In this document: in pieces, positions 1-64,000 of the stretch
Numbering within the stretch: the stretch's first letter is position 1
Layout: every line of letters begins with the position of its first letter
Source: an uncultured bacterium
Lineage (GTDB): Bacteria > Patescibacteriota > Minisyncoccia > Phycocordibacterales > Phycocordibacteraceae
Direction of reading: 5' to 3'
Length of the DNA stretch: 64,000 bases
NCBI GenBank assembly: GCA_903825105.1
Contig: CAIJZI010000006.1
Span: 1,399 to 65,398, forward strand
Made by a program: the position numbers and the translations under genes
The notes under the pieces: generated by a model
What the model was told of the DNA's origin: nothing
Databases searched by the model: none
What the model saw: only the letters and a program-made list of their open reading frames with translations

Positions 1-864
1 GCTCTGCCGATAAAAAATTATCAGGTCGATATCGAAAAGTTAAAAAAGATGATTCGGCCAGAAACCATTTTAGTTTCAATGGACGCCGTCTGTGGCGAGA
101 CGGGCGTGATCTGGAACACGCGCGAAGTCGCCGATGTTTTGAAAAAATTTCGCACGGGCAATCCAGAAAAACAGAGCGCTCCGGCCGCTCGGCCAATTCA
201 ACTCTGTTTTTCCGGCTCGCCCGTGCTCCATATCGACGCGAGTCAGGCACCACTGACAGAAAAAATTTCTCGTGCGCACTTCGGCGCAGATCTGCTTACT
301 TTTGACGCATCGAAAGTGGGCACGACGCGCGGCATTGGCATTTTAATCGCGCATCGCACTATCCCCATTCTTCCTTTTTATTATGGTGGCGGGCAAGAGA
401 GAGGGCTCCACTCGGGGAGCGAAGCGCCCGATCTCGCGCAGAGCTTCGCGAGAGACTTGTGCGCAGTGAATCGTAATCGAGAAAAATTTGTCACGAGAGC
501 GAAGAAAGAACGCGCGCAACTTATAGATTTTATTAAAAAGAATATAAAGTTAAAAGAAAGCGAAGTATATATAAATGAAGCACCAGCCGATAGACAAGTG
601 CCAAACATTCTTAATCTCTCATTCCCAAATCAGGACACCGATTATCTCGTCGCCCTGCTCGACGAAGCAGGCTTCGCTGTCTCGACCAGAAGCGCCTGCG
701 AGACCAACTCTGCCGACGGCTCTCGCGCTGTCTTCTCCTTAACCGGCGACAAATCCCGCGCCCTCGCTACGCTACGCATCTCTTGGGGGGCATCCACTTC
801 TCATCGTTCTCTCTCCCGTTTCGCCAAAGCACTCGCGAAGGCGGCGGAGTTTATTACGACTTGA
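1..864 (+). CDS. Cysteine desulfurase (class V aminotransferase, IscS/NifS-like), 5'-truncated at window edge
   Basis: Frame is open from nt 1. Translation has 'GGGQERGLHSGSEAP', which matches the conserved 'GGGQERGxRSGT' active-site loop region, and a C-terminal 'RISWG' like IscS 'RFSLG'. Confidence 0.6.
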   Translation, partial: ALPIKNYQVDIEKLKKMIRPETILVSMDAVCGETGVIWNTREVADVLKKFRTGNPEKQSAPAARPIQLCFSGSPVLHIDASQAPLTEKISRAHFGADLLTFDASKVGTTRGIGILIAHRTIPILPFYYGGGQERGLHSGSEAPDLAQSFARDLCAVNRNREKFVTRAKKERAQLIDFIKKNIKLKESEVYINEAPADRQVPNILNLSFPNQDTDYLVALLDEAGFAVSTRSACETNSADGSRAVFSLTGDKSRALATLRISWGASTSHRSLSRFAKALAKAAEFITT

Positions 865-877
865 ATTTATATATCAT

Positions 878-1387
878 TTGATATACTTCGTGCATATGAC
901 TAAACATATTTGGGAGGGAGTTCGTGGTCCAAAAGAAGAATGGGTTCCAATCGATGAATTTCCAGATGAAAAAGAGACGGCCTTGAATCCAGAACAACGA
1001 ATCGTTCTTATGGATCTGTATCAAAAGGGATTGTTGAGTGAAGAAGAACGCGAGTTGGCTGAAGAATGTCTCGGGATAATGACTGATGACGCGCCAAAAG
1101 ATGTGAAGGATGAAAAGCCTGTCGATGTAGAAGATGTCCCCATTCAGGAAGATCCAGAGCCTAAGACATTTGAATCACCAGAAATGGAGGATTACGAAGA
1201 CGGATTGTCCGCCAGCGGTCGAGAAGATCTCCTAAAAGTGAAGGGTTGGTTTGTGAAAGCTAGATCTAGACGTGGTGATAATAAAAGAGATTGGAAGTCT
1301 TCCGCCAGTCCGCACGGAAGAAGTACTATACGGAAACCATCAGAAGATGGCGACGCCCAGCTTCGTGATAACCCTTACGATAGATAA
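878..1387 (+). CDS. Hypothetical acidic protein (Glu/Asp-rich)
   Basis: 169-aa ORF immediately after the desulfurase with low-complexity acidic composition; no recognisable motif. Confidence 0.35.
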   Translation: MIYFVHMTKHIWEGVRGPKEEWVPIDEFPDEKETALNPEQRIVLMDLYQKGLLSEEERELAEECLGIMTDDAPKDVKDEKPVDVEDVPIQEDPEPKTFESPEMEDYEDGLSASGREDLLKVKGWFVKARSRRGDNKRDWKSSASPHGRSTIRKPSEDGDAQLRDNPYDR

Positions 1388-1490
1388 AAATTAGAAAGAC
1401 GAAAACGCTTCGTCAATACATAGGAGTTTCCTATGCAATAATTCCTATGCAATAAAAATCAGTAAAGTTTATTGATGTATAATTTTTGCT

Positions 1491-2201
1491 ATGGAAGCAA
1501 AACCCTCTCAAATAGATAACGAGTCTCTTGTCGAGATTAATAGGGAACAAATTGAAAATAATGTTGCATTAAAGATAGAAAAATTGAAACAGTTACCGAT
1601 AATCGCAAAAGCTTTTGAAATGCTCGACGCTTTGCCAGATTATTTGAGATACCACGCGAAATCACACACAGAAGACGTTTTTCACGAGGCAGTACTTTTT
1701 GGGATGGTAGATGGATTGGGAGGAAAAGAAATCGAGAGGCTCGCTGTAGCTGCAGCGTGGCACGATGTCGGATATTTAGTTAGACCAAAAGACAACGAAG
1801 AAGTGGCAGTTGAACTATTTGAAAAAGAAATAGCTGGGTTGAATTTGGAATATGCAGAAGATGTCAAAAAAATGATAATGGACACAAAATTGAAAATGAC
1901 AGAAAAAGGTCCAGAAATACTGATGACCGACCCAGTTTCAGCCCATTTGCTTGATGCGGATGTGAGCAATTTCGGCAGAACGGACTTCTTACAAAAAAGA
2001 GATTTGCTCGTAGAAGAATTAAAAATTGATTTAACTGATAAAGATACAAAAAGAAAATTTTTAGAGTTCGAATTAGCTTTATTAAAAAATCATGAGTGGC
2101 ATACAGAAGCAGCTCGTAAACTCAGACAAGAACAAAAAGATAAAAATACCGAAGAATTGGAAAAAGAAATCGCAGGAATTGACACCAGCGGTCAACGGTA
2201 G
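1491..2201 (+). CDS. HD-domain-like hypothetical protein
   Basis: 'AAWHDVGY' H-D motif. TATAAT-like box at ~1473-1478 is 13 nt upstream of the ATG. Confidence 0.4.
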   Translation: MEAKPSQIDNESLVEINREQIENNVALKIEKLKQLPIIAKAFEMLDALPDYLRYHAKSHTEDVFHEAVLFGMVDGLGGKEIERLAVAAAWHDVGYLVRPKDNEEVAVELFEKEIAGLNLEYAEDVKKMIMDTKLKMTEKGPEILMTDPVSAHLLDADVSNFGRTDFLQKRDLLVEELKIDLTDKDTKRKFLEFELALLKNHEWHTEAARKLRQEQKDKNTEELEKEIAGIDTSGQR

Positions 2202-2213
2202 CATTATAGGGGT

Positions 2214-2978
2214 ATGAATATTGAGGAACTCTCTAAATCACAGCTTATACTCCTCACGATTCTCGTGAACTTCGTTACCTCGGTCGCGACCGGTATCTTG
2301 ACCGTTTCTCTGCTCGATCAAGCGCCGCCATTTGTCACCCAGACCGTGAATCGTGTCGTCGAGCACACCATAGAAACCGTCTCGAAGGTCGCTCCTGCTG
2401 CGATTGTTCAAGCGCCCGCGCCCTCGAATCAGGATCTCGTTATGTCTGCGATTGGTGCTGATGCGACTCGTGCTGTAGTTATCTTCGATGCCAAGACGGG
2501 CACTTCGACTCCGGCGATTTCTGTCGGCACTTATCTGCCAAAGGCGCGCGCGGTCGCTACCGCTTCGCAGGACGCATTACCGAAAGAGGCTCTTATTGAA
2601 TTCCCGGGAGGAACATATGTAGAAGCCTCGCTCTCTCATAATGGAAATGGAATAACGATTTATGGCTTCGCGGACAGCGCTTCGCTCCCAAAGGTGACAT
2701 CACCATCATTGATTGGTGTGGGGGAGTTAAAGCTCGGCCAAACAGTGCTCGCGATTACTTCTGATGGCTCTGCCGCTACGGGGATTGTCGCGCGTGTGAC
2801 TAAGACGAGCATCCGTACAACATTGCCAGACATTGGCGCAGGAAGCGCGGCAGTCGATCTCTCGGGGAATCTGATCGGTATCGGCGCAGGAGTAACACCG
2901 GGGCTTCTTATCGGGAGTGACATCATCACCATACTTCTAAATGCGACCACAACAGCGACCTCGACCGTTTCTAAATGA
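2214..2978 (+). CDS. Membrane-anchored protein with degenerate trypsin-like (S1) fold
   Basis: N-terminal TM segment. C-terminal 'GSAAVDLSGNLIGIGAG' resembles the S1 protease 'GDSGGP…G.LIGI' region but the catalytic Ser is replaced (GSAA). Confidence 0.35.
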   Translation: MNIEELSKSQLILLTILVNFVTSVATGILTVSLLDQAPPFVTQTVNRVVEHTIETVSKVAPAAIVQAPAPSNQDLVMSAIGADATRAVVIFDAKTGTSTPAISVGTYLPKARAVATASQDALPKEALIEFPGGTYVEASLSHNGNGITIYGFADSASLPKVTSPSLIGVGELKLGQTVLAITSDGSAATGIVARVTKTSIRTTLPDIGAGSAAVDLSGNLIGIGAGVTPGLLIGSDIITILLNATTTATSTVSK

Positions 2979-3026
2979 TTATAATTAATTTCACAACGAT
3001 AAACTACTCACCATAATCTATTTATT

Positions 3027-5735
3027 ATGCCACCGTCATTTAATAATTTCACCGCGAAAGCAAAGGAGGCCGTGCAGCGATCGCACGAACTCGCCATTGA
3101 GCGCGGGCAGAATCATGTGTCGTCACTCCACTTGCTCGCTGCGCTCGTCTTCCAAGAAGAGTCGCTCGTTTTTTCTATTCTTGACCGTATGGGAATTGAT
3201 ACGGTTGCCTTCGCAGACGCTGTAGTCGAACGCCTCGAGACTCCAGAGAACGCAACCGTCCTCTCGCCGTCTTATCAGATCTATCTCACGCCAGAACTCG
3301 CACAAGCTCTTGAAGCTTCAGGCAAGATCGCCGCGCGGATGAATGACGCTTTTATCGGCACCGAGCATCTGTTCCTCGCTGTTCTTGAACATTCAGGTAC
3401 TGCGGCAGACATTCTCGCGCGATTTTCTATCACTCAAGCGTCAGCCGCTGCGGTGTTGAAGGAATTAAAAAATTCAAAAGATGGCCAGATCGTAGAGCCG
3501 AAACAGTTCCGCGCGCTCTCGAAGTATGCGCGCAATCTGACAAAACTCGCGGCAGAAAATAAGCTCGACCCCGTCATCGGTAGAGATTTTGAAATCAATC
3601 GCGTGATTCAAATCCTTTCTCGTCGCACCAAAAATAATCCGATTCTCATCGGCGAAGCGGGTGTCGGGAAAACCGCAATCGCTGAAGGCCTCGCCGCGCG
3701 CATGGCGACAAACGATGTGCCAGAATCGCTCAAAGGGAAGGAGCTGCTCTCGCTCGACCTCGGACTTATGGTCGCGGGCACCAAGTATCGCGGCGAATTT
3801 GAAGAACGGATGAAAAATGTGATGAAAGAAGTCGCGCGTGCAGAAGGAAAGATTATTCTCTTTGTTGACGAACTGCACACACTCGTTGGCGCGGGCGGGG
3901 CAGAAGGCTCACTCGACGCTTCGAATATGTTGAAGCCAGCACTCTCGCGCGGCGAGATCCACATCATTGGCGCGACGACGCTGAAGGAATATCAGAAGTA
4001 TATAGAAAAAGATGCTGCACTCACGCGCCGATTCCAATCCGTTTTCGTGAACGAGCCTTCGATTGAAGACGGCATCGCGATTCTCCGCGGACTGCGCGAT
4101 AAATATGAACTCTTCCATGGCGTACGCATCACTGACGGCGCGATTGTTGCTGCGGTTGAACTCTCTTCGCGCTACATCAGTGACCGATTTTTGCCAGACA
4201 AAGCGATTGACCTTATCGACGAAGCTGCGTCGGGCCTTCGTATCGCACTCGAGAATAAACCACCGTTGCTTGAAGAAACGGATAGAAAGATTCGTCGTCT
4301 CGAAATAGAGAAGCAGGCATTACAAAAAGATCTTGATATCGAGAACTCGAGTGGTACTGCTGTCGTCGGAAAAGAAATAAAGGAGCGTATCAAGGTAATC
4401 GATGCAGAGGTCGCCGATCTGCGCGAGAAAACGAGCGAGCTTGAACTCAAATGGAAAAATGAAAAAGAAGTGTTGACGGGCATTCGCGCTGACAAGACAG
4501 AACTCGAGTCATTAAAAATACAAGCAGACAATGCAGAAATCGCCGCCGATCTCGGCACTGCCGCAGAAATTCGCTACGGGAAGATCCCGCATTTGCAAAA
4601 AGATTTGGAGACAAAATTAAAACGCTTGAAAACTTTACAAAAATCGCGTCGCGTTTTGAACGAAGAAGTGAGTGAAGGAAATATCGCAGAAGTGGTGAGT
4701 CGCTGGACCGGTATCCCCGTCGCTCGAATGCTCGAAGAAGAAGCAGCGAAGCTCGCGCGAATGGAGAGTGAACTCAAGGCGTGTGTTATCGGTCAAGATG
4801 ATGCGGTAAAGAAGGTAACGGACGCGGTGAAGCGCTCGCGCGTGGGCATTTCTGATCCGAATCGCCCGATTGGCTCATTCCTCTTCCTTGGTCCAACCGG
4901 CGTGGGGAAGACCGAACTCTCGAAGAAGCTCGCGGAATTTATGTTTAATGACACTGAAGCACTCGTGCGCGTTGATATGAGCGAATTTATGGAGAAGCAT
5001 TCTGTCGCAAAACTGATCGGTGCACCACCGGGCTATGTCGGTTATGAAGAAGCCGGCACTTTGACTGAGCGGATTCGTCATCGCCCCTATGCTGTCGTCC
5101 TTTTTGACGAAATAGAGAAGGCGCACCCAGAAGTCTTCAACATTCTGCTTCAGGTTCTTGATTCTGGGCACCTCACTGACGGCAAGGGGCGCAAGGTGAA
5201 TTTCAAAAATACGATTATCGTGCTCACGAGTAATGTCGGTGGAGAATTTGTCGATCGCCTCGCGCGTATCGGCTTCGGCACGGCGGGCGCGACCGACGCG
5301 ACGCGTTATGAAGAAACAAAAGAGCGCGTGATGGGCGCTTTGAAGGAGCACTTCCGTCCAGAATTCTTAAATCGTCTCGACGACATTATCATCTTCGATC
5401 TTCTTACTAAAGAAGCGCTCACGAAGATTGTCGATAATCAGATCGAAGAAGTCACTGGTCGCCTCGCACACAAGCGTATCGCGCTCGCATTCTCGAGTGA
5501 AGTCCGCCTCTGGCTCGCAGAAAAAGGCTATAGCCCGCTCTATGGCGCACGCCCACTTCGCCGAACGATTCAGGACAAAATCCTCACCCCACTCGCTTCG
5601 CTTATGGTCGCGCAGGGCGTTCGCGAAGGCTGCACAGTCACCATTTCTATCAAGGGTGGCGAACCACACTTCGATGTCGCGAAGAAGCGTGTGGCGCAGA
5701 AAATGCGCATGAAAGAAACAGAGACTATTGCATAA
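3027..5735 (+). CDS. clpB: ATP-dependent chaperone ClpB (Clp/Hsp100, two AAA+ modules with coiled-coil middle domain)
   Basis: Clp_N repeats at the N-terminus. Two Walker A sites ('[15 protein letters not shown]' and '[15 protein letters not shown]'). 'RFQSVFV' sensor region. Long coiled-coil between NBD1 and NBD2. 902 aa. Confidence 0.9.
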
Positions 5736-5762
5736 ATCCATTATTTTTGTTAGATTTTATCT

Positions 5763-5933
5763 ATGTCACAAGACCGCGTTATCCGCATGCAATCATCTGC
5801 ATCGAAACATTTAAGAATTATCCGCAAGAACAAGAAAAAAGTTGAGCGGAAAATACAACTTACTAAATACGACCCTGTCGCGAGGAAGCGTGCGGTGTAT
5901 AAAGAAATTAAATGGAAGGGAAAGGGCGGATAA
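5763..5933 (+). CDS. rpmG: 50S ribosomal protein bL33 (not in ORF track, 56 aa)
   Basis: ATG at ~5763 to TAA at ~5931-5933. Translation 'MSQDRVIRMQSSASKHLRIIRKNKKKVERKIQLTKYDPVARKRAVYKEIKWKGKGG' matches the bL33 pattern '…KNKR..PEKLEL.KYDPV.RKHV.YKE.K'. Confidence 0.55.
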   Translation: MSQDRVIRMQSSASKHLRIIRKNKKKVERKIQLTKYDPVARKRAVYKEIKWKGKGG

Positions 5934-5944
5934 ATAAACTCTGT

Positions 5945-7054
5945 ATGCTGAAAAAGATGTGGTCGACTTGTTCAAGATCAAGTCGTTTTTGGTGTTGGAC
6001 GGGAGTTGGTGTTATCGTGCTCGCTTTCGTTTATCTATTCTTTTTCGCCAACATTTTTCAAACTGAATATCGCTCGCTCGCGGCTGATGCACCGGAAAAA
6101 TTTATTCCATTGCCGGTATTTAATCGCGCTGACTACGACGCGCGCCTCCTCGCCCTCGCACACTTAGGGGTCGGACCGCTAAGTGAACTTAGCGGTCCGA
6201 CCCCTAAGTCGGCCACATCAACAGCGACTTCAACGCCGACGCTCTGGCCCGTAAAGACAGCATATCCAGACGCCGGCGCGATTCTCCCTTTTAAACGCAT
6301 CGTCGCGTACTACGGCAATTTTTATTCAAAAGGAATGGGCGTGCTCGGTGAATATCCTTCTGACCAGATGCTCGATATGCTAAGAAATGAAGTCAAGGTT
6401 TGGTCAGCCGCAGATCCGACCACTCCCGTCGTGCCCGCGATCCAAGAGATCGCTGTCGTCGCGCAGGCGAGTGCTGGCAGAGAAGGGAAATATATTTTAA
6501 GAATGCCAGATGAGCAGATTGATCACGCGCTCGAGCTCGCGCACAAGATAAACGGCATTGTGATTCTCGATGTGCAGGTAGGGAAGAGTACGCTCGAACA
6601 CGAGCTCCCGATGCTCGACAAGTATCTCGCGATGCCTGAAGTGCATCTCGCTATCGACCCAGAATTCTCGATGAAATTTGGCGATAAGCCGGGAACGGTC
6701 ATCGGTACTTTTGATGCAACCGATATCAATTATGCAGTTCAACATCTCGCAACTATTGTAAAAGAAAATAAGCTCGCGCCGAAGATTCTCGTCGTGCACC
6801 GCTTCACTCAAGCGATGGTGACGAATTATGAAAAGATACAGACCTCGCCTGAGGTGCAGATCGTGATGGATATGGACGGCTTCGGCTCGAAGGCAAAAAA
6901 GTTTAATACCTATAAGCGCGTTATTTATCCGGAGCCAGTGCAATTCACGGGCATCAAATTATTTTATAAAAATGACAACAATGCCGACGGCATCCTCTCT
7001 CCCGCAGAAGTGTTAAAAATGCTCCCCACGCCGATTTATATTCAGTATCAATAA
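5945..7054 (+). CDS. Hypothetical membrane-anchored protein (start moved to internal ATG so it does not overlap rpmG)
   Basis: N-terminal TM helix 'WTGVGVIVLAFVYLFFF'. Contains a 46-nt perfect palindrome at 6163-6208, in frame. Confidence 0.45.
   Translation: MLKKMWSTCSRSSRFWCWTGVGVIVLAFVYLFFFANIFQTEYRSLAADAPEKFIPLPVFNRADYDARLLALAHLGVGPLSELSGPTPKSATSTATSTPTLWPVKTAYPDAGAILPFKRIVAYYGNFYSKGMGVLGEYPSDQMLDMLRNEVKVWSAADPTTPVVPAIQEIAVVAQASAGREGKYILRMPDEQIDHALELAHKINGIVILDVQVGKSTLEHELPMLDKYLAMPEVHLAIDPEFSMKFGDKPGTVIGTFDATDINYAVQHLATIVKENKLAPKILVVHRFTQAMVTNYEKIQTSPEVQIVMDMDGFGSKAKKFNTYKRVIYPEPVQFTGIKLFYKNDNNADGILSPAEVLKMLPTPIYIQYQ
6163..6208. repeat. 46-nt perfect palindrome of the same GTCsGAC family inside ORF 5945-7054 (encodes 'LGVGPLSELSGPTPKS')
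   Basis: CTTAGGGGTCGGACCGCTAAGT-GA-ACTTAGCGGTCCGACCCCTAAG. Confidence 0.75.
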
Positions 7055-7088
7055 GCATTTTAAATGTTGGACATCGGAAGTCCAACAT

Positions 7089-7391
7089 TTACTTTTCGCC
7101 CTTCAGAATTATTCGCCCGTCAAATCCGCCGCGGTCGGCGAGCTTTTGGAGACGCAATACCTCCACGTCAGCATACTCGGGTAATCTTTTCAGTGCCTCG
7201 ACGACTTCTATCACATCTGCCAATTCTTCAGGATCGCCAGCTTCGTTAAATTCGCCAACTTCTTCTGCTAATTTTTTAATCAGTTCAGTTTTGTATTCTT
7301 CAGGCGAGGCAATTCTTTTTTCATACGGTACGCCCTTTGCATCCATTATTTCAGGAATGCGATCTCGCACCAGCTTGTTGTAACTTGTCAT
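7089..7391 (-). CDS. MazG-like nucleoside triphosphate pyrophosphohydrolase (house-cleaning NTPase fold)
   Basis: 100-aa all-alpha protein; 'EExGEFNEAGDPEELADVIEV' matches the MazG/HisE EExxE…D metal-binding helices. Confidence 0.55.
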   Translation of the reverse strand: MTSYNKLVRDRIPEIMDAKGVPYEKRIASPEEYKTELIKKLAEEVGEFNEAGDPEELADVIEVVEALKRLPEYADVEVLRLQKLADRGGFDGRIILKGEK

Positions 7392-7409
7392 AAAATAATT
7401 CTATCACGC

Positions 7410-7447
7410 ATAAAAAAAGAAAAGGGCTTCGCCGAAGCGAAGCCCTT
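7410..7447 (-). terminator. Intrinsic terminator for the 7462-8052 gene
   Basis: Hairpin AAGGGCTTCGC-CGAA-GCGAAGCCCTT followed by a T-run on the minus strand. Confidence 0.6.
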
Positions 7448-7461
7448 GTGGTGTTGTGCCG

Positions 7462-8052
7462 TCAGAATGAAAAATCGACAGCAAACGTTGTGTTTGTTTT
7501 TCTGGTATCGCGGTCGTAGAGAGTCGCGCCCCAGACGGTCACATTTTTCCGCGCGGCGTACTCGACACGCGGTCCGATTCCGCTGGCTGTCGCTTCGTCC
7601 ATCATGCCGATGTTGAAATTCTTCGGCAGGTGATATACGGCTGTGATGTAGCGGTATGGACCACTCGCGCCGTTTTCGAAGACTCCGAAGAAATCCGCTT
7701 TTTTGACAGTGGCACTGAACATGCCTGCGTAGCGGATCCCGTTCGGGTTCATTTCGCGTCCAGCAGCGACGCCGAACTGGAGCCACGAAGCGGGCTTCCA
7801 TGTCGGGCCGGCATAGGCCTCGAACCAGCTTGAGCCGCTCCACACCTTCTCGGTGAAACTATAAACACCAATAGAAGATGTCAGTTGGTGTCTGTACATC
7901 CCGATCAGTTGGTAGTGCCCCGTAGCCGATTGGCCGCGGTTTTCGATGAAGATGCCGAGATCTTTCTTCTCGGCTGCTGTCGGTTTGTCCGCCGCGGGGG
8001 CGGAGACCGAAATGATTGCAAACAACATCAAAGAGCAAAAAAACTTGTTCAT
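7462..8052 (-). CDS. Secreted hypothetical protein (signal peptide)
   Basis: Start moved to 'MNKFFCSLMLFAIISVSAPAA', preceded by GGAGGA 6 nt upstream. A cleavable signal peptide is likely. Possible beta-rich protein. Confidence 0.5.
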   Translation of the reverse strand: MNKFFCSLMLFAIISVSAPAADKPTAAEKKDLGIFIENRGQSATGHYQLIGMYRHQLTSSIGVYSFTEKVWSGSSWFEAYAGPTWKPASWLQFGVAAGREMNPNGIRYAGMFSATVKKADFFGVFENGASGPYRYITAVYHLPKNFNIGMMDEATASGIGPRVEYAARKNVTVWGATLYDRDTRKTNTTFAVDFSF

Positions 8053-8159
8053 CGTATCTCCTCCGCTTCCGCGGTTGAAATTTTGGACCTCTGCATATAG
8101 GTTAGCATACTTATAATTATTTGTCAAGTTGTGGAGCGGGGTGGTAGTATTTACCTCAT

Positions 8160-8855
8160 ATGAACACAGAAACAAACAAATATTTTTTACCAGCAGCAGT
8201 AATCCTCGCAGGGCTCTTTATCGCCGGCGCAGTATTCTGGAATGGTTCTCATCCAAAGGCGGCGAATCCGACAGACACGAACACCGCGCCAGTTGTCGAT
8301 ATTAAAAATGTGAAGACGGACGGCGATCCTTTTATTGGCAACGCGAATGCGCCTATCGTAATCGCTGAATGGACGGATTATCAGTGTCCATTCTGTAAGC
8401 AGTTTGAAACCACGACGCTCCCACAAATCGAGAAGAATTATATCGAAGCAGGAAAAGTAAAAATCGTGTTTAAAGATTTTCAATTTCTCGGGGCTGACTC
8501 TCTCGTTGACGCAGAATACGCACGCGCAGTTTGGGCGCTCTACCCGGCGCAGTTCCCAGCTTGGCGCGAGGCACTCTTTAGCCAAGAGCCACAAGAAAAT
8601 AGCTTGAACGCGGCGGACAATCTTAAATTTGTTCTTAAGGTAACCGGCTCGGTCGCGGGCATTGATGTAAATAAAGTGACTGCTGATGTGAAAGCGAATC
8701 AAGCGAAATATGATGCCGTAATCGAAGAAGATAAGACAGAGGCAGGGGACTTCGGCATCCAAGCGACACCATCATTTGTCGTTGGTACTCAAATGATCGC
8801 GGGCGCGTACCCGTACGCGACATTCCAGACCGCGATCGACGCACTTCTGAAGTAG
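8160..8855 (+). CDS. DsbA-like thiol:disulfide oxidoreductase (thioredoxin fold, membrane anchored)
   Basis: N-terminal TM helix. 'WTDYQCPFCKQF' has the CPFC active site. A TTGTCA…TAGTAT promoter-like pair lies upstream (~8132-8155). Confidence 0.75.
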   Translation: MNTETNKYFLPAAVILAGLFIAGAVFWNGSHPKAANPTDTNTAPVVDIKNVKTDGDPFIGNANAPIVIAEWTDYQCPFCKQFETTTLPQIEKNYIEAGKVKIVFKDFQFLGADSLVDAEYARAVWALYPAQFPAWREALFSQEPQENSLNAADNLKFVLKVTGSVAGIDVNKVTADVKANQAKYDAVIEEDKTEAGDFGIQATPSFVVGTQMIAGAYPYATFQTAIDALLK

Positions 8856-8865
8856 TTAAAAAAAT

Positions 8866-8902
8866 AAAACCCCGCCCCTTAGGGGCGGGGTTTTATTTTT
8901 TC
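8866..8902. terminator. Bidirectional intrinsic terminator between convergent dsbA-like and dedA genes
   Basis: AAAACCCCGCCCC-TTA-GGGGCGGGGTTTTATTTTTT: a perfect GC hairpin flanked by A-run and T-run. Confidence 0.75.
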
Positions 8903-9504
8903 CCGCGGAGGTAGCTGATTAAAACGGGGAGTAAAGAGAGTGCGACAATGGTGAGAGAGAATGGAAGTACATAATGTTCGCTATTTGGAACTACCGAGCC
9001 GAGGAAGTAGCCAAGCGAGACCATCCCTGCGCCCCAAGTGACGCCACCGATGACGTTAAAAGAGAGAAATCGAGAATAGTGCATCTGTCCCACTCCCGCC
9101 AAGACGGGCGCGAGCGTTCGTACGATCGGCACGAATCGTGCGAGGATAATCGCCCTGCCACCATACGCTTCAAAAAACTTTTGTGTTCGGCCAACATATT
9201 CCTGTTTAAAAAAACGTGAATTTGGCCTTTTAAATAAAGTGTCGCCCATTTTCGCTCCGAACCAGTAGCCCGTAGAATCGCCCAGTATCGCCGCGAGAAT
9301 GACGATTATGACGAGTAGAGGGAATGAGAGAATACTGTGCGCGGCGAGAAGGCCAGCGATAAAGAGGAGAGAATCACCGGGGAAGAAGACTCCGAGTAAG
9401 ATCCCGCTCTCTGCGAAGATAAGAAGAGCAATGCCGATATAGCCACCAAATTTTATAATGGCGAGCGGGTTGAGATGTATACAGGCGTAGAGAAATGCGT
9501 GCAT
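8893..9504 (-). CDS. DedA/SNARE-associated family membrane protein
   Basis: Multi-TM protein; 'ILARFVPIVRTLAPVLAGVGQMHYSRFLSFNVIGGVTWG' is the conserved DedA core. Confidence 0.7.
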   Translation of the reverse strand: MHAFLYACIHLNPLAIIKFGGYIGIALLIFAESGILLGVFFPGDSLLFIAGLLAAHSILSFPLLVIIVILAAILGDSTGYWFGAKMGDTLFKRPNSRFFKQEYVGRTQKFFEAYGGRAIILARFVPIVRTLAPVLAGVGQMHYSRFLSFNVIGGVTWGAGMVSLGYFLGSVVPNSEHYVLPFSLTIVALSLLPVLISYLRGKK

Positions 9505-9526
9505 CTTATGCAGTATACTAGAGTTA

Positions 9527-12310
9527 ATGGAATCTACACCACGATTGTCATCACCTGAAGAAGAGTTGTCCTATTTGCGTGAGCAGGTTGCACAAAAAGA
9601 AAAAGAATTACAAAAGACGCGAGAAGAAAATCCGACCGCAAATCTGCCAACGCGAGAAGAAATTATTTCTGAACATCTTGATGCGCACAAAACTGCAGCG
9701 CCTGAAATCCTCGCGGGCGAATATCGAATAAGTGAATCAGCGCTAAACGAGACAGCAGAAAAAATTATAAAGGAGTGTACTCTCGGTAGTAGCGAACAGA
9801 TGATACGGAGTTTACAAAAAACGATGGAAGAAAAGGGTATTAAAAACACTTTTGCGATTTTAGAGAAGATGAAAGATCCTCAAATGGTTGACGACTTTCA
9901 TCGCTACATCGTGCGCTACATCGCCGCAGGATTACCGATGACGGGCATAGACGAAAAAGCTCCGCGCTTCCAAGCGCTTAAGATGACGCTTTATGAGATC
10001 TCTCTGCCCGAACCGAAGAGTGATCAAAATGCGCGAGCGAAAACACTCAAAGAACTTATCTCGGCGATGGAACAGCTCTACTCCGGCCTTCTCTCGATAG
10101 AAACAGCGGCAAGTGGCGAGCCGCGCTACTACACGCTCGAGCTCGCGATCCCCGCAGACAGCGCCGAGCTCCAATTCTACGCAGCGATTCCGAATGGAAA
10201 AAGAAATCTTTTTGAAAAGCAGTTGCTCGCTATATTCCCGAACGCGTATCTCGAACAGAAGCCCTACGACTATAATATTTTTTCTCAAAACGGCGTGGCA
10301 CTCGTCTCTGAAGCGCAGTTCACAGAAAGTCCTGCATTGCCGCTCAAGGATTATACCGACTTCGATTATGACCCGCTCAATGCGATTACCAATGCATTTG
10401 CAAAAATAGAAAAGACGAAAGAGGGCGCGGCGCTGCAGATTATTGTCGAGCCGCGCGCCGAGCGGCATGTGAAGCATTATAAAAAAATTCTTCAAGCTCT
10501 GCGCAAGGGTGAGAGTAAGTCGTCTGCATTTGGTACGCCAGAAACAGCGTTTGGTACTTTTATGAGAGATACAAGCCGAGCGCTTTTATCGAATAAGCCG
10601 AAGGATAAAGAAAAGGCAAAACAAGAAGAAACGCGCCAGACCGAAGCGAATAAAACATACATCGAACAAATCGAGAAGAAGATCGCTGCGCCGATTGTCG
10701 GCGCGACGGTTCGTCTCGTGGTCTCTTCAGAAAATGAGGTGAAAGCGAATCAGGTGCTCGAAGAGCTCGAATCGGCATTTAACCAGTTTTCAAATACACA
10801 AGGCAATAGCCTCGAATTCAAGCGTGTTTCAGAAAAGAGAGATAAAGCATTTCGCGCATTAGAAAATTTCTCATTCAGAATTCCTGATGATTCAGCGCTC
10901 CCATTATCACTCCGCGAGCTCACGACGATCTACCACTTCCCGCCAGAGGGAATAGAGTCATCGCCGCACTTGAAACAGGCGCGCTTCACCCACGCACCTG
11001 CGCCACTCTCTCTCCCACAGGCAGGATCGCTTCTCGGTATTAATTCGTATAGAGGCGAGAAAACAGACATTTATCTCGTCCCAGAAGATCGTCTGCGCCA
11101 CCTCTATATTATCGGTCAGACCGGCACGGGTAAAACGGGTTTGATGAAGTCGATGATTATGCAGGATATTAAAAATGGCGAAGGCTGCTGCTTCATCGAC
11201 CCGCACGGTTCAGACATTCTCGACATTCTCGCGTCGGTCCCGCCCGAGCGTTATAAAGATGTTATTTATTTTGACCCCGCCGATCTCTCGCGACCATTCG
11301 GGCTCAACTTCTTGGAATACGATTTCTCGCGACCAGAGCAAAAGACATTTATTGTGAATGAACTGCTCTCGATCTTCCGTCGCCTCTACGGCGATGTGCC
11401 CGAGAGTATGGGCCCGGCCTTCGAACAGTACTTCCGTAATGCGACACTGCTCGTGATGGAGGACCCGGCGAGTGGTTCGACGATTCTCGACATCGCGCGC
11501 GTACTCTCTAACGACGCCTTCCGCGCAGAAAAATTAGAGAAATGTATGAACCCGATCGTGAAGCAATTTTGGAATGACATTGTCGCGAAGACGAAGGGTG
11601 ATTTCTCGCTCGCGGAGATTGTCCCGTACATCACGAACAAGTTTGACGACTTCACCGCGAACGATTTTATTCGCCCGATTATTGGTCAACAGGAATCATC
11701 GTTCAAATTCCGCGAGGTGATGGATACAAAAAAGATTTTGCTCGTCAATCTTTCTAAAGGCAGACTCGGCGAGAGAAATTCAAATCTCCTCGGTCTTATT
11801 ATTGTCGGGAAATTATTTATGGCAGCGCTTGGTCGCGCCGACAATCCGCGCGCAGTGTATCCGCCCTTCTATCTCTACATCGACGAATTCCAAAATGTCA
11901 CCACCGACTCGATCCCGGGCATTCTCTCTGAAGCAAGAAAGTATAAACTCTCGCTCTCGCTCGCGCACCAATTCTTGAAGCAGATCGACGAGAAGTTCCG
12001 CGACGCAGTCTTCGGCAATGTGGGCAATATGGCAGTATTCCGCGTCGGCGAGGAGGATGCAGAATTCTTTGAAAAGCAGTTCGCACCGATCTTTAAAGCG
12101 CTCGATTTCGTGAATATCGAAAATAGAAATGCGTATGTGAAAATCCTCGCCGGTGGCGTGCCACAAAAAGCATTTGATCTGCGCACTGCCGACCTGCCGA
12201 AGGGGAATCCGGATCAAATCGACGATCTTATTCACCTATCCTCTTCTACCTATGGGCGCGACCGTGCTACTGTAGAAACTATGATCCGCGAACGCTATTT
12301 AACGCGATAA
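9527..12310 (+). CDS. VirD4/TraD (TrwB)-like P-loop ATPase (T4SS coupling-protein / DUF87 FtsK-HerA superfamily) with long N-terminal extension
   Basis: Walker A 'IIGQTGTGKTG'; 'FIDPHG' (the DPKGE-like motif of coupling proteins); Walker B 'YLYIDEFQNV'; 'RKYKLSLSLAHQ' sensor region. 927 aa, with a ~480-aa coiled-coil/unknown N-terminus. Confidence 0.55.
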   Translation: MESTPRLSSPEEELSYLREQVAQKEKELQKTREENPTANLPTREEIISEHLDAHKTAAPEILAGEYRISESALNETAEKIIKECTLGSSEQMIRSLQKTMEEKGIKNTFAILEKMKDPQMVDDFHRYIVRYIAAGLPMTGIDEKAPRFQALKMTLYEISLPEPKSDQNARAKTLKELISAMEQLYSGLLSIETAASGEPRYYTLELAIPADSAELQFYAAIPNGKRNLFEKQLLAIFPNAYLEQKPYDYNIFSQNGVALVSEAQFTESPALPLKDYTDFDYDPLNAITNAFAKIEKTKEGAALQIIVEPRAERHVKHYKKILQALRKGESKSSAFGTPETAFGTFMRDTSRALLSNKPKDKEKAKQEETRQTEANKTYIEQIEKKIAAPIVGATVRLVVSSENEVKANQVLEELESAFNQFSNTQGNSLEFKRVSEKRDKAFRALENFSFRIPDDSALPLSLRELTTIYHFPPEGIESSPHLKQARFTHAPAPLSLPQAGSLLGINSYRGEKTDIYLVPEDRLRHLYIIGQTGTGKTGLMKSMIMQDIKNGEGCCFIDPHGSDILDILASVPPERYKDVIYFDPADLSRPFGLNFLEYDFSRPEQKTFIVNELLSIFRRLYGDVPESMGPAFEQYFRNATLLVMEDPASGSTILDIARVLSNDAFRAEKLEKCMNPIVKQFWNDIVAKTKGDFSLAEIVPYITNKFDDFTANDFIRPIIGQQESSFKFREVMDTKKILLVNLSKGRLGERNSNLLGLIIVGKLFMAALGRADNPRAVYPPFYLYIDEFQNVTTDSIPGILSEARKYKLSLSLAHQFLKQIDEKFRDAVFGNVGNMAVFRVGEEDAEFFEKQFAPIFKALDFVNIENRNAYVKILAGGVPQKAFDLRTADLPKGNPDQIDDLIHLSSSTYGRDRATVETMIRERYLTR

Positions 12311-12319
12311 TTTTTTAAT

Positions 12320-14896
12320 ATGCCTGAAAAACCTCGGAAAAAAGAAAATCTAAATACAAATGAGTGGGTAGAAGGTGGAACAAAACACAGCGAACTTCTT
12401 GAGAAATTTGAGGTGCTTCACGATGAAGGTCTCCTGCCAAAGAATTTTATGCCCACATTTAATTTTTTTGTTGGAAAAATGGAACGCGCAGTAGATGCTG
12501 ATGAAGAAGGAAAAATTGAAGGAGAAATAAACGAGTATATTGAAGACGGGCGCGTAAGGGCGACGAGACAACAGGGCGTTCAAAAACCAGAAGCTCCTAT
12601 CGCAGAAGAATTTCCTCAAGTACCTCAAGAAGATGTATTAGGAATACCGGCGGAAGAAAATGAAAACGAAGGAAGATCAGAAACGCCAGCTGAGACGAGA
12701 AGCAAATTGCGAGAGACGGTAGGTAAAATAGAAGATCTTCTTGGAAAAGCAAGTGTCCCAGGAGAATGGGCGACCGAGCGTTTTGCCAATCTCGACACAC
12801 ACCTCAACGAACAGTCCGATAAATTACGCGAAGCAGCGAAGGGATTCGGTTCAAAAGCCGCAGCGTTTGTGCACTCCACGGGAGAAAAAATAAAAGAAGC
12901 TCCAACTAATTTTGGGGCATATTTAGATGAGCGTTTGGATGATTTAAATGAAAAAATCGCTAGACTTGGAGCAGGAGCAAAGAGAATTTTAGGTAACATC
13001 CGTGGCGCTACTGGCAAGGCACTAAATAAATTCTTTGTCGAAAGATATTTTGGATTTGAAAGACGCGAAGTAGACACCGGCCCGCAACTGCCACCGTTCG
13101 CGAGCCAAGAAGATTATAACGAAGCTCTTGGGATAAAAAGTGATGCTGAATTGCCAGATCGGGAGCATCCAGTTGTAGAAGAAGATACAGATGCAAAATC
13201 AGAAGAAGCAGAAGTTCTGCCGCCAGAAAAAAAACCAGAAACAACTCCGCCAGCAAGACAGGAAAAAAACCCAAAACCAACTGTAATAGATGCAGTGAAT
13301 CCAGCCAAGCCAGCGCCTGCACCAGAGCGACCATCACCAAGTTCACAACCTAAAAAACCGTCAGTGCCGGCGCAACAGCCACAAAATGCTGGACAGCCGG
13401 TATCGCCAGAAGGTGATTCTCCAGAGAGAATGAAGGCAGAAATTGGTGAAATTATAGACGGAAGTGAGTCCAGAAAAGATGCATCTGAGAAGATTAAAAA
13501 ATATCTGAAGAACCGCAATGGAGAATTAGATAAAAAAGCCGAAGGATTTGGATCGAAGGTTGAGAAGATGTTCCACTCGCTCGGCGAGAAATATAATAAA
13601 ATGCCGTTGAAGTGGAAGCTCGCGATCGGTGTCGGGCTCGGTGTTGGTGCTGCTTTCGCAGGGCCATTTTCAGCGATCTTTGCCGGAGGGATTGCGCTTC
13701 AGCGCGCCGCAGGTCTCGCGGGGATGTATGTCAAATCTAAAAATATTCTCCAGAAAATGTCTGAAGGAACACACAGAGGATTTTTTGCAAAAGGAGAATA
13801 CAAAGGACTGTTTGCACACGATTATCACGAATTCTTCAAAGACAAATCAGAAACACAGCGAAAGTGGATCGCGTTTGCCATGGCGGGAGTGTACACAGCC
13901 GGTATGGGCCTTGCGATTGGCGAAGCGGTACATTACGCTCCGCAATTTTTGCATCACATGCTTGGCCACGATGGTGGCGTGGACGGAGGGGCGGTTCAAA
14001 GCGGTGGGAATGTTCCAGAGTGGATGCACCCAGCTCAAATGCCGACGCATACAGAAATGCCAAACCTCTCTGTCGACGCGTCGGCGGGGCACGGCTATGA
14101 GTTTATGGCGAAGCGGCTTTGGGAACAGGCACAAGCACAGCATCTCGACCCGAGTAAGTATGCTGCTGACAGCGATATGCATAAATTGCTCACCGCAGAT
14201 GCGCACTCGATAGACAAAGTCGTTCATCAGATCGCCGCTGACCCGAAGCACGCATTCTTTAATCATGATGGAACGAGCGTGATGATTGACCCACACGCGC
14301 ATATGACGATTGGTGCAGACGGCAATATTCATGTTGGAGCAGAAGTTCACGCTGCTGCCGGCGCGCACACGACGCCGGTCTATCCTCACCACGAAGCGCC
14401 CGTAGCTCACGCAGAAGCACCCGCGACAGTCGAGGCACATCACGCCCCAGACTCGAGTGTTGCAGATGTTAAACATGATTTGACGAACGAGAATGTTATC
14501 GATCATCAGTCTCCAACACACGACGCTCCGCACGCTGCGCCAGAAGTTGAACAATTGGCCGGACAAATTCTGCATCACCACGGGATCGATATCCCTACAG
14601 CCGAGCCGCACATCTATGCTGACAATCACACAAAGCACCTCTTTGTATTTGGCGGTAAGCCAGGTCTAGAACAAACAACGCTTATTAAAAATTATCTCTC
14701 AGCCAATCCAGATAAAATAGTATATGGAACGGATGACTCGGGTAAATATCGCATTCCTTTCCATTGGTTCCAAAAGCCAGATGGCGGAGGTGATATCGTT
14801 CCGGGCATACCGGTTCAAAAACGCGGGTTTCTCGGATTCTTCAAATCATTTATGGGCGCGCCAGATCCAAAAGAATTTCATGCTAAAATTAGTTAA
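12320..14896 (+). CDS. Large hypothetical protein with proline-rich linker, central TM hairpin and His/Ala-rich C-terminal region
   Basis: 858-aa ORF adjacent to the ATPase. 'PAKPAPAPERPSPSSQPKKPSVPAQQPQ' low complexity. TM 'LAIGVGLGVGAAFAGPFSAIFAGGIAL'. Repeated 'HAHMTIGADGNIHVGAEVHAAAGAHTT' His-rich segment. Confidence 0.45.
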   Translation: MPEKPRKKENLNTNEWVEGGTKHSELLEKFEVLHDEGLLPKNFMPTFNFFVGKMERAVDADEEGKIEGEINEYIEDGRVRATRQQGVQKPEAPIAEEFPQVPQEDVLGIPAEENENEGRSETPAETRSKLRETVGKIEDLLGKASVPGEWATERFANLDTHLNEQSDKLREAAKGFGSKAAAFVHSTGEKIKEAPTNFGAYLDERLDDLNEKIARLGAGAKRILGNIRGATGKALNKFFVERYFGFERREVDTGPQLPPFASQEDYNEALGIKSDAELPDREHPVVEEDTDAKSEEAEVLPPEKKPETTPPARQEKNPKPTVIDAVNPAKPAPAPERPSPSSQPKKPSVPAQQPQNAGQPVSPEGDSPERMKAEIGEIIDGSESRKDASEKIKKYLKNRNGELDKKAEGFGSKVEKMFHSLGEKYNKMPLKWKLAIGVGLGVGAAFAGPFSAIFAGGIALQRAAGLAGMYVKSKNILQKMSEGTHRGFFAKGEYKGLFAHDYHEFFKDKSETQRKWIAFAMAGVYTAGMGLAIGEAVHYAPQFLHHMLGHDGGVDGGAVQSGGNVPEWMHPAQMPTHTEMPNLSVDASAGHGYEFMAKRLWEQAQAQHLDPSKYAADSDMHKLLTADAHSIDKVVHQIAADPKHAFFNHDGTSVMIDPHAHMTIGADGNIHVGAEVHAAAGAHTTPVYPHHEAPVAHAEAPATVEAHHAPDSSVADVKHDLTNENVIDHQSPTHDAPHAAPEVEQLAGQILHHHGIDIPTAEPHIYADNHTKHLFVFGGKPGLEQTTLIKNYLSANPDKIVYGTDDSGKYRIPFHWFQKPDGGGDIVPGIPVQKRGFLGFFKSFMGAPDPKEFHAKIS

Positions 14897-14910
14897 TAAT
14901 TAAAAATAAT

Positions 14911-15231
14911 ATGCCACCAACACAAAACAATATGCAGGACGAATTAACAGCAGCGATCGCGACTGATCTCGGTATCAAAGATCTCCCGCTCGCTGAGCAA
15001 CAGCAGCTTATCTCGCAGTTCGGCGAAGTCGCGCTGAAGGCGGCGACGATGGCAGTACTCGAGAAGTTGTCTGAAGAAAAGAGAAATGAATTCGCGACGA
15101 TAGCCGAGAGTGGCGACCCAGTAGCGCTTAAAGCATTTCTCGATAGAGAAGTGCCCGATCACGAAAATATCACGAAGACAGCAGTCGCAGACGAGGTAAA
15201 AAGGTTTAAGGATTTTCAATCTGCAGCGTAG
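14911..15231 (+). CDS. Small hypothetical protein
   Basis: 106-aa ORF in operon position between the large protein and the FKBP gene; no motif recognised. Confidence 0.35.
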   Translation: MPPTQNNMQDELTAAIATDLGIKDLPLAEQQQLISQFGEVALKAATMAVLEKLSEEKRNEFATIAESGDPVALKAFLDREVPDHENITKTAVADEVKRFKDFQSAA

Positions 15232-15267
15232 TATACTGGAAGCTATAACAATAAATAATCGTATCGT

Positions 15268-15810
15268 ATGAATCCAACCCAAACAGGTATCGCTGTAGCA
15301 CTCGCGCTCGTTGTTGTTATCTTCTTTTTCGTCTTTGACGGGATGTCATTGTTTCGTCAGTCGGCCTCAGCACCAACACAAGAAATAACAGCAACCACAA
15401 CTGATCAATCTATGGCTACAACTTCAACAAATTCTGTACAAGCAAATGTTACCGAACTCCAGATAACTGACGAAGTCGTCGGTACTGGCGCTGTGGCAAA
15501 AGCGGGCGACACAGTTGTCGTCGCATATACGGGTAGCTTCACAAACGGAAAAGTCTTCGACAGCTCAGTCGGGAAGGCTCCTATCGCAATCGTGACTTGC
15601 CCAAAGGGAGTCACGACCGGACTTTGTATGAATCTTGGCGCAGGGCAGGTGATTAAGGGTTGGGACGAAGGACTTGTCGGTATGAAAGAGGGCGGGAAGA
15701 GAAAGCTTGTTATCCCCGCATCGCTTGGGTACGGCCCAAATGACTATGGATCAATCCCGGGTAATTCGACACTCGTCTTCGAAGTCGAACTCATAAAAGT
15801 CGCGAAATAA
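15268..15810 (+). CDS. FKBP-type peptidyl-prolyl cis-trans isomerase (membrane anchored)
   Basis: 'GDTVVVAYTGSFTNGKVFDSS', 'GAGQVIKGWDEGLVGMKEGGKRKLVIPASLGYGPN' and 'GNSTLVFEVELIKV' are the canonical FKBP signature blocks. Confidence 0.8.
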   Translation: MNPTQTGIAVALALVVVIFFFVFDGMSLFRQSASAPTQEITATTTDQSMATTSTNSVQANVTELQITDEVVGTGAVAKAGDTVVVAYTGSFTNGKVFDSSVGKAPIAIVTCPKGVTTGLCMNLGAGQVIKGWDEGLVGMKEGGKRKLVIPASLGYGPNDYGSIPGNSTLVFEVELIKVAK

Positions 15811-15855
15811 CTTGGGTGTCCGACACCCAAGTAACTTGGAGGTCGGACCTCCAAG
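15811..15855. repeat. Double-hairpin palindromic element (GTCsGAC-core family), intergenic copy
   Basis: CTTGGGTGTCCGACACCCAAG-TAA-CTTGGAGGTCGGACCTCCAAG. The first unit is identical to the units inside leuS at 55443-55489. Confidence 0.75.
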
Positions 15856-15890
15856 TGGAAGGGAAGAAAAATAAAAAAAGAAAGGGCGCG

Positions 15891-15921
15891 ATTTACTTAG
15901 CGGCGAGACACCTAAGTAAAT
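15891..15921. repeat. Palindromic hairpin ATTTACTTAG-(CGGCGAGACAC)-CTAAGTAAAT inside a duplicated terminator segment
   Basis: Perfect 10-bp inverted repeat. The flanking 'AAAAAAGAAAGGGCGC' is repeated 40 nt downstream, where an intact terminator stem follows instead. Confidence 0.5.
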
Positions 15922-15923
15922 TA

Positions 15924-15966
15924 AATAAAAAAGAAAGGGCGCATCCCGCTTCGCGGAATGCGCCCT
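15924..15966 (-). terminator. Intrinsic terminator for the 15974-16552 gene
   Basis: GGGCGCATCCCGC-TTC-GCGGAATGCGCCC hairpin with a T-run on the minus strand. Confidence 0.6.
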
Positions 15967-15973
15967 AGAGTGT

Positions 15974-16552
15974 TTAGTATGTCACAGTGTGCAACACCCG
16001 GATCTTTTCCCTGTATTTGGAAAGATCCAAGACCCCGGCGGTGCACGCGTCGACGACATACTTTCGTAGTTTGAGCCGTGTTGTTACGCCGTTCACAATG
16101 TTCGGTACCGCCATTGCGGAGGCGCCGTATCCTGTATACGAGAGCATATTGGCTCCGGCGAACATCATTGAGCCAACTCCTACACCGACTCCGCCTCCAA
16201 GGCCGCCCGTCATGCCGTCGATCATGCCCATTGCCAAGTAATTCGGCTGTACATTTCGAGTATGCTCCTGACACGCCGGCGTTATCGCCGCCATGACGGC
16301 AAGTGGTTCGGCGAGTTGCACCTCGAGTTGTGCTTCGTTCGTCACTGTCTTGGAAAGACGGACGGCGAAGCTGGGCTGCATGTTCTTGAGCCTGAAGGCG
16401 TATCCGTATGAAACAATCGCGATCTGTTCGCTGTCGGGCAGTGTGACGAGGATCTTGACGGGCTCCTTCTTTTCCTTGGCAGAAACCGTCGCTGGAACTG
16501 CCAGAATCACCATCGCCGTTGCGATGATGCAAAACACTGCGAACTTCTTCAT
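15974..16552 (-). CDS. Secreted glycine-rich hypothetical protein
   Basis: Start moved to 'MKKFAVFCIIATAMVILAVPATVSA' (signal peptide), preceded by AGGAGAG. C-terminal 'GGLGGGVGVGVGS' Gly-rich segment. Confidence 0.5.
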   Translation of the reverse strand: MKKFAVFCIIATAMVILAVPATVSAKEKKEPVKILVTLPDSEQIAIVSYGYAFRLKNMQPSFAVRLSKTVTNEAQLEVQLAEPLAVMAAITPACQEHTRNVQPNYLAMGMIDGMTGGLGGGVGVGVGSMMFAGANMLSYTGYGASAMAVPNIVNGVTTRLKLRKYVVDACTAGVLDLSKYREKIRVLHTVTY

Positions 16553-16687
16553 ATAACTCTCCTTTGGGGAAGCCGCCGAGGGCGGCGTTGTTGGTGATAA
16601 AAGGTACAACCATTTATAAAGATACACGACCCGCGCGTTTTGTCAAGCGCTTGACAGAATTGACAAGATAGTGTATGTATGTAGAAG

Positions 16688-17374
16688 ATGATAACGAAGG
16701 GGCTCGTACACATAGCTGCGCAGATTATCTGCGCGGGGCAGAAGGCGTATGAAAGGAAGTGGATATTCCTCGTTATTTTCGTGCTTGTCTTCGCTCCGAG
16801 CGTCGGGACGCTCGCGCACTTCGATCTTTTGCCGACCTTGGCAGAGGCCGAAGGTAGCGCGAACAGTCTCGGTAGTTCGACGAATCAGCTCGCGGCGATT
16901 AGCTTAAATGCGCTGTCGCCCGCGCTACCAGAACTGCCTACGAAAATTGAAATTCAAAAAATTAATTTGAACGCGACGATTTCTAACCCAGAGACGACTA
17001 ACATCGAGGCTCTCGACAGCGACCTTCTCTCTGGAGCTGTGCGCTATCCGACCTCGGCGCGACTCGGCGAGAATGGCAATGTCGTCATTTTCGGTCACTC
17101 GAGCTACTTGCCGATTGTCGGGAATCAAGCGTATAAAACTTTTGACGGTATTCAGAAGCTCGTCGCGGGTGACACAATCACCGTGTATTCATCTGACCGA
17201 GCGTATGTTTATCAGGTAGAAAGTATGAAAAAGGAGAGCGCGAACGATGCGGTGATCCCGCTCTCGGTCACGGGAAAAGTTTTGACGCTTTCGACCTGTG
17301 ATTCGTTTAGCGCGAAGACCGATCGCTTCGTAGTCGTGGCGAATTTTGTTGAAAGTAACGCGGTTTCGTTTTAA
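16688..17374 (+). CDS. Sortase-family transpeptidase
   Basis: N-terminal TM anchor. 'VIFGHSSY…' His region and 'LTLSTCDSF' (TLxTC catalytic Cys motif). Confidence 0.7.
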   Translation: MITKGLVHIAAQIICAGQKAYERKWIFLVIFVLVFAPSVGTLAHFDLLPTLAEAEGSANSLGSSTNQLAAISLNALSPALPELPTKIEIQKINLNATISNPETTNIEALDSDLLSGAVRYPTSARLGENGNVVIFGHSSYLPIVGNQAYKTFDGIQKLVAGDTITVYSSDRAYVYQVESMKKESANDAVIPLSVTGKVLTLSTCDSFSAKTDRFVVVANFVESNAVSF

Positions 17375-17454
17375 TTAACGAAATCGCGTTACTCTCCGCA
17401 AAGGGAGAGATGTTCTTTCGAGTGTTGTTAGAGCTCGAGGACTGGAGACAGTAA

Positions 17455-18363
17455 ATGAAAATGCGCGTTGTAATCGTGCTGGCGTTCGCGATTGCGACGC
17501 TGGCTGTGACCGCTCATGCGGCCGAATGGAAATGGCAGCACTTTGGTGCTGCCCCGTACGCCACATCGCGAGATGAGGCCATGAGCAAGCGCCATGATGC
17601 TTTCCAAAAACTCGGCCTCACACATAAAGTTATTGATGAGCTTATGCGCGCGACCGAAAAGCCGGGAGAAAAGATTCGTCTAGTGAACGGCTACAAACTG
17701 GCAGCGATGCTGTCTAAGGGTGGTGTCGTGCACAACGATGTCTTAGTGGCCTTCGTCAAGCCGCCTATCAGCGGAAAGATGGAGTATGCTGCACCGGCCG
17801 AAAGGTGGCAGGTTCCAGTGGAGGGAAAGATCTACACGGTTATCCTACCGGAGATCTGCAACAACTGGAGCTCAGAACCCACAAAGCCAGCGCCAGTACC
17901 ACTTCCTCCCCCATGCGACAACTGTGCGGCGCCACCGCCACCGAAAGATAATTGCGTGACGATTTCATTCAACGCACCAATTGGCGGGAAAGTGCGTTGG
18001 GGTGTTGCCTCGGCGATCGGCCCACTGCCTCCAAGTTCCTGCAACGCGCAGAAACAGGGCAATGGCGAATGGACAGCGTGGTACGGTCAGTGTGATTCTT
18101 GCACTGGCGCCATCGAGTTCATCCGCGGAATCATTGGCAGATTCGCCGAGATATTTCACCGATTCGTGTATCCTGTCACACAGACGCACCAAACACTCCG
18201 CTTCCCGGAAGCAGTCAAGGCAGATGTAGTTTATATCTGTCTAGAAGATGCAAACGGGAGGCAAACCTACGGTGTGTATGTCACTCCAGATGATTGGAGT
18301 CACGGGGAAGTCGTTCATGAGATCTCAGATTTTCGATGGAAGTTCGTCGGGTATCCCGAGTAG
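17455..18363 (+). CDS. Secreted cysteine-rich hypothetical protein
   Basis: Signal peptide 'MKMRVVIVLAFAIATLAVTAHA'; multiple Cys pairs and 'PPPCDNCAAPPPP'. Confidence 0.45.
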   Translation: MKMRVVIVLAFAIATLAVTAHAAEWKWQHFGAAPYATSRDEAMSKRHDAFQKLGLTHKVIDELMRATEKPGEKIRLVNGYKLAAMLSKGGVVHNDVLVAFVKPPISGKMEYAAPAERWQVPVEGKIYTVILPEICNNWSSEPTKPAPVPLPPPCDNCAAPPPPKDNCVTISFNAPIGGKVRWGVASAIGPLPPSSCNAQKQGNGEWTAWYGQCDSCTGAIEFIRGIIGRFAEIFHRFVYPVTQTHQTLRFPEAVKADVVYICLEDANGRQTYGVYVTPDDWSHGEVVHEISDFRWKFVGYPE

Positions 18364-18435
18364 TTCTTTGGGGAGGGTGGTGGCTTTTAAAGCATCGCCC
18401 AACCCTTTTTATACGCTACGAAAGTAGCATGGAAA

Positions 18436-20364
18436 ATGAAAAAATTTCACAATGCATTCCAATATCTAAACAATCGACCGATTCTTTTCGGTCTATTCGC
18501 CATGCTCCTTACGGTTATGTTCGGTATGTCGATCGCTTTTATGACAGGAATGGTTACTCCCAATCAAGTTTTGGCAGATGTTATTGGGCCACCTTGTTGC
18601 GAGCCTCCGGTTCCTCCTCCGCCGCCGCCTCCTCCACCTCCGCCACCAGTCCCGATAGTTCCGGTGCCAGTCATTCCTATACCTGTGCCAACTTGTACGC
18701 TCTCGGCGAACCCGACTTCACTGCCAGTTGGCGGTGGGACTTCTGTACTTGATTGGACAACGACCAATGCGACGAGTGCCTCGCTTAATCAAGGCATCGG
18801 CGATGTCGCGCCAATCGATGCAGGCTCGCAGTCTGTTTCTATCGCGACGGATACGAATTTCATCTTGACCGTTTCTGGCCCGGGAGGGCAGACGGCCTGT
18901 TCTGCTAATGTGACCGTTGCTACACCGCCGCCACCTCCTCCGCCAAATACCCCAGCCTGTACGCTTATTGCGAATCCAGTAGCGATTCAAACAGGGTCGT
19001 CATCGTCACTTTCTTGGACAACGACAAATGCGACTTCATTTACGCTCGACAATAATATCGGTGCGGTAACGCCTGTTGCTTCGGGGAATAAATCTGTTTC
19101 TCCAACCACGACCACGACCTACACTGGCACAGCAGTAGGCCCGAATGGTTCGGTAATTTGTACGGCGATTATTACGGTCACGACAACTCCGCCGCCACCT
19201 GGTGGCACTATCGCGTGTACCCTTTCTGCCGCGCCCCCGATTATAAATTCAGGCAATTCATCGGTACTTTCTTGGACAACGACTGGCGCGACTTCTTTCA
19301 TAATCGACAACAATGTCGGTGCATCGACACCGGTCGCGGCTGGAACCGTTTCTGTTTCTCCAACTGTTGACACAACTTATATCGGTACAGCGACTGGCCC
19401 TTATGGAACAATCACTTGTTCGACAACGGTGACGATGAATCACGGCGGTGGCGGGTGTACGAGTAATTGTGGCGGAGGCGGAGGTGGTTCGTCGCCGACA
19501 GTTGTGTTGTCCGCAGTTCCTCATTCGATCTCACAACCATTTGCCTTTTTGTATCTCTCTCAAATCCCGTACACCGGCCTCGACCTCGGCCCTGTCGGCA
19601 CCACTATTTATTGGATCGTGCTCATTCTTGCAGCTCTTGCGATAACCTACTTTGTCCTCTTTGGCATCGTGCCTTTTATAAATCGTTGGGCACACAACTT
19701 CACTGCGCGCGTCTCTGCGGCGATTAATGGTCCGGAAACAGTTACTGTTCAATCAGTTAAATCAGTTCCGTCGCCAGCACCAGCGCCGAAACCTGCGCCA
19801 GAAACTTCGCAAAATTCATATTCTTCATACAACGGATTCAAATCATTCGCACGAAACGGGGCACTCTCGATTGAAGATATCGTGAAGGGCTTGTCACAAG
19901 AACAGCTCTCGCCCGCGTCTGAAGTTTTCGAAGAAGAATCAGTCGGAGATATTGTTGAACAAATGCAACACGAAGAAGAGAAGATTGAGACATTTCAGCC
20001 GCCCGTTCAAGAGGTGACGACAACTGCAGACGCAGGCGCCGCTTCTGTCCGCGGTCTCGCCATCGCTCTTATTGAAGGTGATCGCGCAGCAGTGTTTGCC
20101 GGTCTCCGACAGCAGGTGCGCGGGGGAGGATCTCCGGAACAACTGATTAATTCGATCGTCTGTATTCTCGACGATGTGTACCGTGCGCGTGTTGACGGCA
20201 CGCCGTGTGACGCAGACATTGCGCGTCGAACCGCGCGTTTTGCTACGCCTCTTTTGGAAAAACTGGTCGTGTCGCTCACCACAGCAATCGATGCCAGCTA
20301 TTCAGACGAGATAACCGGAGCGAAGCTCGCCCTCACTCGAGCACTCGCTACTATTGGCGCATAA
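18436..20364 (+). CDS. Surface protein with poly-Pro stalk, three tandem ~85-aa Cys-bracketed Ig-like repeats, a second TM helix and a C-terminal cytoplasmic domain
   Basis: 'PPVPPPPPPPPPPPPVPIVPVPVIPIPVPT'. The repeats begin 'CTLSANPTS…', 'CTLIANPVA…', 'CTLSAAPPI…', each with 'W/DWTTTNATS'. 'IPYTG' lies just before the TM helix. Confidence 0.55.
   Translation: MKKFHNAFQYLNNRPILFGLFAMLLTVMFGMSIAFMTGMVTPNQVLADVIGPPCCEPPVPPPPPPPPPPPPVPIVPVPVIPIPVPTCTLSANPTSLPVGGGTSVLDWTTTNATSASLNQGIGDVAPIDAGSQSVSIATDTNFILTVSGPGGQTACSANVTVATPPPPPPPNTPACTLIANPVAIQTGSSSSLSWTTTNATSFTLDNNIGAVTPVASGNKSVSPTTTTTYTGTAVGPNGSVICTAIITVTTTPPPPGGTIACTLSAAPPIINSGNSSVLSWTTTGATSFIIDNNVGASTPVAAGTVSVSPTVDTTYIGTATGPYGTITCSTTVTMNHGGGGCTSNCGGGGGGSSPTVVLSAVPHSISQPFAFLYLSQIPYTGLDLGPVGTTIYWIVLILAALAITYFVLFGIVPFINRWAHNFTARVSAAINGPETVTVQSVKSVPSPAPAPKPAPETSQNSYSSYNGFKSFARNGALSIEDIVKGLSQEQLSPASEVFEEESVGDIVEQMQHEEEKIETFQPPVQEVTTTADAGAASVRGLAIALIEGDRAAVFAGLRQQVRGGGSPEQLINSIVCILDDVYRARVDGTPCDADIARRTARFATPLLEKLVVSLTTAIDASYSDEITGAKLALTRALATIGA
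18700..19450 (+). repeat. Three tandem ~255-bp coding repeats (inside 18436-20364)
   Basis: Repeated peptide blocks 'SxLxWTTTNATSxxLxxxIGxVxPxxxGxxSVSxxTxTxYxxTxxGPxGxxxC'. Confidence 0.55.
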
Positions 20365-20384
20365 CTTGACACAAAAATAATAAT

Positions 20385-21137
20385 ATGTTAAACATCATAT
20401 ATATGAACAGTCCTGAAAACAGCCCAGCCCGCCGCATTACCCTCATCTGCCTCGCCGCAGTTGGCTTTATCGCACTCGTCGGAGCAGGCGTTTGGCTCGC
20501 TATTTATTCAACACGCTTTGTGCCAAATATAGTCAACGGCGCTGGCGAAGCCGCGGTGCAGTTCGGCGCTTGGTTTATGCCGAATCATAAATCCGATTCT
20601 TCATTATCAACTGCGTCAACGACCATTTCTTTCGGTACCTCAGCGACCTCTACGAGTTCAAATCAAACTACTCCATCAAAACAAGTTTCAACGACTGCAG
20701 GAGAAAAGACCAGTGATGTGTATCAAATAAGTGGGACGACAACGCCATCGCTCTACGGATTCCCCGATCTTATTGTGAATATAAATGCGACGGGATATTT
20801 AACGACAAGCTCGACCGATTCTTTCGTCGCGACTTCGACAATTCATTCTAACAATCGACCAGCGATATCTTTCACTATAAAAAATATTGGTACGAATGCG
20901 ACCGGCCTGTGGCGCTTTAGCGCATCAATCCCAACTCAGAATGCTTATATCTATCAGTCGCAACTCCAACAGTCGCTTAATCCAGGAGAGAGCATCGACT
21001 ACATTCTTGGATTCGACCAGCCGAACACTGGCGTAGACAAAACGATTTCGATTACTGCGAATTCTGATAATAGCGTGAGAGAATCACACACAGACAACAA
21101 CAGCTCTTCGGTGAAGATTACTATTCTCGGGAACTAA
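20385..21137 (+). CDS. Membrane-anchored Ser/Thr-rich hypothetical protein
   Basis: N-terminal TM 'ITLICLAAVGFIALVGAGVWLAIY'. S/T-rich linker followed by a beta-rich domain. Confidence 0.4.
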   Translation: MLNIIYMNSPENSPARRITLICLAAVGFIALVGAGVWLAIYSTRFVPNIVNGAGEAAVQFGAWFMPNHKSDSSLSTASTTISFGTSATSTSSNQTTPSKQVSTTAGEKTSDVYQISGTTTPSLYGFPDLIVNINATGYLTTSSTDSFVATSTIHSNNRPAISFTIKNIGTNATGLWRFSASIPTQNAYIYQSQLQQSLNPGESIDYILGFDQPNTGVDKTISITANSDNSVRESHTDNNSSSVKITILGN

Positions 21138-21152
21138 CGGTATAGTAGCGAT

Positions 21153-22421
21153 ATGAGTGCGATATCTTTTGCGATAGAAAAGCGCGCGCCACTTCGTGGC
21201 GCGCGTGTCGGCATTCTCACCACGCCGCACGGCGTAATTCACACACCTGCTTTTGCGCCAGTAGGAACAAAAGCGAGTGTGAAAGGTATTTTGCCTAGTG
21301 AAGTCGCGAAGCTCGGTGCTGAAGTGGTGCTCGCGAATACCTATCACCTCTATCTTCAGCCGGGCGAGCAGATTGTGAAAGAGGCTGGTGGCCTCGCGAA
21401 GTTTATGGGCTGGTCGGACTCGTCTTCGCCTTTGGGCTCCGGCGCGGCGAAGCCAACCATCACCGATTCAGGCGGTTTCCAAGTGTTTTCGCTCGGTGCT
21501 GCTTTCGGCAAAAAAATCTCCAAATTTGATGGAATGAGGGATTTCGTAAATCCATCATCTGATAAACCAGTAATTTTTGACGAAGAGGTCGCGAGTCAAC
21601 ACGGCCAACTCGCGATTATTGACGACGAAGGCGTCTCGTTTACCTCGCACATCGACGGCTCGCTTCATCGCTTTACGCCAGAGCGATCGGTGGAGATTCA
21701 GCACGCGCTTGGGGCAGACATTTTCTTCGCTTTTGACGAATGCACTGCGCCAACAGAGACCTATGAATATCAGAAAGATGCTATGGAACGCACACATCGC
21801 TGGGCGGAACGGAGTTTGAAGGCACATCGACAAATGGAATATGCCCGCCTTCGTGAGAACTCCGGCGTGGCGAAGCAAGCAATTTTCGGCATCGCACAAG
21901 GCGGGCAGTTTGATGACTTGCGAAAGTTGAGTGCGAAGACAATCGCAGAAATGGGCTTCGATGGATTCGGACTCGGCGGATCGTTTAGTAAAAAGTATGG
22001 CGATGATTCTCTCGAATCAGCGCTTCAAATGCTTAAAGAATTGCCAGACACTATGCCAGTGCACGGCCTTGGTATTGGAGAGCCGGGCGATATCCTCGCC
22101 AGTATTGCCGCAGGTGTTGACCTTTTTGACTGTGTAGCGCCGACACGCCTCGGTAGACATGGCACAATTTATACTAAAAATGGTTTAGTTCATTTGAAAA
22201 ATGAAAAATATAGAAATGATTTTTCGCCACTGGGCGAATCAGGGTTTACCCATGCGTATGTATCGCATCTGATTAGAAGTGGGGAAATGCTCGGTGCGAC
22301 GATCGCCTCGATGCATAATCTGAAATTTATTTTGGATCTTGTCGCTCACGCGCGGCAGGCGATTTTAAACGATACTTTTGAGGAATATCGTGCAGATTTT
22401 GTAAATAAATATTATGGCTAA
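21153..22421 (+). CDS. tgt: Queuine tRNA-ribosyltransferase (with ~36-aa insertion carrying a palindromic repeat)
   Basis: 'TPHGVIHTPAFAPVGTKASVKG', 'LANTYHLYLQPG', 'TDSGGFQVFSLG', 'FAFDECT', 'LFDCVAPTRLGRHG'. 422 aa versus ~375 typical. Confidence 0.85.
   Translation: MSAISFAIEKRAPLRGARVGILTTPHGVIHTPAFAPVGTKASVKGILPSEVAKLGAEVVLANTYHLYLQPGEQIVKEAGGLAKFMGWSDSSSPLGSGAAKPTITDSGGFQVFSLGAAFGKKISKFDGMRDFVNPSSDKPVIFDEEVASQHGQLAIIDDEGVSFTSHIDGSLHRFTPERSVEIQHALGADIFFAFDECTAPTETYEYQKDAMERTHRWAERSLKAHRQMEYARLRENSGVAKQAIFGIAQGGQFDDLRKLSAKTIAEMGFDGFGLGGSFSKKYGDDSLESALQMLKELPDTMPVHGLGIGEPGDILASIAAGVDLFDCVAPTRLGRHGTIYTKNGLVHLKNEKYRNDFSPLGESGFTHAYVSHLIRSGEMLGATIASMHNLKFILDLVAHARQAILNDTFEEYRADFVNKYYG
21526..21562. 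repeat. Degenerate copy of the 'FVNPSS' palindromic element inside tgt (in frame)
   Basis: TGATGG-AATGAGG-GATTTCGTAAATC-CATCATC. Shares the 18-mer TTTCGTAAATCCATCATC with the uvrB copy. Confidence 0.5.
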
Positions 22422-24498
22422 TTTCAAATTACACTTACCGTTTCAGCCGGCGGGCGATCAGCCCGAAGCGATTAAAAAGCTGAATGAAGGCCTCAAAAAA
22501 GGCTTGCATCATCAAACACTTTTCGGCGTGACGGGGAGCGGGAAGACCTTCACGATGGCGAATGTTATCGCACAGAATGATAAGCCGACACTCGTCCTCG
22601 CGCACAACAAGACACTTGCTGCCCAGCTCGCGCAGGAGTATCGCGAATTTTTCCCCGAGAATGCGGTGCATTATTTCGTTTCCTATTATGATTATTATCA
22701 ACCAGAGGCGTACATCGCGCACTCTGACACCTATATTGAAAAAGAGGCGATGATTAATGCTGAGATTGATCGGCTTCGCCACGCTGCGACGCAGGCTCTG
22801 CTCACGAGGAAAGATGTGATTATTGTTGCGTCAGTCTCGGCGATTTATGGGCTCGGTTCGCCAGAAGAATATGAAAAAGTGCATGTGAAAATTGAAAAAG
22901 GTGCACCAGAAAATAGAGCTGCGTTAATCAGAAAACTGGTTGCCATTTATTTTGAGAGAACCAACGCCGATTTGAATCCAGGGCAGCTGCGTGCGATTGG
23001 TAACTCGCTTGAGTTTATGCCGGTGAATGAACGCGTCTTGTATCGCGTTGTCTTCGATGGTGATGCCATCTCGCGCGTCGAACAGCTCGACCCAGTCTCG
23101 CGTGCAAAAGTCGCGGAGCCACAGTCAATCTTCGTCTTCCCGGCGAAGCACTTCGTCACGAGTGAAGAAGAGCGAATCAGAGCGATTGAAGATATTAAAC
23201 TCGAGCTAGAAGAACAACTCGCGAAGTTTAAAAGAGAAGAAAAACCGCTCGAAGCAGAGCGACTGAAGCGCCGCACCTTAAGCGACCTCGCGCTGATTCG
23301 CGAGATCGGTTACACGAACGGCATCGAGAATTATTCTCGCCACTTTGACGGGAGAAAGGCGGGCGAGCCGCCATACACATTGCTCTCCTATTTCCCCAAA
23401 GATTTTTTAACTGTTATCGACGAGTCGCATGTGACCGTACCGCAGATTGGCGGGATGTATGCAGGAGATAGATCAAGAAAAAATGTGCTGATTGAATTCG
23501 GATTCCGTTTGCCGTCGGCGCTCGATAATCGTCCGCTTATGTTTGAAGAATTTGAAAAATGCGTGGGGCAAGTTATTTATACGAGCGCGACGCCGGGCGC
23601 ATATGAAAAAGCGCATTCTGAACAAGTCGTTGAACAAATTATTCGTCCGACTGGTCTTATCGACCCAGAGCTTATCGTGCGCCCTGTCTCTGAAGGCACA
23701 GAACCCATGATGGGTTTCGTAAATCCATCATCAAATGATGGATTTACGAAACCAAAATATCGAGGGCAGATTGCTGATTTTATCGACGAAGCAGAAAAGG
23801 TGATTAAAACGGGTGGGCGCGTTTTGGCTACAACACTCACCAAACAAATGGCAGAAGACCTCTCCTCATTCCTGCGCGATCGCGGCATCAAAGCTGAATA
23901 TTTGCATTCTGATATTAAAACGATTGACCGCATCGACATTCTTACCAATTTCCGCAAAGGTGATTTCGATTTACTCGTCGGCGTGAACCTGCTGCGCGAA
24001 GGGCTCGACCTGCCTGAAGTAGAGCTCATCGGCATTCTCGACGCTGACAAAGAAGGATTCCTCCGTAGCGAAGTTTCTCTTATCCAAACCATCGGTCGCG
24101 CCGCTAGAAATGTTTTAGGCCGCGTGATTCTCTATGCCGATGTGATGACGGGCTCCTTGGAGCGCGCCATCGGCGAGACGAATCGTCGTCGCGATATTCA
24201 GATCGCCTACAACACAAAGCACGGCATCACGCCGAAGACGATTCATAAAGAAATCCACGACATCGCTGCCTCAATGCGCACCGAGCATCAAAAGACGATT
24301 GATGAGTTGCTCGTCTTGGATACGATTGCGTATAAAGAAGATCCAAAAGAGTTTATAAAGAGAAAGAGGGAAGAGATGGCTGAAGCAGTCGAGAAATTGG
24401 ACTTCGAAACCGCCGCGCTTATTCGTGATGAAATTTATAAGCTTGAAGGCACCGGTCCCAAATCTAAAAAATCGCGCGGGCGAAGACTTTTGTCGTGA
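22414..24498 (+). CDS. uvrB: Excinuclease ABC subunit B
   Basis: 'GVTGSGKTFTMANVI' Walker A, 'HYFVSYYDYYQPEAY' beta-hairpin, 'EYLHSDIKTIDRIDIL…' helicase C region, C-terminal UVR-interaction helix. Overlaps the tgt stop by 8 nt. Confidence 0.9.
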   Translation: MANFKLHLPFQPAGDQPEAIKKLNEGLKKGLHHQTLFGVTGSGKTFTMANVIAQNDKPTLVLAHNKTLAAQLAQEYREFFPENAVHYFVSYYDYYQPEAYIAHSDTYIEKEAMINAEIDRLRHAATQALLTRKDVIIVASVSAIYGLGSPEEYEKVHVKIEKGAPENRAALIRKLVAIYFERTNADLNPGQLRAIGNSLEFMPVNERVLYRVVFDGDAISRVEQLDPVSRAKVAEPQSIFVFPAKHFVTSEEERIRAIEDIKLELEEQLAKFKREEKPLEAERLKRRTLSDLALIREIGYTNGIENYSRHFDGRKAGEPPYTLLSYFPKDFLTVIDESHVTVPQIGGMYAGDRSRKNVLIEFGFRLPSALDNRPLMFEEFEKCVGQVIYTSATPGAYEKAHSEQVVEQIIRPTGLIDPELIVRPVSEGTEPMMGFVNPSSNDGFTKPKYRGQIADFIDEAEKVIKTGGRVLATTLTKQMAEDLSSFLRDRGIKAEYLHSDIKTIDRIDILTNFRKGDFDLLVGVNLLREGLDLPEVELIGILDADKEGFLRSEVSLIQTIGRAARNVLGRVILYADVMTGSLERAIGETNRRRDIQIAYNTKHGITPKTIHKEIHDIAASMRTEHQKTIDELLVLDTIAYKEDPKEFIKRKREEMAEAVEKLDFETAALIRDEIYKLEGTGPKSKKSRGRRLLS
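23713..23753. repeat. 41-nt near-perfect palindrome inside uvrB, in frame (encodes 'GFVNPSSNDGFTKP')
   Basis: GGTTTCGTAAATCCATC-ATCAAAT-GATGGATTTACGAAACC: a 17-bp stem that falls in a region absent from E. coli UvrB. Confidence 0.65.
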
Positions 24499-24581
24499 GC
24501 TTGACAGTAGAATTTGGTTGTGTATACTAATATACGGAAGGTAAGAGGCATCCAAATCTCTCAATGAAGGAGGAAATTCCT

Positions 24582-24725
24582 ATGTTGGTGGAATGGGTAA
24601 ATCAGTTTTCGCTACCTGTTCAGATTTTGTTGACCGTCGGCATTACTGCTGTGTTTTGCGCCCTTGTGCTGGTTGTAATAAGCGCTGTGTGTTTCGTTCT
24701 GTCCAAAGGCGGACGCAATCCGTAA
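24582..24725 (+). CDS. Small single-TM membrane protein (47 aa, not in ORF track)
   Basis: AGGAGG is 6 nt upstream of the ATG. A TTGACA…TATACT promoter lies at ~24501-24530. Translation is 'MLVEWVNQFSLPVQILLTVGITAVFCALVLVVISAVCFVLSKGGRNP'. Confidence 0.35.
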   Translation: MLVEWVNQFSLPVQILLTVGITAVFCALVLVVISAVCFVLSKGGRNP

Positions 24726-24876
24726 TTTACAAGAGCTCGCTAGCAATAGCGGGCTCTTTTACTTTTGTTAGCAAGGTCTCGCCTTGATACAAGAAGCTCA
24801 TTTCATAAGGTGCCTTAATTTTATGGCTTATTTGCTTGATATTTTATACCTCACAAACGAGCATTTTGAAAAACGC

Positions 24877-24905
24877 TTGACAAATAAAATTGAGTATGCT
24901 AAACT
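24877..24905 (+). promoter_or_regulatory. Sigma70-like promoter (TTGACA-17-TAAACT) preceding an ORF-free transcript
   Basis: Consensus -35 hexamer with 17-nt spacing to a 4/6 -10 hexamer. Confidence 0.35.
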
Positions 24906-24907
24906 TT

Positions 24908-25166
24908 ATACAGATTCGTAATTGAGAGCAAAACTGCAGATGGCAGGTCTGACTCTCCGAATCTACTAGAAGTGAAATCTTCTAGGGGCGGTCCGTTATC
25001 TCACACGGACAACTCTTGAAAGACCTAGCACATAAATACATAAGCTAGACTTTCTTTGATCCTTAGGAGGATGCCAAAATGGCTTGAGGGAGATATGTGA
25101 GATTCCCTGACAAACTCCTCTCCGTTTTACCGCCCCGCACAAAATGTGCGGGGTTTTGCTTTTGTG
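24908..25166 (+). ncRNA. Candidate structured small RNA (~250 nt) of unknown class
   Basis: No ORF longer than 10 codons. Multiple local hairpins (CTAGAAG-TGAAAT-CTTCTAG; AGGGA…TCCCT). Ends in intrinsic terminator CCCCGCAC-AAAAT-GTGCGGGG-TTTTGCTTTTGTG, just upstream of uvrA. Confidence 0.3.
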
Positions 25167-25220
25167 CTATACTCATACCGTACCTGCCCCGCCACGGGCA
25201 GGAGTTTCCATATTTAAACA

Positions 25221-27962
25221 ATGCCTAAAAAAACAGCAAAAGAATCCCTCGACGATGCTCGGGACAAGGAACACAATTTCAAGCACGGGAGCGACCCCGA
25301 CGCGCGACAAGCGGTCGGGGCTGACTGGCTTACCGTGAAGGGCGCGCGTACCCATAATTTAAAAAATATTAATGTCGAGATGCCACGCGGCGCGATGACG
25401 GTGATCACGGGCGTTTCGGGGAGTGGTAAATCATCGCTCGCTTTTGACACTATTTTTGCCGAAGGGCAACGACGCTATGTTGAATCGCTTTCTGCCTACG
25501 CGCGACAATTTTTAAATCAAATGGCGAAGCCCGATGTCGATGAGATCACCGGACTCTCGCCCGCGATTTCTATTGACCAAAAATCGCGTTCGAATAATCC
25601 GCGTTCGACGGTTGCGACGGTTACAGAAATTTATGATTACTTGCGTGTGCTCTACGCACGCGCCGGTCAGCCGTATTGCGTGAATCATGATGTGCCAATC
25701 GTACGACTTTCAAAAGAAGAAATGATTAAGATGGTTTTCTCGCGGATTGAATCGAAAAGGCACTTAGGAAAGACTTCAAATACGGATTCTGGAAGTCTGA
25801 CTTCTGAAGCGCCTGTGGTTATGGGCGTTGTGGTTGATAAAAGTGCGGTGACGATTTATGCGCCAGTCGTGGTAGGGCGCAAAGGGGAATATTATCAAAT
25901 GCTTTATGACCTGCTCGGGAAAGGTTTTGAAAGAGTGATGATCGACGGGAAGGTGCAGTCGCTACGCGAAAAAGTAATTCTTGATAGAAATAAAAGGCAC
26001 GATATCGACGCGATTGTCGACACGATTTATGTTTCAGAATTTATTCGCTCGACTGATGGCGCGCGCGAACGACTCTCTGAAGCGCTTGAGCTCGCGCTGA
26101 AAGAAACGGACGGCTTGGTGAAAATTGGCCACGCTGATGGCACACTCGAAACCTTATCGTCAAAATTTATTTGTCCTGAAGACGGCGCGTCATTCCCTGA
26201 GGTTGAACCTCGCCTCTTTTCATTTAACTCACCCTACGGCGCATGCCCAGAGTGTCACGGACTCGGCACCGAATCATTCTTCTCTGATGCTCCGTGTCCG
26301 GTCTGCGAAGGGAAGAGACTTCGTCCGGAAGCACTTCGTGTGTATTTAAAAAGTAAAAAAGATAAAACGCTCGGGAAAAATATCGTGGATTTTACAAACA
26401 TGTCGATTCGCGAAGCAAAAGAATTTGTCGACTCGATTGAACTTTCAGAAATGAAAAAGGATATCGCATTGCCGATTTTAAAAGAAATAAATAATCGCCT
26501 CACCTTTATGCTCGATGTCGGGCTCGATTATTTAACACTCAATCGAAGTGCTGCGACTCTCTCTGGCGGCGAGAGTCAACGCATCCGCCTCGCTTCGCAG
26601 CTCGGCAGTGGGCTCACGGGCGCTTTGTATGTGCTCGACGAGCCAACGATTGGTCTCCACCAACGCGACAATGACCGACTGATTAAAACATTGCTCACGC
26701 TGAAAGAGCTTGGCAATACGATTGTTATCGTCGAGCACGATGAGGACACGATTTATTCTGCAGATTATATTGTCGACATTGGTCCGGGCGCGGGTGTCCA
26801 CGGCGGCCGCGTAGTTGAGTCAGGATGGTTGGATGACCTTTTAACTGCCAAGAGCAATGAAACAGGCTCGTTGACTCTTGCTTATTTACGCGGTGAGCGG
26901 GAGATAGTAATGCCTGAGTCGCGACGCGAAGGCGAGCGCGGGTGGATCAAGGTGCGCGGAGCGACTTTGCACAATTTGGTAAATCAAAATATCGATGTCC
27001 CGCTTGGTAAATTGGTCTGCATCACGGGCGTTTCGGGGAGCGGGAAGTCGACCTTTCTCTATCATATTTTGCATAAAAACATTGACGCGCGATTCGGTAG
27101 GAAAGAGGCGAAGCTACAAAATGTCGCTTCGCTCACCGGTAGCGAATATCTCGGGCGCGCCGTTTTAATCGATCAATCGCCGATCGGCAGAACGCCGCGC
27201 AGCAACCCTGCGACCTACACTGGCGCATTCACGCACATTCGCGATCTTTTTGCCGCGACTTCTGAAGCGCGTGCGCGAGGCTGGAAGCCGGGCAGATTTT
27301 CTTTTAATGTTTCTGGCGGTCGCTGCGAAGCGTGTCAGGGCAATGGCTCGATCGCAGTTGAAATGCATTTCTTGCCGACGGTATATGTGACCTGTGATGT
27401 CTGCGAAGGAAAACGATTTATGAAAGAAACACTCGAAGTCACCTATCACGGGAAAAATATTTATGAAGTTCTCCAAATGACGGTTGAAGAAGCCGAAAAG
27501 TTTTTTAAAGATATTCCGGCAATTTCCGATCGTCTCGCCTCGCTGAATGCGACTGGCCTTGAATATTTAACACTCGGACAAAGCGCGACAACACTTTCGG
27601 GCGGAGAAGCACAGCGCGTGAAGATCGCGAGCGAGCTCTATCGGCCGATGCCGATGAAGACGATTTATCTCCTCGATGAACCAACGGTCGGTCTGCATTA
27701 TGAAGATGTGAAAAAATTGATTGAAATTTTGCAGGAGCTCGTACGCCGCGGCAACACTGTTGTTGTTATTGAACACAATCTCGATGTGATAAAAAATGCT
27801 GATTATATTATCGACTTCGGGCCCGAAGGCGGCGAAAAGGGCGGCAGAATAGTCGCGAAGGGCACGCCTGAAGAAGTTGCCGATACTAAAGGCTCCTACA
27901 CGGGCGAGTATTTAGCGAGAGTTTTGCATAACCATGGAAAAAAGCGATCTAAAAAAGTCTAA
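25221..27962 (+). CDS. uvrA: Excinuclease ABC subunit A
   Basis: Two ABC modules ('[15 protein letters not shown]', '[15 protein letters not shown]'); signature '[12 protein letters not shown]' / '[12 protein letters not shown]'; zinc-finger Cys pairs ('CPECHG', 'CEACQG'). Confidence 0.9.
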
Positions 27963-29253
27963 CCTACCGGACAGTCCCGGTATTTATATCTTCAAGCAGG
28001 GAAGAAAGATTTTGTATATCGGCAAGGCGACCAGCTTACGCGATCGTACGCGTTCTTATTTTGACGATGATTTAATCATTACGCGAGGCCCTCGCATTGT
28101 CGATATGGTGACGAAGGCCGATAAAATTTCGCATGAGGTGACGCCAACGGTGCTCGAAGCTCTTGTGCGCGAAGCGGCATTGATTAAAAAATATCATCCG
28201 ATAGCAAACACGGACGGCAAAGATGATTCAACATTTCTATATGTTGTTATTACGGAAGAAAAAATTCCGCGGGTGCTCACGCTTCGTGGCAAAGAAATTG
28301 ATTTTAAAAACCGAAAAACAATCGGCAAAAGGTCAGACCTTAATGCAAGTTCCTCAAGGTCTGACCTTAATCCGAGGCCGATTGTTTTTCGTGCGATTTA
28401 CGGCCCATTCCCGAGTGGTGCACAACTTAAAGAAGCTTTGCGAATTATTCGGCGCATCTTTCCATTTTTTGACACGCCGAAGCCTGTTGAAACAAAAAAT
28501 AAACATCAAGCGGCAAACATAGAGTTTAATAAACAGATTAAACAGTATCCGACTAATTTCGACGCTAAAGAATATCGCCGCACGATTCGGAGCGTGATGC
28601 TTTTCTTAAGTGGGCGCGCAAAAGATTTGAGAATAAAACTTGAAAAAGAAATGCACACGGCGAGCGAAGAAGAGCGATTTGAAGATGCTGCAGAACTGCG
28701 TCGACAACTTTTTGCATTGAATCATATACAAGATGTCTCGCTGATTAAGGATGAGAATCTTGAACGCAGCCCTTCGACAAGCTCAGGGCGATTCGCTTCG
28801 CGAATCGAAGCCTATGACACCGCGCATTTGTCTGGCACGAATGCGATTGGGGTAATGACGGTGGTCATCGACGGCACGCCAGTTAAAAAAGAATATCGCA
28901 CCTTTCGCATCCGTGGCAATGTGGGACTTCCGATGTCCCACATGAAAAACGACGATATTGCCTCATTAAAAGAAATTTTATCGCGTCGCTTTAATCATCC
29001 AGAATGGCAGTTCCCAGAAGTGATTGTCGTTGATGGTGGCAAGACACAGAAAAAAGCAGCAGAAGATTTTTTGAAAGAAAAGGATTTAAAAATTCCTGTC
29101 GTCGCGGTCGTGAAAGATGAAAGGCACCGCCCGCGCGAAGTCTTGGGCGCGCGTGTAGGGAAAATCTCTGAAGCAGACGCTGTTCTAGCGAATAGCGAAG
29201 CGCATCGATTCTCCCTTGTTCGTCACCGCCAAGCCCGCTCGCGTTTGGTATAA
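27934..29253 (+). CDS. uvrC: Excinuclease ABC subunit C, short form lacking the C-terminal HhH region
   Basis: GIY-YIG 'PGIYIFKQGRKILYIGKATSLRDR'; UVR helix 'EERFEDAAELRRQLFALNHI'; RNase H-like endonuclease region 'IEAYDTAHLSGTNAIGVMTVV'. 439 aa. Overlaps uvrA by 29 nt. Confidence 0.7.
   Translation: MEKSDLKKSNLPDSPGIYIFKQGRKILYIGKATSLRDRTRSYFDDDLIITRGPRIVDMVTKADKISHEVTPTVLEALVREAALIKKYHPIANTDGKDDSTFLYVVITEEKIPRVLTLRGKEIDFKNRKTIGKRSDLNASSSRSDLNPRPIVFRAIYGPFPSGAQLKEALRIIRRIFPFFDTPKPVETKNKHQAANIEFNKQIKQYPTNFDAKEYRRTIRSVMLFLSGRAKDLRIKLEKEMHTASEEERFEDAAELRRQLFALNHIQDVSLIKDENLERSPSTSSGRFASRIEAYDTAHLSGTNAIGVMTVVIDGTPVKKEYRTFRIRGNVGLPMSHMKNDDIASLKEILSRRFNHPEWQFPEVIVVDGGKTQKKAAEDFLKEKDLKIPVVAVVKDERHRPREVLGARVGKISEADAVLANSEAHRFSLVRHRQARSRLV
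28329..28370. repeat. Double-hairpin element (GTCwGAC core) in frame inside uvrC
   Basis: AAGGTCAGACCTTAA-TGCAAGTTCCTC-AAGGTCTGACCTTAA, which encodes 'RSDLNASSSRSDLN'. Confidence 0.55.
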
Positions 29254-29260
29254 TAAATAT

Positions 29261-30247
29261 ATGCAAACCGTCGTTGGGATACTGCGAGGCGGGCCTTCGC
29301 GTGAACACGAGGTCTCGCTTAAAACGGGCGCGGCGATAATCGCGAACCTGCCTGAAGACCGATTCGTCGCGCGCGATATTTATATTGATAAAAACGGCGT
29401 TTGGCACGATCGAGGAATCCCGACAACTCCAGATAAAATTCTGCGACAAGTCGATGTGATTTTAAACGGTCTTCATGGCGACTACGGTGAAGACGGCGAG
29501 GTGCAAAAACTGCTCGAACAATTCAGTATTCCTTTTGCCGGTTCAGATTCATTTGGCTCGTATCTCGCGATGCATAAACTAATGTCGAAGAAGCGTGCGC
29601 AGGAGGCGGGACTGCTCACGCCAAAATTTCATTACATCGAAAATATTTCAGACAGCGAAAAAGCGGCAATAGAAATCACGCGAGCCTTTCATCAGCCCGT
29701 TATTGTAAAGCCGGTGAGTTGGGGCTCTTCGATCGGCGTCTCAATAGTTGGCGGCTATGTGCCGGTGCTTCAATCAATTGAAAAACTTTTTGGAGATGGG
29801 GCTAAAAGCGTTTTAGTAGAAGAATATATTCGCGGCAAGGAGGCGACGGCTGGAGTGGTCGAAGGACTGCGCGGAGAGAAGTTGTATGCACTCCCAACAG
29901 TTGAAATTGTTGCTCCAGAAAATGATTTCTTTTCATATAATTCAAAATATTCGGGGAAATCGCGCGAAGTCTGCCCGGGTAAATTCTCGCGCGTGATGTC
30001 TGAAGAGCTGCAGCGCGCCGCGCGCGTGATGCACCGGGCTCTTGGCCTGCGCCATTATTCGCGTAGCGATTTTATTGTCGCACCGCGGAAGGGCGAGCTT
30101 GGTGCAGAGAGTGTGTATTATCTCGAAACAAATACGCTTCCCGGACTCACTTCAGAATCGTTATTGCCAAAATCTCTCGCCGCCGTCGGCGTCTCCTTCT
30201 CTGATTTCTTATCACATCTGGTCAATTTAGCACTAGGGAAAAATTGA
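29261..30247 (+). CDS. ddl: D-alanine--D-alanine ligase (ATP-grasp)
   Basis: 'VVGILRGGPSREHEVSLKTG', 'DVILNGLHGDYGEDGEVQKLLE', 'FHQPVIVKPVSWGSSIGVS', 'ETNTLPGLT'. Start set at 'MQTVVG'. Confidence 0.75.
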   Translation: MQTVVGILRGGPSREHEVSLKTGAAIIANLPEDRFVARDIYIDKNGVWHDRGIPTTPDKILRQVDVILNGLHGDYGEDGEVQKLLEQFSIPFAGSDSFGSYLAMHKLMSKKRAQEAGLLTPKFHYIENISDSEKAAIEITRAFHQPVIVKPVSWGSSIGVSIVGGYVPVLQSIEKLFGDGAKSVLVEEYIRGKEATAGVVEGLRGEKLYALPTVEIVAPENDFFSYNSKYSGKSREVCPGKFSRVMSEELQRAARVMHRALGLRHYSRSDFIVAPRKGELGAESVYYLETNTLPGLTSESLLPKSLAAVGVSFSDFLSHLVNLALGKN

Positions 30248-30291
30248 CTTCAAATTATTGGAAAGAAGTGATAGTATAGAAACACCCTAAC

Positions 30292-30364
30292 GGGCCGTTA
30301 GCTCAGTTGGTAGAGCACCACATTTGCAATGTGGGGGTCGCAGGTTCGAATCCTGTACGGTCCA
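30292..30364 (+). tRNA. tRNA-Ala (anticodon UGC)
   Basis: Cloverleaf GGGCCGT-TA-GCTC-AGTTGGTA-GAGC-A-CCACA-TTTGCAA-TGTGG-GGGTC-GCAGG-TTCGAAT-CCTGT-ACGGTCC-A. Has the G3:U70 Ala identity pair. CCA is not encoded. Confidence 0.8.
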
Positions 30365-30592
30365 CAAAACAAAAGAGCCGTACGCGAGAGCGTTCGGCGA
30401 TTATTGTTTTGTAGGGCTGTACGGGATTCGAAGAGACGGAGCGGGGAACCCGTCGAGCACGACGGGTCGCGAGTCGCGGACACGACCAAAACCGAGTGCC
30501 GACGAGGTTTTGAGTTGCGGACGAAAAGCGTAATCGCGGTCCTGCACAACAGTGGTATTATGTCAGTTATGAACACACCAAACAAAGTTTTG

Positions 30593-31168
30593 ATGACACA
30601 AGCGCGGGAGTAGCTCGAAGGGAAGTGGAGTTCTGCTATCGGATTTTATTTTGTGTATCTCGTGATCACAATCTCGATTAGTCTGTTATTGGGGCTCTTT
30701 AAGATCAAAGGGCTGGCTCCAATCGTGTCGCTTATTCTCACGGGTCCATTCATGCTCGGTGTATCTCTTTTCACCCTGTCATTTTCTCGTGGGCAGCATA
30801 CAGACTACGGTTTTTTGTTTAAAGGATTCAACTACTTCGGTAGGACAGTTGGTGCATATCTTTGGGTGATGCTCTTTACAGTGCTTTGGTCGCTCCTTCT
30901 CATTGTCCCTGGGATTATTGCTGGTATCTCCTATTCTCAAACATTCTTCATAATGGCAGACGATACTTCAACCGACTTTAGAGAAGCGGTGAAGAAGAGT
31001 AAAAGAATGATGCAGGGAAATAATAAGTGGAGATATTTTTATCTTCATATGCGATTCTTGGGCTGGGCTTTGCTCTCACTCCTGACGCTCGGGATTGGCT
31101 TTTTGTGGTTTATCCCGTATGTACGAATAAGCGAAGCGAAATTTTACGAAGATATAAAACACGGATAA
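30593..31168 (+). pseudogene. DUF975-family integral membrane protein interrupted by in-frame TAG at ~30611-30613 (alternatively an N-truncated CDS from GTG 30653)
   Basis: 'MTQARE*LEGKWSSAIGFYFVYLVITISI…' reads through as a typical DUF975 N-terminus. The downstream track ORF 30653-31168 is in the same frame. TAG is a genuine stop elsewhere in the window (e.g. the 8853-8855 stop of the dsbA-like gene). Confidence 0.5.
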
Positions 31169-31214
31169 TTGTTCCCGACAAAATGAAAAATCCGCAAAAA
31201 GCGGATCAGGGAAT

Positions 31215-31260
31215 TTAAAAAACGGACTGTTTGCAATTAATGCATTCAGTCCGTTTTGTT
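31215..31260. terminator. Bidirectional terminator between the DUF975 gene and the receiver gene
   Basis: AACGGACTG-…-CAGTCCGTT hairpin with A/T runs on both sides. Confidence 0.55.
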
Positions 31261-31652
31261 TACGAGCTCAAAGCGGCGGAGAGCTGCCTCTTTAGCGTCA
31301 TCTGTGGCCCGCGCTTACGCCGGGTCACATCCTTGATTGTCTCCAGTAATTCGCCGGCCGAATTACTTTTGTTCAAAAGGGCATTGGCGGCGTCACTCGA
31401 TGCCTCGAACAGAATTATAGGAACGCGCGAGTCCAGCCGTTTTAAATTTTCAGTGAGTTGTACGCTGGTGTCCGGATTCATAAATCTTATAATCACGAGA
31501 TCAATAACCGGATTTTTCAGAAACTGCTTTTCCGCCTCGAGTGGGTCACTCGCCCGTATCAGGTGGAAACAATTTGTCTTAAGCAGATAGGCAAGGATCG
31601 AAATCCTCTCCTCGTCTCCTGCCAAAAGCACCATCTTTCTCGGTCTCCCCAT
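31260..31652 (-). CDS. Stand-alone response-regulator receiver (CheY-like) domain protein
   Basis: Start at 'MGRPRKMVLLAGDEE', preceded by GGAGGA. 'VIDLVIIRF' phospho-acceptor Asp region. 130 aa with no output domain. Confidence 0.55.
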   Translation of the reverse strand: MGRPRKMVLLAGDEERISILAYLLKTNCFHLIRASDPLEAEKQFLKNPVIDLVIIRFMNPDTSVQLTENLKRLDSRVPIILFEASSDAANALLNKSNSAGELLETIKDVTRRKRGPQMTLKRQLSAALSS

Positions 31653-31725
31653 ACAAATCCTCCACAAATCCTTTTGTATTATAGCATAACGCGAAAAATC
31701 CGCAAAAAGCGGATTTTTCGTTTTG

Positions 31726-31796
31726 TCGGGCCGCCGAGAATTGAACTCGGTCTACACGCACCCGAAGCGTGCGTACTACCGGCATACTCCGGCCCG
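31726..31796 (-). tRNA. tRNA-Pro (anticodon CGG)
   Basis: Minus strand: CGGGCCG…; anticodon stem CACGC/GCGTG with loop TTCGGGT; T-arm CCGAG-TTCAATT-CTCGG; acceptor 3' strand CGGCCCG-A; C1:G72 pair. Confidence 0.6.
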
Positions 31797-31867
31797 AAGC
31801 ACCTCAACAGTCTAGCTATTTTTTTGGATAAAGTAAAAGCCCGCCGAGGATCTGGCGGGCTAGGGAA

Positions 31868-32212
31868 CTACTCAAGCAGCACAAGCGATTTGATCAGGCT
31901 CGGAGTGTTCACTTTTTTAGGCAAGATTACAATCTTGTCGCTCGGCACTTTGTCGACGAGTAGAATGACTCTGATGTGCGGATGATCACTGCTTACCGTT
32001 TCCGCTTCCATAATCATTGCACTGGAAGTGAAGATCATCACATCCACCTTACCTTCGTCGGCGAGTTCCATCGCGCTCGTAATAGATCCGACTGTTTGTA
32101 CTGATGCGACGGGGCCTCCGCCGCTCTCTGTGCGGCAAATGTCGTTAACTGCGCAGGTTACCATTTCGACGGTAACATGGTCGCTTGTATCGACTACCAA
32201 AACCTTTTTCAT
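31868..32212 (-). CDS. Small hypothetical protein, possibly a divergent receiver-like fold
   Basis: 'MKKVLVVDTSDH…VDVMIFTSS' resembles the beta1/beta3 strands of receiver domains. Sits between tRNA genes. Confidence 0.35.
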   Translation of the reverse strand: MKKVLVVDTSDHVTVEMVTCAVNDICRTESGGGPVASVQTVGSITSAMELADEGKVDVMIFTSSAMIMEAETVSSDHPHIRVILLVDKVPSDKIVILPKKVNTPSLIKSLVLLE

Positions 32213-32272
32213 CTACCCTCCTTTTTTCAAATTTCCATTTATGACAATAATACTTTTTATGGGAAATGCAAG

Positions 32273-32346
32273 TGCGCTCTACAGGATTCGGACCTGTGAC
32301 CTTACGCGTGTGAAGCGTACGCTCTAACCAACTGAGCTAAGAGCGC
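32273..32346 (-). tRNA. tRNA-Val (anticodon CAC)
   Basis: Minus strand: GCGCTCT-TA-GCTC-AGTTGGTTA-GAGC-GTACGC-TTCACAC-GCGTA…-GGTCC-GAATCCTGT-AGAGCGC-A. Confidence 0.7.
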
Positions 32347-32388
32347 GCATATAGACAATAGCAGACATATCGCGATATTCACAAATTG

Positions 32389-32461
32389 TGGACCCGAGGG
32401 GGATCGAACCCCTTGCCTCGTCCATGCCATGGACGCGCTCTACCAAGTGAGCTACGGGCCC
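32389..32461 (-). tRNA. tRNA-Ala (anticodon GGC)
   Basis: Minus strand: GGGCCCG-TA-GCTC-ACTTGGTA-GAGC-G-CGTCC-ATGGCAT-GGACG-…-GGGGTTCGATCCCCC-TCGGGTCC-A. Has the G3:U70 pair. Confidence 0.7.
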
Positions 32462-32537
32462 GGTTTATTGTGGCGCCGTAATAGGAATTACGGCATCCTA
32501 CAAAATTATACTCGCCGATTACGGCTCGTTAATTTTG

Positions 32538-32610
32538 TGGACCTGAGCGGACTTGAACCGCTTACCTCGTCAATGCGAATGACGCGCTCTACCAGATGAG
32601 CTACAGGCCC
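32538..32610 (-). tRNA. tRNA-Ala (anticodon CGC)
   Basis: Minus strand: GGGCCTG-TA-GCTC-ATCTGGTA-GAGC-G-CGTCA-TTCGCAT-TGACG-…-GCGGTTCAAGTCCGC-TCAGGTCC-A. Has the G3:U70 pair. Confidence 0.7.
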
Positions 32611-32640
32611 TAATCGAACAGATTTTAACATACATAACAA

Positions 32641-32690
32641 AAACACAAAACCCGCCGCGCGGAACGCGCGGCGGATTTTTTGTTTTGCGA
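32641..32690. terminator. Bidirectional GC hairpin terminator upstream of the tRNA cluster and downstream of the SWIB gene
   Basis: CCCGCCGCGCGG-AA-CGCGCGGCGG flanked by an A-rich 5' run and a TTTTTTGTTTTG 3' run. Confidence 0.6.
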
Positions 32691-32692
32691 AT

Positions 32693-32968
32693 TTATTTCA
32701 AATGCGCCGAGACGAGCTTCGTCATCTCGAACATCGTCACTTCGCCTTTACCGAAGACTATCTTCAGCTTCTCATCCGCGAGGATGTTGCGCTTGTTCGC
32801 TGGGTTCTGAAGGTCGTGCTTCTTGATGTATTCCCAAAGTTTCTTAACCACTTCAGTTCTCGGCATCGGGCCTGCGCCAATAACGGCTTCAAGTTCCGGT
32901 GAAAGGGTAAGCGGTTTTGATAGAGCTGAGTTTATTGCCATAATGAATATAATTCGATTAATGCGCAC
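32693..32968 (-). CDS. SWIB/MDM2-domain protein
   Basis: 'LSPELEAVIGAGPMPRTEVVKKLWEYIKKHDLQNPANKRNILADEKLKIVFGKGEVTMFEMTKLVSAHL' is the SWIB/MDM2 consensus. Track start appears to be a GTG; an internal ATG at 'MAINS' is possible. Confidence 0.65.
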   Translation of the reverse strand: MRINRIIFIMAINSALSKPLTLSPELEAVIGAGPMPRTEVVKKLWEYIKKHDLQNPANKRNILADEKLKIVFGKGEVTMFEMTKLVSAHLK

Positions 32969-33000
32969 ACTGCCGTCTACTAGTATACCGCACTTGAGGG

Positions 33001-33249
33001 ATGTATACTAGGGGTATGTCAATACAAAGTTTCTTATTAAATCAGTACGCGAAGTGGAAGTTGAAGGATATGCCGGTCGAGCAGCGCGAACAGATGACCG
33101 CTCTCGTCTCAAAGGATCCAGAACTTTTTAAAAAAATCGGTGAAGAAATCGAGCGAAGGAAGAAGGGCGGGGAGCCAGAGATGAAGGCAGCGATGGAGGT
33201 GATGAAGAAGTATCGCGCCGAGCTCTCGGTGCTGATGCAAAATAAATAA
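33001..33249 (+). CDS. Small charged hypothetical protein
   Basis: 82-aa Lys/Glu-rich helical ORF. Confidence 0.35.
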   Translation: MYTRGMSIQSFLLNQYAKWKLKDMPVEQREQMTALVSKDPELFKKIGEEIERRKKGGEPEMKAAMEVMKKYRAELSVLMQNK

Positions 33250-33259
33250 TACATAAAAT

Positions 33260-33769
33260 ATGATCGCCCTCGTCTTCTTCCTTATCTTCTTTCAAGCGTT
33301 CGGCGCTTGTGTCGGGGCATTCTCCGCGCTTTGGGGCGAAGTGGTCTACATTGTAGCGATGCGTGATGGAAAAATAGATAAAGCAGAACGCGCACATCTC
33401 ACCGCGATCGGGCAGGGACTGCGCTTCGGGATGGCGATGCTTCTCCTCGCATCATTCGCGCTCATTATCGTTGACTTCACACTCCGCGTCTCGCGCCAGC
33501 CGGCGCTCACGCCGAGCTATTGGATCTTTATCTTCCTCGCTCTCGCTGTTATCGTCGCTTCGTGGCTTCTCGCGCGAAAAAAGATTTCTTTTATCGCCGG
33601 CTCCGCGATTCTCATAACCTCGTGGGCGCTGCTCGTCTTCTTAACCCTAGGGCTTTTGCCCGTTATCTCATTCCTCGCGATCGTAGCCCTTTTTGTCATT
33701 CTCGTCGTCGTTTTATATGCCGTGATTTATTACGCCCGTCTTATCGCATCGTCACCTAGAAATAGATGA
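33260..33769 (+). CDS. Hypothetical multi-TM membrane protein
   Basis: Four predicted TM helices; no motif recognised. Confidence 0.45.
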   Translation: MIALVFFLIFFQAFGACVGAFSALWGEVVYIVAMRDGKIDKAERAHLTAIGQGLRFGMAMLLLASFALIIVDFTLRVSRQPALTPSYWIFIFLALAVIVASWLLARKKISFIAGSAILITSWALLVFLTLGLLPVISFLAIVALFVILVVVLYAVIYYARLIASSPRNR

Positions 33770-33796
33770 CATAGTAATTACCGCTCGTATTGTATA

Positions 33797-34966
33797 ATGA
33801 ATCAGAATTCTTTTAATCAAAATTACTTATTAAACATGAATAAACCATCCGCTTTCCAAACCCAATATCCTTTAAGTCAGAAGAAGTTTTGGAAAAAAAT
33901 AATACCTAGTTTTATCTTTTGGTTTATTATTTCGGTTGGACTTGCGATCTTTCAAATAATTTTTGTCACACAGCTTTTTGGCGCATCAGATCTGATAGAC
34001 ATGGCTAATTTTATAAATATATCTCTCTTGGTATTTTATAGTGTAGTCGTAGTCTCTTTTGTAATCTATATTTTTTATATTAAAGCCTACATAAAAAGAT
34101 ATTATTACGATTGTGGTGATCAGTTTGTCACAATCAAAAAAGGCGTCTTCGCCCCAACTGAAATTCATGTTCAATATCAAAAGATTCAGGATGTTTATGT
34201 GGATCAAGACTTATGGGATAGAATAATGGGGCTTTATGATGTTCATATCGCAAGCGCCACTGTGACTTCTGGAATTGAAGCTCATATCGATGGGGTAAAT
34301 GTAGATGTGGCGGAAAATTTAAAAAATATAATTCTAGAGAAAATTCATGGCGGGAATAATCCACCATCTATACAAGCAAGTAGCGGTCAGCCACAAAGTC
34401 AACAGTCGAGCTCTGTTCAATTTGCTCAAAAAATTTCAAGCGATACATATCCTATCGACGGCGCGTGGGTAGTCTCAATGCTTGGCAGTTCTTTGTTTTC
34501 TGGGATCATTTGGTCTCTTATTATCATAGGCTGTTCTCTAGGTAATGTAGATTATCATTCTACTTCGATTTTTTTGATATTATTTTTGTCACTATTATTA
34601 ATAATATTTTTTTTCCGTCTCGTTTATTTGTTAATTTGGAAAAAGAATTACTATTTTGAATTTATGCCGGAGTATATCTTGCTTCGCACGGGAGTGATTA
34701 GTAAATCAGAAAATCACTTACCATATAAATCAATCCAGAATGTTTTAAATAAGCAAAGTATCTTAAATAGAATATTGGGATTATCAACTGTGATAATTCA
34801 AAACGCTGCACAACAAATGGTTTCTTCTCGCGGGCAAGCAATCGGTCAAGGATCCGCCATTTCTCTCGTTTGGCAACCTAAAGATAAAGCGGAAGAATTA
34901 AGCAATATGCTAAATGAAATTGTTACTAAAGCAAATGCTCAAAATTCAAATAGTATGGGGTTGTAA
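33797..34966 (+). CDS. YdbT-like membrane protein with two bacterial PH (bPH_2/DUF304) domains
   Basis: TM hairpins followed by 'FVTIKKGVFAPTEIHVQYQKIQDVYVDQDLWDRIMGLYDV', then again 'ILLRTGVISKSENHLPYKSIQNVLNKQSILNRILGLSTV'. Gene is AT-rich. Confidence 0.55.
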   Translation: MNQNSFNQNYLLNMNKPSAFQTQYPLSQKKFWKKIIPSFIFWFIISVGLAIFQIIFVTQLFGASDLIDMANFINISLLVFYSVVVVSFVIYIFYIKAYIKRYYYDCGDQFVTIKKGVFAPTEIHVQYQKIQDVYVDQDLWDRIMGLYDVHIASATVTSGIEAHIDGVNVDVAENLKNIILEKIHGGNNPPSIQASSGQPQSQQSSSVQFAQKISSDTYPIDGAWVVSMLGSSLFSGIIWSLIIIGCSLGNVDYHSTSIFLILFLSLLLIIFFFRLVYLLIWKKNYYFEFMPEYILLRTGVISKSENHLPYKSIQNVLNKQSILNRILGLSTVIIQNAAQQMVSSRGQAIGQGSAISLVWQPKDKAEELSNMLNEIVTKANAQNSNSMGL

Positions 34967-35003
34967 GATAATAACGAAAATCATTAATAATTATATCTAA
35001 CAT

Positions 35004-35711
35004 ATGCTTAACACTTACATAAGCATCTTTAAAAAATATACCGTTTTTGACGGCCGTGCAGGGAGAAGGGAATATTGGATATTTATGCTCACGAACATCG
35101 TTCTCTATTTTTTTATTGAGTTTGTATGCAACGTAATTGCTCTTTCTACGGAAATAATGTGGATTACCGATCTCTCGTATCTCTTTGTGTTAGTAATCCT
35201 TCTCCCGAGCCTTGCGGTACAGGTGCGCAGACTTCACGATACGAATCGTAGCGGATGGTGGATATTAATCGGTCTGGTGCCGCTTTTTGGCGTAGTAGTG
35301 CTATTAGTGTTCGGATTGTTGGATGGTGAATCCAAAAATAATACACATGATTCTCTTATCACACAAAATGGAATAACCGGAATAAATTCCGTGACACCCC
35401 TGAATTCAGTTGTTCCTATTCAAAAAACAGGTTCACCGCTATCAAAGATCACGGCGATTACTTTTAGCGTCATCGCTTTCATTGCTTCTGGCGTCCATAT
35501 CTTGTTCGCTTTGGTATTCATTGTTTTTTGTGACAGTGGACCCGTGTCTCGATGTCTCAAATTTTCTAGTGTAGCGATGCTCTTTTGTTTGACGGAAGTT
35601 TCGGTGGCTATCACTGCTCTGGTGATGGTGAACAAAAAAACAAAGCTTGCATTACTTCTTTCTCTGCTTTCTATGATAATAGCTTTAGGATCTTTGGCAT
35701 TATTAAATTAA
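35004..35711 (+). CDS. DUF805-family inner-membrane protein with extra C-terminal TM domain
   Basis: 'FDGRAGRREYWIFMLTNIVLYFF' (GRxxRxEYW motif) and 'RLHDTNRSGWWILI'. Confidence 0.55.
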   Translation: MLNTYISIFKKYTVFDGRAGRREYWIFMLTNIVLYFFIEFVCNVIALSTEIMWITDLSYLFVLVILLPSLAVQVRRLHDTNRSGWWILIGLVPLFGVVVLLVFGLLDGESKNNTHDSLITQNGITGINSVTPLNSVVPIQKTGSPLSKITAITFSVIAFIASGVHILFALVFIVFCDSGPVSRCLKFSSVAMLFCLTEVSVAITALVMVNKKTKLALLLSLLSMIIALGSLALLN

Positions 35712-35712
35712 T

Positions 35713-36135
35713 ATGAAAAAGTTTTTAAATAAAACATTCAATCTCGCGGGTCTTTTAAGAGGGTTTTTAACAGGGGTAACGATCGGGCTGCTTCTATTCT
35801 TTCTTATAATTATTATCGGAGGATTAAAAGTAATTGAATCTGACGCTATATCTTTTATCTTTTACACAGTAACATTTCTTCCGGCTATCATTTTAGCGAT
35901 TTTAAAAGCGCGATCCAGCCCTGCTAAAATAAGCGAAGGTATTAAAAGATGGGTTGACTCAACAAGATCAGTTACCAATCTTAGTTTCGCCGCTGGTTCT
36001 GGGTTTGCGGATTCACTATTCCCAGAACAAATTACCATCAAGAGATTTCTTATAGAAACAATTTATTGGTTAAGCATAATAGCTTTTGTTATCTGTTTGA
36101 ATATGGCGGCATACTATGTGTACAGTAATCAATAA
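35713..36135 (+). CDS. Hypothetical membrane protein
   Basis: Four hydrophobic segments. Start is adjacent to the previous stop (operon). Confidence 0.4.
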   Translation: MKKFLNKTFNLAGLLRGFLTGVTIGLLLFFLIIIIGGLKVIESDAISFIFYTVTFLPAIILAILKARSSPAKISEGIKRWVDSTRSVTNLSFAAGSGFADSLFPEQITIKRFLIETIYWLSIIAFVICLNMAAYYVYSNQ

Positions 36136-36398
36136 TTAATCATCATTCTGAATTTATTTTTCTTTTTAAACAAAAACAAGCATTTAAAGCGCAAATAGTG
36201 TAAATTAAAAAGATGTTGAAAATTGGCATAGTGTGAACACTATCTGCCATCACTCTGGGTTAGAAAGAGAGAAACGCATCCCATTTTCATTTGTTATCAA
36301 GCTCCCTCCTCCGGATCATCGGACGGTAAAGCGAGCATTAAGAGAACTTCCTGTTTCCTAACCCTATATACCGTCAGGAAGCAGGAAGATGGTTCGGG

Positions 36399-37556
36399 TT
36401 GTGGCATACTTTTCCTATGGAGACCAAAACTCCTATCGAGCCATCCCTTCGTGCTCGTCAGCATTATTCCGATTTGTACGACAAGCACACGGTCGAGCAT
36501 TGCCGCTGGTGGGAGCAACATTCTCCGACGGTCGAGGATCTGAGGAAGGGCTGGACCAAGAAGGATAAGAAATTTGATGAGAAGGAGGCGCTGCGCACAG
36601 CCAATGCCTTTGGTCGTATGCACATGTATTTCATTAAGGGCGACCGTTATATCAAGAAAGACCAGACAATTAGGGAATGGATGGAGAGAGACGAGCAAAG
36701 AGACCGATTCTTTGAGGCCGCTAGTGCTCCCGAGAATATAAACTGTTTGACCTGCGGACGGCTCATGTTTGTGGGTTCAAAACATCTCCATAGCGGAGGA
36801 TTGAAGGAGCCCGATCGCATTCTATTTTTCTACGAGTGTCCGCTAGAGCATTTTCCGCTCAGAGCTTTCTATGACAATGGTGAGGAATTCAGGCGAGAAA
36901 AACCTCTTTGTCCCAAGTGCGGTGCAGCAGTTGTAGAGGAAGACAAAACTGCCGATGAGAAGTTCACCACCATCATCACCTGCTCAAAATGTGGCCACAC
37001 GGAGACGAGCGAGATAGAGCGTACGGTGAATAAGCCAGATCCGAACTTTGATAGAGATCGTGCTCGCTTTTGCCTAACAGAAAAAGAAGGCCAAGAATTT
37101 ATCCAAGGCCAAGAGAACATTAAAGGGCTAGCAAAGCTCATGGATGAAATAGAAGAGAAAAAGAAGCATAAGGATACCTATGACAAGGTGGCAAAATTAA
37201 AGAAGCTGAAAATCATTGAACTCGAAGAGTTGCTCACCCCTGTTCTCGAGAAGGCCGGGTACATCAAACTCCAGCTGAAGAACCCCGAGATCACCAAGGA
37301 CGTGATTGTTCCGTTTGTTGTGTATGAAAAGCGACCGGATAGAGAGGGGCGTGCAAGCACCTACGAGCTTGAGAAGCTTCTCAGGAAGACGCTCCTGGAG
37401 ACAAATTGGCGACTTATGACGGATGGCACAACTTACCGTTTGGGCATGCTAGAGGGGCGTTTTAGAGGCTATGAGAGGGAAGAAGACCTACTTGAGCTGG
37501 TACGGACCAAAGAAAAAAGAGAGGCGAAGCGAAAGAATGGTGAGGCTGGTAATTGA
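36399..37556 (+). CDS. Hypothetical protein with three CxxC zinc-ribbon-like pairs and a Lys/Glu-rich C-terminus
   Basis: 'CLTCGRLMF', 'CPKCGAAV', 'CSKCGHTE'. First gene of the accessory block. Confidence 0.45.
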   Translation: MWHTFPMETKTPIEPSLRARQHYSDLYDKHTVEHCRWWEQHSPTVEDLRKGWTKKDKKFDEKEALRTANAFGRMHMYFIKGDRYIKKDQTIREWMERDEQRDRFFEAASAPENINCLTCGRLMFVGSKHLHSGGLKEPDRILFFYECPLEHFPLRAFYDNGEEFRREKPLCPKCGAAVVEEDKTADEKFTTIITCSKCGHTETSEIERTVNKPDPNFDRDRARFCLTEKEGQEFIQGQENIKGLAKLMDEIEEKKKHKDTYDKVAKLKKLKIIELEELLTPVLEKAGYIKLQLKNPEITKDVIVPFVVYEKRPDREGRASTYELEKLLRKTLLETNWRLMTDGTTYRLGMLEGRFRGYEREEDLLELVRTKEKREAKRKNGEAGN

Positions 37557-37833
37557 GAGATTTCTACGGATTTACGTCCGAAACGAGGCTTTACAGGCAC
37601 TTTTATCCTAATTAATCTGAATCAATCCGAAAAAAGTGAGCATTTAAGCCGTATTCAAAAACCACAGTTTAAGAAAAAGTGCTCAAAAAGGCACTTTTAC
37701 TGCTATTTTCGTGTAAAAAACGTGTATTTTTGTGTCATTTTTTGCTACTTTTAACCACTCAGAGAAGTGACGTTATAAAACACATCATGCACAAAATTGG
37801 TGTCAAATATGGAAAAGTCCTATACTTCTTGTA

Positions 37834-39915
37834 ATGGACACAAACGGCAAGTATCTGAGAACGACTCTCGAAGCGCTTCATTTGGAAGATGCGACAGAAG
37901 TTGCAGAGACCACAAGAAATGCTTCTAACATAGTTGGTGCAATAATTTCTGCTTATGGTGGCACCACTGAGATCGGAATAGATCGTATAGCAGTTCCTCC
38001 CGGTCCTGCAACAGGGTTGGTTTATGGCCGTATACAGAGTGGTAAAACTCGAGCTATGATCGCAAGTACTGCTCTGGCTTTTGATAATGGTTTCCGAATC
38101 TCAATAGTGATGACGAGTAACATTAATGATCTGGTAAGTCAGACACATCTAGATTTTTCAAGTGGATTGCCAGGCGTGATGACTTTTACGAAGGACAATG
38201 ATTTCGACAAAGAAGTTGCAAATACAAAGGTCCAAATGGAAAAAGGTGATGCACGACTGTTGATCGTTTGTTCAAAGGGCGCGGGAAGTCTCCAAAACGT
38301 TTCTGCTTTCCTCAGAACTATAGGAGGCGAAAATTATCCAGCAATAATTTTTGACGACGAAGGAGATCAGGCTTCCTTAGATACTAACACTCATCGTCGT
38401 TCCTCTGGTGCTGCGCTTGCTCCGAGTAGTATAAATCAAATCATTCAGTCGCAACTTCGAATCGCATTAACACGTCATGTGTACGTAAGTGTGACAGGAA
38501 CACCACAAGCTGTCCTTCTTCAAAGCGCTGATGCTAGTCATCGCCCATCATTTATTGTTATGTTGCCTCCAGGTGCTTCCTATATCGGCGGCGACCACTT
38601 CTTTGGGAAAGACGAGCCGGAAGATAATGAAGACCATCTCGTTAGTATTATCGAGCAAAACGAGAAGGAAGAAATTCTCAATGACGCCGCGCCTATTCCT
38701 AACGGACTACGACGCTCAATCCTATTTTTTCTTATAGCTTCTGCAGCAGCTATCAAAAATAAAGGTCCTCAGGAAAAGGGTTATTCCTACCTGTGCCACC
38801 CTAGTCTTAAAAATATTGAACAGGATCGTGCTGAAGCTAGAATAAACACGTTTCTCACTGAGATTACTGAAACATTGCTGGATAATAATGAGAACGCAAT
38901 TCTTCGAGAATTACGAGAAGCTTATGAGGAGTTAAAACGGACGCTTGGAGAAGAGACTCCAAATTTTGATGAACTGAAAGGGATTGTACGTCAACAATTG
39001 GCAACACGACGACTGCTGGTGATTAACGCAAAAATAAAACGCCAGGGTATCGCATACGGGGGAGGACTGAATTTCCTTATAGGAGGTAACACTCTCGGAA
39101 GAGGTATCGCCGTAAAAAATCTTCTCGTAACCTACTACGTACGCGATTCCAAAATGTCTCAGATTGATACTATGCACCAGCACGCTCGTATGTACGGGTA
39201 TCGTTCTGCAACCCTGAAATATACAAAGCTGTATATTCCGCGTCATCTGTACTATAGATTCCGTGACATTCATTTTTCTGATACTGATCTTCGGAACTTT
39301 ATTGATGCTCATAAAGATGACCTCCCGTCGTCTTTCCCAGTCGAGTACACAAATGTCTTAAGAGCAACCCGTCCTAGTGTATTGGATGCTGATAAGACTG
39401 ACACACTACGACCCGGTCTTCAGATCTACCCTAATTATGTGGTCGTTCCTCAGCCTTCGATTAAATACGCGAATGTGCTAACACGTATTCGTTCGCACCT
39501 CGGTTTTACTACTGAGCTAGAGAATGCAATGGCGGAAACTGGTCGGGCAGGAGTCACCATAACAAGAGACGAGGCTATTGAGCTTGTAGAGATGATAAAG
39601 ACGCGATCACAAAATACGTGGCGTGATAAAACTATTGGGGCCGTTATAACAAAAGTCGCCGAGAGAATGGGAGATAGTGTGACTTTGAAGTTTAGAACCG
39701 CAGAGCGTACTGTCCGCGAAGACGGCTTTATGTCGACTGGTACATTGTCTGGTGATGAACTGACACAGGCACGTGGGGCTACCATACCCACACTATGGAT
39801 CATGGCTGTACACACGACACCGGATAGCGCCGCCGGTGCTGGCCAACAGTTTATGTATCCCACTTTTGTGATACCCGAGAGTCTTGGTAGCCTTTTCATT
39901 TTCAACAAAGGGTAG
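37834..39915 (+). CDS. Z1-domain-like P-loop protein (a family often found next to Dcm-type methyltransferases)
   Basis: 'GLVYGRIQSGKTRAMIASTALAFDNGFRISIVMTSNINDL' Walker A-like motif; 'AIIFDDEGDQASLDT' DE(G)D Walker B-like motif. 693 aa. The Z1 assignment is from memory of the Pfam Z1 pattern and needs an HMM check. Confidence 0.5.
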   Translation: MDTNGKYLRTTLEALHLEDATEVAETTRNASNIVGAIISAYGGTTEIGIDRIAVPPGPATGLVYGRIQSGKTRAMIASTALAFDNGFRISIVMTSNINDLVSQTHLDFSSGLPGVMTFTKDNDFDKEVANTKVQMEKGDARLLIVCSKGAGSLQNVSAFLRTIGGENYPAIIFDDEGDQASLDTNTHRRSSGAALAPSSINQIIQSQLRIALTRHVYVSVTGTPQAVLLQSADASHRPSFIVMLPPGASYIGGDHFFGKDEPEDNEDHLVSIIEQNEKEEILNDAAPIPNGLRRSILFFLIASAAAIKNKGPQEKGYSYLCHPSLKNIEQDRAEARINTFLTEITETLLDNNENAILRELREAYEELKRTLGEETPNFDELKGIVRQQLATRRLLVINAKIKRQGIAYGGGLNFLIGGNTLGRGIAVKNLLVTYYVRDSKMSQIDTMHQHARMYGYRSATLKYTKLYIPRHLYYRFRDIHFSDTDLRNFIDAHKDDLPSSFPVEYTNVLRATRPSVLDADKTDTLRPGLQIYPNYVVVPQPSIKYANVLTRIRSHLGFTTELENAMAETGRAGVTITRDEAIELVEMIKTRSQNTWRDKTIGAVITKVAERMGDSVTLKFRTAERTVREDGFMSTGTLSGDELTQARGATIPTLWIMAVHTTPDSAAGAGQQFMYPTFVIPESLGSLFIFNKG

Positions 39916-39961
39916 GATTGTCCCTCTCGAGTTTTCTCCCAATTAGTTCTATAATGGGCAC

Positions 39962-41050
39962 ATGACAGCCAAGAGCTCGCTAAAGAAGAGTGACGTAAAA
40001 ATAGTTGATCTATTTTGTGGAGTTGGCGGTTTAACACACGGCCTCATTCTTGAAGGGTTGGACGTTGTTGCTGGTGTCGACAATGATGAATCCTGTCGCT
40101 TCGCTTTCGAGAAGAATAATTCCTCTGAGTTCATATACAAAGATGTTGCTGAGTTTTCAGCCAAAGAACTTCGGCGTCTTTATGCCGACGCCCCCATTAA
40201 AGTTCTTGTGGGTTGTGCTCCATGTCAACCATTTTCTACAATGAATCGAACAAAGAACACAGCTAAGGATCGAAAGAAGCGGTGGGGTCCTCTCTATCAC
40301 TTCATGGCACTTATTAAAAACACGCATCCCGACGTTATTTCCATGGAGAATGTCCCGGATCTAGCAAATACAAAAAAATATCCCGTGTTTGGTGAATTTC
40401 TAAAGACTCTAAATACGGAAGGCTATAATGTGGAGTACCGTGTTGTTGATGTGTCACGATATGGAGTACCTCAGAAACGAAGAAGGTTAGTACTTCTTGC
40501 TTCATTGCTTGGAGATATATCGTTGATTCCAGAAACTCACGATAAGGATAACGCTGTGACTGTACGCGAAACTATAGGCCATCTGCCTGCAATTAAAGAT
40601 GGTCAAGTCCATAAGGACGATCCTCTTCACTGGGCAAGTAAACTTAGTGAGACCAATAAGAAAAGAATTGTAGCCACTCCAAAGAACGGAGGGAGCGCGA
40701 AGAGCTGGAGCAAGGAGTTGGTCCCAGATTGTTACACACGGGAAAGTGGGAAAGGGTATATGTCGACTGTGTATGGAAGAATGCGATGGGATGATGCTTC
40801 TGCCACAATAACTACACACTGCACAACATTGGGAGCTGGACGATACGGACATCCAAAACAAAATCGTGCAATTTCTTTGCGAGAAGCAGCATTGTTGCAA
40901 AGCTTTCCTGAATACTATGAGTTTGAACGACCAGAGAATATTTCTATGGTTAAAACAGCGCGGCATATAGGGAATGCCGTGCCAGTCTTGCTAGGGCGTA
41001 CCATAGGGAAAAGCATTAGAAAGCATATCGAAGAACATCTTGCGGCTTAA
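39962..41050 (+). CDS. dcm: DNA (cytosine-5)-methyltransferase
   Basis: Motif I 'DLFCGVGGLTHG', motif IV 'GCAPCQPFS', motif VI 'ISMENVPDL', motif VIII 'QKRRRLVLL', motif X 'IGNAVPV'. Confidence 0.85.
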   Translation: MTAKSSLKKSDVKIVDLFCGVGGLTHGLILEGLDVVAGVDNDESCRFAFEKNNSSEFIYKDVAEFSAKELRRLYADAPIKVLVGCAPCQPFSTMNRTKNTAKDRKKRWGPLYHFMALIKNTHPDVISMENVPDLANTKKYPVFGEFLKTLNTEGYNVEYRVVDVSRYGVPQKRRRLVLLASLLGDISLIPETHDKDNAVTVRETIGHLPAIKDGQVHKDDPLHWASKLSETNKKRIVATPKNGGSAKSWSKELVPDCYTRESGKGYMSTVYGRMRWDDASATITTHCTTLGAGRYGHPKQNRAISLREAALLQSFPEYYEFERPENISMVKTARHIGNAVPVLLGRTIGKSIRKHIEEHLAA

Positions 41051-41175
41051 TCGTGGACCTATCACCGACCTCCCTCAGAGATGATGGTGGAGTATACAAC
41101 TTGTGTTCTCGAATGACCTCGATTATTTATACAATCGCGCAAAATGTCATAAACGGCCTTTTCTGCTAGGATTAC

Positions 41176-42168
41176 ATGAACATGGCTTTGTTCAAGATAA
41201 ATGGCTCGGCAGTGAGGAAATTGGCCGCTAAAGACCTCGATTTAGAGAAGCATCTTCAGGCACTCTTTGAAGGAAATCTTGATGAGCTCTTAAACATAAG
41301 TTTCCTGGCCCACGAATATTCCACGAGTTCTGGTGGGCGGATCGACACTCTCGGTATCGATAAAAATGGCTCGCCTTGCATCATCGAATATAAACGAGGA
41401 CAGGACGATAATGTCATAAACCAAGGACTTTCATATTTACTGTGGCTTCTTGACCATAAAGCTGATTTCGAGAAACTTGTCGCAGAGTCGTCACACTTAC
41501 AACTTGAGGAAGTGATAGCGGAACAAGATTTACGTAACGGAGATGCTGTTCCTGTAATGAAGAAACGCGCGCCGTCAATCGACTGGGATTCGCCGCGAGT
41601 GATTTGCATTGCAGAAAGCTATAACAAATTCGATCTTGATACCGTCGATATATTGCCGATTAAGGTGGAGCTTTTCCGCTATCGCATATACGACGACAAT
41701 ATTCTATATCTCGAGCCAGAGAGTCACAAAAAAGTCCGTGTCTCAACGTCTAGCATTGTTCGCAAAGAAAAGACTGTTAAGGATAAGGAGACACAGCTAC
41801 AAAAGAGTTACTCGGTCGATGATCATCTTGTTGGTGTTAATCGAGATACGGTGACGCTTTTTCAGGCACTCCGGGAACAAATTCTATCGCTCGATGAGGA
41901 AATCCGAGAAGAACCCATGAAGTTCTATATCGCCTATAAATTGGCCACGAATTTTCTGGATATCGAGCTCCATAAGAATGATATGAAGCTTTTTCTTAAT
42001 ATAAAGACAGGACAACTAGATGACCCGTATGGTCTAGCTCGTGACATGGAAACGCCGAAGCATATTGGGCACCACGGTAATGGTGACTACGAAATTAAGC
42101 TTGAGAGAGCAGAAGATTTAGATAAAGCATTCGCTTTGGTTAAACAGAGCTATGATTTGAATAAATAG
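41176..42168 (+). CDS. PD-(D/E)xK-fold nuclease-like protein (restriction endonuclease-like/DUF91-like N-terminal domain) with unknown C-terminal domain
   Basis: 'GGRIDTLGIDKNGSPCIIEYKRG' fits a D…(E)xK nuclease core. The stop is 1 nt before the next methyltransferase gene. Confidence 0.5.
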   Translation: MNMALFKINGSAVRKLAAKDLDLEKHLQALFEGNLDELLNISFLAHEYSTSSGGRIDTLGIDKNGSPCIIEYKRGQDDNVINQGLSYLLWLLDHKADFEKLVAESSHLQLEEVIAEQDLRNGDAVPVMKKRAPSIDWDSPRVICIAESYNKFDLDTVDILPIKVELFRYRIYDDNILYLEPESHKKVRVSTSSIVRKEKTVKDKETQLQKSYSVDDHLVGVNRDTVTLFQALREQILSLDEEIREEPMKFYIAYKLATNFLDIELHKNDMKLFLNIKTGQLDDPYGLARDMETPKHIGHHGNGDYEIKLERAEDLDKAFALVKQSYDLNK

Positions 42169-42169
42169 T

Positions 42170-43243
42170 ATGGAAGCCAAAGTTTTAAATACAGGCCTTA
42201 ACAAAGCTGGTCAAGCAAAGAAAGATGAGTTTTATACTCAGCTCGTTGATATTGAAAAGGAACTGAAGCACTACAAAAGTCAGTTCCGTGGCAAAGTGGT
42301 GTATTGCAATTGCGACGATCCATTCGAGAGCAACTTCTTTAAATATTTTGCCGCCAATTTCAACGCACTCGGGTTGAAGAAACTTATCGCCACGAGTTAC
42401 AAGCCGTCTCCCATAGCAAACACGCAGTTGGGTTTATTTGGCGACATCAAAGCGTTAGACACCCCCAAAGGCCGCCCTAAAGTAACCGCTAACAAATTCA
42501 TTATCAATGAAGTTGATGATATAGACGGCGACGGAGCTTTTGACTTGCGTGATATTGCCGAGCAGCTCAAGGCTAATAAAAACAACGAATGGGCTCCATT
42601 AGAAGATGAGGGGGATTTTAGAAGCAAAGAAAGCATAGAACTGCTAAAGCAAGCTGATATTGTTGTAACAAATCCACCGTTCTCCCTTTTTCGTGAGTAT
42701 GTTGCACAGTTAATGGAACACGGTAAGAAGTTTTTGATTCTTGGTAATCAAAATGCCATTATCTACAAAGAGGTTTTTATGTTCATTAAAGAAAACAAGT
42801 TATGGCTTGGTTATGACAACGGCGGTACAAAGTGGTTTCAGGTTCCCAATGACTATGATATTCAAACCGAATCGAGAATTAAAACTGAAAACGGTGTGAA
42901 ATATTTCAGTATGGGTAGCGTTGTTTGGTTTACAAATCTTGATACCACAAAACGTCACGAGGAGCTGACGTTATACAAGAAATACAGCCCAAGAGAATAT
43001 CCAAAGTACGACAATTACGACGCAATTGAAGTCTCGAAATATCTCGACATCCCTATGAATTACGATGATGTGATGGGAGTGCCTATCACTTTTCTTGATA
43101 AATATAATCCAAATCAATTTGAGATCATTGGCTCAAACCGTGGCATCGATCAGGATTCGAAAGGGGTATACGGCAGGGGGTCTTTTTTGAAAGGCAGAGA
43201 AACTTTTAAGCGAATTTTTATCAAAAACAAAAATGTAAAATAA
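42170..43243 (+). CDS. N6-adenine DNA methyltransferase, EcoRI-methylase-like
   Basis: 'KKDEFYTQLVDIEKELKHYKSQFRGKVVYCNCDDPFESNFFKYF' and 'IVVTNPPFSLFREY' (NPPF motif IV). Confidence 0.6.
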   Translation: MEAKVLNTGLNKAGQAKKDEFYTQLVDIEKELKHYKSQFRGKVVYCNCDDPFESNFFKYFAANFNALGLKKLIATSYKPSPIANTQLGLFGDIKALDTPKGRPKVTANKFIINEVDDIDGDGAFDLRDIAEQLKANKNNEWAPLEDEGDFRSKESIELLKQADIVVTNPPFSLFREYVAQLMEHGKKFLILGNQNAIIYKEVFMFIKENKLWLGYDNGGTKWFQVPNDYDIQTESRIKTENGVKYFSMGSVVWFTNLDTTKRHEELTLYKKYSPREYPKYDNYDAIEVSKYLDIPMNYDDVMGVPITFLDKYNPNQFEIIGSNRGIDQDSKGVYGRGSFLKGRETFKRIFIKNKNVK

Positions 43244-43248
43244 TCAAT

Positions 43249-44340
43249 ATGAAAATCGAACCACATCAAATCCCAATACGCGAAGTAGTTGCCGACTATA
43301 GGGACAGCGATGAAGAGGGAGTTGTTGCTTACGGTGGCAAGCTTGATGTACGTCCGAAATATCAGCGGGAATTTGTGTATAAACCTGAACAGCGCAATGC
43401 TGTATTGCACTCCGTCCGGCACCAGTTTCCTCTCAATATTATGTATTGGATAGAAAATAGCGGCGGGAATTACGAAGTGCTTGATGGTCAGCAACGCACT
43501 TTAAGCATTTGTCAGTACGTTAATGGCGACTATTCAATCAATGATCGCTATTTTCATAACCTTACAAAAGAGGAGAAGGATCAGATATTGGACTACGAGC
43601 TCATGATTTACTTTTGTGACGGCACAGACAAAGAACGTATCGAGTGGTTTGATGTCATAAATACAGCAGGTGAAAAGCTCACGCCGCAAGAATTACGTAA
43701 CGCCGTTTATACCGGTCCGTGGCTTTCTGATGCAAAACTCAAATTCAGCAAAAGGAACTGTGTAGCATATTTACTTTCTAACGATGGTGGGCAACTAATC
43801 AGCGGAGATACAATTCGTCAAGAATACCTGGAAACCGCGCTCTCGTGGATAAACAACGGTGAAGTGGCGGACTACATGGCGAAGCATCAGCATGATAAAA
43901 ACGCTAACGACTTGTGGGAGTACTTCCAAAACGTCATCGCGTGGGTGCGCAAGACGTTCCCGAATCATCGCAAAGAAATGGCAAGCGTGAATTGGGGCGA
44001 GTTGTACAACGAGTTCAAAGATGAAAACCTGGATGCCAAGAAACTAGAAGCCGAGGTTGCGAAGCTGATGCAAGATGAGGACGTGACAAAGAAATCAGGG
44101 ATCTATCCATTCTTACTCACAAGGCAAGAAAGGCATCTTTCAATTCGCGCTTTCAATGACAAGATGAAGCGCGAGGCGTACGAGAGGCAGAATGGAATCT
44201 GCGTAAAATGTGAAGAGCGTTTTGTGATAGAAGAAATGGAAGCCGACCACATAAAGCCGTGGCACGAAGGCGGCAAAACCATCGCCGAGAATTGCCAGAT
44301 GCTATGCAAGCAAGATAATCGGACGAAGTCGGGAAAATAA
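43249..44340 (+). CDS. DUF262 (ParB/GmrS-like NTPase) – HNH endonuclease fusion; GmrSD-like type IV restriction candidate
   Basis: '[13 protein letters not shown]' DGQQR motif. C-terminal '[40 protein letters not shown]' HNH motif. Confidence 0.75.
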
Positions 44341-44345
44341 TATTT

Positions 44346-45623
44346 ATGAATGAAATCATCTGCCCACATTGTAAAAAAGCTTTCAAAATTGATGAGGCTG
44401 GCTTTGCTGACATATTGAAGCAAGTGCGAGACCGTGAGTTTGATAAGGAGCTACACGACCGCCTTGAGTTATTGGAAAAAGACAAAGAAAACGCTGTAAA
44501 GCTTGCTGAAGCAAACATCAAGAATGTCTTGCAAGCTGAAGTTGCCAAGAAAGACACTGAACTCGCAGAGCTAAAAGCTCAGAAAGATGCTCTTGTTGGT
44601 GAACTTAAGGCAGAGAAGGATACCGAAATTGCTCGCTTGCAAGCGAGGGTTGAGTCTGCTGAGACCGAGAAGAAGCTGGCCGTCACGGAAGCGGTGGTCA
44701 AGGTTGAAAAGGAGCGTGATAGGTTATCAGGCGAATTGAAGAATAAAGATACTGAAAAGCAGTTGATCGAGACCTCGCTTAAGGAGAAATTTACAGCGGA
44801 GCTCAAGACTAAGGACGACATCATCCGGCACAAGGATGAGGAAATCGCGTTGCGCAAGGATATGAAACTACGGCTTTCTACAAAAATGATAGGTGAGACT
44901 CTCGAGCAGCATTGCGAGACGGAGTTCAATAAGCTTCGCGCAACAGCCTTTCAAAATGCGTATTTTGAAAAGGACAACGATTCTAAAACCGGTAGTAAGG
45001 GCGATTATGTATATCGCGAGAGTGACCCGGATGGCAACGAGATCGTCTCTATTATGTTTGAAATGAAGAATGAGGGTGATGAGACCACCACAAAACACAA
45101 AAACGAGGACTTTCTGCGCGAACTCGATAAGGATCGTACAGAGAAAAAATGCGAATATGCTGTCCTCGTGTCGTTACTGGAGGTAGAAAATGAGCTATAC
45201 AATACCGGCATTGTCGACGTTTCCCACAAGTACCCCAAAATGTATGTGGTTCGGCCGCAGTTTTTCATCCCCATAATCACACTTTTGCGCAATGCAGCAA
45301 TGAACTCTCTCAAATATAAGGCAGAGCTTGCTCTCGTACGAAATCAGAATGTTGATATAACCAACTTTGAGGAGAACATGAATAACTTTAAGGAAGGCTT
45401 TTCAAAAAATTACGAGCTTGCCAGCCGTAAATTCAAAACCGCGATTGAGGAAATCGACAAAACCATTGAACATCTACAGAAAACAAAAGATGCGCTCGTG
45501 TCGTCTGAAAATAATCTTCGTCTTGCCAATAACAAAGCAGAAGATCTGACCATTAAGAAATTGACGCGGGGAAACCCCACGATGACAGCTAAGTTTGAAG
45601 AAATTTCTGATACCAATAAGTAG
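44346..45623 (+). CDS. DUF2130-family coiled-coil protein
   Basis: '[36 protein letters not shown]' is the characteristic DUF2130 N-terminus, followed by a long coiled coil. Confidence 0.65.
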
Positions 45624-45718
45624 CAAGCGCGTTCTTGCTTAATCCGGCGTCGGAAATTATTAAAACTTGCGGGACTGGACCTGGGCGATACGTTAGAGAT
45701 TTGACAGGCAAGGTGATT

Positions 45719-46087
45719 CTAATAGGGGATTCCCTTCTCGACGTTTCCAGGCGGGAGCAGATTCTGTACCCGTTCGTTTTGAATTATTGAGGTGTGAGTG
45801 AACCACATCATGAGGGCTAAAAAGAAGACCCACACATATGTGAAGGTGAAGTCTTTATTCATATCTTTCTTGCCTTCGAAGTATGACCTCCAAAAGAAGA
45901 AAAGAATGAAAACGAGAGCGACGAGCTGCAATGGTCGACCAATAGAATCATGCACCACATCCACTACGAGTATGAAATAGCTCAGGGCGATCGTACCAAC
46001 CCATGTGGCGATTAATGCCAGAATCTCTCGCTTGAGCTCCTCCTGAGCCTTTTTAGCCTTGAATTCGTCCAAATTGGTCGTACCCAT
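45719..46087 (-). CDS. Small three-TM membrane protein
   Basis: 122-aa hydrophobic ORF; no motif recognised. Confidence 0.35.
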   Translation of the reverse strand: MGTTNLDEFKAKKAQEELKREILALIATWVGTIALSYFILVVDVVHDSIGRPLQLVALVFILFFFWRSYFEGKKDMNKDFTFTYVWVFFLALMMWFTHTSIIQNERVQNLLPPGNVEKGIPY

Positions 46088-46122
46088 ATGACAAGTATAC
46101 TTGGTAGAAGGATAGTTGTCAT

Positions 46123-46359
46123 TTGCCCATACTCAGAGGTATGGGGAAGCACCCGCCAATCGTGCCTAAATTCGCCAGGAAGCTCAGGAGCGAGCGTGAA
46201 GAACGTGGTTTTAGCCAAGAGTCTTTAGCGACCGCAGCAGGCCTGAGCCGGAACTACATAGGCATGATTGAACGTGGGGAGTCCAATCTTACTCTCGGTA
46301 CAGTCGAGAGGCTGGCACGAGCTCTTCGTATGGAGAGTTGGGAACTTCTCAAATTTTGA
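46123..46359 (+). CDS. XRE-family helix-turn-helix transcriptional regulator
   Basis: 'FSQESLATAAGLSRNYIGMIERGESNLTLGTVERLARAL' is the HTH_XRE consensus. Confidence 0.65.
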   Translation: MPILRGMGKHPPIVPKFARKLRSEREERGFSQESLATAAGLSRNYIGMIERGESNLTLGTVERLARALRMESWELLKF

Positions 46360-46368
46360 TAGTCTATC

Positions 46369-47151
46369 TTGATGCCGGTCGACAAAGACATCCTGGGTAT
46401 AACCGACCAGCTTCCTGAGCCGAAACAAAGGATATTTCTAACACTCACTAAATTTATACAAGCTCGTCAGAGGCGTGCTGCTGGAACGAAAAAACTTCGT
46501 GCAATTGCCATTGAGGATTTTGCAGATACTGAAATTACGGAGACAGACATTTGGCACTTTCTTGAAATTTTACGGAAGGTTTATCGCACTGTACAAGAAC
46601 CGCCGATCACAAGTGTGCTTACGGTTCATAAGTCATTGCCAAATCCCGGGATCACTTCTGGCCCCGATGGAAAGAAATATGCCACTGGCCTAGAGCCGGA
46701 AGTTATTACAAAAATTTACGAGCTTCTACTCGAAAAGTTTGGTGAAATCAAACCAGTATTCACAAAGGTTGAAAAACCGATCGTACAGGAGATTGTAATG
46801 CCGGGTTCGCGCTACCCATTGCTTATTGCAGATGACAACAGGGGGTATCTAAAATTTTATAAAGAAGGCCGTCGAATAGATATCGGTAAAATTACTGGCA
46901 GAAAATATCTTTTACTTTCCGTACTCATGAAGCCTCTTGGAACAGCTCGCACTATTGATTCAGTCTTTGATGTCATTTCGCAACCGAAGGACTGGCGTGA
47001 TTCCGACTTAAAAGACGCGTATAGAAGCGATTTTCGAAAACGCGAGCTCATAGACTATGCAATAAAGGATTTACAGAAGATTAAAGGTCTCACGGGTAAA
47101 ATAACCCTCCGCAATTACGGCAAAGATAAAATTGCACTAAAACTTGGTTAG
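46369..47151 (+). CDS. Hypothetical protein of the mobile-element module
   Basis: 260-aa ORF immediately downstream of the XRE gene. Confidence 0.4.
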   Translation: MMPVDKDILGITDQLPEPKQRIFLTLTKFIQARQRRAAGTKKLRAIAIEDFADTEITETDIWHFLEILRKVYRTVQEPPITSVLTVHKSLPNPGITSGPDGKKYATGLEPEVITKIYELLLEKFGEIKPVFTKVEKPIVQEIVMPGSRYPLLIADDNRGYLKFYKEGRRIDIGKITGRKYLLLSVLMKPLGTARTIDSVFDVISQPKDWRDSDLKDAYRSDFRKRELIDYAIKDLQKIKGLTGKITLRNYGKDKIALKLG

Positions 47152-47299
47152 AGGGTTTTAAAACACCGAGCTCATGGGAGCTTCGGGCTCTTTCGTGGAA
47201 GCCTTATTTCTAGGCGTATTTTTGACACAAAATTAGAGAAATCCCTCTCAATCCCTCTGATTCAAGCTGAGTGAGAGGGTTCTATACGCTCGGTCTCAT

Positions 47300-47608
47300 A
47301 TGACCAAAAATATAAAAGCAGGTGCGGAAGAAAGTGAACTTAATAAGGAAGTGCGAAAGTTCTTTCCAAAAGACTTGGATGTAGGGCTTGTTGAGTTTAG
47401 TGGCGCAGAAGATCGGCCGGTTCTACGAGCTGAATATGAGGCCAACATGTGCCCTTGCCCCACGTGCACGACAGACCCGATCTGTACTTGCGGGTCGTTG
47501 GGAGTAAATGGCCCGTGCAGCACATGCGTACCTGACTGCGTTTGCAGTGACGCAGATTATTATCACCCTTGTCCTTGCGACACGTGTGCCTCACAAGACA
47601 TCGTATGA
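47300..47608 (+). CDS. Small Cys-rich protein
   Basis: 15 Cys in 'CPCPTCTTDPICTCGSLGVNGPCSTCVPDCVCSDADYYHPCPCDTC'. Its stop overlaps the next start (ATGA). Confidence 0.4.
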   Translation: MTKNIKAGAEESELNKEVRKFFPKDLDVGLVEFSGAEDRPVLRAEYEANMCPCPTCTTDPICTCGSLGVNGPCSTCVPDCVCSDADYYHPCPCDTCASQDIV

Positions 47609-49497
47609 AGCCGCTCACTCAAAGCGAATTCATTGCGTTGTTTCCTCACACACGCTTCCGTTACATACATGATGTAAAGAAGCTGGTCGTGCAGGGGAGC
47701 GATTCGCTCGATTCATCATGGAATGAAAAGGGGTACGGCGTTTTCTATACCGTCAACGGGTTTCCATCCACCGGTAAAGCTGACGAATCACGCCTGCTGT
47801 CTCTCAATGCAAATTATGTCGACTTCGATGTTGATGCGAGCTTGTCTCAAGAAGAGAAAGAAAAGCTTATCCAAGAGACGCTCATGTCTGGTCTCGAGTC
47901 CGGCGCTCCAACGCCAACGATTGTAAATCGCACCCAGAAAGGCGCGCACCTTATCTGGCTCTATCCGGAACCACTTGAGCCAACTTCTGAGAATGTTGCG
48001 AAGTGGCGTCAGGTGCAGAAGCGAATGGTGCAGTGCTTTAAGGGCGATCCGGCAGCAAAAGATCCTTCTCGAGTGCTCCGCGTTCCGTATACGCTCCACT
48101 TGAAGAATCCCGCGAATCCTTTCGAAATCAAGATTGCCTCATACAAGCCTGACGCACGCTTTACGCTGGAGGAGCTAGATGTGTCAGCTCCGCAGTATGC
48201 GGAACTCGAAGCTGACGAGAAAGTCCCAGCAAAGGACTTGCTGACGCAGGGAGTGGAAATCGGTAAGGGGCAGCGACACACGTCGATGGCACAAGTCGCT
48301 GGATTGTTGCTCAAGGACGCAACAACACTGGAGCATGTCCGGAATGCTCGGTTGGCTCTCTATGGATGGGACAGAACCGTGGTGAAGTCACCCGAGCCTT
48401 TCCAACAGCGTAAGTCGGAATTGGATAGCACGATAGACGGGATATGGAAGCTTGAACTTGAGCGCAGAACAAAAGACGAACCGCAAAAGGATTCCCCAAA
48501 GACATTTCGCTTGTGGAGCCTCGCCGAGATATTGGGTCATGACTTTGGTGAAGAGCAGTGGCTTGTAGAACCCCTGATCACCAAACAGGGAATAACGGCG
48601 CTCTCTGGTAATCCAGGTGACTACAAGACCTGGAATGCAATCCATATCGCACTCTGCGTAGCGCGAGGTGGTCTCGTATACGGAAAATTCCAAGCGACTC
48701 AGGGCAGTGTCCTCATTATTGACGAAGAAGATCATCTTCGTTTGATAAAAGGTCGCTTGGAACTACTTGGTGCGAACGACACCGATTCGATTAGCTACAT
48801 CTCGCAAGGTGGTTTCAAGGCAGACGATAAAGATGCGCTCGCAGCTGTTCTTGAAATCGTTAAAGAGAAGGACATCAAACTCGTTATCCTTGACTCGCTC
48901 GTGCGTATTCACCAGCAAGATGAGAACGACGCGATGGGCATGGCTAAGGTCTTCAGTAGCATCCAACAGCTGATTGGCGCGGGCGCATCCATTCTCTTCA
49001 CTCACCATCATCGCAAGCAACAGGGCTTGGGGAATCACAACCCCGGACAGAGCATGCGGGGCTCGTCTGACATCCTCGCGGCTGTAGATTCGCATCTCAC
49101 CATCGAGAAGAAACGTGACGACAAGGATAGTTTGGTTATTACGCAAACGAAGTCGCGGCAGGCTGAGGCGCTCACACCGTTTCAGATCCATCTGCTCAAA
49201 GGGCCGTCAGGTCCCTCGGGGTTTGAGTATGTAGGCGAATACGATGAGAAGAAACTCAAGGCTGCTGAAGTTGCAGCTTCAATCGTCTTCTTGCTTGCGG
49301 ATGGACAAAAGAGCCGTCCAGAAATACATGAGGCTCTCAATGAGGATTTTGGGAAATCGGCGATAGATAGCGGTCTCAAAATCGCAGAAGGAGAGGGGAC
49401 CGTTGTCCGTGTCCCCAAAGAAGAACTTTCTCCTGAGGAACGCCGCAAAACCCACTATCGTCTCCCAGGCGTGTCTTCGAGTCCGGCCGTCGAATAG
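47605..49497 (+). CDS. Primase-polymerase (Prim-Pol) N-terminal domain fused to RepA/DnaB-like AAA_25 helicase domain
   Basis: 'YGVFYTVNGF…NYVDFDVD' is a Prim-Pol DxD motif. 'ALSGNPGDYKTWNAIHIALCVARG' Walker A-like motif; 'LVILDSLVRIHQQDENDA' Walker B. Confidence 0.6.
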   Translation: MKPLTQSEFIALFPHTRFRYIHDVKKLVVQGSDSLDSSWNEKGYGVFYTVNGFPSTGKADESRLLSLNANYVDFDVDASLSQEEKEKLIQETLMSGLESGAPTPTIVNRTQKGAHLIWLYPEPLEPTSENVAKWRQVQKRMVQCFKGDPAAKDPSRVLRVPYTLHLKNPANPFEIKIASYKPDARFTLEELDVSAPQYAELEADEKVPAKDLLTQGVEIGKGQRHTSMAQVAGLLLKDATTLEHVRNARLALYGWDRTVVKSPEPFQQRKSELDSTIDGIWKLELERRTKDEPQKDSPKTFRLWSLAEILGHDFGEEQWLVEPLITKQGITALSGNPGDYKTWNAIHIALCVARGGLVYGKFQATQGSVLIIDEEDHLRLIKGRLELLGANDTDSISYISQGGFKADDKDALAAVLEIVKEKDIKLVILDSLVRIHQQDENDAMGMAKVFSSIQQLIGAGASILFTHHHRKQQGLGNHNPGQSMRGSSDILAAVDSHLTIEKKRDDKDSLVITQTKSRQAEALTPFQIHLLKGPSGPSGFEYVGEYDEKKLKAAEVAASIVFLLADGQKSRPEIHEALNEDFGKSAIDSGLKIAEGEGTVVRVPKEELSPEERRKTHYRLPGVSSSPAVE

Positions 49498-49689
49498 CTA
49501 TGGCAGGTCGCTCGGCAAAGCAGGATATGGAAGTCCTCTACAAAGAGGCTGATGCTTTGTCGGAGCACGAGCATGACTTGGACGCCGCATTCGATTTGCT
49601 CTTTGAGAAAGTACTGAAGCGGCGGATGGAGTTGTCCACAACGCCTCTTCACAAAGAAATGACAACTGTGTATAATTAAGCATATCACT

Positions 49690-49884
49690 ATGGCCATCAA
49701 ATTTCTTACCAGAGAGGAAGTGGGAACTTATCTGCGAGTTAATCCTCGGACCGTTGATCGCTGGCTGAAGAAAGGTCTCTTGAAAGGCTACAAGCTCGGG
49801 AAGGGTTCGACTTCAATGTGGCGAATACCGGAGAGCGAGATAGAGAAATTCCTCAAGAAACACGCTAACAAGAAAACACAATGA
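49690..49884 (+). CDS. Excisionase/MerR-like HTH DNA-binding protein
   Basis: 'LTREEVGTYLRVNPRTVDRWLKKGLLKGYKLG' matches the HTH_17/Xis pattern. Overlaps the recombinase start by 4 nt. Confidence 0.55.
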   Translation: MAIKFLTREEVGTYLRVNPRTVDRWLKKGLLKGYKLGKGSTSMWRIPESEIEKFLKKHANKKTQ

Positions 49885-51524
49885 ATGATTCCGCATCAAA
49901 ACCAATACGACTCATTTCGATATATGCTCGTGTCTCAACTGCACGGCAAGAGGAAGACGGCACTATTGAAACTCAATTAGCGGCAGTACGTGAATACGCC
50001 AAGAAGAACGAGTACACCGTGGTGAGAGAGTATGTCGACGAAGGATGGAGCGGAGACACACTCAAACGTCCAAATCTGGATGAGTTGCGGCAGGATGCAA
50101 AGGACAAGCTTTGGGACGGGGTTTTGTTTTATGATCCGGACCGGCTTGCGCGTCGATATTCATATCAGGAGCTCGTTATGGATGAGCTCAAAGAAGCTGG
50201 GGTCGAAGTCATGTTTGTTACAGTGCCTGCCCCTAAAAATAGCGAGGATAAAATACTCCACGGGGTGCGAGGGCTTTTTGCCGAATATGAGCGAACGAAA
50301 ATTGCTGAGCGATTTCGTCTGGGTAAGCTGCGTTCAATAAAGGAAGGTCACATCATTGCGAGCCGCCCTCTGTATGGGTACACCCGTGTTGTCAGAAATG
50401 GTAATGAGCAGGGTTACTACGTTATTAACGAAGAAGAAGCGGTCGTCGTGAGAAAAATCTTTGCCTGGATTGCCAACGGGGGACTAACCATTCGGCAAGT
50501 CGTTCGAGAACTGCAAGTACTCGGTATTAAGCCGCAGCGAAGTAAGCGTGGCGTCTGGAGCACAAGTACTCTAACGACCATGCTCCGTAACGAGGGCTAT
50601 ATTGGAAGAGCGCATTGGTATAGCTCTGTTGCTGTAGAACCTAAGAACCCGATTAGTAAAGAAAAGTATAGAAAGATAAAGAAAAGCAGCACAAAAAAGC
50701 GACCCAAAAGCGAGTGGATGTATGTCGCCGTCCCAGCAATCGTTGACGAGGAGTTGTTTAATCGGGCAGGCTCTAGACTCACCGAGCACGCTACGCTCAA
50801 CCCTAGAAGCAAGAAATATGAGTATTTGCTGGGAGGAAAGATTAAATGTCCGTGCGGACAGAAACGAATTGGAGCTGGGCGAAAGCTCGGTCAATATCTC
50901 TACTACGACTGTTGCGATAAGGTCTTGTGTTTTCCGCTCCCGAGAAAGTGTTACGAGCAGGCTATAAATGCACGAATCGCGGATAAGCTGGTCTGGGCAA
51001 AACTATCTGATCTTATGAGTTCGCCCGACCTGCTCACGAAGCAAGCGGGTCGGTGGGCAAAGGCGCGACAAGACAAAGCCAAAGTGTCAGTTGGTGATAG
51101 TGCCGGAATGGAGAAGCAAATCGCTAAATTGAAGGAGGAACAAGAGCGGTACACAAAAGCCTACGGTTCAGGTGTCTTCACTATGGAGCAGCTTAAGGAG
51201 TACACAACCCCTGTACGTGAGAAAATAACCTCCCTCGAAACACAAATCTCAAAGGTTCAGCAGGCGGTGCGACGAGTCGATCTCGAGGCTCCGCCAACTG
51301 AGAAGGAGATAGAAGCTTTTGCAAAAGAGGCTCACGAAGCTTTGCTCGACTTGAATTTCCAAGAGAAACGAGCAATAGTGCTTTATACCGTAGAAGAAAT
51401 CATTGGCACCCAGCAGCAGTTGCAGGTGTCCGGATACATCCCGGTAACAACTACTAATGGCTGGTACAAAACTAAAGATAGGAATCGTCGGACTGCCGAA
51501 TGTTGGGAAGTCGACATTATTTAA
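49881..51524 (+). CDS. Large serine recombinase (integrase)
   Basis: Resolvase catalytic domain 'IYARVSTARQEEDG…'; recombinase domain; zinc ribbon 'CPCGQK…CCDKVLC'; coiled-coil C-terminus. Last 68 nt overlap ychF. Confidence 0.85.
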   Translation: MNDSASKPIRLISIYARVSTARQEEDGTIETQLAAVREYAKKNEYTVVREYVDEGWSGDTLKRPNLDELRQDAKDKLWDGVLFYDPDRLARRYSYQELVMDELKEAGVEVMFVTVPAPKNSEDKILHGVRGLFAEYERTKIAERFRLGKLRSIKEGHIIASRPLYGYTRVVRNGNEQGYYVINEEEAVVVRKIFAWIANGGLTIRQVVRELQVLGIKPQRSKRGVWSTSTLTTMLRNEGYIGRAHWYSSVAVEPKNPISKEKYRKIKKSSTKKRPKSEWMYVAVPAIVDEELFNRAGSRLTEHATLNPRSKKYEYLLGGKIKCPCGQKRIGAGRKLGQYLYYDCCDKVLCFPLPRKCYEQAINARIADKLVWAKLSDLMSSPDLLTKQAGRWAKARQDKAKVSVGDSAGMEKQIAKLKEEQERYTKAYGSGVFTMEQLKEYTTPVREKITSLETQISKVQQAVRRVDLEAPPTEKEIEAFAKEAHEALLDLNFQEKRAIVLYTVEEIIGTQQQLQVSGYIPVTTTNGWYKTKDRNRRTAECWEVDII

Positions 51525-52566
51525 TGCACTGACAAAAGCGTCGGTGCCGGCGGAGAATTATCCCTTTTGTACCATCGATCCTTCGGTCGGCGTGGTCGGC
51601 GTGCCTGACGAGAGACTCCAAAAACTTTCTGACCTTTCAAAGTCGGCGAAGACGATTCCTGCCGCGATAGAATTCGTCGACATCGCCGGGCTCGTGAAGG
51701 GCGCTGCAGATGGTGAAGGATTGGGGAATCAATTTCTCGCAAACATTCGCGAGACGGATGCGATTCTTCAAGTTGTGCGTTTTTTTGACGATACGAATAT
51801 TCTTCATGTCGACGGGACCGTCGAGCCGTATAAAGATATTGAAATAATTAATCTCGAACTCGCGCTCGCTGATATGGAGCAGGTGAAGAAACGACGGGAG
51901 AAGATTGTGCGCGATATTAAAGCGGGAGATAAAAACGCGATCGCGGAGGACGCCGCGCTCGCGAAGCTTGAACAAAATTTTCAACTCGGGAAGCTCGCGA
52001 TTCATGCCGGATTAACTGCGGATGAGAAAAAAATAATCGCGTCGCTGAACCTGCTCACGATGAAGCCGATTCTCTATGCTTTTAATAAAAAAAGTGGTGG
52101 GCACAATCTCGACGAGCTCGCTGACGGTCGCGCGGAGCGCGCGCATGAGCTCGTTAAATCGCTCGGCTTTAGATATGTGATGGTTGACGCAGCGACCGAG
52201 AGGGAATTAAACGATGTCGCGGACGATGATAAAATTGGATTCCGCCAAGAGTTTGGCGTGCCCGAAGATGGCCTCGTTGATCTGATCCGCGGAGCATACG
52301 ATACGCTCGGGCTGATTTCATTTTTTACCACCGGAGAGGACGAGACGCGCGCGTGGACGATTGTTCGAGGGAGCAGCGCTCCTGTCGCTGGTGCTGCGAT
52401 CCACACGGACTTCTTAGATAAATTTATTCGCGCTGAAGTCGTCTCGACTACTGACCTTCTCGCTGCTGGTAGCTGGGCCACCGCACGTGAAAACGCCAAA
52501 GTCCGCACCGAAGGAAAAGAATACATTGTTAAGGACGGAGATGTAATGGTCTTCTTGCACGGATAA
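51457..52566 (+). CDS. ychF: Ribosome-binding ATPase YchF (Obg-family GTPase)
   Basis: 'GIVGLPNVGKSTLFNALT' G1 motif, 'FCTIDP', 'EFVDIAGLVKGA', and a C-terminal TGS domain. Confidence 0.85.
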   Translation: MAGTKLKIGIVGLPNVGKSTLFNALTKASVPAENYPFCTIDPSVGVVGVPDERLQKLSDLSKSAKTIPAAIEFVDIAGLVKGAADGEGLGNQFLANIRETDAILQVVRFFDDTNILHVDGTVEPYKDIEIINLELALADMEQVKKRREKIVRDIKAGDKNAIAEDAALAKLEQNFQLGKLAIHAGLTADEKKIIASLNLLTMKPILYAFNKKSGGHNLDELADGRAERAHELVKSLGFRYVMVDAATERELNDVADDDKIGFRQEFGVPEDGLVDLIRGAYDTLGLISFFTTGEDETRAWTIVRGSSAPVAGAAIHTDFLDKFIRAEVVSTTDLLAAGSWATARENAKVRTEGKEYIVKDGDVMVFLHG

Positions 52567-52612
52567 AGCAATTATGGTATTATAAAATCGGGATTTAGCG
52601 TGGAGGATTCAG

Positions 52613-52834
52613 ATGGAAAAGAGAAGAGTAAGTCTTGACCTCAGTGTTCCTGATTTTGATGAGGTTGAGAGGATGCAAAATGAAGAAGGCATTGCTTCAA
52701 AAGCAGAATTCTTTCGAAGTTCCGTGGCTGCAAAAAAGTATCTTTACAGGGTCAAAAGGCTTCTTGACGGGAAAGATGTTTTTATTAAAGACGAAAATGG
52801 GGAGCTTGTGCGCGTAGAAATTCTGTTCCCTTGA
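52613..52834 (+). CDS. Small protein, possibly ribbon-helix-helix-like
   Basis: 'KRRVSLDLSVPDFDEVERM…' has the beta-strand-helix pattern of CopG/RHH proteins. Followed by a terminator. Confidence 0.3.
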   Translation: MEKRRVSLDLSVPDFDEVERMQNEEGIASKAEFFRSSVAAKKYLYRVKRLLDGKDVFIKDENGELVRVEILFP

Positions 52835-52854
52835 ATTGCTCGGCGAGACACCTC

Positions 52855-52890
52855 AAAGCCGCCCCTCATCGGGCGGCTTTTGTTTTTATT
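52855..52890 (+). terminator. Intrinsic terminator
   Basis: AAAGCCGCCC-CTCATC-GGGCGGCTTT-TGTTTTTATT. Confidence 0.65.
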
Positions 52891-52908
52891 GTGGTATAAT
52901 TCGCGGAT

Positions 52909-53448
52909 ATGGAAACAACACATCAACCGAAGTTTGTCCGTTGGGCACTTATGCTCGGCATCATCATTATTCTTAATGTTTTCTTCTCGGTCATTGTCTC
53001 GCTTGCTTATCCCGCACCTGATTACAATAAGTATTGTCCAAATATTCAGCCGTCAGTGACAGCTGCAGACTCTGCGGCCTGTGAGGCACAGGGTGGTGTT
53101 TGGAATGCCCAAGCTGTTGATCAGACTGGCGCGTCAAAGGCTTCACCTTCTGGTTACTGCGATATGTACGCAAAATGTCAGCCGCTCTATCAAGCCGCGA
53201 ATGATCAGCACGCGCTTTACGCATTCGTGATTACTGTTGGGCTTGGTATTCTCGCTCTTATTGTCGGCTTGTTTGTCCCGATCGGTTCGTCGATCGTTTC
53301 TTCAGGTCTTTCTTATGGCGGGGTGCTCGCCTTCGTCGTCGCCTCGACTGAATATTGGGGCACTGCCGGTAATTGGGTTCGCCTCTTTATCTCTACCGTC
53401 GGCCTCATCGCGCTGATTTATATCGGTTGGCGCCGATTTAAGGATTAA
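52909..53448 (+). CDS. Hypothetical membrane protein
   Basis: N-terminal TM, a Cys-containing extracytoplasmic segment, and two C-terminal TM helices. Confidence 0.4.
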   Translation: METTHQPKFVRWALMLGIIIILNVFFSVIVSLAYPAPDYNKYCPNIQPSVTAADSAACEAQGGVWNAQAVDQTGASKASPSGYCDMYAKCQPLYQAANDQHALYAFVITVGLGILALIVGLFVPIGSSIVSSGLSYGGVLAFVVASTEYWGTAGNWVRLFISTVGLIALIYIGWRRFKD

Positions 53449-53503
53449 GATGTAAGGTACAAGGTTTAAGTATATGAAATTTCTTTTCACTTACACCTTA
53501 CTG
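53447..53503. repeat. Inverted-repeat element upstream of leuS, related to a segment inside leuS
   Basis: GTAAGGTACAAGGTTTAAGT…ACTTACACCTTAC. Its reverse complement shares AAGGTGTAAGTG and CTTAAACCTTG with 54201-54254. Confidence 0.5.
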
Positions 53504-53516
53504 CTTATAACTGCTC

Positions 53517-55943
53517 ATGGAATACGATCATAAAAAAATTGAAAAAGAGGCTCAAGAAAAGTGGAAGGAGCTCGGGCTCTATAAAGCGGATTTAACTGAT
53601 GAAAAAGATCCGTATTATCTGCTTGTTGAATTCCCGTATCCTTCGGGCGATCTCCATATCGGACATTGGTACGCCTTCGCGGTGACTGACATCTATGCGC
53701 GCATGCTTCGCGCTCGCGGGAAGAATGTGTTGTTCCCGATTGGCTTTGACGCCTTCGGCCTGCCCGCAGAAAACGCCGCGATGAAGCACGGCGCGAACCC
53801 ACGCGATTGGACCTATAAAAATATGGAGTCGATGCGCGCGCAGTTCGCCTCGATGGGGAGCTCTTTTGATTGGTCAAAAGAGGTGATCACCTGCGAGCCA
53901 GATTATTATCAATGGACACAGTGGCTCTTCTTAAAATTGTTTGAGAATAATCTCGCCGAACATCGCGAAGCGGCGGTGAAGTGGTGCCCTCATGATCAAA
54001 CAGTGCTCGCGAACGAGCAGGTTACCGACGGCTGCTGCGAGCGCTGTGGCACACCAGTTGAAGAAAAGAGACTCACCCAATGGTTTTTGAAGATTACCGA
54101 TTATGCGGAGCGATTACTCGAAGGCCTTGAGAGACTTCCGTGGCGCGAAGAAATAAAAACGGCGCAGAGAGCGTGGATAGGGAAATCGGAGGGGGCGAAA
54201 TTAAGGTTTGAGGTGCAAGGTGTAAGTGGTAAGGATAATCCCTTAAACCTTGAACCTGCCGCCTGTATTGAGGTGTTCACGACTCGACCAGACACGATCT
54301 TCGGCGCGACGTATGTAGTGCTCGCGCCAGAACACTCTCTCGTTTCATCACTACTGTCGAGTGTTTCAAATACAAAAGAAGTCCAAGAATATATAAATGT
54401 TACGAAGAAAAAGACTGAACGCGAACGCAGCGAGAATAAAGATAAGACCGGCGTGAAATTAGAAGGTGTTTCAGCTATCAACCCAGCGACAAAAAAAGAA
54501 ATCCCGATTTATGTCGCCGATTATGTGCTCGGCTCCTACGGCACTGGCGCGGTGATGGCGGTTCCGGCACACGACGAACGCGACTGGGACTTCGCGAAGA
54601 AATTTAATCTGCCGATTGTCGAAGTAATAAAAAATGAAGAAGCGACAAATTTGTACACAGGTGACGGTGTGCTTATTAACTCCGGAGAATTCGATGGTAG
54701 AGATAATCGCGACGCGATGAATGATATTGTCGCTTATGTTGGTGGCGAGAAGACGACGCAATACAGAATTCGTGATTGGCTCGTGAGTCGTCAGCGTTAC
54801 TGGGGCTGCCCGATACCGATTGTCTATGATCCTGCTGGTGAGCCGCACGCGATTCCTGCAGAACATTTGCCGTGGCTCTTGCCGACTGATGTCGACTTTA
54901 ATCCGACCGGTGAAGCGCCGCTCGCCTCGTCTAAAGAGTTGAAAGAGCGCGTGATAAAAATCTTCGGTGAAGGCTGGACGCCAGAATATGACACGCTCGA
55001 CACCTTCGTCGATTCTTCGTGGTACTTCCTTCGCTATCTCGATCCAAAAAGCGTTGAGCATTTTTCTGATGCAAATTTGATGAAAAAATGGATGCCGGTG
55101 CACCGCTATTCTGGAGGAAGCGAACATACGACGATGCATGTACTCTATGCACGATTCTTTATGAAGGCGCTTTATGATCTCGCGCTCGTCCCCGTCGACG
55201 AACCATTTAACGAGCGTTTTAATCGTGGTCTTATTATGGGTCCTGACGGAGCGAAGATGAGCAAGTCAAAAGGGAATGTAGTGAACCCAGACGAATTTGT
55301 TCTGAAGTACGGAGCTGACGCCGTGCGGCTCTATCTCGCTTTTATCGGCCCCTACAACGAACCAGGGAATTATCCTTGGAATCTCGAAGGCGTCGCCTCG
55401 ATGCGGAAGTTCTTGGAGCGCATCGTGCGGCTCTCAGAGAAACTTGGGTGTCCGACACCCAAGTCTGACTTGGGTGTCGGACACCCAAGTGGAATACCAC
55501 AGGCGCTGGCGCGCGCGAGCGCCAAAGTTTCTGGAGATGGCGATCGATTTAAGTTTAATACCGGAGTCGCGGCGCTGATGATCTTGATGAATGAATGTGA
55601 AGCCGTTGAAACTATCTCGATAGCAGACTTTTCTACACTGCTCATTCTACTCGCGCCATTCGCTCCGCATCTCGCAGAAAGCCTTTGGGAAAAAATCGGG
55701 CAGTCTGGATCGGTGCACGAACAGGCTTGGCCAGCATTTTCTCGAGATGCAGTGAGCGAGAGCGAGATCATCGTTCAGGTGATGGGGAAAAAACGCGGGA
55801 GCATTCTTCTTTCAGTAGAAGCGACAGAAGCCGAGGCAGTAGCAGAAGCTTTAAAACTCGAAACTGTTATAAGAGCGCTGGACGGCAAAGAGCCAAAACG
55901 GACCATTTTTGTTGCGGGTAAAATCATAAATTTTGTGGTATAA
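53517..55943 (+). CDS. leuS: Leucine--tRNA ligase
   Basis: 'PYPSGDLHIGHWYAF' HIGH motif; 'KMSKSKGNVV' KMSKS motif; CP1 editing domain; 808 aa. Contains two in-frame repeat-derived segments. Confidence 0.9.
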   Translation: MEYDHKKIEKEAQEKWKELGLYKADLTDEKDPYYLLVEFPYPSGDLHIGHWYAFAVTDIYARMLRARGKNVLFPIGFDAFGLPAENAAMKHGANPRDWTYKNMESMRAQFASMGSSFDWSKEVITCEPDYYQWTQWLFLKLFENNLAEHREAAVKWCPHDQTVLANEQVTDGCCERCGTPVEEKRLTQWFLKITDYAERLLEGLERLPWREEIKTAQRAWIGKSEGAKLRFEVQGVSGKDNPLNLEPAACIEVFTTRPDTIFGATYVVLAPEHSLVSSLLSSVSNTKEVQEYINVTKKKTERERSENKDKTGVKLEGVSAINPATKKEIPIYVADYVLGSYGTGAVMAVPAHDERDWDFAKKFNLPIVEVIKNEEATNLYTGDGVLINSGEFDGRDNRDAMNDIVAYVGGEKTTQYRIRDWLVSRQRYWGCPIPIVYDPAGEPHAIPAEHLPWLLPTDVDFNPTGEAPLASSKELKERVIKIFGEGWTPEYDTLDTFVDSSWYFLRYLDPKSVEHFSDANLMKKWMPVHRYSGGSEHTTMHVLYARFFMKALYDLALVPVDEPFNERFNRGLIMGPDGAKMSKSKGNVVNPDEFVLKYGADAVRLYLAFIGPYNEPGNYPWNLEGVASMRKFLERIVRLSEKLGCPTPKSDLGVGHPSGIPQALARASAKVSGDGDRFKFNTGVAALMILMNECEAVETISIADFSTLLILLAPFAPHLAESLWEKIGQSGSVHEQAWPAFSRDAVSESEIIVQVMGKKRGSILLSVEATEAEAVAEALKLETVIRALDGKEPKRTIFVAGKIINFVV
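54201..54254. repeat. Imperfect inverted-repeat element inside leuS (in frame)
   Basis: TTAAGGTTTGAGG-[TGCAAGGTGTAAGTGGTAAGGATAATC]-CCTTAAACCTTGAA, which encodes 'LRFEVQGVSGKDNPLNLE'. Confidence 0.45.
55443..55489. repeat. Double-hairpin palindromic element inside leuS, in frame (encodes 'LGCPTPKSDLGVGHPSG')
   Basis: CTTGGGTGTCCGACACCCAAG-TCTGA-CTTGGGTGTCGGACACCCAAG. Unit is identical to the intergenic copy at 15811. Confidence 0.75.
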
Positions 55944-55987
55944 TCCACTCTATTGACTCATTATAAGATATTTGCTATAAATAACCT

Positions 55988-57034
55988 ATGAAGAAACAGA
56001 CAAAAACAGTGACTTTTTCATTTGACAGTGCTGCCTTGGTGAAGCGCCTTTTAGCTGCCACTCCAGAGCGTGCGCGCGGCGTTATTATCGAGCGTTTTGG
56101 CCTTGGGACGAATCCTGAACGCGAGACACTTGAAGCGATCGGTGACCGCTCGAGCATCACGCGTGAGCGTGTCCGCCAGATCGAGGCTGCAGGTCTCGAC
56201 GCGATTCGCGCGAGCAAAGTTTTTAAAGAATCGAGGGTTGCTTTTGATGAGATTGTTAAGTACATCCACTCGCTCGGAGCGATGGTTCCTGAAGAGGCAC
56301 TCCTCGCTGGATTTGGAAAAGATGAAAAGAGTCGTAACCGATTCCGTTTTTTCCTTATGCTCGACTCCGCTTTCATTCGTGAACGCGAGACCAATGACTT
56401 CCTCGCGCGTTGGCATGTTGACGCAGGGACAGCGAAGAGCATCCACGACGCCCTCTCTAAACTCTATTCAAAGTTGTCAGACGATGAGGTGATTACCGAA
56501 AGCGACATTCTCGATCGCTTCCTCGACGAGCTTAAAAGCGTGAACGACGCATACAAAAATGAAGAAGTGTTGAAACGATGGCTATCGCTCTCGAAGCACA
56601 TCGGTAGCAATCCACTTTCTCAGTGGGGTAAGACGACTGCGCCAGCGATTCGTATTAAGGGTATTCGCGATTATGCGTATCTCGCTATCAAGAGAAACGG
56701 CGCACCGATGCACTTCTCTGATGTTTCAAAAGCGATCGGCACACTCTTTTCTAAAGAGGCACACATCGCGACGACACATAACGAGCTTATTAAAGATCCT
56801 CGCTTTGTTCTTGTTGGTCGCGGCCTCTACGCGCTCTCTGAATGGGGATATGCTCCGGGGGTGGTACGCGATGTAATCCGCGAGACACTCGACAAGAATG
56901 GCCCGATGAAGAAGGAAGAAATAATGACTCATGTGAAGAAAGCTCGCTTTGTGAAAGACAATACGATTCTCGTTAACTTAAACGATTCACATTACTTCAA
57001 GCGCTTGAAAGACGGAAGATATTCAGCAGTGTAA
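55988..57034 (+). CDS. Hypothetical protein with N-terminal sigma-70 region-4-like HTH
   Basis: 'TLEAIGDRSSITRERVRQIEAAGLDAIRAS' matches the sigma-70 r4 'T.EE.G..F.VTRERIRQIE.KAL.KLR' pattern; rest of the protein unassigned. Confidence 0.45.
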   Translation: MKKQTKTVTFSFDSAALVKRLLAATPERARGVIIERFGLGTNPERETLEAIGDRSSITRERVRQIEAAGLDAIRASKVFKESRVAFDEIVKYIHSLGAMVPEEALLAGFGKDEKSRNRFRFFLMLDSAFIRERETNDFLARWHVDAGTAKSIHDALSKLYSKLSDDEVITESDILDRFLDELKSVNDAYKNEEVLKRWLSLSKHIGSNPLSQWGKTTAPAIRIKGIRDYAYLAIKRNGAPMHFSDVSKAIGTLFSKEAHIATTHNELIKDPRFVLVGRGLYALSEWGYAPGVVRDVIRETLDKNGPMKKEEIMTHVKKARFVKDNTILVNLNDSHYFKRLKDGRYSAV

Positions 57035-57054
57035 GATTCAATAATAAGTTATTA

Positions 57055-57088
57055 AGCACCCGTGTTCATAAACACGGGTGCTTTTTGA
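57055..57088 (+). terminator. Intrinsic terminator
   Basis: GCACCCGTGTT-CAT-AAACACGGGTGC-TTTTTG. Confidence 0.65.
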
Positions 57089-57100
57089 TATACTGAAAGA

Positions 57101-58528
57101 ATGGCGCCTCCAAGTAAAGATAAAAAACCAGAAAAAAAGCCAGAAAAAAAACCTGAACCAAAAAAAGATTCAAAAAAAAGTGGGGGGTTAAAGTTGCCGT
57201 ATTTCGACGACATTAAAAAGTACAATGATAAGTTAGTTGAAAACACCGGCATTCGGTTGAGTCCATGGCTTATATTCATTGTTGGTACTGTTATTCTCAT
57301 CCTTGGATTTCTCATCGCAGGGAATATGGTGTCGCTCGCGCTCTCGATCGCACTTTTCTTGGCGCCACTCTGGTTGCCGGTTCTCCTCCTTGGCGGAGCA
57401 TCAGCGCTCGGGATTATTTTAAAACGCTCTGAATTTATCTTTTCTCAAAAAACAATTTTGCTTGAGATAAAGCCGCCTCGCGACTTGGTGAAGACACCGC
57501 TCGCGATGGAAGCCTTTCTCTCTAATATGAACATCGGTTCTGGCGAGGGAACCTGGTATGCAAAGTCGCAGGGTAAGGTTCGCCCGTGGTGGTCACTTGA
57601 GATCGCCTCGCTTGAGGGCCAAGTACATTTCTTTATTTGGACGCGAGTAATTTTTAAACCGGTTATTGAAGCGCAGTTGTACGCGCAGTATCCAGGCGTG
57701 CAGGTTGTCGAAGCGCCTGACTATACCCGATTTATTTCTGCAGATCCTGAAGAATTTGGCTCGTGGGGCTGTGATTTTATTCATGTCGACAAAGATCCGA
57801 TACCGATTAGAACCTATATTGAATACGGGCTCGATAAGGTGCAGAAGGAACCAGAACAGGTCGACCCACTCGCGAACATTATTGAATTTATGGGCTCACT
57901 TGGGAAAGGAGAATATCTCTGGCTCCAATTTGTGATCAGAATGCACAAGGGCGAGAAATATAATAAATTAAATGCGAAAGGCAAGGTGTATACATGGACC
58001 GATGAAGCAGGAGAATTGGTAAATGAAATTCGTGCTGCGGCGAAAGATAAAGATGCACCTGGCCCAGGAATGCCAACTAAAGGTCAGGCAGATAAAATTG
58101 CTGCGATTGAGAGAAATGTTTCAAAACAAGCCTTCGATGTTGGCGCACGCGGGATTTATATCGCGAAGAAAGAGTCGTTTAATGCGGCACGCATACAAGG
58201 GATAATAAGTATGTTCAATGTCGTGAGTTCGAAGGGTTGGAATGGGCTTCGCCCGACGGGGTGGATGACTATGTTTAGTGATTACCCGTGGGAATTCGGC
58301 GTAGATAAATTAAAAAATGCGGTGAGAAGGGCAATGGTTGAAGCGTATCGCCGTCGACAATTTTTCTTCGAGCCATTTTCATTTGGTGTTGCGAAGGACA
58401 AAATAATGGTGATGAGTACCGAAGAGATCGCGACAGTATTTCACATCCCATCTCGCGCGGTAGAGACGCCAACCTTGGGCCGTATCCAGTCAGCGACGAG
58501 CGAGGCCCCGAGCAATCTGCCGGTATAA
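57101..58528 (+). CDS. Hypothetical membrane protein with Lys/Pro/Glu-rich N-terminus
   Basis: 'KKPEKKPEKKPEPKKDSKK' followed by two TM helices and a large soluble domain. Confidence 0.45.
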   Translation: MAPPSKDKKPEKKPEKKPEPKKDSKKSGGLKLPYFDDIKKYNDKLVENTGIRLSPWLIFIVGTVILILGFLIAGNMVSLALSIALFLAPLWLPVLLLGGASALGIILKRSEFIFSQKTILLEIKPPRDLVKTPLAMEAFLSNMNIGSGEGTWYAKSQGKVRPWWSLEIASLEGQVHFFIWTRVIFKPVIEAQLYAQYPGVQVVEAPDYTRFISADPEEFGSWGCDFIHVDKDPIPIRTYIEYGLDKVQKEPEQVDPLANIIEFMGSLGKGEYLWLQFVIRMHKGEKYNKLNAKGKVYTWTDEAGELVNEIRAAAKDKDAPGPGMPTKGQADKIAAIERNVSKQAFDVGARGIYIAKKESFNAARIQGIISMFNVVSSKGWNGLRPTGWMTMFSDYPWEFGVDKLKNAVRRAMVEAYRRRQFFFEPFSFGVAKDKIMVMSTEEIATVFHIPSRAVETPTLGRIQSATSEAPSNLPV

Positions 58529-58530
58529 CT

Positions 58531-59457
58531 ATGGATAAAGTGAAGCGAAATCTTTCGTTAGTAATAGCTTTTGTCTTAAAACATAAAATAAAGTTCTCTA
58601 TCGGATTTGCTTTTGTCGTTATACTTTTTAGTGTTTATTATTCTCTCTTGGCTCCGCCAAGAAATTTCCCGTCAGGGAATATCGTGATTATCGCACAGGG
58701 GACATCAGCGCCGGATGTGGCCAGTGAGCTCGCTCGTGCGCATATTATTTCTCACTCTGGAGTACTGCGTTTTATTCTTCGTCTCTCGGGCGAGAGCGAG
58801 CGAATACATGTCGGCGCATATCGTTTTGCATCGCCAGAAAATGTGTGTGTTGTCGCTTATCGCCTCATCGTGGGCGATTATGGTCTGCCACTCGTTCGTC
58901 TCACTTTCCCCGAAGGGGTGACGGTGCGTGATATCGCCGCACAAGTGGCAGATAACTTTCCATCCATTTCTGCAGAGAGTTTTGGAGAAGAAGCAAAAGC
59001 GTATGAAGGGTATCTCTTCCCAGATACTTATTTTTTCCCTTCGGGCACTGAAGCATCGACCATTCTTTCTGCTTTGCGAAATAATTTTAATTCAAAAACA
59101 GCGTCGTTATCTGGAAAAGTTTTGTCATCAGGGCACTCACTTTCAGACAGTATTATTATGGCGTCGATTATTGAAAAAGAGGCGAATACTGACAAAGATC
59201 GCCATATCATTTCTGGCATTCTCTGGAGCCGGCTCGCTATCGGGATGCCACTTCAGGTCGATGTCGCGCGCGAGACTTATACTCACAAAGGCCTGCCGAG
59301 AGAGCCGATTTGTAATCCGGGGCTTGAATCAATCAAAGCCGCGCTCGAGCCGACGAAGACGAATTATCTTTATTATCTCACCGGCAGAGACGGCCTGATG
59401 CACTACTCCACCACCTTCGCTGGTCATCAGGCGAATGTACGAAAGTATTTGAATTAA
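58531..59457 (+). CDS. mltG: Endolytic murein transglycosylase MltG (YceG-like)
   Basis: N-terminal TM; 'MASIIEKEA' and 'THKGLPREPICNPGLESIKAALEPTKTNYLYYL' match the YceG core. Confidence 0.7.
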   Translation: MDKVKRNLSLVIAFVLKHKIKFSIGFAFVVILFSVYYSLLAPPRNFPSGNIVIIAQGTSAPDVASELARAHIISHSGVLRFILRLSGESERIHVGAYRFASPENVCVVAYRLIVGDYGLPLVRLTFPEGVTVRDIAAQVADNFPSISAESFGEEAKAYEGYLFPDTYFFPSGTEASTILSALRNNFNSKTASLSGKVLSSGHSLSDSIIMASIIEKEANTDKDRHIISGILWSRLAIGMPLQVDVARETYTHKGLPREPICNPGLESIKAALEPTKTNYLYYLTGRDGLMHYSTTFAGHQANVRKYLN

Positions 59458-59522
59458 ATCGCGAGGTTCGACCTCACGGGAAGGAGATAGTCATACATTG
59501 ATGAATGTGATTAGATACAGTT

Positions 59523-60467
59523 ATGAACGCGAAGGGCAAGAAAATATTTGTTGGATTATCTGGCGGAGTGGACTCGGCGGTCTCTGCTGCACTGCTCAAA
59601 AAGGCAGGCGCCCTCGTGACCGGTGTTTTTATTAAAGGCTGGTACCCGGAGGGGATGCCGTGCACTTGGGCCGAGGAACGCCGCGACGCGATGCGAACAG
59701 CGGCGCGGCTCCAGATCCCTTTCCGTACCCTTGACGCGAGCGCGGAATATAAAAAGAGCGTGATTGACTACCTGCTCGCCGAATATCGCGCGGGGAGAAC
59801 GCCCAATCCTGATGTGATGTGCAATAAGGAAATAAAGTTCGGCGTCTTTTATCGCTATGCGCTTAGTCAGGGCGCTGACGCGATCGCGACCGGGCATTAT
59901 CGAAGTGGTGAAAAGAATCAAAGTTATTTTCTTTGGGCAGTGCCAAAAGAAATTTTGTCAAAAACATTTTTTCCGGTGGGTGAAATGAAAAAGGAAGAAG
60001 TGCGCAAACTCGCAAAAAAATTCAACATCCCCGTTTCAGAAAAGAAGGATAGCCAAGGAATCTGTTTTCTCGGCGCAGTCTCGGCAAAAGAATTTTTGAT
60101 AAAAGAATTGGGAACTGACAACCCTGCGCTCCTTTACACCCTTGGTCAGAGAGTCTCATCTCTAGGTGGAGGCGAGAGACAGTATGTCGTTGGGAAAAAT
60201 GTTGAGAAAAAAGAATTAATAGTGAGTAAGAGTAGGCAGCAGGAGACAGTTTCAGAAATAAAATTCACTGACGCGAATTGGTTTAGCGATCAGACGAATG
60301 CCGCTACCGCACAATGCCGTTATCGAGGGCGCTTTACGCCGGGGAAGATAGAAGGCGAGCGTTTTATAGCCTCAGAGCCGCTTCAAGAGATCCCCACGCC
60401 CGGGCAGTCAATTGTCTTTTATGATGCTGGTGGCGAACTCGTCGGAGGTGGTATTATTACTGAATGA
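59523..60467 (+). CDS. mnmA: tRNA-specific 2-thiouridylase MnmA
   Basis: PP-loop 'VGLSGGVDSAVSA'; 'ATGHY' motif; catalytic Cys region 'SQGICFLG'. Confidence 0.8.
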   Translation: MNAKGKKIFVGLSGGVDSAVSAALLKKAGALVTGVFIKGWYPEGMPCTWAEERRDAMRTAARLQIPFRTLDASAEYKKSVIDYLLAEYRAGRTPNPDVMCNKEIKFGVFYRYALSQGADAIATGHYRSGEKNQSYFLWAVPKEILSKTFFPVGEMKKEEVRKLAKKFNIPVSEKKDSQGICFLGAVSAKEFLIKELGTDNPALLYTLGQRVSSLGGGERQYVVGKNVEKKELIVSKSRQQETVSEIKFTDANWFSDQTNAATAQCRYRGRFTPGKIEGERFIASEPLQEIPTPGQSIVFYDAGGELVGGGIITE

Positions 60468-60874
60468 AACATAAGCGCTTCTGGATCGCCGCCTCCATCA
60501 TTGCTTGTATCGTCATTATCGGCTTTGTGCTTTCGGTCCCGCACACGCACGATGTAAAAACATCCTTGAATAAAAATGATGCCACTGCTGTTCCGGTGGT
60601 CGCTCTTCACGATTCTTTTAAAAAAGGAGTACACACGATTACTGGCTCGATAGAAGTGCCGAATGCGTGCACACTCGCCACAGCGAATGCGACACTTTCA
60701 GGCGATGCGTCGAGTACACAAAAAATCGTTGTACAAGTTTCTGTGCCAGCTGATGAGGGTATGTGCCTACAAGTCCCGACGAAAATAAATTTCGGGGTGA
60801 AACTCTCTGCACCAGCACACCTGCCGATTGAGGCGACGATAAATGGGAGTGAGGCTTCGACCACTCTTTTATAA
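60464..60874 (+). CDS. Hypothetical membrane-anchored/secreted protein
   Basis: N-terminal TM 'FWIAASIIACIVIIGFVL'. Confidence 0.4.
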   Translation: MKHKRFWIAASIIACIVIIGFVLSVPHTHDVKTSLNKNDATAVPVVALHDSFKKGVHTITGSIEVPNACTLATANATLSGDASSTQKIVVQVSVPADEGMCLQVPTKINFGVKLSAPAHLPIEATINGSEASTTLL

Positions 60875-60877
60875 ATT

Positions 60878-61717
60878 ATGACGACGCTCCCGATCATCAC
60901 AAAAGCTGATGGTTCAAAAGAACATTTTGATCCGGAACGACTTACCGTCTCGCTTGAGCGATCAGGCGCGAGCGAATATTCTGCACAGAAAATTACTGAT
61001 TCGATTACCAGCACGATAGCGCCAGGCGCTTCATCAAAAGAGATTTATACGCGCGCCTTCTCACTCCTTCGTAGCGAAGCCCGCCCGGTCGCCGCGCGCT
61101 ACGCACTGCGTCGCGCACTGCTCGAGCTCGGACCCTCTGGGCACCCCTTTGAAGATTTCATCTCGCATCTCTATCGAAAAGAAGGTTGGAAGGTAGAGAC
61201 GCGGAAGATATTGCAGGGGAAGTGTGTTGCGCACGAAGTCGATTTCTACGCATCACACCCGGAGCGCAATATGTATATCGCCGCAGAGCTGAAATATCAC
61301 AATGATCCGGCATATAAAACAGATTTGAAAGTTGCTCTCTATGTAAAAGCTCGTTTTGATGACATCTTCGCATCAGATGAAGAGGTGCGATCACACCATA
61401 TCGATCGAGGGTTACTTGTAACGAATACGAAATTTACTTCAGAGGCGATCGCGTATGCAGAGTGCGCGGGCGTCGAACTCCTCGGTTGGGGGCACCCGGA
61501 TGAAAATAATCTTTTTATGCGGATGAGCCGAATGAAAGTGTATCCGATTACCGCCCTCACCGGGCTCTCGCGCGCAGAAAAGAGGTTGCTTATCGAACAG
61601 GGAACAATCGCTGTTGATGAAATCCTGCAGAACCGCAAGGCGCTCGATGTCTGTCACTTGTCTCCAGCGCAAGTCGGGGAGATTGTCGCCGAAGCGAACG
61701 GCCTTCTTGAACTATGA
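60878..61717 (+). CDS. ATP-cone domain fused to Mrr-like (PD-(D/E)xK) restriction-endonuclease domain
   Basis: N-terminus 'ITKADGSKEHFDPERLTVSLERSGAS…' fits the ATP-cone pattern. 'HEVDFYAS…IAAELKYH' fits the Mrr_cat D…ExK core. Confidence 0.55.
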   Translation: MTTLPIITKADGSKEHFDPERLTVSLERSGASEYSAQKITDSITSTIAPGASSKEIYTRAFSLLRSEARPVAARYALRRALLELGPSGHPFEDFISHLYRKEGWKVETRKILQGKCVAHEVDFYASHPERNMYIAAELKYHNDPAYKTDLKVALYVKARFDDIFASDEEVRSHHIDRGLLVTNTKFTSEAIAYAECAGVELLGWGHPDENNLFMRMSRMKVYPITALTGLSRAEKRLLIEQGTIAVDEILQNRKALDVCHLSPAQVGEIVAEANGLLEL

Positions 61718-62202
61718 AATTTTCAACCGGATCTTTTATCGCAGGTGTGATGCTCGGAGTGCTCCTCGCTGGTGCATGGTTCTTAAGTGGTAATCCGCCG
61801 ACACTCTCGTCGCTCTCGCCGTCATCTTTTTCTTTAGCGACAAGCACCGAGTCTTCTTCAGCAATTCAATTGGGCCAAAAAAGTGATGCGCTTTCTGTTT
61901 CGAATCAGTCGTTTGGCGCCACAGTTACTATTGAGTCAGTCACGGTGCCGCCACCGGGCGTGTGGGTCGCGGTACGCGAAGTAAATGGAAATACGCTCGG
62001 CAATGTGCTCGGCGCTGAACGAGTCGCTGGCCCAAGAAGCAATGTCTCGATTTCTCTTCTTCGCAATACTGAACCGAATCATCTCTACGCAGTCGAGCTC
62101 TACCGCGACGACAACAGTGGCGCATTCGATCCGTTCGCGAATAGTACTTATATAGACTTTGACACCGGAAACCGCGTTATTGTTTATTTTTCAACCAATT
62201 AA
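61714..62202 (+). CDS. Hypothetical membrane-anchored protein
   Basis: TM 'FIAGVMLGVLLAGAWFL' followed by a beta-rich domain. Confidence 0.4.
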   Translation: MKFSTGSFIAGVMLGVLLAGAWFLSGNPPTLSSLSPSSFSLATSTESSSAIQLGQKSDALSVSNQSFGATVTIESVTVPPPGVWVAVREVNGNTLGNVLGAERVAGPRSNVSISLLRNTEPNHLYAVELYRDDNSGAFDPFANSTYIDFDTGNRVIVYFSTN

Positions 62203-62204
62203 TT

Positions 62205-62981
62205 ATGGCAAGACGCTCATCAACCTTTGATCCAAACTCCGGCGATCCATTTAAGGTGAGTCGTTCGAAGATTGATATGTTTTCAGAATGCCGCCGTTGT
62301 TCGTATCTCGATTTAAAACTCGGTGTGAAGCGGCCTTCAGGCCCATCATTCACCTTAAATAATGCGGTCGACGAATTATTAAAAAGAGAATTCGATATTC
62401 ACCGCGAGAATAAAACAACACATCCGCTTTTAAAAAAGTACGGACTCGATGCGGTACCGCTGGCTGATGAACGAATGGACGAATGGCGCGACGCGCTTCG
62501 CCGCGGCATTGCCTATCTCCACAAACCGACCAATCTTCTCGTGCGTGGCGGCATTGACGATGTGTGGGTGAATCCCGCAGGCGAACTCATTATTGTTGAT
62601 TATAAAGCGACGAGTAAAAAACTGGGCCCGAGTTCTGAAGACGATCTCTATGATTCGTATAAAAGGCAGATGGAAATTTATCAATGGCTCTTTCGTAGAA
62701 ATGACTTCGCGGTGTCGCCCGTGGGTTACTTTGTTTATGTAAATGGAAAATCTGATGCAAAAGCCTTTGACGGTAAACTCGAATTCGATATCGAGCTCAT
62801 CCCCTACGCCGGTAGCGACGCTTGGGTCGAGCCGGCGATTTATGATTTAAAAGAAATGTTAATGAGCGACGAGATCCCACCGATCGGTACCTCCTTTGGC
62901 GGCGGCCCCTGCGACTTCTGTACCTATCGCGAAGCCGCGGGCAAAAAACTGCAAGAATTACATAAAAATCATAAAGCATGA
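62205..62981 (+). CDS. Cas4/RecB-like PD-(D/E)xK nuclease with four-Cys cluster
   Basis: 'GGIDDVWVNPAGELIIVDYKA' (D…DYK) and 'QMEIYQ' (QxxxY); Cys pairs 'CRRC' at the N-terminus and 'CDFC' at the C-terminus. No CRISPR context. Confidence 0.6.
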   Translation: MARRSSTFDPNSGDPFKVSRSKIDMFSECRRCSYLDLKLGVKRPSGPSFTLNNAVDELLKREFDIHRENKTTHPLLKKYGLDAVPLADERMDEWRDALRRGIAYLHKPTNLLVRGGIDDVWVNPAGELIIVDYKATSKKLGPSSEDDLYDSYKRQMEIYQWLFRRNDFAVSPVGYFVYVNGKSDAKAFDGKLEFDIELIPYAGSDAWVEPAIYDLKEMLMSDEIPPIGTSFGGGPCDFCTYREAAGKKLQELHKNHKA

Positions 62982-63667
62982 ATGTGAGAATCGATCCGTC
63001 GTGGGAGGAAAGGCTGAAAGAAGAATTCGAGAAGCCATATTTTAAAGAGCTGACGGAGTTTGTGAAGAATGAATATAAAAATGAAATCGTCTATCCGGCG
63101 CCTGGGTTTATCTTCCGCGCTTTTGATTTGTGTCCATTTGAAAAAGTAAAAGTCGTGATCTTAGGTCAAGACCCGTATCACGGGAAGGGCCAGGCGAATG
63201 GCCTCGCATTCGCTGTTGATGAAAAAATAACTGTCCCGCCATCTTTGCAAAATATTTATAAAGAAATTCAAAGCGATTTTGCTGTGCCCTGCGTAGCTTT
63301 TAGCGAAGCAGGGGCGAAGAAGAGTAGTCTTGAACATTGGGCAGAGCAGGGCGTTTTACTTCTTAATGCAACGCTGACCGTTCGCGCGAACATCGCTGGC
63401 TCGCATCAGGGTAAAGGCTGGGAACTTTTTACCGATGCAGTTATTAAAAAACTTTCAGACGAGCGCGAGAATCTCGTCTTTATCTTGTGGGGGAATTATG
63501 CGAAGGCGAAGGGCGCGCAGATTGATCGAGAGAAACATCTCGTTCTCGAAGCGCCGCACCCATCGCCCTTTTCTGCCTACAGCGGCTTCTTCGGCTGTAA
63601 ACATTTTAGTAAAGCGAATGAGTATTTAATCGTTCAGGGAGAGACACCAATCGATTGGCTCTCGTAA
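62978..63667 (+). CDS. ung: Uracil-DNA glycosylase (family 1)
   Basis: 'VVILGQDPYHGKGQANGLAF' and 'HPSPFSAYSGFFGCKHF' are the UNG catalytic motifs. Confidence 0.85.
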   Translation: MNVRIDPSWEERLKEEFEKPYFKELTEFVKNEYKNEIVYPAPGFIFRAFDLCPFEKVKVVILGQDPYHGKGQANGLAFAVDEKITVPPSLQNIYKEIQSDFAVPCVAFSEAGAKKSSLEHWAEQGVLLLNATLTVRANIAGSHQGKGWELFTDAVIKKLSDERENLVFILWGNYAKAKGAQIDREKHLVLEAPHPSPFSAYSGFFGCKHFSKANEYLIVQGETPIDWLS

Positions 63668-63728
63668 GTTGCTTTTATAAATAAATGTGGTAGATTAAAC
63701 GGCAGATTCGTACCAAAAGGAGTAGTTC

Positions 63729-63968
63729 ATGGTAACCAAAATAACGGCAATTGTTGGAATCCTTGCGTTTTTCGTGGCCGCGATTGCACTTTTCTACAGA
63801 GACTCTCTCAGAGCACAGATTCGTGCACTCACACAAGCGAGAGACTATAAGGGCATAGAACTCGGACCGTACATCAACAGAATCGAGTTCTTCACTAAGC
63901 TTGCATGGTGGGCCGGAGTCGTACTGGCGATCAGCACTGTTACCTGCTATCTATCTGCGCAATGGTGA
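63729..63968 (+). CDS. Small two-TM hypothetical protein
   Basis: 79-aa hydrophobic ORF. Confidence 0.3.
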   Translation: MVTKITAIVGILAFFVAAIALFYRDSLRAQIRALTQARDYKGIELGPYINRIEFFTKLAWWAGVVLAISTVTCYLSAQW

Positions 63969-64000
63969 ATTGAGGAATTTTGAAAAGGCCGTGGGGAACC

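Follow-up and report, generated by a model that had tools for sequence, protein, structure and literature searches.

The stretch of DNA analysed here (the window, 64 kb in length) harbours a repeated 23-nt core palindrome, ACTTRG-NN-GTCSGAC-NN-CYAAGT, which is present as three exact doublets, located within ORF 5912-7054, within leuS and in the interval between an FKBP gene and a convergent gene, respectively. Next to these, one degenerate singlet and one divergent composite hairpin, the latter located within uvrC, were identified. The features are the following, whereby no strand is assigned to the palindromes:

5912-7054, plus strand: host gene ORF 5912, encoding a 380-aa membrane-anchored protein
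6162-6209: inverted doublet in ORF 5912-7054, units 6162-6184 and 6187-6209, spacer GA
15810-15856: intergenic doublet of perfect 23-nt units, 15810-15832 (NN = GT/AC) and 15834-15856 (NN = AG/CT)
15895-15917: degenerate single unit, ACTTAGCGGCGAGACACCTAAGT, three mismatches to the pattern
26361-26366, plus strand: empty site in uvrA (25221-27962), codons GAT AAA
27934-29253, plus strand: host gene uvrC, short 439-aa form with GIY-YIG, UVR and RNase H-like domains
28313-28389: composite long hairpin of 77 nt, in frame in uvrC
53517-55943, plus strand: host gene leuS, 808 aa
55442-55490: inverted doublet in leuS, units 55442-55464 and 55468-55490, spacer CTG, a 49-nt perfect palindrome

Palindromic elements in the window

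The repetition is far above chance, as the pattern CTTRGNNGTCSGACNNCYAAG was matched six times in the window with 0.02 matches expected, and none of 100 shuffled windows reached six. The original prediction had listed four sites, all of which are real, but overlooked the degenerate unit at 15895-15917, which resides 3 nt downstream of the stop codon of the convergent minus-strand ORF 15921-16613, with a T-rich run behind it on the minus strand. The doublet in ORF 5912 consists of the units ACTTAGGGGTCGGACCGCTAAGT and ACTTAGCGGTCCGACCCCTAAGT, each of which possesses one G-G or C-C mismatch, yet the doublet is perfect, and folding predicts a single long ssDNA hairpin (-28.2 kcal/mol, z -9.0). 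Its earlier description as a 46-nt perfect palindrome at 6163-6208 holds with regard to the complementary arms but is slightly overstated, as the central GA is not self-complementary, and the element spans 6162-6209. In leuS, the junction of the doublet, AAGTCTGACTT, constitutes a third GTCNGAC core, and the predicted ssDNA hairpin is the long one of the entire doublet (-30.0 kcal/mol, z -11.7); the 21-mer said to be common to the leuS and the intergenic copies was found again, whereby the identity runs to 23 nt.

The intergenic doublet has the layout ACTTGGGTGTCCGACACCCAAGT - A - ACTTGGAGGTCGGACCTCCAAGT and begins at the final base of the FKBP stop codon. Here the stems of the two units differ (GT/AC vs AG/CT) and folding predicts two separate hairpins of unlike units (-20.3 kcal/mol, z -6.9); the claim that unit 2 is the reverse complement of unit 1 consequently applies to ORF 5912, leuS and uvrC but not to this copy. 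The uvrC composite comprises an outer 14-bp inverted repeat (GAAAAACAATCGGC / GCCGATTGTTTTTC), a loop of 14 nt and inner inverted 13-mers of the form AAGGTC(A/T)GACCTT, namely AAGGTCAGACCTT (28329-28341) and AAGGTCTGACCTT (28356-28368), with a predicted hairpin of -27.6 kcal/mol (z -8.1). The copy previously placed at 28329-28370 is real in its GTCNGAC core and doublet layout, but falls outside the 23-mer sequence family.

Reading frames and orthologous sites

As had been predicted, the coding copies preserve the reading frame, the doublet in ORF 5912 encoding HLGVGPLS-E-LSGPTPKS and that in leuS KLGCPTPK-SD-LGVGHPS. The further idea of the same element inserted in the same frame is inaccurate in its specifics, as in leuS the first unit yields LGCPTPK (frame A) and the second LGVGHPS (frame B), while ORF 5912 uses frame B and then A, with spacers of 3 nt in leuS vs 2 nt in ORF 5912; the peptides are alike because one palindrome yields both of them when read in two frames. 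Among the matches listed, intragenic copies of the family make use of all three frames (35, 20 and 7 copies), and the CTTGG variant is stop-free in all frames.

Presence and absence of the inserts among orthologues was observed for each of the three host genes. The leuS insert occupies residues 642-658, between two helices preceding the anticodon-binding domain, where the LeuRS linker has a modal length of 13 aa (43 of 120 orthologues) vs about 25 aa in the window protein; across five genomes this site holds five different hairpins, every one of them perfect. At one locus (L124), as in the ORF 5912 doublet, the single units are imperfect and the doublet is perfect. The shortest UvrC orthologues read DFKNH-NFRAIYGPF and lack the segment, in place of which the window UvrC possesses 23 extra residues, and at the orthologous uvrC positions of L121 and L122 long hairpins are found whose loop is related but whose stems differ. 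No Pfam match was obtained for the ORF 5912 protein; its element falls into the variable stretch linking the hydrophobic N-terminal segment to the conserved C-terminal domain and is present in one orthologue (P0259, 78% identical) and absent from two others (P0343 and P0256). Judged from these comparisons of orthologous sequences, the copies in leuS, uvrC and ORF 5912 were inserted lineage-specifically into variable loops, as the original prediction had assumed. A filled and an empty allele can be compared directly for uvrA, as precisely the position which is empty in the window is occupied in a syntenic relative (L036) by a hairpin doublet of 14 aa. Comparison of the filled and empty uvrA sites revealed no direct duplication, and the empty allele of the window does not contain a palindrome of its own. 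A MITE derived from a DDE-transposase IS, which would possess terminal inverted repeats and a target-site duplication, was considered and rejected, given the lack of a direct duplication at the uvrA sites and the fact that the entire unit is a single hairpin.

The hairpin family and the Y1 transposase gene it brackets in related genomes

Scanning species-representative genomes revealed at least 115 loci in at least 71 assemblies, where about 17 chance matches were estimated for the entire genome collection, and together with the window matches this bears out the postulated dispersed family of hairpin-forming palindromes. Patescibacteria-type or unclassified labels were found for 112 of the 115 loci among the matches listed, with up to at least seven copies per single assembly, and the family is indigenous to the Paceibacteria/Parcubacteria branch of the Patescibacteria. 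Its consensus is yC-ACTTRG-NN-GT-CSG-AC-NN-CYAAGT-Gr, with a stem of 10-11 bp and a loop of 1-3 nt. Among the matches listed, the free positions form a perfect palindrome in 126 of 151 copies, and for 75 distinct sequences 90.8% of the cells are paired, G-T (G-U) pairs being nearly absent. Covariation of the free stem positions is almost perfect, with a score of 0.342 vs 0.113 for shuffles, none of 500 being as high. Identical 23-mers occur at unrelated loci, both within and between genomes.

Defining as intragenic those copies which locate at least 30 nt inside an ORF of at least 120 codons, 60 of 153 copies among the matches listed (about 39%; 62 of 153 by a stricter test) are intragenic, and 50 of 153 follow a stop codon within 60 nt; the predominantly extragenic location which serves as a criterion for REPs is thus not what the Patescibacteria family displays among these matches. 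In the flanks of the matches listed, C at -1 and G at +1 are weakly favoured, and neither a conserved flanking tetranucleotide nor a GTAG or CGTC end tag was seen, CGTC being found only within the stem of the NN = AC variant; neither a target-site rule nor a cleavage site was derivable. No Rfam family matches the hairpins. A and T tracts lie on either side of the copies at four loci (L012, L035, L040 and L043), and the intergenic doublet of the window is without a T tract on the plus strand.

Among the matches listed, a homologue of one gene is found at 21 of the 115 loci, and at 19 full-length loci the hairpins bracket this gene, which encodes a Y1 HUH transposase of 206-235 aa, at fixed distances: one copy locates 37-46 nt before the ATG (75 nt in one case) and/or one at the stop, the stop-side copy abutting or overlapping the stop codon. 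The transposase reached 34 bits with the Pfam model Y1_Tnp (cutoff 23) and 22.9 bits with the NCBIfam RAYT model REP_Tyr_transpos (NF047646), which is below the cutoff of 80; H-x-H and the tyrosine are invariant in the family, and JGI labels members of it 'REP element-mobilizing transposase RayT'. Sequence searches against PDB chains returned nothing significant. For the AF2 model (pLDDT 80.6) the top structural match in the PDB was 4er8_A (E = 2e-6), the E. coli RAYT-REP complex entitled 'REP associated tyrosine transposase bound to a REP hairpin', followed by IS608 and ISDra2 TnpA.

The link to the window is given by two related genomes in which its exact 23-mers flank the RAYT-like gene, namely the leuS-doublet 23-mer in L049 and both ORF 5912 23-mers in L110; the source MAG of the latter shares synteny with the window, with about 73% identity at the nucleotide level. 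No RAYT-like gene was detected by tblastn within the 64-kb window, and in the source genome the gene presumably lies outside of it. One assembly (CAZZGX) possesses two transposase paralogues, each with different flanking palindromes. Most transposase genes furthermore carry two in-frame hairpins at fixed internal sites with genome-specific sequences, which match the stem variant of their own genome where this was checkable (L063, L076, L110 and L039), and other family members have loop variants at these two sites. No tnpB adjoins the transposase gene at the one locus checked (L065).

Origin of the hairpins and comparison with known systems

Taken together, the elements are probably a REP/REPIN-type hairpin family tied to a RAYT-like Y1 transposase. 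The absence of a RAYT-like gene from the window, the missing end tag, the low score with the NCBIfam RAYT model and the non-significant sequence searches against PDB chains weigh against this reading. By analogy with E. coli RAYT and IS200/IS605 TnpA, the Y1 enzyme would probably recognise the folded hairpin on single-stranded DNA, cut beside it and rejoin it elsewhere, whereby single units and inverted doublets would spread, the latter folding as one long hairpin; both catalysis by the transposase and its action on single-stranded DNA are inferred from these enzymes. Copies would be kept at harmless sites, such as the roughly one third residing within 60 nt past a stop codon, while the approximately 40% intragenic copies among the matches listed would be those keeping the frame, free of stops and positioned in a loop or linker. 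The five hairpins at the leuS site and the genome-specific internal hairpins of the transposase gene imply that random transposition alone is insufficient, and site preference, re-insertion or gene conversion is needed besides it. A more speculative suggestion, which we regard as rather doubtful, is that hairpins and transposase form a class-wide inherited partnership in which hairpins are rewritten in place. If true, the Y1 enzyme or a coupled copying process would swap or homogenise resident hairpins instead of merely adding copies, and hairpins within the reading frame of the transposase itself could give feedback control on the enzyme.

Three other origins have to be weighed against a transposase-linked REP family. 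Palindromes might arise without any transposase and be kept perfect by intrastrand template switching (quasi-palindrome correction), spreading by gene conversion from copy to copy, the Y1 gene being one more site of accumulation. Imperfect units within perfect doublets, as found in ORF 5912 and L124, fit such arm-to-arm copying, the scarcity of G-T pairs indicates DNA-level symmetry, different but always perfect hairpins occupy orthologous sites, and among the matches listed the flanks lengthen the palindrome by at least 3 bp in 41 of 151 copies vs about 2 expected. This origin is nevertheless considered improbable, as it does not account for identical 23-mers at unrelated loci, nor for a uvrA site filled in the relative where the empty allele offers no prior palindrome, nor for the fixed hairpins on either side of the Y1 gene at 19 loci, which is the known REP-transposase layout. 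The same low probability is assigned to the idea of selected cis-acting elements, namely terminators or mRNA stabilisers behind genes and translation-pausing or regulatory mRNA structures inside leuS and uvrC, which would be retained for what they do at each site and would not be mobile DNA. The third of the listed copies just past stop codons, the A/T tracts resembling bidirectional terminators, and the long hairpins with covarying stems which several lineages share at the leuS and uvrC sites are in line with it. However, 43 of 120 LeuRS orthologues have the short linker and the shortest UvrC orthologues do without the segment, unrelated genes carry the same sequence, which is used in all three frames, and G-U pairs, which selection at the RNA level would tolerate, are nearly absent; the lack of an Rfam match and of a plus-strand T tract at the intergenic copy of the window point in the same direction.

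An autonomous IS200/IS605-type IS, with solo hairpins as footprints or solo ends left by insertion and excision, appears least probable of all and is given very little credence. The Y1_Tnp fold and the structural matches to IS608 and ISDra2 TnpA would agree with it, but RAYT and not IS608 is the best match, both ends carry the same palindrome in place of distinct left and right ends, tnpB is lacking at L065, and hairpins far outnumber copies of the gene among the matches listed. Moreover, excision of IS200/IS605 elements is precise, and we know of no hairpin footprints resulting from it. What the Patescibacteria family shares with IS608 and ISDra2 is the Y1 HUH fold and the presumed chemistry, i.e., single-strand recognition of subterminal DNA hairpins, while identical palindromes at the ends, the lack of tnpB at L065 and solo hairpins far from the gene set it apart.

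The original prediction had compared the elements with the palindromic elements of Rickettsia (RPEs). RPE-1 elements are restricted to Rickettsia and 100-150 bp long, and to our knowledge no transposase is associated with them. In-frame palindromic repeats in protein-coding genes whose surface regions tolerate them are common to both, but the units described here measure 23 nt, the doublets 47-49 nt and the uvrC composite 77 nt, and they are linked to a Y1 transposase. Since related genomes show hairpins bracketing a RAYT-like Y1 gene, the family is best read as nearest to the REP/REPIN-RAYT system rather than to Rickettsia RPEs. In-frame intragenic REPs, in particular in uvrA/B/C, were reported earlier by Di Nocera et al. 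2013 (PMC3733652), whereby the intragenic GTAG/CGTC REPs include Rickettsia RPE-4 and RPE-6, intragenic copies are a minority confined to few species and no dedicated transposase was found for CGTC/RPE elements. In-frame units and dimers in known genes, encoding about 10-30 residues, and recurrent excision-repair hosts (here uvrC in the window and uvrA in the relative) are found likewise in Patescibacteria, where the sequence differs, the tag is missing and a dedicated transposase is present.

The REP/REPIN-RAYT systems of E. coli, Pseudomonas and Stenotrophomonas show the closest correspondence: short dispersed hairpin-forming palindromes in many copies, frequent inverted doublets yielding one long hairpin (REPINs), as the ORF 5912 and leuS doublets do, a preference for sites just past stop codons and between convergent genes, genome-specific sequence variants, repeats bracketing a Y1 HUH transposase gene ('REPtron'), here in related genomes, and 4er8 as the best structural match of the transposase. 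Differences concern the missing GTAG or CGTC tag, the unit being a near-perfect palindrome with a loop of 1-3 nt, a core kept over many candidate orders of one class vs one genus, the intragenic share of about 39% among the matches listed, the longer protein (206-235 aa) with a C-terminal helical extension which scores below the NCBIfam RAYT cutoff, and the two in-frame hairpins at fixed sites in most transposase genes. In agreement with the original prediction, no paper describing such elements in Patescibacteria was found in the literature searched, and the Patescibacteria hairpins are a previously unreported variant of REP/RAYT mobile DNA.

Hairpin elements within the window

The family unit was read directly from the window as ACTTRG-NN-GTCSGAC-NN-CYAAGT (23 nt), and a pattern search identified six such units as compared to 0.02 expected, which confirms the existence of the element family claimed by the original prediction. 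The units are arranged as doublets, next to which a degenerate unit and a composite hairpin were found:

6162-6209, doublet of 23-nt units inside ORF 5912-7054, the gene of a membrane-anchored protein (direct reading)
15810-15856, doublet of 23-nt units, its first base being the third base of the FKBP stop codon (direct reading)
15895-15917, degenerate unit, 3 nt past the stop codon of the convergent gene (relaxed scan)
28313-28389, composite hairpin of 77 nt inside uvrC (27934-29253, plus strand), with inverted 13-mers, loop and outer repeat (direct reading and folding)
55442-55490, doublet of 23-nt units inside leuS (53517-55943, plus strand), a 49-nt perfect palindrome (direct reading)

When folded as single-stranded DNA, the doublets of ORF 5912 (-28 kcal/mol, z -9) and leuS (-30 kcal/mol, z -11.7) each form one long hairpin, the intergenic doublet at 15810-15856 yields two hairpins and the uvrC element yields a hairpin of 15 + 13 bp. 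The latter is composed of two inverted 13-mers, AAGGTC(A/T)GACCTT, a 14-nt loop and a 14-bp outer inverted repeat. It had been counted as a family member, of which its build as a GTCNGAC-type inverted doublet hairpin stands, whereas its sequence differs and renders it only loosely related. Within the leuS doublet, the spacer CTG creates a third GTCNGAC core, AAGTCTGACTT, which is similar to the short uvrC-type unit. A 13-nt palindrome with GTCNGAC core, GAAGTCTGACTTC, resides inside uvrA at 25792-25804 and could be a short-unit remnant or a chance match.

Between the convergent ORFs 8160-8855 (plus strand) and 8893-9504 (minus strand) a 43-nt perfect palindrome, AAAAAATAAAACCCCGCCCCTTAGGGGCGGGGTTTTATTTTTT, locates to 8859-8901. 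It resembles an intrinsic terminator acting in both directions and is unrelated to the hairpin family. An Rfam search of the window matched four tRNAs and nothing else, namely one plus-strand gene and a minus-strand cluster of three (30292-30364 and 32273-32610).

Distribution, stem pairing and reading frames

Copies beyond the window were identified with a scan for the 23-mer pattern, each species of bacteria and archaea being represented by a single genome; this revealed at least 115 loci from at least 71 assemblies, with chance matches estimated at about 17 for the whole scanned collection. All but three of the 115 loci listed carry Patescibacteria-type or unclassified labels, the groups named being Giovannoni-, Zambryski-, Ryan-, Nomura-, Vogel-, Yonath-, Wolfe-, Azam- and Niyogibacteria as well as Paceibacterota, next to the generic label 'Saccharibacteria' on third-party bins. 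The three exceptional loci are third-party bins as well, one of which (L039) possesses the same transposase gene as found at other loci of the family.

Of 151 copies among the matches listed, 126 show complementary bases at both free stem positions as well as at the R/Y position. Across 75 distinct sequences 90.8% of cells are paired, all four Watson-Crick pairs are seen at each free position, and the stem covariation score amounts to 0.342 as compared to 0.113 in shuffles, none of 500 shuffles being as high; G-U pairs are nearly absent from these stems. As the stems covary while G-U pairs are nearly absent, stem pairing speaks for a hairpin in the DNA, or for a symmetry of copying at the DNA level, rather than for selection at the RNA level. 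Each genome possesses one or two dominant stem variants among the matches listed. Flanking bases lengthen the palindrome by at least 3 bp in 41 of the 151 listed copies (about 2 expected), positions -1 and +1 favouring C and G, respectively. Stem covariation at positions that are not recognised, in-frame copies within genes and the association with a transposase led to the rejection of a CRISPR array, an operator of a transcription factor and a restriction site as candidate readings. A scan of 2.9 million viral contigs (IMG/VR) returned four matches (L117-L120, one exact 23-mer copy each), which may be phages of Patescibacteria or misclassified fragments, so that the element is as a rule not phage-borne.

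Well inside long ORFs reside 60 of the 153 exact copies listed, while 50 follow a stop codon by at most 60 nt (mostly at most 17 nt), 15 locate solely upstream of a start and 28 elsewhere. All three reading frames are used by the intragenic copies among the matches listed: frame A (L-G-x-P/R-T-x-K) by 35, frame B (L-G-V-G-x-P-S) by 20 and frame C (T-W-x-S-D-x-Q) by seven. The CTTGG/CCAAG variant is stop-free in all frames, whereas frame C is closed in the CTTAG/CTAAG variant. Because of this frame usage, and because the leuS units read A then B, those of ORF 5912 B then A and the spacers differ, the earlier claim of insertion in the same frame does not hold. The central base relative to the coding strand (C or G, 36 versus 24) shows no clear bias, so that no strand preference can be derived.

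Insertions in host genes

Comparison with orthologues of LeuRS, UvrC and ORF 5912 revealed the coding copies to be real lineage-specific in-frame insertions, as had been proposed. The cleanest case is the filled/empty pair of uvrA: in L036, a contig of MAG nzgw457 that is syntenic with window positions 21210-27400 at about 73% nucleotide identity, the gene contains a 14-aa doublet insert, DLAVRPLSALSGPT, where the window reads an uninterrupted GAT AAA (26361-26366). In LeuRS, the linker after KFLER...L is about 25 aa long in the window as compared to a modal 13 aa (43 of 120 orthologues). Some orthologues possess hairpin-type peptides on other stems, e.g., EKLGSPTSKSDLEVGLPQ and LGGSTAKSDLAVEPPS, and other genomes possess, at this leuS site, a second family of palindromes, GGACATCSGATGTCC (peptide GHPMSKSAEDIGCP; locus L125; proteins P0013, P0031, P0076, P0113 and P0119). 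On the DNA level, this single site contains five different perfect long hairpins in five genomes. The AlphaFold2 model of LeuRS is poor overall (pLDDT 62, pTM 0.38) and predicts the insert region (residues 643-659) as a coil (pLDDT below 50 at 648-656) between helices 623-642 and 660-676, which speaks to coil placement and not to surface exposure.

The shortest UvrC orthologues read DFKNH-NFRAIYGPF, to which the window UvrC adds 23 residues; many orthologues contain a hairpin-coded (K/R)SD(L/F) segment, and at the same site the uvrC genes of L121 and L122 possess long hairpins that differ in their stems but have a related loop of 14 nt. The ORF 5912 doublet resides in a variable linker and is common to a 78%-identical fragment, but absent in more distant homologues. 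With about 40% of copies intragenic, the family is a concrete source for some lineage-specific insertions in Patescibacteria proteins, including the core enzymes LeuRS, UvrA and UvrC, and for annotation the motif can flag protein segments of 8-17 residues as element-derived and not functional.

Separately from the insertions, among the closest LeuRS orthologues about every second one measures 935-975 aa and possesses a NUDIX domain (PF00293; e.g., P0006, P0010 and P0012; L116 501-3392, L124 and L125), which the listed domain order of L116 places within LeuRS after the editing domain; the window LeuRS (808 aa) is devoid of it, and two orthologues (P0083, P0099) also possess an alpha/beta-hydrolase domain. 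The window uvrC codes for a short 439-aa form without the C-terminal helix-hairpin-helix region, like Paceibacteria orthologues (406-455 aa), and its last 38 nt coincide with the beginning of the D-Ala-D-Ala ligase ORF as listed (29216-30247).

The associated transposase gene and known systems

At many listed loci two hairpin copies lie about 680 bp apart and enclose a gene for a protein of 206-235 aa, a homologue of which was found in 21 of the 115 loci listed. In the 19 full-length cases a copy precedes the ATG by 37-46 nt (by 75 nt in a single case), a copy borders on or runs into the stop codon as TA-ACTT, or both; at a few loci only one end matches exactly, the other being a divergent or decayed copy. 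The protein matches Pfam Y1_Tnp (PF01797; 34 bits, cutoff 23) and, weakly, the NCBIfam RAYT model (22.9 bits, cutoff 80), with the H-x-H motif and the tyrosine of the AYVNLN helix being invariant. Searches of PDB chains with the single sequence and a 19-sequence profile gave no significant match, hence a fold search was needed for placement: the AlphaFold2 model of P0443 (pLDDT 80.6, pTM 0.81) matched best 4er8_A (E = 2e-6), the E. coli RAYT in complex with a REP hairpin, followed by IS608 and ISDra2 TnpA. At least 7,887 clusters make up this very large family, its members being named 'transposase' by NCBI and 'REP element-mobilizing transposase RayT' by JGI. No homologue is present in the 64-kb window, the sole part of this genome covered. 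As exact 23-mers, the leuS/intergenic variant of the window flanks the transposase gene in L049 (Giovannonibacteria), and both units of the ORF 5912 doublet do so in L110, a contig of MAG nzgw457. Assembly CAZZGX possesses two paralogous RAYT-like genes (L074, L106), that of L106 being flanked by a different palindrome of CTTAGCAGCTAAGCTTATAAGT type, which suggests separate transposase-repeat pairs in one genome.

Two positions in the protein, near residues 60 and 152, are fixed sites of frame-A hairpin peptides, and half of the best 120 family members (P0391-P0510) contain such a peptide at one or both of them; the peptides are low-confidence loops in the P0443 model. In-frame hairpins within RAYT-like genes, each genome having its own stem or loop variant, are:

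L063, at 5981 and 6263
L076, at 2421 and 2700
L110, at 1695 and 1974

Most of the remaining best 120 members possess loop variants at these positions (e.g., LGGSTAK, LGGETPK), back-translation of which suggests TCG or GAA replacing CSG; TCA and GAA loops were directly seen in DNA at the leuS site of L123 and L124. At every locus examined (L063, L076, L110, L039) the internal hairpins match the flanking ones in stem variant, and, considered alongside the leuS site, this shows that resident hairpins are altered in step with the variant of their own genome. Point mutation as the source was ruled out because four to eight coordinated changes are required; for such turnover hairpins must either re-insert at preferred sites, undergo gene conversion or be exchanged by an enzyme. 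Fixed-site transposase hairpins and turnover at orthologous sites provide a natural data set on the co-evolution of REP populations and their transposase.

Hairpins and transposase together probably constitute a REP/RAYT-type system. What such systems do is still a matter of debate, most of the work having dealt with Proteobacteria. A family spanning a whole class of ultra-small, streamlined bacteria would imply that elements of this type are retained even where the genome is no larger than about 1 Mb. The earlier interpretation holds in part: its comparison with Rickettsia RPEs was replaced, as layout and a Y1 gene bracketed by repeats fit REP/RAYT rather than RPE-1; Rickettsia RPE-4 and RPE-6 are themselves CGTC-tagged REPs (Di Nocera et al. 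2013, PMC3733652). The same survey, whose list comprised Proteobacteria, Cyanobacteria, Chloroflexi and the PVC group, described intragenic REPs, singles and dimers coding for 20-30 residues, which recurred in uvrA, uvrB and other repair genes. A literature search, with subscription journals outside its reach, found no link between REP/REPIN/RAYT and Patescibacteria/CPR/Parcubacteria. Likeness to REP/REPIN and RAYT is given by dispersed short hairpins, inverted doublets, the post-stop position and the repeat-bracketed Y1 transposase gene. However, the system described here differs in that GTAG or CGTC tags are absent, the palindrome is nearly perfect, its core is kept across the whole class, 39% of the listed copies are intragenic, the transposase is longer and scores below the curated RAYT model cutoff, and hairpins reside within the transposase gene.

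Follow-up and report, generated by a model that had tools for sequence, protein, structure and literature searches.

The DNA analysed here (64,000 nucleotides, referred to as the window) comes from a bacterium of the Patescibacteria (Paceibacteria/Kaiserbacteria-like), in agreement with the small-genome host type proposed in an earlier sequence-only reading. Two large genes lie next to each other in it; these and all other features described below are located on the + strand. The first gene (9527..12310) encodes an ATPase of 927 aa and the second (12320..14896) a membrane protein of 858 aa, here termed BIG. Coordinates and lengths of both ORFs were exactly as first described, but the gap between them is 9 nt (12311-12319) instead of 10 nt. 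BIG is followed after 14 nt by a gene for a DUF5663-like protein of 106 aa (14911..15231; Pfam DUF5663, E 7.5e-4), and this after 36 nt by a gene for an FKBP-type peptidyl-prolyl isomerase (15268..15810; Pfam FKBP_C, E 1e-28) with an N-terminal transmembrane (TM) or signal segment. No terminator was found between the ATPase, BIG and DUF5663 genes, and a terminator-like hairpin (15936-15966) appeared only after the FKBP gene. A promoter scan of the + strand revealed no sigma-70-like site upstream of the ATPase gene. The ATPase is probably co-transcribed with BIG and DUF5663 in the Kaiserbacteria-like clade, and what had been taken for a two-gene unit consists of three genes and is confined to this one clade. 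The co-directional FKBP gene is probably the last gene of the transcription unit. It belongs to the context of the ATPase/BIG unit and is not a demonstrated component of it.

The ATPase carries the four motifs listed before, GQTGTGKT (aa 530-537), DPHG (aa 558-561), IDEFQ (aa 785-789) and RKYKLSL (aa 804-810), and residues G530, G533, K536, D786, E787, R804 and K805 were invariant in 34 homologues of 30-48% identity. The catalytic residues are intact, and a membrane anchor of its own is absent; no hydrophobic segment exceeded the threshold for a TM segment, while the same test gave two for TrwB. The 480-aa N-terminal extension described earlier is present, but is not one unit. It is made up of a lineage-specific helical head (aa 1-145, 9527..9961), which forms six helices in the AF2 model of the ATPase (pLDDT 84.4), and of a folded DUF8128 domain (aa 146-480, 9962..10966), which adopts the same fold as the N-terminal domain of VirB4. 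The head is the least conserved part of the protein (median identity 53%) and is missing from homologues of about 800 aa, whose matches begin near aa 150. The DUF8128 assignment (PF26449) was precomputed on an identical database protein (P0001), together with PF01935 and PF12696, and on all homologues; the local Pfam copy gave no DUF8128 match for the ATPase, and scores above the cut-offs for TraG-D_C and DUF87. An exact search for the ATPase in assemblies gave no match. The motor domain (aa 495-927, 11009..12307) contains Walker A (11114-11137), Walker B (11879-11893) and a helical insertion (about 11324-11731), the AAD equivalent, with helices at aa ~604-733 between Walker A and Walker B in the AF2 model.

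By sequence, the motor is VirD4/TrwB-like, and not a VirB4, HerA or FtsK. When compared with the family profile by hhalign, TrwB was aligned with 96% probability (E 4e-9) over 266 columns, from Walker A to past Walker B and across the region of the helical insertion, and TrsK of pSK41 with 95% over 308 columns. The best PDB profile matches of the ATPase were TrwB (7e-7) and DotL (9e-7). Homologues matched Pfam TrwB_AAD_bind (profile positions 14-336 in homologue L034), T4SS-DNA_transf and TraG-D_C, and NCBIfam matches were to TraD and the CD1115 VirD4-like family. No VirB4 family was found in the ATPase by Pfam or NCBIfam. The VirB4 proteins TrwK, of R388 (NC_028464), and TrsE were matched by the family profile around Walker B only; in hhalign TrwK reached 10%, and TrsE was aligned over 90 columns. 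HerA ranked below the T4SS coupling proteins (T4CPs) in the sequence profiles and FtsK was not listed. An all-alpha domain between Walker A and Walker B, as in T4CPs, is present, and their N-terminal TM domain (TMD) is absent; neither HerA nor FtsK is the closest sequence, and a HAS barrel or gamma/TM domains are not found. The first assignment of the protein as T4CP-type and not VirB4 stands for the motor, but not for the N-terminal part, which has the VirB4 N-terminal fold; the overall architecture of the ATPase is therefore VirB4-like. This fold is known for docking to T4SS membrane components. As for the VirB4 proteins TrwK of R388 and 4AG5 of Thermoanaerobacter pseudethanolicus, no sequence relationship to the N-terminal domain could be detected (hhalign for TrwK). 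HerA, DndH and FtsK are structural relatives, and VirB4 and T4CPs are inseparable for the motor by structure alone. A role in defence was rejected, as PADLOC matches (mad8, DndH, HerA) were at P-loop level only and the gene does not lie in a defence context.

The window carries housekeeping genes for ClpB, DsbA, TGT, UvrABC and Ddl, and the ATPase region was syntenic in 35 loci. Median identity of the motor was 84.6%, compared with 82% for UvrB and 65% for TGT, and the family comprised 5260 clusters at E<=1e-30. In other clades the ATPase gene was located at the end of the ribosomal spc operon (SecY-Adk-Map-...-ATPase-NDK), and in further clades next to FtsW-MurG. The sequence-only reading had itself named a HerA/FtsK class with unrelated neighbours elsewhere as the alternative; that class was not found, but the neighbours in more distant genomes were indeed unrelated. 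The core-gene degree of conservation, the three housekeeping contexts (UvrB/TGT, spc operon end, FtsW-MurG), the lack of a TM segment and the structural relationship to HerA, DndH and FtsK would all fit an ATPase exapted to cytoplasmic DNA housekeeping, such as FtsK-like segregation or HerA-like end processing, without secretion; exaptation is also raised as a possibility in PMC12102498. We regard such a function as unlikely. T4CPs score above HerA in the sequence profiles, the fold of the N-terminal domain is that of VirB4 and not the HAS barrel of HerA or the gamma domain of FtsK, and no NurA or Xer partner was seen nearby.

BIG begins with a variable acidic and Pro-rich N-terminus (12320-13414), with about 20% Pro over aa 260-365, and continues with a conserved cytoplasmic juxtamembrane stretch (aa 366-429, 13415-13606). 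Hydrophobicity indicated about three TM segments, formed by a hairpin (aa 430-471, 13607-13732) and TM3 (aa 515-537, 13862-13930). The Pro-rich spacer and the TM hairpin had been noticed from the start, but the third segment had not. Two C-terminal regions (14042-14419 and 14567-14893) are conserved in the conservation map. The predicted topology has the N-terminus inside and the conserved C-terminal domains (about 320 aa) outside. The His-rich sequence HAHMTIGADGNIHVGAEVHAAAGAH occupies aa 659-683, and His makes up 10.7% of the C-terminal 319 aa. No tandem repeats were found at the DNA level in the His-rich part, and His content varied from 1.2 to 10.7% across the BIG family; the 'His-rich repeats' reported before are a feature of composition in the copy present here, and neither a true repeat nor a family trait. 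BIG had no relatives in Pfam, NCBIfam or PDB. Matches to Apolipoprotein, PspA and YukC (E 0.01) were spurious and due to low complexity.

Homologues of BIG were identified in related loci with tblastn, jackhmmer and HMMs; a word-based search gave only 3 matches. Wherever a BIG homologue was found with its downstream end (24 loci), it stood directly after the ATPase gene, beginning at most 45 nt past the stop codon, and was followed by a DUF5663 homologue in all 24. The co-occurrence of the 858-aa family with the ATPase, named as a check in the sequence-only reading, was seen as adjacency in these loci, but it did not extend further. BIG and DUF5663 were jointly lost in three species that keep the ATPase (L001/L002, L007 with a remnant, and L011), both were replaced in L033, and both were absent beside ATPase homologues of 37-50% identity, where the neighbours had no TM segments. 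Three neighbours without a Pfam match in L039 (477, 763 and 122 aa), a locus of the 50%-identity homologues, were considered as BIG or DUF5663 and rejected as non-homologous, lacking TM segments. The FKBP gene was syntenic in all loci, including those without BIG. The BIG-DUF5663 module is accessory to the ATPase and not obligatory.

This distribution makes it possible, if somewhat doubtful, that the ATPase and BIG-DUF5663 are functionally independent, the pair being a fast-evolving surface envelope module for adhesion, metal binding or host contact. BIG and DUF5663 were gained and lost together while the ATPase persisted without both, neither was seen near more distant ATPase homologues, and BIG evolves far faster, with identities of 19-40% against 61-87% for the ATPase. 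Adjacency alone does not prove functional coupling, because synteny in the clade extends over the entire region and holds equally for FKBP, TGT and UvrB. Independence is opposed by the tight co-directional gaps (9 nt here, at most 45 nt elsewhere) without a terminator, and by the conserved cytoplasmic juxtamembrane segment of BIG (aa 366-429), which is a plausible docking site. Furthermore, a T4CP without a TMD needs a membrane partner, and the known cases encode this partner next door (PMC7434980).

T4CPs of this type, which lack a TMD and have membrane partners, form an accepted subfamily (PMC7434980). In TraJ/TraI of pIP501 and in TraG-TraJ pairs (PMC7434980), a soluble coupling ATPase likewise adjoins a possible membrane tether; BIG, a candidate tether by the adjacency of its gene, greatly exceeds these in size (858 aa, including a long disordered N-terminal part). 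The arrangement found here has the 9-nt gap and about three TM segments in BIG, and the candidate partner is missing in three species. The T4CPs TrwB of R388, TrsK of pSK41 and DotL have a homologous motor with a helical insertion between Walker A and Walker B. The ATPase differs from them by lacking the N-terminal TMD (two TM segments in TrwB), by 480 additional N-terminal aa, and by being chromosomal, vertically inherited and unlinked to relaxase or T4SS genes. Plasmid proteins of Shouchella clausii (NZ_CP012476) and Embleya (NZ_CP108778) have the same DUF8128-type N-terminal domain joined to the motor; BLAST gave E 3e-39 and 1e-53 over aa ~204-901, and the profile of the N-terminal domain reached 96% against them and 1% against the VirB4-like (ATP-binding) protein of Shouchella. 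This separate ATP-binding protein beside the plasmid relatives is possibly a VirB4 homologue. Two-domain relatives of this kind, labelled 'DUF87 domain-containing' or 'T4SS conjugative DNA transfer family', occur on monoderm and archaeal plasmids. The Shouchella and Embleya genes adjoin genes for a replication-relaxation relaxase and for conjugal-transfer, PrgI or NlpC/P60 proteins, unlike the ATPase gene of the window, and their products lack the first ~145-200 aa as well as a BIG or DUF5663 partner.

The statement that no other T4SS genes are visible was borne out for VirB4, VirB6, relaxase and pilus genes, none of which were found in the window by Pfam scans of the 39 larger ORFs, but a second DUF8128 protein is encoded at 57101-58528. 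Seven window ORFs of at least 150 aa were checked for hydrophobicity only. T4SS, relaxase and pilus genes were also absent from 39 related loci, in which the neighbours, where listed or matched, were housekeeping or unannotated genes only. VirB3, VirB6 and VirB8 genes were found neither in the window nor in the related loci, which sets the ATPase apart from VirB4 proteins, as does the preference of the motor profiles for T4CPs. According to the sequence-only reading, the ATPase and BIG would be a self-sufficient, reduced two-gene device for DNA translocation or uptake. The motor family does move DNA in conjugation and BIG could in principle supply the membrane component, but we consider such a device highly improbable: a channel would be expected to have more than about three TM segments, three species do without BIG, which is restricted to one clade, and competence in Saccharibacteria is ComEC-dependent according to a review (PMC12857230) citing Wang et al. 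2023. A role in DNA uptake is unsupported, as no DNA-binding, relaxase, ComEC, pilin or other pilus genes are linked to the pair.

Patescibacteria are dependent on other cells, and theirs is, to our knowledge, the first T4SS found to be required for growth. The majority of their VirD4-like ATPases, however, have no linkage to it and are unexplained. Orphan VirD4-like T4CP homologues of Patescibacteria were described by Quinonero-Coronel et al. 2025 (PMC12102498), in passages reporting 5713 VirD4-like homologues in 2918 genomes, 148 of them near virB4. The ATPase belongs to the same phylum, is likewise unlinked to virB4 and without a relaxase, and would be among these homologues. As an orphan secretion ATPase it is of a kind already known in part. 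The interpretation given in the sequence-only reading is supported in part. The passages concerned contain no mention of how the domains are arranged, of the absent TMD, of the level of conservation, of BIG-DUF5663 or of the DUF8128 paralogue at 57101-58528. They also report that in Southlakia epibionticum a T4CP homologue, a candidate family member only, is non-essential and the T4SS essential. The analysis characterises one large orphan family as anchor-less, equipped with a VirB4-type docking domain and conserved like a core repair gene. It also names BIG with DUF5663 and the membrane-tethered paralogue as candidate partners, which turns the label 'orphan T4CP' into testable interaction hypotheses. 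The combination of a VirB4-like N-terminal domain and a VirD4-like motor bears on the divergence of the two T4SS ATPases.

The explanation we favour, which has about an even chance of being right, is that a TMD-less ATPase of the coupling type was domesticated and has, in this clade, a membrane module of its own. The ATPase would derive from the T4CP of conjugative elements of the monoderm type, having been domesticated on the chromosome and inherited vertically, and in it a VirB4-N-terminal-domain-like DUF8128 appears joined to a VirD4/TrwB-like motor with an AAD-like insertion. For its function, we infer that it might, like its relatives, form a ring and act as an NTP-driven motor or substrate receptor, dock via its N-terminal domain on a membrane partner, and feed macromolecular cargo to an envelope channel, a relaxase being absent. 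The channel would most plausibly be the chromosomal Patescibacteria T4SS encoded elsewhere. The likeliest role of BIG-DUF5663 would be that of a lineage-specific tether or envelope adaptor, comparable to TraJ/TraI of pIP501. This explanation is opposed by the absence of T4SS, relaxase and pilus genes from the window and the 39 related loci, by the loss of BIG-DUF5663 in three species in which the ATPase is unchanged, and by the non-essential T4CP homologue reported for Southlakia epibionticum. What the analysis establishes is the family, the domain architecture, the degree of conservation, the synteny and the linkage of the genes; oligomeric state, docking at the membrane, partner identity and cargo are proposed.

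The DUF8128-only paralogue (57101..58528, 475 aa) is a second candidate anchor and possible membrane partner of the ATPase. It has a Lys-rich tail, two TM segments (aa ~54-108) and a stand-alone DUF8128, and no ATPase domain. [quoted passage not shown] The paralogue was also considered as TrsD, the VirB4-N-terminal-like T4SS protein of pSK41/pGO1, and rejected on sequence similarity; hhalign of TrsD of pSK41 with DUF8128 gave 0.1% in a single-sequence comparison, in which a remote relationship is possible. A bolder proposal, which we judge improbable, is that the ATPase and this TM-anchored paralogue form an unrecognised minimal, T4SS-independent translocation machine core to Paceibacteria, in which anchored N-terminal domains would template the motor ring and adaptors of the BIG-DUF5663 type would provide the link to the surface or host. 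The paralogue gene itself was syntenic (LeuRS, sigma-r4-like gene, paralogue, YceG, MnmA) in 80 loci from metagenomes, at identities as low as 34%.

The two open reading frames of the sequence-only reading, which had described a type IV secretion system (T4SS) coupling ATPase and a membrane partner, lie exactly at 9527-12310 (plus strand, 927 aa; the ATPase) and 12320-14896 (plus strand, 858 aa; this membrane protein and its family are termed BIG). All four motifs named there are present in the ATPase, i.e. Walker A GQTGTGKT (aa 530-537), DPHG (aa 558-561), Walker B IDEFQ (aa 785-789) and RKYKLSL (aa 804-810), and aligning 34 homologues of only 30-48% identity showed no variation at the key positions of these motifs. 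In the Pfam comparison, TraG-D_C and DUF87 exceeded the threshold and TrwB_AAD_bind fell short of it; NCBIfam gave local matches to TraD and CD1115 VirD4-like models. Precomputed matches to T4SS-DNA_transf, TrwB_AAD_bind and TraG-D_C were found in homologues about 50% identical to the ATPase. The best solved proteins for a profile of diverse homologues were TrwB (7e-7) and DotL (9e-7), with HerA behind. Profile comparison gave 96% probability for R388 TrwB, across 266 columns that start at Walker A, include the helical insertion and extend past Walker B, and 95% for pSK41 TrsK across 308 columns, whereas the VirB4 proteins TrwK (10%) and TrsE (84%) matched over 90-98 columns around Walker B only. 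Because of these matches the motor is assigned by sequence to the coupling-protein-like class, as had been proposed; HerA or FtsK identity was rejected at the same level.

No transmembrane (TM) segment was detected in the ATPase, while TrwB gave its two in the same test. In the AlphaFold model (pLDDT 84.4) the protein divides into three: a helical head (aa 1-145), then an alpha/beta domain (aa 146-480; DUF8128, PF26449 in Pfam), and finally the motor (aa 495-927), which carries a helical insertion near 604-733. PF26449 is listed for all homologues and for a database protein identical to the ATPase. The top Foldseek matches of the model were full-length TrwK/VirB4 chains with about 890-930 aligned columns, followed by TrwB, which matched the motor only (TM 0.65). 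The VirB4 structure 4AG5, comprising only the C-terminal domain, was not among them, indicating that the match involves the VirB4 N-terminal domain. The ATPase combines the VirB4 layout with a VirD4 motor sequence: an intact P-loop motor of the type IV coupling protein (T4CP) lineage and a VirB4-type N-terminal domain, with no TM domain.

The window represents ordinary chromosomal DNA from a Patescibacteria (Paceibacteria/Kaiserbacteria-like) bacterium and encodes ClpB, DsbA, a DedA/VTT protein, FKBP, sortase, TGT, UvrB, UvrA, UvrC, Ddl, LeuRS, YchF, YceG and MnmA, and named homologues came from Paceibacterota, Kaiserbacteria and Minisyncoccota. Pfam scans of the 39 larger ORFs revealed no VirB4, VirB6, relaxase, pilin or competence genes. 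The order DsbA, VTT (minus strand), ATPase, BIG, DUF5663, FKBP, TGT is kept in 35 related loci. Compared with the window, the median identity in these loci was 84.6% for the ATPase motor, 82.1% for UvrB, 69.3% for the DUF8128 domain of the ATPase, 67.6% for DUF5663, 65.2% for TGT, 53.2% for FKBP and 53.1% for the helical head. ATPase homologues of 37-50% identity are likewise chromosomal, at other sites; some close the ribosomal spc operon (SecY-Adk-Map-...-ATPase-NDK), and others lie downstream of FtsW-MurG or of ribonucleotide reductase genes. The sequence-only reading had held that a HerA/FtsK class with unrelated neighbours elsewhere would speak against it; the class was not found, but distant homologues do occupy other chromosomal contexts. 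Overall, the gene shows the pattern of strong constraint and vertical inheritance and not that of a mobile element. PMC12102498 counts 5,713 VirD4-like homologues across 2,918 genomes of Patescibacteria, with just 148 located near virB4, reports the homologue of Southlakia epibionticum as not essential and raises exaptation as a possibility; the ATPase gene of the window is presumably among those hits. In a relative of 49% identity (locus L038), a diversity-generating-retroelement pair (bAvd and reverse transcriptase, 6571-7986) sits between Map and the ATPase homologue, directly upstream of the latter.

The ATPase and BIG genes are separated by 9 nt (TTTTTTAAT), BIG and the DUF5663 gene (14911-15231, plus strand, 106 aa) by 14 nt, and DUF5663 and the FKBP gene (15268-15810, plus strand) by 36 nt. 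Since the gaps are short, no terminator-like site lies between these genes and a strong hairpin follows FKBP, the four probably form one transcription unit. The start codons of the ATPase and the minus-strand DedA/VTT gene diverge across 22 nt (9505-9526); no sigma-70-like site was found on the plus strand, and promoters therefore lie inside coding regions or are non-canonical.

BIG has a proline-rich stretch (about 20% Pro, aa 260-365), a hydrophobic hairpin (aa 430-471), a third hydrophobic segment (515-537) and a histidine-rich C-terminal part (10.7%; 1.2-10.7% in the same region of homologues). The proline-rich stretch, the hairpin and the histidine richness agree with the sequence-only reading, but the repeats it had described did not appear in a tandem-repeat scan of the His-rich part of the gene. 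Conservation is confined to a juxtamembrane stretch rich in Lys (366-429), the hairpin, TM3 and, towards the C-terminus, two regions at about 575-700 and 750-858; the N-terminal part is unconserved, acidic or Pro-rich, and 38 to 510 aa long. By the positive-inside rule, the N-terminus would be cytoplasmic and the last ~320 aa outside. No relatives were found in Pfam or PDB. A BIG-DUF5663 surface module independent of the ATPase is a remaining alternative. Further downstream (16688-21137), a sortase gene precedes three genes whose products each begin with a signal or TM segment (302 aa; 642 aa without family match; a 250-aa CARDB protein), possibly sortase substrates.

A word-based search yielded just three BIG homologues; with tblastn, jackhmmer and a family HMM, a homologue was found to start within 45 nt of the ATPase stop codon in 24 loci, including two (L015, L021) where the contig ends within the gene. 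In L003, the ATPase is followed by a 660-aa gene that is a clear homologue (E 4e-54, 2e-19), and in a Kaiserbacteria genome (L013) a 6-kb insertion of unrelated ORFs (11206-17634) parts the two genes. In each of the 24 loci that contain a BIG homologue together with its downstream end (the window plus 23 relatives), the next gene is DUF5663-like; loci without BIG lack this gene too. At the BIG position, L001/L002 and L011 have nothing, L007 a 163-aa remnant and L033 an unrelated 610-aa ORF. Neither BIG nor DUF5663 was found beside distant ATPase homologues, whose neighbours there lack TM segments. The module cannot be obligatory for the ATPase, because three species dropped both genes while the ATPase was unchanged. 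The observation behind the sequence-only reading was real and its family call right, while its interpretation needs revision: adjacency holds, but the proposed two-gene unit is an association of three genes, clade-specific and dispensable, centred on a domesticated coupling-type ATPase with VirB4-like architecture that is chromosomal, vertically inherited and tightly linked to BIG-DUF5663 in one clade. Among the alternatives, a self-contained DNA-uptake device made of the ATPase-BIG pair has the least support.

A representative search with the ATPase returned 20,476 clusters at E<=1e-3 and 5,260 at E<=1e-30, and its core (aa 150-923) recurs in proteins of roughly 800 aa. With tblastn against plasmids, two-domain relatives (query aa ~204-908) were detected in Streptomyces, Embleya, Shouchella, Niallia, Bacillus methanolicus, Clostridium botulinum and a haloarchaeon. 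The Shouchella clausii relative (883 aa) is followed by a replication-relaxation relaxase; nearby are conjugal-transfer genes and, as a separate protein, an 837-aa ATP-binding protein that may be a VirB4 homologue. In Embleya, the genes around the relative encode a PrgI-family protein, a further ATP-binding protein, a replication-relaxation relaxase and an NlpC/P60 hydrolase. The N-terminal-domain profile of the ATPase did not match the VirB4-like ATP-binding protein of the Shouchella plasmid (1%). Since plasmid relatives adjoin relaxase and transfer genes, the family is identified as the coupling ATPase of one class of monoderm conjugative elements, in line with the derivation of Patescibacteria T4SS from monoderm conjugation machinery given in PMC12102498.

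The ATPase may act as a ring motor or substrate receptor whose N-terminal domain would dock on a membrane partner and which would pass cargo to an envelope channel, most plausibly a chromosomal T4SS; such systems, outside the window, are described in the same source as common in Paceibacteria near dnaA. By analogy, BIG could be a lineage-specific tether or envelope adaptor, the pair resembling TraJ/TraI of pIP501, a TM-less T4CP with a neighbouring membrane protein (PMC7434980). A role of the ATPase in cytoplasmic DNA handling is a further remaining alternative. Both orphan T4CP homologues in Patescibacteria and the DUF8128 family had been recorded before; the architecture, conservation level and candidate partners of the ATPase do not appear in the available portions of the cited literature.

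A second DUF8128 protein without an ATPase domain is encoded at 57101-58528 (plus strand, 475 aa). It has two TM helices (~54-108), a stand-alone DUF8128 domain ending in the '...EEIATVFHIP...' motif shared with the ATPase domain, and a Lys-rich tail. Comparison with the ATPase N-terminal-domain alignment by hhalign (98.2%, E 4.6e-14, 281 columns) revealed the relationship, which jackhmmer confirmed; no sequence similarity to pSK41 TrsD was found. Metagenome loci numbering 80, with identities as low as 34%, keep the order LeuRS, sigma-region-4-like gene, DUF8128-only gene, YceG, MnmA. The sigma-region-4-like gene (55988-57034, plus strand) is immediately upstream in 73 of the 80; its 348-aa product contains a sigma-70 region 4 domain, has a weak RNAP-delta-like match, and shows 71-85% identity in close relatives and about 50% in distant ones. 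In one metagenome lineage (L087, L088), another ATPase paralogue (428-1684), 44% identical to a portion of the window ATPase, is located ~6 kb upstream of the DUF8128-only gene. The MAG locus L030 (ATPase) and the metagenome locus L086 (DUF8128-only protein) are probably on the same contig, both being 125,556 bp; if so, the two genes are ~60 kb apart there, compared with 45 kb in the window.

Follow-up and report, generated by a model that had tools for sequence, protein, structure and literature searches.

Several families of Rickettsia palindromic elements (RPE) coexist in one reduced alphaproteobacterial genome; the repeats are palindromic and lie in frame in conserved genes, uvrB included, where they are read through as extra peptide segments. 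RPE-1 measures about 100-150 bp, and RPE-4 and RPE-6 carry a CGTC tag. The mobile GC clusters and 'byp' elements of yeast mitochondria are short palindromic mobile inserts in the protein-coding genes of a compact genome; the ribosome passes over byps, which may also lie out of frame. MITEs have a non-palindromic core of 70-300 bp between terminal inverted repeats of 15-30 bp, and a target-site duplication.

The intragenic GTAG/CGTC REPs are hairpins of about 25 nt with stems of 8-11 bp, mostly arranged as head-to-head dimers and accounting for 20-30 amino acids (Di Nocera et al. 2013, PMC3733652). Intragenic REPs occur in uvrA, uvrB, recB, tRNA-synthetase and tRNA-modification genes of other phyla, and different REPs occupy about the same recB site in two Xanthomonas species (PMC3733652). 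REPINs consist of two inverted REPs that form one long hairpin, and they count as non-autonomous mobile DNA (Bertels and Rainey 2011, PMC3116915; PMC3337134). They are extragenic, present in hundreds per genome, have a longer spacer and are tied to a single-copy RAYT transposase, which usually has the repeats on its flanks.

Literature searches yielded no description of translated palindromic repeats in the candidate phyla radiation (CPR). We here describe a candidate, the FVNPSS family, found in the window, i.e. the whole 64,000-nucleotide stretch of DNA that was analysed. Since such repeats are known from other bacteria, the family is a new example, not a new principle.

The element and its copies in uvrB and tgt

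The FVNPSS unit is a 25-nt hairpin, ATGATGGrYTT-CGT-AArYCCATCAT. In the superfamily at large the unit consists of ATG, a stem, a loop of 3-7 nt, the stem again and CAT; the stem has 9-11 bp. Two FVNPSS units, inverted head to head with a joint of 1-3 nt, make up the element, a near-perfect palindrome of ~51-54 nt. Fifteen copies aligned on their centres have one common plan, and their likeness ends at the unit ends.

Table 1. Features of the window that bear on the FVNPSS family
Feature	Position	Strand	Basis and remarks
Single 25-nt superfamily unit, ATGTTGGAC-ATCGGAA-GTCCAACAT	7064..7088	.	unit scan; between two convergent genes
tgt, host gene of decayed copy	21153..22421	+	ORF list; solved Tgt match E ~1e-84
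Intact left unit, tgt site 1	21534..21558	+	unit scan; sequence ATGAGGGATTTCGTAAATCCATCAT, read as MRDFVNPS
Right-unit remnant of tgt copy, C-TGAT-AAACCA	21559..21569	+	pairwise alignments with L081 tgt, L093 tgt and window uvrB
Empty tgt site 2, GAA/TCA, PLGE/SGF	22236..22241	+	codon-level comparison with L081, L091, L093
uvrB, host gene of intact copy	22414..24498	+	ORF list; solved UvrB match E ~1e-229, full length
Whole FVNPSS element (head-to-head dimer) in uvrB	23707..23759	+	unit definition, unit census, allele comparison
Perfect palindrome core in uvrB	23713..23753	.	19-nt arms, 3-nt centre (repeat I7)
Single 25-nt superfamily unit in uvrC, ATGTGGGAC-TTCCGAT-GTCCCACAT	28919..28943	+	unit scan; read as NVGLPMSHM

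The intact copy lies in uvrB. The 41-nt palindrome of the first-pass annotation is present there with arms slightly longer than the 17 nt first given; it runs GGTTTCGTAAATCCATCAT-CAA-ATGATGGATTTACGAAACC, its arms are 100% complementary, and the peptide read from it is GFVNPSSNDGFTKP. The whole element is composed of a left unit (23707-23731, ATGATGGGTTTCGTAAATCCATCAT), the centre CAA (23732-23734) and a right unit with a degenerate outer end (23735-23759, ATGATGGATTTACGAAACCAAAATA), and is read as MMGFVNPSSNDGFTKPK. The RNA-level hairpin stability, which had been proposed as a check, proved to be high: the predicted fold of the palindrome region reaches -39.1 kcal/mol (z = -8.3 vs shuffles). 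Folded as single-stranded DNA, the palindrome yields -20.3 kcal/mol (z = -7.7).

The copy in tgt is considered decayed because a relative has a fuller palindrome at the same site. The 18-mer TTTCGTAAATCCATCATC, which had been noticed as common to both genes, is exact at 21542-21559 in tgt and at 23715-23732 in uvrB, and a one-mismatch match lies on the opposite uvrB arm; these 3 matches compare with 0.08 by chance, and 3 were reached in 0/100 shuffles. The earlier claim of a degenerate tgt copy has been substantiated. In tgt the 18-mer overlaps the left unit of site 1, which folds into a small DNA hairpin (-6.9 kcal/mol). Likeness between the tgt and uvrB copies reaches ~26 nt upstream (ATGAnGGnTTTCG...) and resumes downstream, given in-frame gaps of 3 and 9 nt. 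Compared with the full dimer that relatives (L081, L093) have at tgt site 1, the window copy is short of about 24 nt, and all gaps against full copies (3, 9 and 24 nt only) are multiples of 3. Most of the right unit has gone via an in-frame deletion.

The window Tgt is 100% identical to database protein P0121. Its supposed ~36-aa insertion stands in part. The solved Tgt proteins (Z. mobilis and others) are devoid of ~40 residues at this place, but most of the segment is not repeat-derived: it is an old, lineage-wide stretch of ~36-40 aa, already there in a 60%-identical relative, and the repeat accounts for about 9-13 aa only (MRDFVNPSSDKP). A survey of Tgt covered 120 relatives. At a second tgt site a 54-nt dimer of the FVNPSS family sits exactly where the window is empty (L081, L091, L093).

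A unit scan (pattern ATG-6-7-6-CAT, at most one stem mismatch) found 17 units in 266 kb vs 0-1 in shuffles; four of them are in the window. The window holds two FVNPSS copies, plus two related single units. The one between convergent genes is predicted to be a stable DNA hairpin (-10.2 kcal/mol, z = -6.8). The one in uvrC marks a spot that is variable in the UvrC of one relative, and peptides of its NVGLPMSHM type recur at Tgt site 2 of relatives. Beyond tgt-uvrB, no FVNPSS copy was found in ~200 kb of relatives' loci. No Rfam family was found at or near the elements, viral contig scans for them found nothing, and a profile search with the duplicated 44-aa element peptide returned 13 word-sharing candidates and no match.

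Presence and absence among relatives

Near-identical copies of 43-53 nt occupy six places in independent assemblies of Kaiserbacteria/Paceibacterota, which bears out the idea of a palindrome family in conserved genes. The places are uvrB (window, L081, L082, L084), tgt site 1 (window, L081, L093), tgt site 2 (L081, L091, L093, L094), miaA (L087, L088), a GluRS gene (L089, L085) and an unannotated ORF (L086). The family had been said to invade essential genes; uvrB and tgt are better called housekeeping genes, without known essentiality. One 43-mer, GGACTTCGTAAGTCCATCATCTGATGATGGACTTACGAAGTCC, is identical in tgt site 2 of L081 and tgt site 1 of L093, which are not orthologous sites, and the variants GGACTTCGTAAGTCC and GGGTTTCGTAAATCC are likewise common to non-orthologous sites. 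All 15-16 FVNPSS copies are inside ORFs, none being extragenic; at a coding density of 93% this carries no weight alone.

The uvrB site comes empty or filled. Alleles across it measure 42 nt when empty and 81-102 nt when filled; the window uvrB exceeds the empty alleles by 54 nt (18 codons), inserted between VRP and YRGQ. About 40% of the 120 closest UvrBs are without an insert, and all solved UvrB structures are devoid of 24 residues at this site. Conservation in distant homologues would have spoken against insertion; the uvrB and tgt segments occur in no solved structure, and in distant CPR UvrBs the site is of the empty 42-nt kind. The UvrB search of genome contigs mostly returned generic UvrB patterns, with L001 and L012 as useful relatives. 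Because the neighbour-joining tree of UvrB is too star-like, gains and losses are not countable.

In other relatives the UvrB insert spot is filled by different palindromes of the same architecture, and few sites (uvrB, tgt) have been filled repeatedly by different palindrome types. Within-genome homogenisation to one palindrome type per genome was considered and rejected, the uvrB and tgt types being different in L084, L090 and L091. Nor does deletion account for every 'half' copy in relatives; many consist of just one 25-nt unit.

Mirrored arms, reading frame and origin

The two arms evolve together. In the long dimer helix 97.3% of cells are paired, 12/20 pairs have changed on both sides, and among 300 cells there is not a single one-sided (G-U) change; 0/500 shuffles matched these pairing values. 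Pairing is better preserved in the long dimer hairpin than in that of a single unit (97.3% vs 81.5%). Since the arms change only in mirrored Watson-Crick fashion, amino acids are swapped in pairs (N/F, S/L, F/K, I/M): 23/23 protein copies have N/F, S/L or R/R; F/K, I/M or V/T; and G/P or D/S. The constraint therefore acts on the DNA and not on the peptide. The centre may even flip between orthologues, as in SSNDG vs SFDDG of miaA (L087/L088) and of uvrB (window/L082).

The frame is equally restricted. The other two frames of the element hold TAA or TGA, and all copies, DNA as well as protein, use the single open one; the 54 extra nt in uvrB are an in-frame, stop-free insertion, and the same applies to five other sites. 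In view of the in-frame length and the only stop-free frame, the ribosome would read the copies as a loop of 17-18 residues with the consensus M-x-[GD]-F-V-[NS]-P-S-S-[ND]-D-G-[FL]-T-K-[PS]. In UvrB the insert probably lies in a surface loop, as the gap against solved UvrBs and general knowledge of the fold suggest. An AlphaFold model of UvrB, for which the alignment was shallow and made up of relatives with 84-90% identity, was discarded, its mean pLDDT of 40 being too poor for placing the loop.

The data show the anatomy of the element, its dispersal over six sites, its presence or absence at orthologous sites, the mirrored evolution of its arms and its restriction to one frame. We think that the FVNPSS element is probably a mobile hairpin repeat akin to REPs/REPINs and RPE, which is tolerated in permissive protein loops. 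It would be a short, non-autonomous, hairpin-forming DNA repeat that actually transposes, its copies being placed at few sites in housekeeping genes, presumably on single-stranded DNA, by a putative enzyme. Copies would persist because they sit in permissive surface loops or linkers, have a length that is a multiple of three and use the only stop-free frame; they would be translated into protein and be neutral for the host. As copies evolve, strict complementarity of the arms is maintained in the DNA; the centre can flip, and one unit can go by in-frame deletion, as happened in the window tgt.

The mobile-repeat reading has its weak points. The copy number is low, which counts against it, and the reuse of few sites is not what random transposition predicts, unless permissive sites are strongly selected or existing hairpins are targeted. 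Pfam revealed no transposase among 20 unannotated window ORFs, the only recombinase being a serine recombinase in an unrelated island. No Y1/HUH transposase (RAYT, PF01797) turned up in these 20 ORFs or in the gene tables of ~200 kb of relatives' loci, the coverage being at most ~6% of any one genome. The flanks of 15 copies contain neither a target-site duplication nor a clear target motif.

The strongest competitor, which we nevertheless consider unlikely, dispenses with both mobile element and enzyme: replication errors templated by hairpins would create palindromes on the spot and renew them there. Quasi-palindromes would be perfected and extended by template switching, a single unit would be duplicated in inverted orientation, with occasional ectopic copying from site to site, and recurrent sites would be those where growth is tolerated. 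Such a process would fit the perfect arms with their exclusively mirrored changes, and also the existence, at one tgt site, of singlets and dimers with a common right unit (SNVGRGTSYMGGE vs SKCRDVVRPTSDVGRTTSYMGGE). Palindromes are also met in conserved coding sequence without insert, e.g., the Tgt N-terminus; L082 encodes TPAFVPVGTKAGV as a palindrome with 18-nt arms, lengthened by an S-to-G change; in the uvrB of L081 a conserved Tyr codon has turned from TAT into CAT, whereby the palindrome is extended; and palindromes in the window are ~5-12 times the shuffle level. Local growth, however, cannot yield one sequence of 43-53 nt with sharp ends at six unrelated places, nor explain why non-orthologous sites have the above variants in common. 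It may act atop mobility but is insufficient alone.

A related proposal, to which we also give rather little credit, is that the sites used again and again, in uvrB, tgt, uvrC and elsewhere, act as persistent 'hairpin slots', whose contents are actively exchanged or regenerated by mirror-copying at the DNA level without a transposase of the RAYT type. Mirror-copying could be fold-back synthesis, by which one unit would become a perfect inverted dimer, or a hairpin-targeted swap of one palindrome type for another. If true, this would amount to a self-renewing palindromic replicator that resides mainly in coding sequence and, in reduced CPR genomes, rewrites short surface loops of conserved enzymes time and again.

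It is very unlikely that the hairpin has been selected for a cis role in the host, whether its RNA form serves as an RNase III site, mRNA stabiliser or translational pause, or its DNA form as a signal for replication or transcription. Strong conservation with covariation, the very stable predicted hairpins and the filling of identical sites in many lineages would fit. Yet a hairpin is missing at the site from some 40% of the closest UvrBs and from many Tgts, the window tgt copy has lost it and its gene is still intact, an RNA helix under selection would not usually lack G-U completely among 300 cells, Rfam contains no match, and the host genes have no functional relation. Selection for the peptide, with the FVNPSS...GFTK loop kept for protein function and the palindrome as a by-product, is more improbable still: the insert is always in frame and recurs across several nucleic-acid-handling enzymes, but in 23/23 protein copies residues change only in pairs dictated by reverse complementarity, mostly non-conservative ones, and close relatives have wholly different peptides at the site, many none at all. 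Removal of the hairpin from the mRNA, or its skipping in the manner of translational bypass elements, might be suggested by a compact and very stable hairpin within a coding region but is barely credible. The length of each copy is divisible by three, none contains a stop, and all use the single open frame, which favours read-through; even decayed copies unable to fold keep that frame.

Significance and comparison with known systems

With the FVNPSS family, the range of translated palindromic repeats (RPE, intragenic REP) would come to include the candidate phyla radiation. Its classes of host genes, excision repair, tRNA synthetases and tRNA modification, match those of Proteobacteria and Verrucomicrobia, and the bias can now be tested across distant phyla. 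The mirrored evolution is unusually clean evidence that a constraint on DNA structure can dictate amino-acid substitutions in conserved enzymes; the missing G-U states, the paired residue swaps, the flipped centres and the many palindrome types per site all support it. Such inserts also inflate the apparent divergence of CPR proteins and may mislead alignment, phylogeny and domain annotation.

Of the known elements, MITEs differ clearly: the FVNPSS element has 51-54 nt, is palindromic throughout and has no target-site duplication visible in 15 copies. The inverted FVNPSS pair resembles REPINs in forming a long hairpin that is better kept than that of the single unit; it differs by a spacer of 1-3 nt, by copies that are few and intragenic, and by the lack of a RAYT in the window ORFs scanned. 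With REPs broadly, which are imperfect palindromes of 20-40 nt, the unit has in common that it is a short, dispersed stem-loop palindrome forming a stable DNA hairpin, but REPs are extragenic and the FVNPSS copies lie in ORFs. Like RPE, the element inserts in frame in conserved genes and keeps the ORF intact; the host (Kaiserbacteria/Paceibacterota) and the absence of a CGTC tag set it apart from the families RPE-1 to RPE-8, to which it is probably unrelated in sequence. The intragenic GTAG/CGTC REPs come close: the FVNPSS copies in uvrB, tgt, miaA and a GluRS gene are also inverted dimers, with a joint of 1-3 nt, and both favour excision-repair, tRNA-synthetase and tRNA-modification genes. 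The FVNPSS unit, however, ends in ATG...CAT, which is part of the stem, instead of GTAG/CGTC; the family is seen in genes only, its host belongs to the Patescibacteria (CPR), and the reuse of a site by many sequence types is far wider for inserts of the FVNPSS type than for intragenic REPs.

Anatomy and dispersal of the FVNPSS element

The palindrome in the window's uvrB belongs to a family of in-frame palindromes in conserved genes, for which six sites were found, the tgt-uvrB loci counted in. The first-pass annotation had proposed such a family, with a degenerate copy in tgt, and its interpretation is correct in substance.

Fifteen copies, aligned on their centres, define the FVNPSS element as two 25-nt units, inverted and head-to-head, with a joint of 1-3 nt and a total length of 51-53 nt. 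Each unit leads from ATG via a stem, a short loop and the complementary stem to CAT; its sequence is ATGATGGrYTT-CGT-AArYCCATCAT. A scan with the pattern ATG-6-7-6-CAT, which tolerated at most one stem mismatch, yielded 17 units in 266 kb of Kaiserbacteria DNA, as opposed to 0-1 in shuffles. Four of them are in the window: the uvrB copy, the tgt copy and two single units (Table).

The uvrB palindrome is real, its arms being fully complementary, and translates as GFVNPSSNDGFTKP. The hairpin stability that the first-pass annotation wanted checked is high: -39.1 kcal/mol (z = -8.3) for the RNA of the region and -20.3 kcal/mol (z = -7.7) for single-stranded DNA. Its 18-mer TTTCGTAAATCCATCATC recurs exactly in tgt (21542-21559). 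With up to 3 mismatches the window contains 3 matches, 0.08 being expected, and no shuffle attains 3.

The closest UvrB (up to 88% identity) and Tgt (up to 79%) come from metagenome bins of Candidatus Kaiserbacteria / Paceibacterota. P0121, a database Tgt on a 162-kb contig, is 100% identical to the window Tgt. An exact-pattern scan of metagenome contigs disclosed 5 further copies, 4 of them on separate contigs from one sample. The likeness between copies stops at the unit boundaries. Non-orthologous sites have sequence variants in common, and one 43-mer is even shared by two different tgt sites, site 2 of locus L081 and site 1 of L093. Local origin can not explain such sharing; sequence has therefore moved between sites. 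The copy in L085 lies in an ORF (2939-3448, minus strand) that joins a GluRS-like segment (NQRWMRLLSDEAF, as in L089 GluRS) to an HGTP_anticodon domain, which is typical of class II synthetases; the contig ends inside this ORF. Possibly the gene adjoining the repeat is chimeric or rearranged.

Table. Location of host genes, FVNPSS copies and other palindromic units; positions refer to the window, L numbers to loci of relatives
Feature	Position or locus	Strand	Remark
tgt	21153-22421	+	ORF; host of decayed copy
Intact left unit of tgt copy	21534-21558		ATGAGGGATTTCGTAAATCCATCAT, then C-TGAT-AAACCA
uvrB	22414-24498	+	ORF; host of intact copy
Perfect palindrome in uvrB	23713-23753		GGTTTCGTAAATCCATCAT-CAA-ATGATGGATTTACGAAACC; arms 19 nt, 3 nt between
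uvrB dimer, left unit	23707-23731		
uvrB dimer, right unit	23735-23759		outer end degenerate
Predicted read-through segment			GFVNPSSNDGFTK
Single unit	7064-7088		between convergent genes
Single 25-nt unit in uvrC	28919-28943		read as NVGLPMSHM
FVNPSS copy in miaA	L087, L088		orthologous
FVNPSS copy in GluRS gene	L089		
FVNPSS copy in aaRS-like ORF	L085		position corresponding to L089 GluRS
FVNPSS copy in unannotated ORF	L086		
23-nt-unit family in leuS (leucyl-tRNA synthetase)	55442-55490		inverted doublet in frame
23-nt-unit family in unannotated 380-aa ORF (5912-7054)	6162-6209		inverted doublet in frame
23-nt-unit family, intergenic	15810-15856		two tandem units

The insertion sites and their occupants

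The window protein exceeds every solved UvrB by 24 residues (SEGTEPMMGFVNPSSNDGFTKPKY), which follow the conserved VRP; the first-pass annotation had noted the lack of this region for E. coli UvrB. In the alignment of the 120 closest UvrBs, the site is empty in about 40% of sequences (VRAVSETGKYKGQ) and of the window type in 4 (P0002, P0050, P0068, P0088); the remaining ones have other short palindrome-encoded peptides, e.g., SLSPTVVRDNEH, GHPMSRPEVGHRM, DLRGPTTDVGPRR or DISCPTSNVGHDMS. At the DNA level, the stretch from VRP to GQ(I/V) measures 42 nt in empty alleles, distant CPR (candidate phyla radiation) lineages included, and 81-102 nt in filled ones; the excess is 54 nt in the window and 51 nt in three relatives of the same type. 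The inserts are thus missing from distant homologues, so that their reading as insertions holds. The other palindrome types at this site follow the identical plan, as exemplified by L091 with ATGTTGGACAT-ATC-ATGTCCAACAT plus inverted partner. In a neighbour-joining tree of UvrB the insert states are interleaved, and the tree is too star-like for counting events. A small palindrome, ATTCGGACGT-CGC-ACGTCCGAAT (+12 nt), is found at the same site of a Campbellbacteria uvrB (L002, 3182-3235; UvrB 67% identical, another CPR family), and the palindrome-proneness of the site therefore reaches beyond Kaiserbacteria.

In tgt, the full dimer is seen at site 1 of L081 and L093 with the flanks of the window (KISKF... 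and ...FDEEVASQHGQLAII). Relative to it, about 24 nt of the right unit are missing from the window copy, which is indeed degenerate; relative to the window's uvrB copy it has gaps of 3 and 9 nt. All gaps preserve the frame. The claim of a ~36-aa insertion into Tgt holds in part. From FQVFSLG up to the EGV(S/T)F block the window Tgt is about 40 residues longer than solved Tgt proteins, but this ~36-40-aa segment occurs in every CPR Tgt that was compared (identities down to 60%), and most of it is not of element origin.

Site 2 corresponds to the zinc-binding CxCxxC of canonical Tgt. In the window nothing is inserted there (GAA|TCA at 22238/22239); L081, L091 and L093 have exactly 54 extra nt of the FVNPSS family. 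The window Tgt here (~22215-22262) reads PLGESGFTHAYV; Tgt of this lineage has no canonical CxCxxC, and in relatives the spot is taken by palindromes of many types, single or dimeric. Palindromes also lie within conserved, uninserted Tgt coding sequence (window 21183-21205; L084 6253-6305; L082 8752-8791), one of them in the RAP..GAR hairpin at the N-terminus. L082 encodes the universal TPAFVPVGTKAGV motif as a palindrome with 18-nt arms, which an S-to-G change lengthens. These cases give a hint of a mutational bias in favour of perfect palindromes.

In the 120 closest Tgts, both sites display many palindrome types, singlets and dimers, and also empty alleles. Two places in UvrC behave likewise. 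The window uvrC (27934-29253) has, apart from its single unit, a nested palindrome at 28312-28391 with outer arms CGAAAAACAATCGGC/GCCGATTGTTTTTCG and twice AAGGTCAGACCTT inside; UvrC of the relative L094 has unrelated extra sequence at both places. Homogenisation of types within a genome can be dismissed, since L084, L090 and L091 differ in type between uvrB and tgt. The same type may sit in different genes of different genomes, as GACCTCGGAGGTCC does in L090 uvrB and L084 tgt site 2. Flanks of filled and short-empty alleles correlate (SE[..]SGFT with GESGFT; SE[..]GGEFT with SEGSEFT), which suggests that inserts can be cleanly lost as well as gained. We suspect a joint contribution of three processes: repeated insertion into the few loops that tolerate it, the targeting of hairpins already present, and remodelling in situ. 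Palindromes in the whole window are 5-12 times as frequent as in shuffled sequence; mobility may therefore be accompanied by a process that favours palindromes genome-wide.

A second family with the unit ACTTGGGTGTC-C/G-GACACCCAAGT (23 nt) shares the dimer plan and has another consensus. No palindromic units were seen in the low-GC island at ~34000-52000 (GC 0.36-0.44 vs ~0.48). It encodes a Z1-domain protein, a cytosine-type and an EcoRI-type methylase, a GmrSD/HNH nuclease, DUF2130, an AAA_25 protein and a large serine recombinase, and probably represents a defence or mobile island that has integrated. At 18436-20364 a predicted secreted protein of 642 aa is encoded; it has long stretches of poly-proline and, internally, three repeats of ~95 aa (CTL.A.P..I..G.SS.LSWTTT.ATS...).

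DNA symmetry and probable read-through

The constrained feature is the DNA symmetry. In the 20-pair long helix of the dimer 97.3% of cells are paired, and no shuffle reaches the observed values. Twelve pairs are altered on both sides and none on one side only; hence, there is no G-U state in 300 long-helix cells. The within-unit helix (81.5% paired, G-U cells present) is less well kept, so that what is conserved is the dimer. In 23 protein copies from UvrB and Tgt relatives the residue pairs are, without exception, N/F, S/L or R/R; F/K, I/M or V/T; G/P or D/S. These pairs are dictated by reverse complementarity and mostly non-conservative, which makes the peptide a passenger of the DNA. The centre can be inverted between orthologous copies, SSNDG versus SFDDG in miaA, and likewise in uvrB between window and L082.

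Two of the three frames of the element contain TAA or TGA, and a palindrome offers the same frames in either orientation. All copies, at DNA and protein level alike, are in the open frame, all insert lengths are multiples of three, and decayed copies are still in frame. This pattern argues for translation of the inserts and disfavours splicing or ribosomal bypass.

Relation to known hairpin repeats

The classic in-frame case is that of the Rickettsia palindromic elements (RPEs). Intragenic REPs are found in several phyla, often as head-to-head dimers coding for 20-30 aa, and markedly favour uvrA, uvrB, recBCD, polymerases, tRNA synthetases and tRNA-modification genes; two Xanthomonas species have different REPs near the same recB site, and CGTC-type REPs have no known transposase (Di Nocera et al. 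2013, PMC3733652). REPINs are described as inverted REP pairs mobilised by the transposase RAYT (PMC3116915; PMC3337134). Conservation of the dimer rather than the single unit, as argued for REPINs, is a further likeness. Neither the 20 window ORFs scanned nor the gene tables of the relatives' loci showed a RAYT, Rfam has no family matching the elements, and no published description of such repeats in CPR bacteria was found in the literature. The FVNPSS family behaves like intragenic REPs, REPINs and RPEs, but lacks the GTAG/CGTC tags and the extragenic habit. It adds a new family from a new phylum to a known element type: REP/RPE-like hairpin repeats, predicted to be translated.

Follow-up and report, generated by a model that had tools for sequence, protein, structure and literature searches.

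The window analysed here, a stretch of 64,000 nucleotides from a Paceibacterota/Kaiserbacteria-like CPR genome, contains tgt (21153–22421), uvrB (22414–24498), uvrA (25221–27962, with its start ATG at 25221), uvrC (27934–29253) and ddl (29216–30247), each of them recognized by an NCBIfam equivalog. The genome is tightly packed, and the 722 nt that separate uvrB from uvrA form the longest ORF-free interval of the window on a crude ORF map. A preliminary description had placed a candidate small RNA of ∼250 nt within this gap, and the identity that it gave for both flanking genes was confirmed. Among contigs of GTDB genomes, taken at one genome per species, the closest UvrA sequences all belonged to Patescibacteria (CPR) MAGs, with 68–87 % identity and with labels that varied between Kaiserbacteria, Paceibacterota, Minisyncoccia and the like. 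In a collection of 5.8 billion proteins, UvrA retrieved an identical sequence, followed by relatives of at most 87 % identity; as none were found between 87 and 100 %, close orthologous loci were unobtainable via a UvrA search.

The first feature downstream of uvrB is a companion cassette (24501–24758, forward strand) that comprises a predicted promoter (TTGACA-16-TATACT, 24501–24528, scoring 11/12), a peptide gene (24582–24725) and a terminator (24731–24758), and that is conserved together with the RNA gene described below. The real start of the peptide gene is the ATG at 24582, which stands behind the Shine–Dalgarno sequence AAGGAGG, and its product is a hydrophobic peptide of 47 aa for which no match was found in either NCBIfam or PADLOC. 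Entries for this peptide in the protein collection came from the same strain (P0121) and from two others (P0122 and P0123, both with 77 % identity); it is thus found in three lineages, with its N-terminal 18 residues nearly invariant (one N-to-H exchange in contig L086) and with synonymous changes within these 18 codons in L086. As to the contigs that carry these entries, L081–L083 match the window exactly, L084 and L085 (from two JGI metagenomes) cover the whole module of peptide cassette and RNA gene, and L086 ends at the −10 box of the RNA promoter. Because uvrB lies upstream and uvrA downstream of the module in L084, this contig represents a true orthologous locus, and it is referred to below as the orthologue. 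In L086 (1–540), the module of peptide and RNA promoter is joined not to uvrB but to DNA of 65–74 % GC, with a sharp break in GC content; the junction carries a 21-nt direct repeat, and within the GC-rich DNA there is an MCM P-loop-like fragment, albeit a weak one, whilst inspection by eye suggests a motif like that of GT2 glycosyltransferases. This contig of 911 nt may be an assembly chimera or may reflect a different genomic context and, being short and perhaps chimeric, was not used as evidence for mobility of the module.

The second feature is a predicted non-coding RNA of ∼250 nt (24912–25165, forward strand), the start of which is placed 7 nt after the −10 box and the 3′ end within a U-tract. 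Its promoter (24877–24905, forward strand) consists of a −35 box, TTGACA (24877–24882), a 17-nt spacer and an extended −10 box, TGcTAAACT (24897–24905), in which TAAACT occupies 24900–24905 and is preceded by TG; an A/T-rich, UP-like tract, CATTTTGAAAAACG, lies directly upstream. The TTGACA-17-TAAACT pair had been reported as promoter-like beforehand, and our consensus scan found it with a score of 10/12, with the TG of an extended −10 in addition. Fifteen sites in the window score at least 10/12, and this is the only one to pair an exact TTGACA with an extended −10; as 11 of these 15 are intergenic, the sigma-70 consensus is predictive in this genome. The promoter has been kept in three lineages: in L084/L085 the −35 box and the TGC are identical and the −10 box reads TAACCT, and in L086 the sequence is identical up to the end of the contig, at the −10. 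Many −10 or extended −10 boxes of the window end 6–10 nt before start codons (for example at 2207, 3017, 16619 on the minus strand, 46094 on the minus strand, 52900, 57094, 60457 and 7398 on the minus strand), suggesting that leaderless mRNAs are common in this genome. At the predicted transcription start of the RNA (∼24912) a start codon is absent, and the RNA promoter is therefore not driving a leaderless ORF. Elsewhere in the window, an 11/12 promoter (TTCACA-17-TATAAT) is located 205 nt upstream of a 547-codon gene (49881–51524); the region concerned (49648–49881) points to a long leader or a further small transcript.

At its 3′ end the RNA gene carries an intrinsic terminator (25132–25165, forward strand) with the stem GCCCCGCAC/GUGCGGGGU and the U-tract UUUUGCUUUUG, which abuts the −10 box of uvrA. 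The stem (25132–25154) has 10 pairs, seven of them G-C, around a 3-nt loop, and is followed by TTTTGCTTTTG. It had previously been stated that a clean intrinsic terminator ends ∼50 nt before the start of uvrA, and this fits well with the distances to the ATG at 25221, which are 66 nt from the end of the stem and 55 nt from the end of the T-run.

The 259-nt segment folds with a minimum free energy of −92.3 kcal/mol (z = −6.4 vs dinucleotide shuffles), bearing out the several local stem-loops ascribed to it, although it ranks only around the 11th cluster among 250-nt windows of the 64 kb and is as such stable rather than exceptional. A comparably stable fold is predicted for the minus strand (z = −7.5), since the stems are almost all Watson–Crick and the fold barely tells the strands apart. 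Of the four clusters of 250-nt windows that rank highest in stability in the 64 kb, two fall within 30365–30650 and 31170–31460, both of them unassigned intergenic stretches without an Rfam match at E ≤ 0.1; the former follows tRNA-Ala(UGC) and includes an inverted partial copy of the 3′ end of that tRNA (∼30414–30433), and the latter contains two terminator-like hairpins.

An RNAalifold consensus of the window and the L084 orthologue predicts seven hairpins, P1–P7, plus the terminator, with 71 pairs in total and all on the forward strand. P1 (24912–24964) is a long hairpin, interrupted by an internal loop and a bulge and built from an outer stem (AGAUUCG/CGAAUCU), an inner stem (GAGAGCA/UG-CUCUC) and an apical stem (CUGC-AGAUG-GCAG); P2 (24966–24985) is a 7-bp hairpin, CUAGAAG-UGAAAU-CUUCUAG; and in P3 (24986–25015) a base of 3 bp carries the hairpin GGUCC(G)...CGGAC, with a loop, AUCUCACA (24998–25005), that is invariant in the orthologue. 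P4 (25018–25054) combines GAAAG/CUUUC with CUAG(C)/(G)CUAG and has a 14-nt loop, and it is followed by the short hairpins P5 and P6 (25060–25083; UCCU-UAGG-AGGA and GCC-AAAAU-GGC). In P7 (25085–25124) a purine-rich 5′ arm, UGAGGGAG, pairs with a pyrimidine-rich 3′ arm, CUCC-U-CU-C-CG, and the apical region, AUAUGUGAGAUUCCCUGACAAA, is again invariant in the orthologue. Further words conserved in the RNA include ATATGTGAGATTCCCTGACAAACTCCTCT. The P3 loop (24998–25005) is complementary over 8 nt to the P7 apex (25096–25103), and both are invariant despite substitutions that flank them; a kissing contact between the two might be drawn into the model, but we regard it as a lead only, as chance alone would yield such 8-mers.

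With regard to coding potential, the earlier statement that no ORF exceeds 10 codons held for ATG starts (≤ 9 codons) but not for other start codons, as a GTG ORF of 43 codons extends from 25097 to 25228 on the plus strand; minus-strand ORFs of 48 and 52 codons are also present in the segment. The longer ORFs with GTG or TTG starts cross the terminator and the uvrA promoter, and their frame is shifted by 1-nt indels in the orthologue, for which reason we do not consider them to be coding. Indeed, two 1-nt indels, which shift all frames over P7 and the terminator, together with a TGA/CGA difference break every frame in the orthologue. Two smaller candidates were also rejected: a mini-ORF (AGGAGG-N8-AUG-GCU-UGA), the Shine–Dalgarno sequence of which weakens to AAGAGG in the orthologue whilst its stop becomes CGA, and a 9-codon ORF at 24941 that sits in the P1 apical loop without a properly spaced Shine–Dalgarno sequence. 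As judged from the sequence, we thus concluded that the ∼250-nt segment is non-coding, with no ORF conserved.

A scan of the whole window with Rfam 15 at gathering thresholds returned tRNAs only. When the threshold was relaxed to E ≤ 10 on 24500–25300, only sub-threshold, terminator-driven noise was obtained (OmrA-B, anti-hemB and similar), along with GibS on the minus strand at E = 0.7, which was also counted as noise; additionally, ARAGORN found no tmRNA in the window. The RNA had been reported to lack tmRNA, RNase P, SRP and 6S signatures by eye, and in agreement with this none of these was matched even at E ≤ 10; the scan likewise returned no match to a cis-regulatory element of uvrA, which the preliminary description had considered would speak against an sRNA, or to any other family. 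A tRNA-Pro(CGG) on the minus strand (31725–31796), detected by ARAGORN and by the Rfam E-value scan (45.5 bits), is missing from the whole-window scan at gathering thresholds as a result of a filter effect, and lies inside a spurious 175-codon plus-strand ORF.

Homologues of the RNA were sought by nhmmer with the single sequence, by nhmmer with a two-sequence profile and by a covariance model of P1–P4 (R1), in each case with 80 uvrA loci of GTDB species representatives and the window itself as targets. These searches revealed no homologue or paralogue beyond the same strain (L081) and L084/L085, and the 250-nt segment is absent from the uvrA loci of all 80 relatives. A metagenome scan with a 24-mer of the RNA, which spans a site that differs in the orthologue, gave no match, and a scan with the peptide alignment matched 181 stretches, none of which passed tblastn. 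Three conserved 20–22-mers were without a match in viral contigs, and blastn against phage and plasmid collections likewise returned none. A search of the literature found no paper describing sRNAs or regulatory RNAs in CPR/Patescibacteria.

Comparison with L084 allowed the conservation of each part of the locus to be set against that of the adjacent uvrB gene, the C-terminal portion of which shows 97 % identity at the protein level, 84 % at the DNA level and 64 % at four-fold sites. Identity amounted to 89 % for the first promoter and 5′ UTR, 88 % for the peptide ORF, 84 % for the first terminator and 83 % for the spacer between the two cassettes, which additionally differs by a 40-nt indel; it was 89 % for the RNA promoter, 91.3 % for the RNA body (15 transitions and three transversions), 100 % for the RNA terminator, other than a loop shorter by 1 nt, and 89 % for the uvrA promoter and UTR. 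The RNA body is thus far less diverged than the four-fold sites of uvrB (Fisher P = 2e-7). The same is true of the whole module, including its spacer (P = 0.01 for the spacer), over which the RNA body has only a marginal advantage in conservation (P = 0.054). As the spacer is presumably unconstrained, part of the conservation may stem from a recent transfer or a younger age of the module rather than from selection.

With respect to the fold, the covariation check called for earlier could be made with this one diverged orthologue. Two of the 71 consensus pairs have changed on both sides and are still paired (a pair in P1, columns 16/47 of alignment A4, and one in P4, columns 118/137, both compensatory from A:U to G:C), two have changed on one side and are still paired (P2, columns 62/71, A:U to G.U, which pairs on the plus strand only; and P7, columns 176/215, U.G to C:G) and none is broken. 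All three indels, a 12-nt deletion in the P4 loop and 1-nt deletions in the P7 bulge and the terminator loop, fall in loops or bulges, such that all 14 gap columns are unpaired, and substitutions are ∼3-fold depleted in paired columns (6/140 vs 13/103 in unpaired ones, P = 0.027). When the same 19 substitutions were placed at random on the window sequence and scored on the minimum-energy structure of the window, the cost was 16 ± 4.4 kcal/mol, compared with 1.4 kcal/mol for the real ones (P = 0.0002–0.0004); on the minus strand the real substitutions cost 4.0 kcal/mol (P = 0.003), a larger loss than on the plus strand. Two or more double-sided changes occurred by chance in ∼5 % of simulations (P ∼0.05). 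Three helix-end pairs in the window's own fold, in P5, P6 and P7, are lost in the orthologue; the outermost pair of P5 and the loop-closing pair of P6 belong to the window's own fold only, and P5/P6 is the weakest part of the predicted fold model. The orthologue's own fold has a z-score of −3.9. Taken together, the evidence from this comparison that selection acts on the fold is good but thin, there being a single diverged orthologue and only two pairs that covary.

The wider setting of the module must be taken into account here, as the spacer between uvrB and uvrA varies from 49 nt to 1.4 kb in relatives (gaps of L001–L070). These spacers carry unrelated small-ORF cassettes, often for small membrane proteins, and each such cassette has a terminator directly upstream of the uvrA −10 box. 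The ORF-less spacers of L003 and L017 are without a comparable promoter and terminator pair and are not analogous units. From its sequence, the spacer behaves like a hypervariable, insulated insertion hot spot into which small cassettes may be swapped. In such a setting the segment could conceivably be a neutral or decaying remnant of a cassette that has lost its ORF, and that owes its conserved look to recent sharing or transfer of the module between two lineages. The unrelated small ORFs and terminators of the relatives' spacers would suit this explanation, as would the restriction of the module to two or three lineages, the conservation of the module spacer relative to uvrB four-fold sites and, in L086, the position of the module next to unrelated GC-rich DNA. 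The last of these comes from the short and maybe chimeric contig, however, and a remnant would not be expected to show the pattern of change described above, in which random substitutions would cost ∼16 kcal/mol and the real ones cost 1.4 (P ∼0.0003), two pairs are compensatory and every indel lies in a loop. Nor would it be expected to keep the consensus −35 box, the extended −10 and a perfect terminator all at once. We therefore view a decaying remnant as unlikely.

A different picture emerges immediately downstream, where uvrA has signals of its own. When the segment was searched together with its flanks in the 80 uvrA loci, only ∼25159–25219 recurred. This part contains an extended −10 promoter of uvrA (25165–25173, TGCTATACT; consensus in relatives TGnTATAnT), located downstream of the RNA terminator, and a 7-bp hairpin (CCTGCCC-CGCCAC-GGGCAGG) predicted to lie at the very 5′ end of the mRNA, the two together spanning 25165–25202. 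Promoter and hairpin are present in 58 of the 80 CPR relatives, none of which carries the 250-nt segment, and the segment is consequently not a general leader of uvrA. The hairpin occurs once per locus, upstream of uvrA, in L001–L068 (alignment A5). In a 59-sequence alignment, three of its seven pairs show compensatory changes, and there are 13 G.U cells and no broken pair, which indicates an RNA-level element of the uvrA 5′ UTR; its loop hardly varies, its 3′ arm continues into an AGGA Shine–Dalgarno sequence and no Rfam match was found. The hairpin thus looks like an undescribed 5′-UTR element of this clade; it is better supported than the 250-nt RNA and is the truly conserved regulatory element of the locus.

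The proximity of these signals raises the possibility that the segment is itself a cis element of uvrA, either an attenuator or riboswitch-like leader that acts by conditional read-through, or a source of transcriptional interference by termination inside the uvrA core promoter. Consistent with this, the terminator covers the uvrA promoter from −35 to −12, with its U-tract directly next to the −10 box; in addition, the 8-nt GGGGCGGU (24985–24992) could pair with ACCGCCCC (25129–25136) in competition with the terminator, and a 14-nt stretch (25112–25125) is 86 % complementary to the hairpin and Shine–Dalgarno region of uvrA. Against it, the putative antiterminator pairing is weakened in the orthologue by one wobble pair and a G.A mismatch and is at chance level, as perfect 8-mers are expected ∼4 times (an estimate) in the 761-nt region scanned, whilst the complementarity to the 5′ region of uvrA is no better than that of shuffles, and a G-to-A change interrupts the 14-nt stretch in L084. 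Aptamers, moreover, have multi-helix junctions, and the consensus fold is without one; no riboswitch or leader family was matched in Rfam. Finally, whereas a riboswitch or attenuator has no promoter between itself and its gene, the extended −10 of uvrA (25165–25173) intervenes here, and as noted the promoter and hairpin of uvrA occur in relatives that have no such segment. Control of uvrA in cis by the segment is, as such, improbable.

It might also be asked whether the RNA is the antitoxin of a toxin–antitoxin (TA)-like pair formed with the adjacent 47-aa peptide, acting either by base pairing (type I) or by binding of the peptide (type III-like). The peptide, MLVEWVNQFSLPVQILLTVGITAVFCALVLVVISAVCFVLSKGGRNP, resembles type I toxins, by a likeness drawn from general knowledge, in its size and single-helix look, both cassettes are conserved together and each has a strong promoter; furthermore, the locus resembles type I systems such as the SOS-linked tisB/istR-1 in that a gene for a small hydrophobic peptide adjoins an RNA gene, here in a DNA-repair neighbourhood. 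The best duplex between the RNA and the peptide mRNA, however, reached −18.6 kcal/mol, compared with −21.4 ± 2.3 kcal/mol for shuffles under the same tiling, and −21.0 kcal/mol on a finer tiling; the best duplex is thus weaker than the shuffle mean, and antisense pairing with this mRNA does not exceed chance. Unlike type I pairs, the RNA and the peptide mRNA are without above-chance complementarity and the two genes are in tandem on the same strand with a terminator between them, neither overlapping nor divergent, and the peptide has no PADLOC or NCBIfam match. A TA-like pair is accordingly a very doubtful reading. A variant, to which we assign a similarly slight probability, is that peptide gene and RNA form a new two-gene CPR module, able to move between genomes into the uvrB–uvrA spacer, in which the folded RNA would control or neutralize the peptide by means other than antisense pairing, be it type III-like or unprecedented.

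On balance, we lean towards the view that the segment encodes an independently transcribed, lineage-restricted, structured sRNA, carried with the 47-aa membrane-peptide gene as a two-cassette module in a hypervariable, insulated spacer that precedes the autonomous promoter of uvrA. The candidate ∼250-nt small RNA proposed beforehand is supported in that a conserved promoter and terminator bound a segment with no conserved ORF, fold-preserving divergence and no Rfam match. According to this sRNA model, the RNA would be transcribed from its own strong sigma-70-type promoter, with its −35, extended −10 and UP-like tract, and would fold into the chain of seven stem-loops, P1–P7; the intrinsic terminator would end the RNA and insulate its gene from the adjoining uvrA promoter downstream, and RNA gene and peptide gene would travel together as an accessory module in the uvrB–uvrA spacer. 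The RNA would then probably act in trans, not on uvrA in cis, and might work either by virtue of its fold, binding a protein or serving as a scaffold, or by pairing via its loops, with the invariant P3 loop and P7 apical region as the best candidate contact surfaces. When the RNA was matched against the translation starts of 59 genes in the window, no predicted duplex stood out or surpassed shuffled controls, and overall we favour a shape-dependent function in trans over antisense pairing or cis control of uvrA.

Like trans-encoded sRNAs in general, the candidate is preceded by a sigma-70-type promoter of its own, measures ∼250 nt and lacks a conserved ORF; its stem-loops follow one another in a chain up to a Rho-independent terminator, and its phylogenetic distribution is narrow. 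It differs from them in being nearly all base-paired, without a seed-like single-stranded region that has a detectable target, and from the known examples in that its host belongs to the CPR/Patescibacteria. The arrangement of short hairpins as 'beads on a string' followed by a terminator is reminiscent of CsrB/RsmZ-type RNAs, but these have repeated GGA loops, whilst the candidate has four GGA in ∼250 nt, approximately the chance number and none of them loop-centred, and its hairpins have no common loop motif; we therefore rejected a Csr/Rsm-type sponge RNA. The 6S, SRP and RNase P RNAs and tmRNA are housekeeping RNAs often missed in CPR genomes, and the candidate falls in a similar size range, with a strong promoter and high predicted stability; unlike them, it is absent from the same spacer in the 80 relatives. 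A 6S RNA (RF00013) was rejected, with no match at E ≤ 10 and seven local hairpins in place of a closing helix and a rod with a central bubble. Similarly, tmRNA, RNase P RNA and SRP RNA were discarded in view of a chain of local hairpins that is not a multi-domain fold, together with the negative Rfam and ARAGORN results.

CPR/Patescibacteria have tiny genomes with few recognizable regulators. As the evidence stands, the RNA counts among the many orphan bacterial sRNA candidates and its importance is modest, although this would rise with more covarying copies, a transcript or a link to the peptide. A practical lesson from the locus is that its conserved element is the short hairpin in the uvrA 5′ UTR, and that the spacer upstream of it is a site into which cassettes are swapped. 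If real, a well-delimited sRNA gene with such strong signals would provide an entry point for metatranscriptomic validation and for a covariance-model search of the Paceibacteria.
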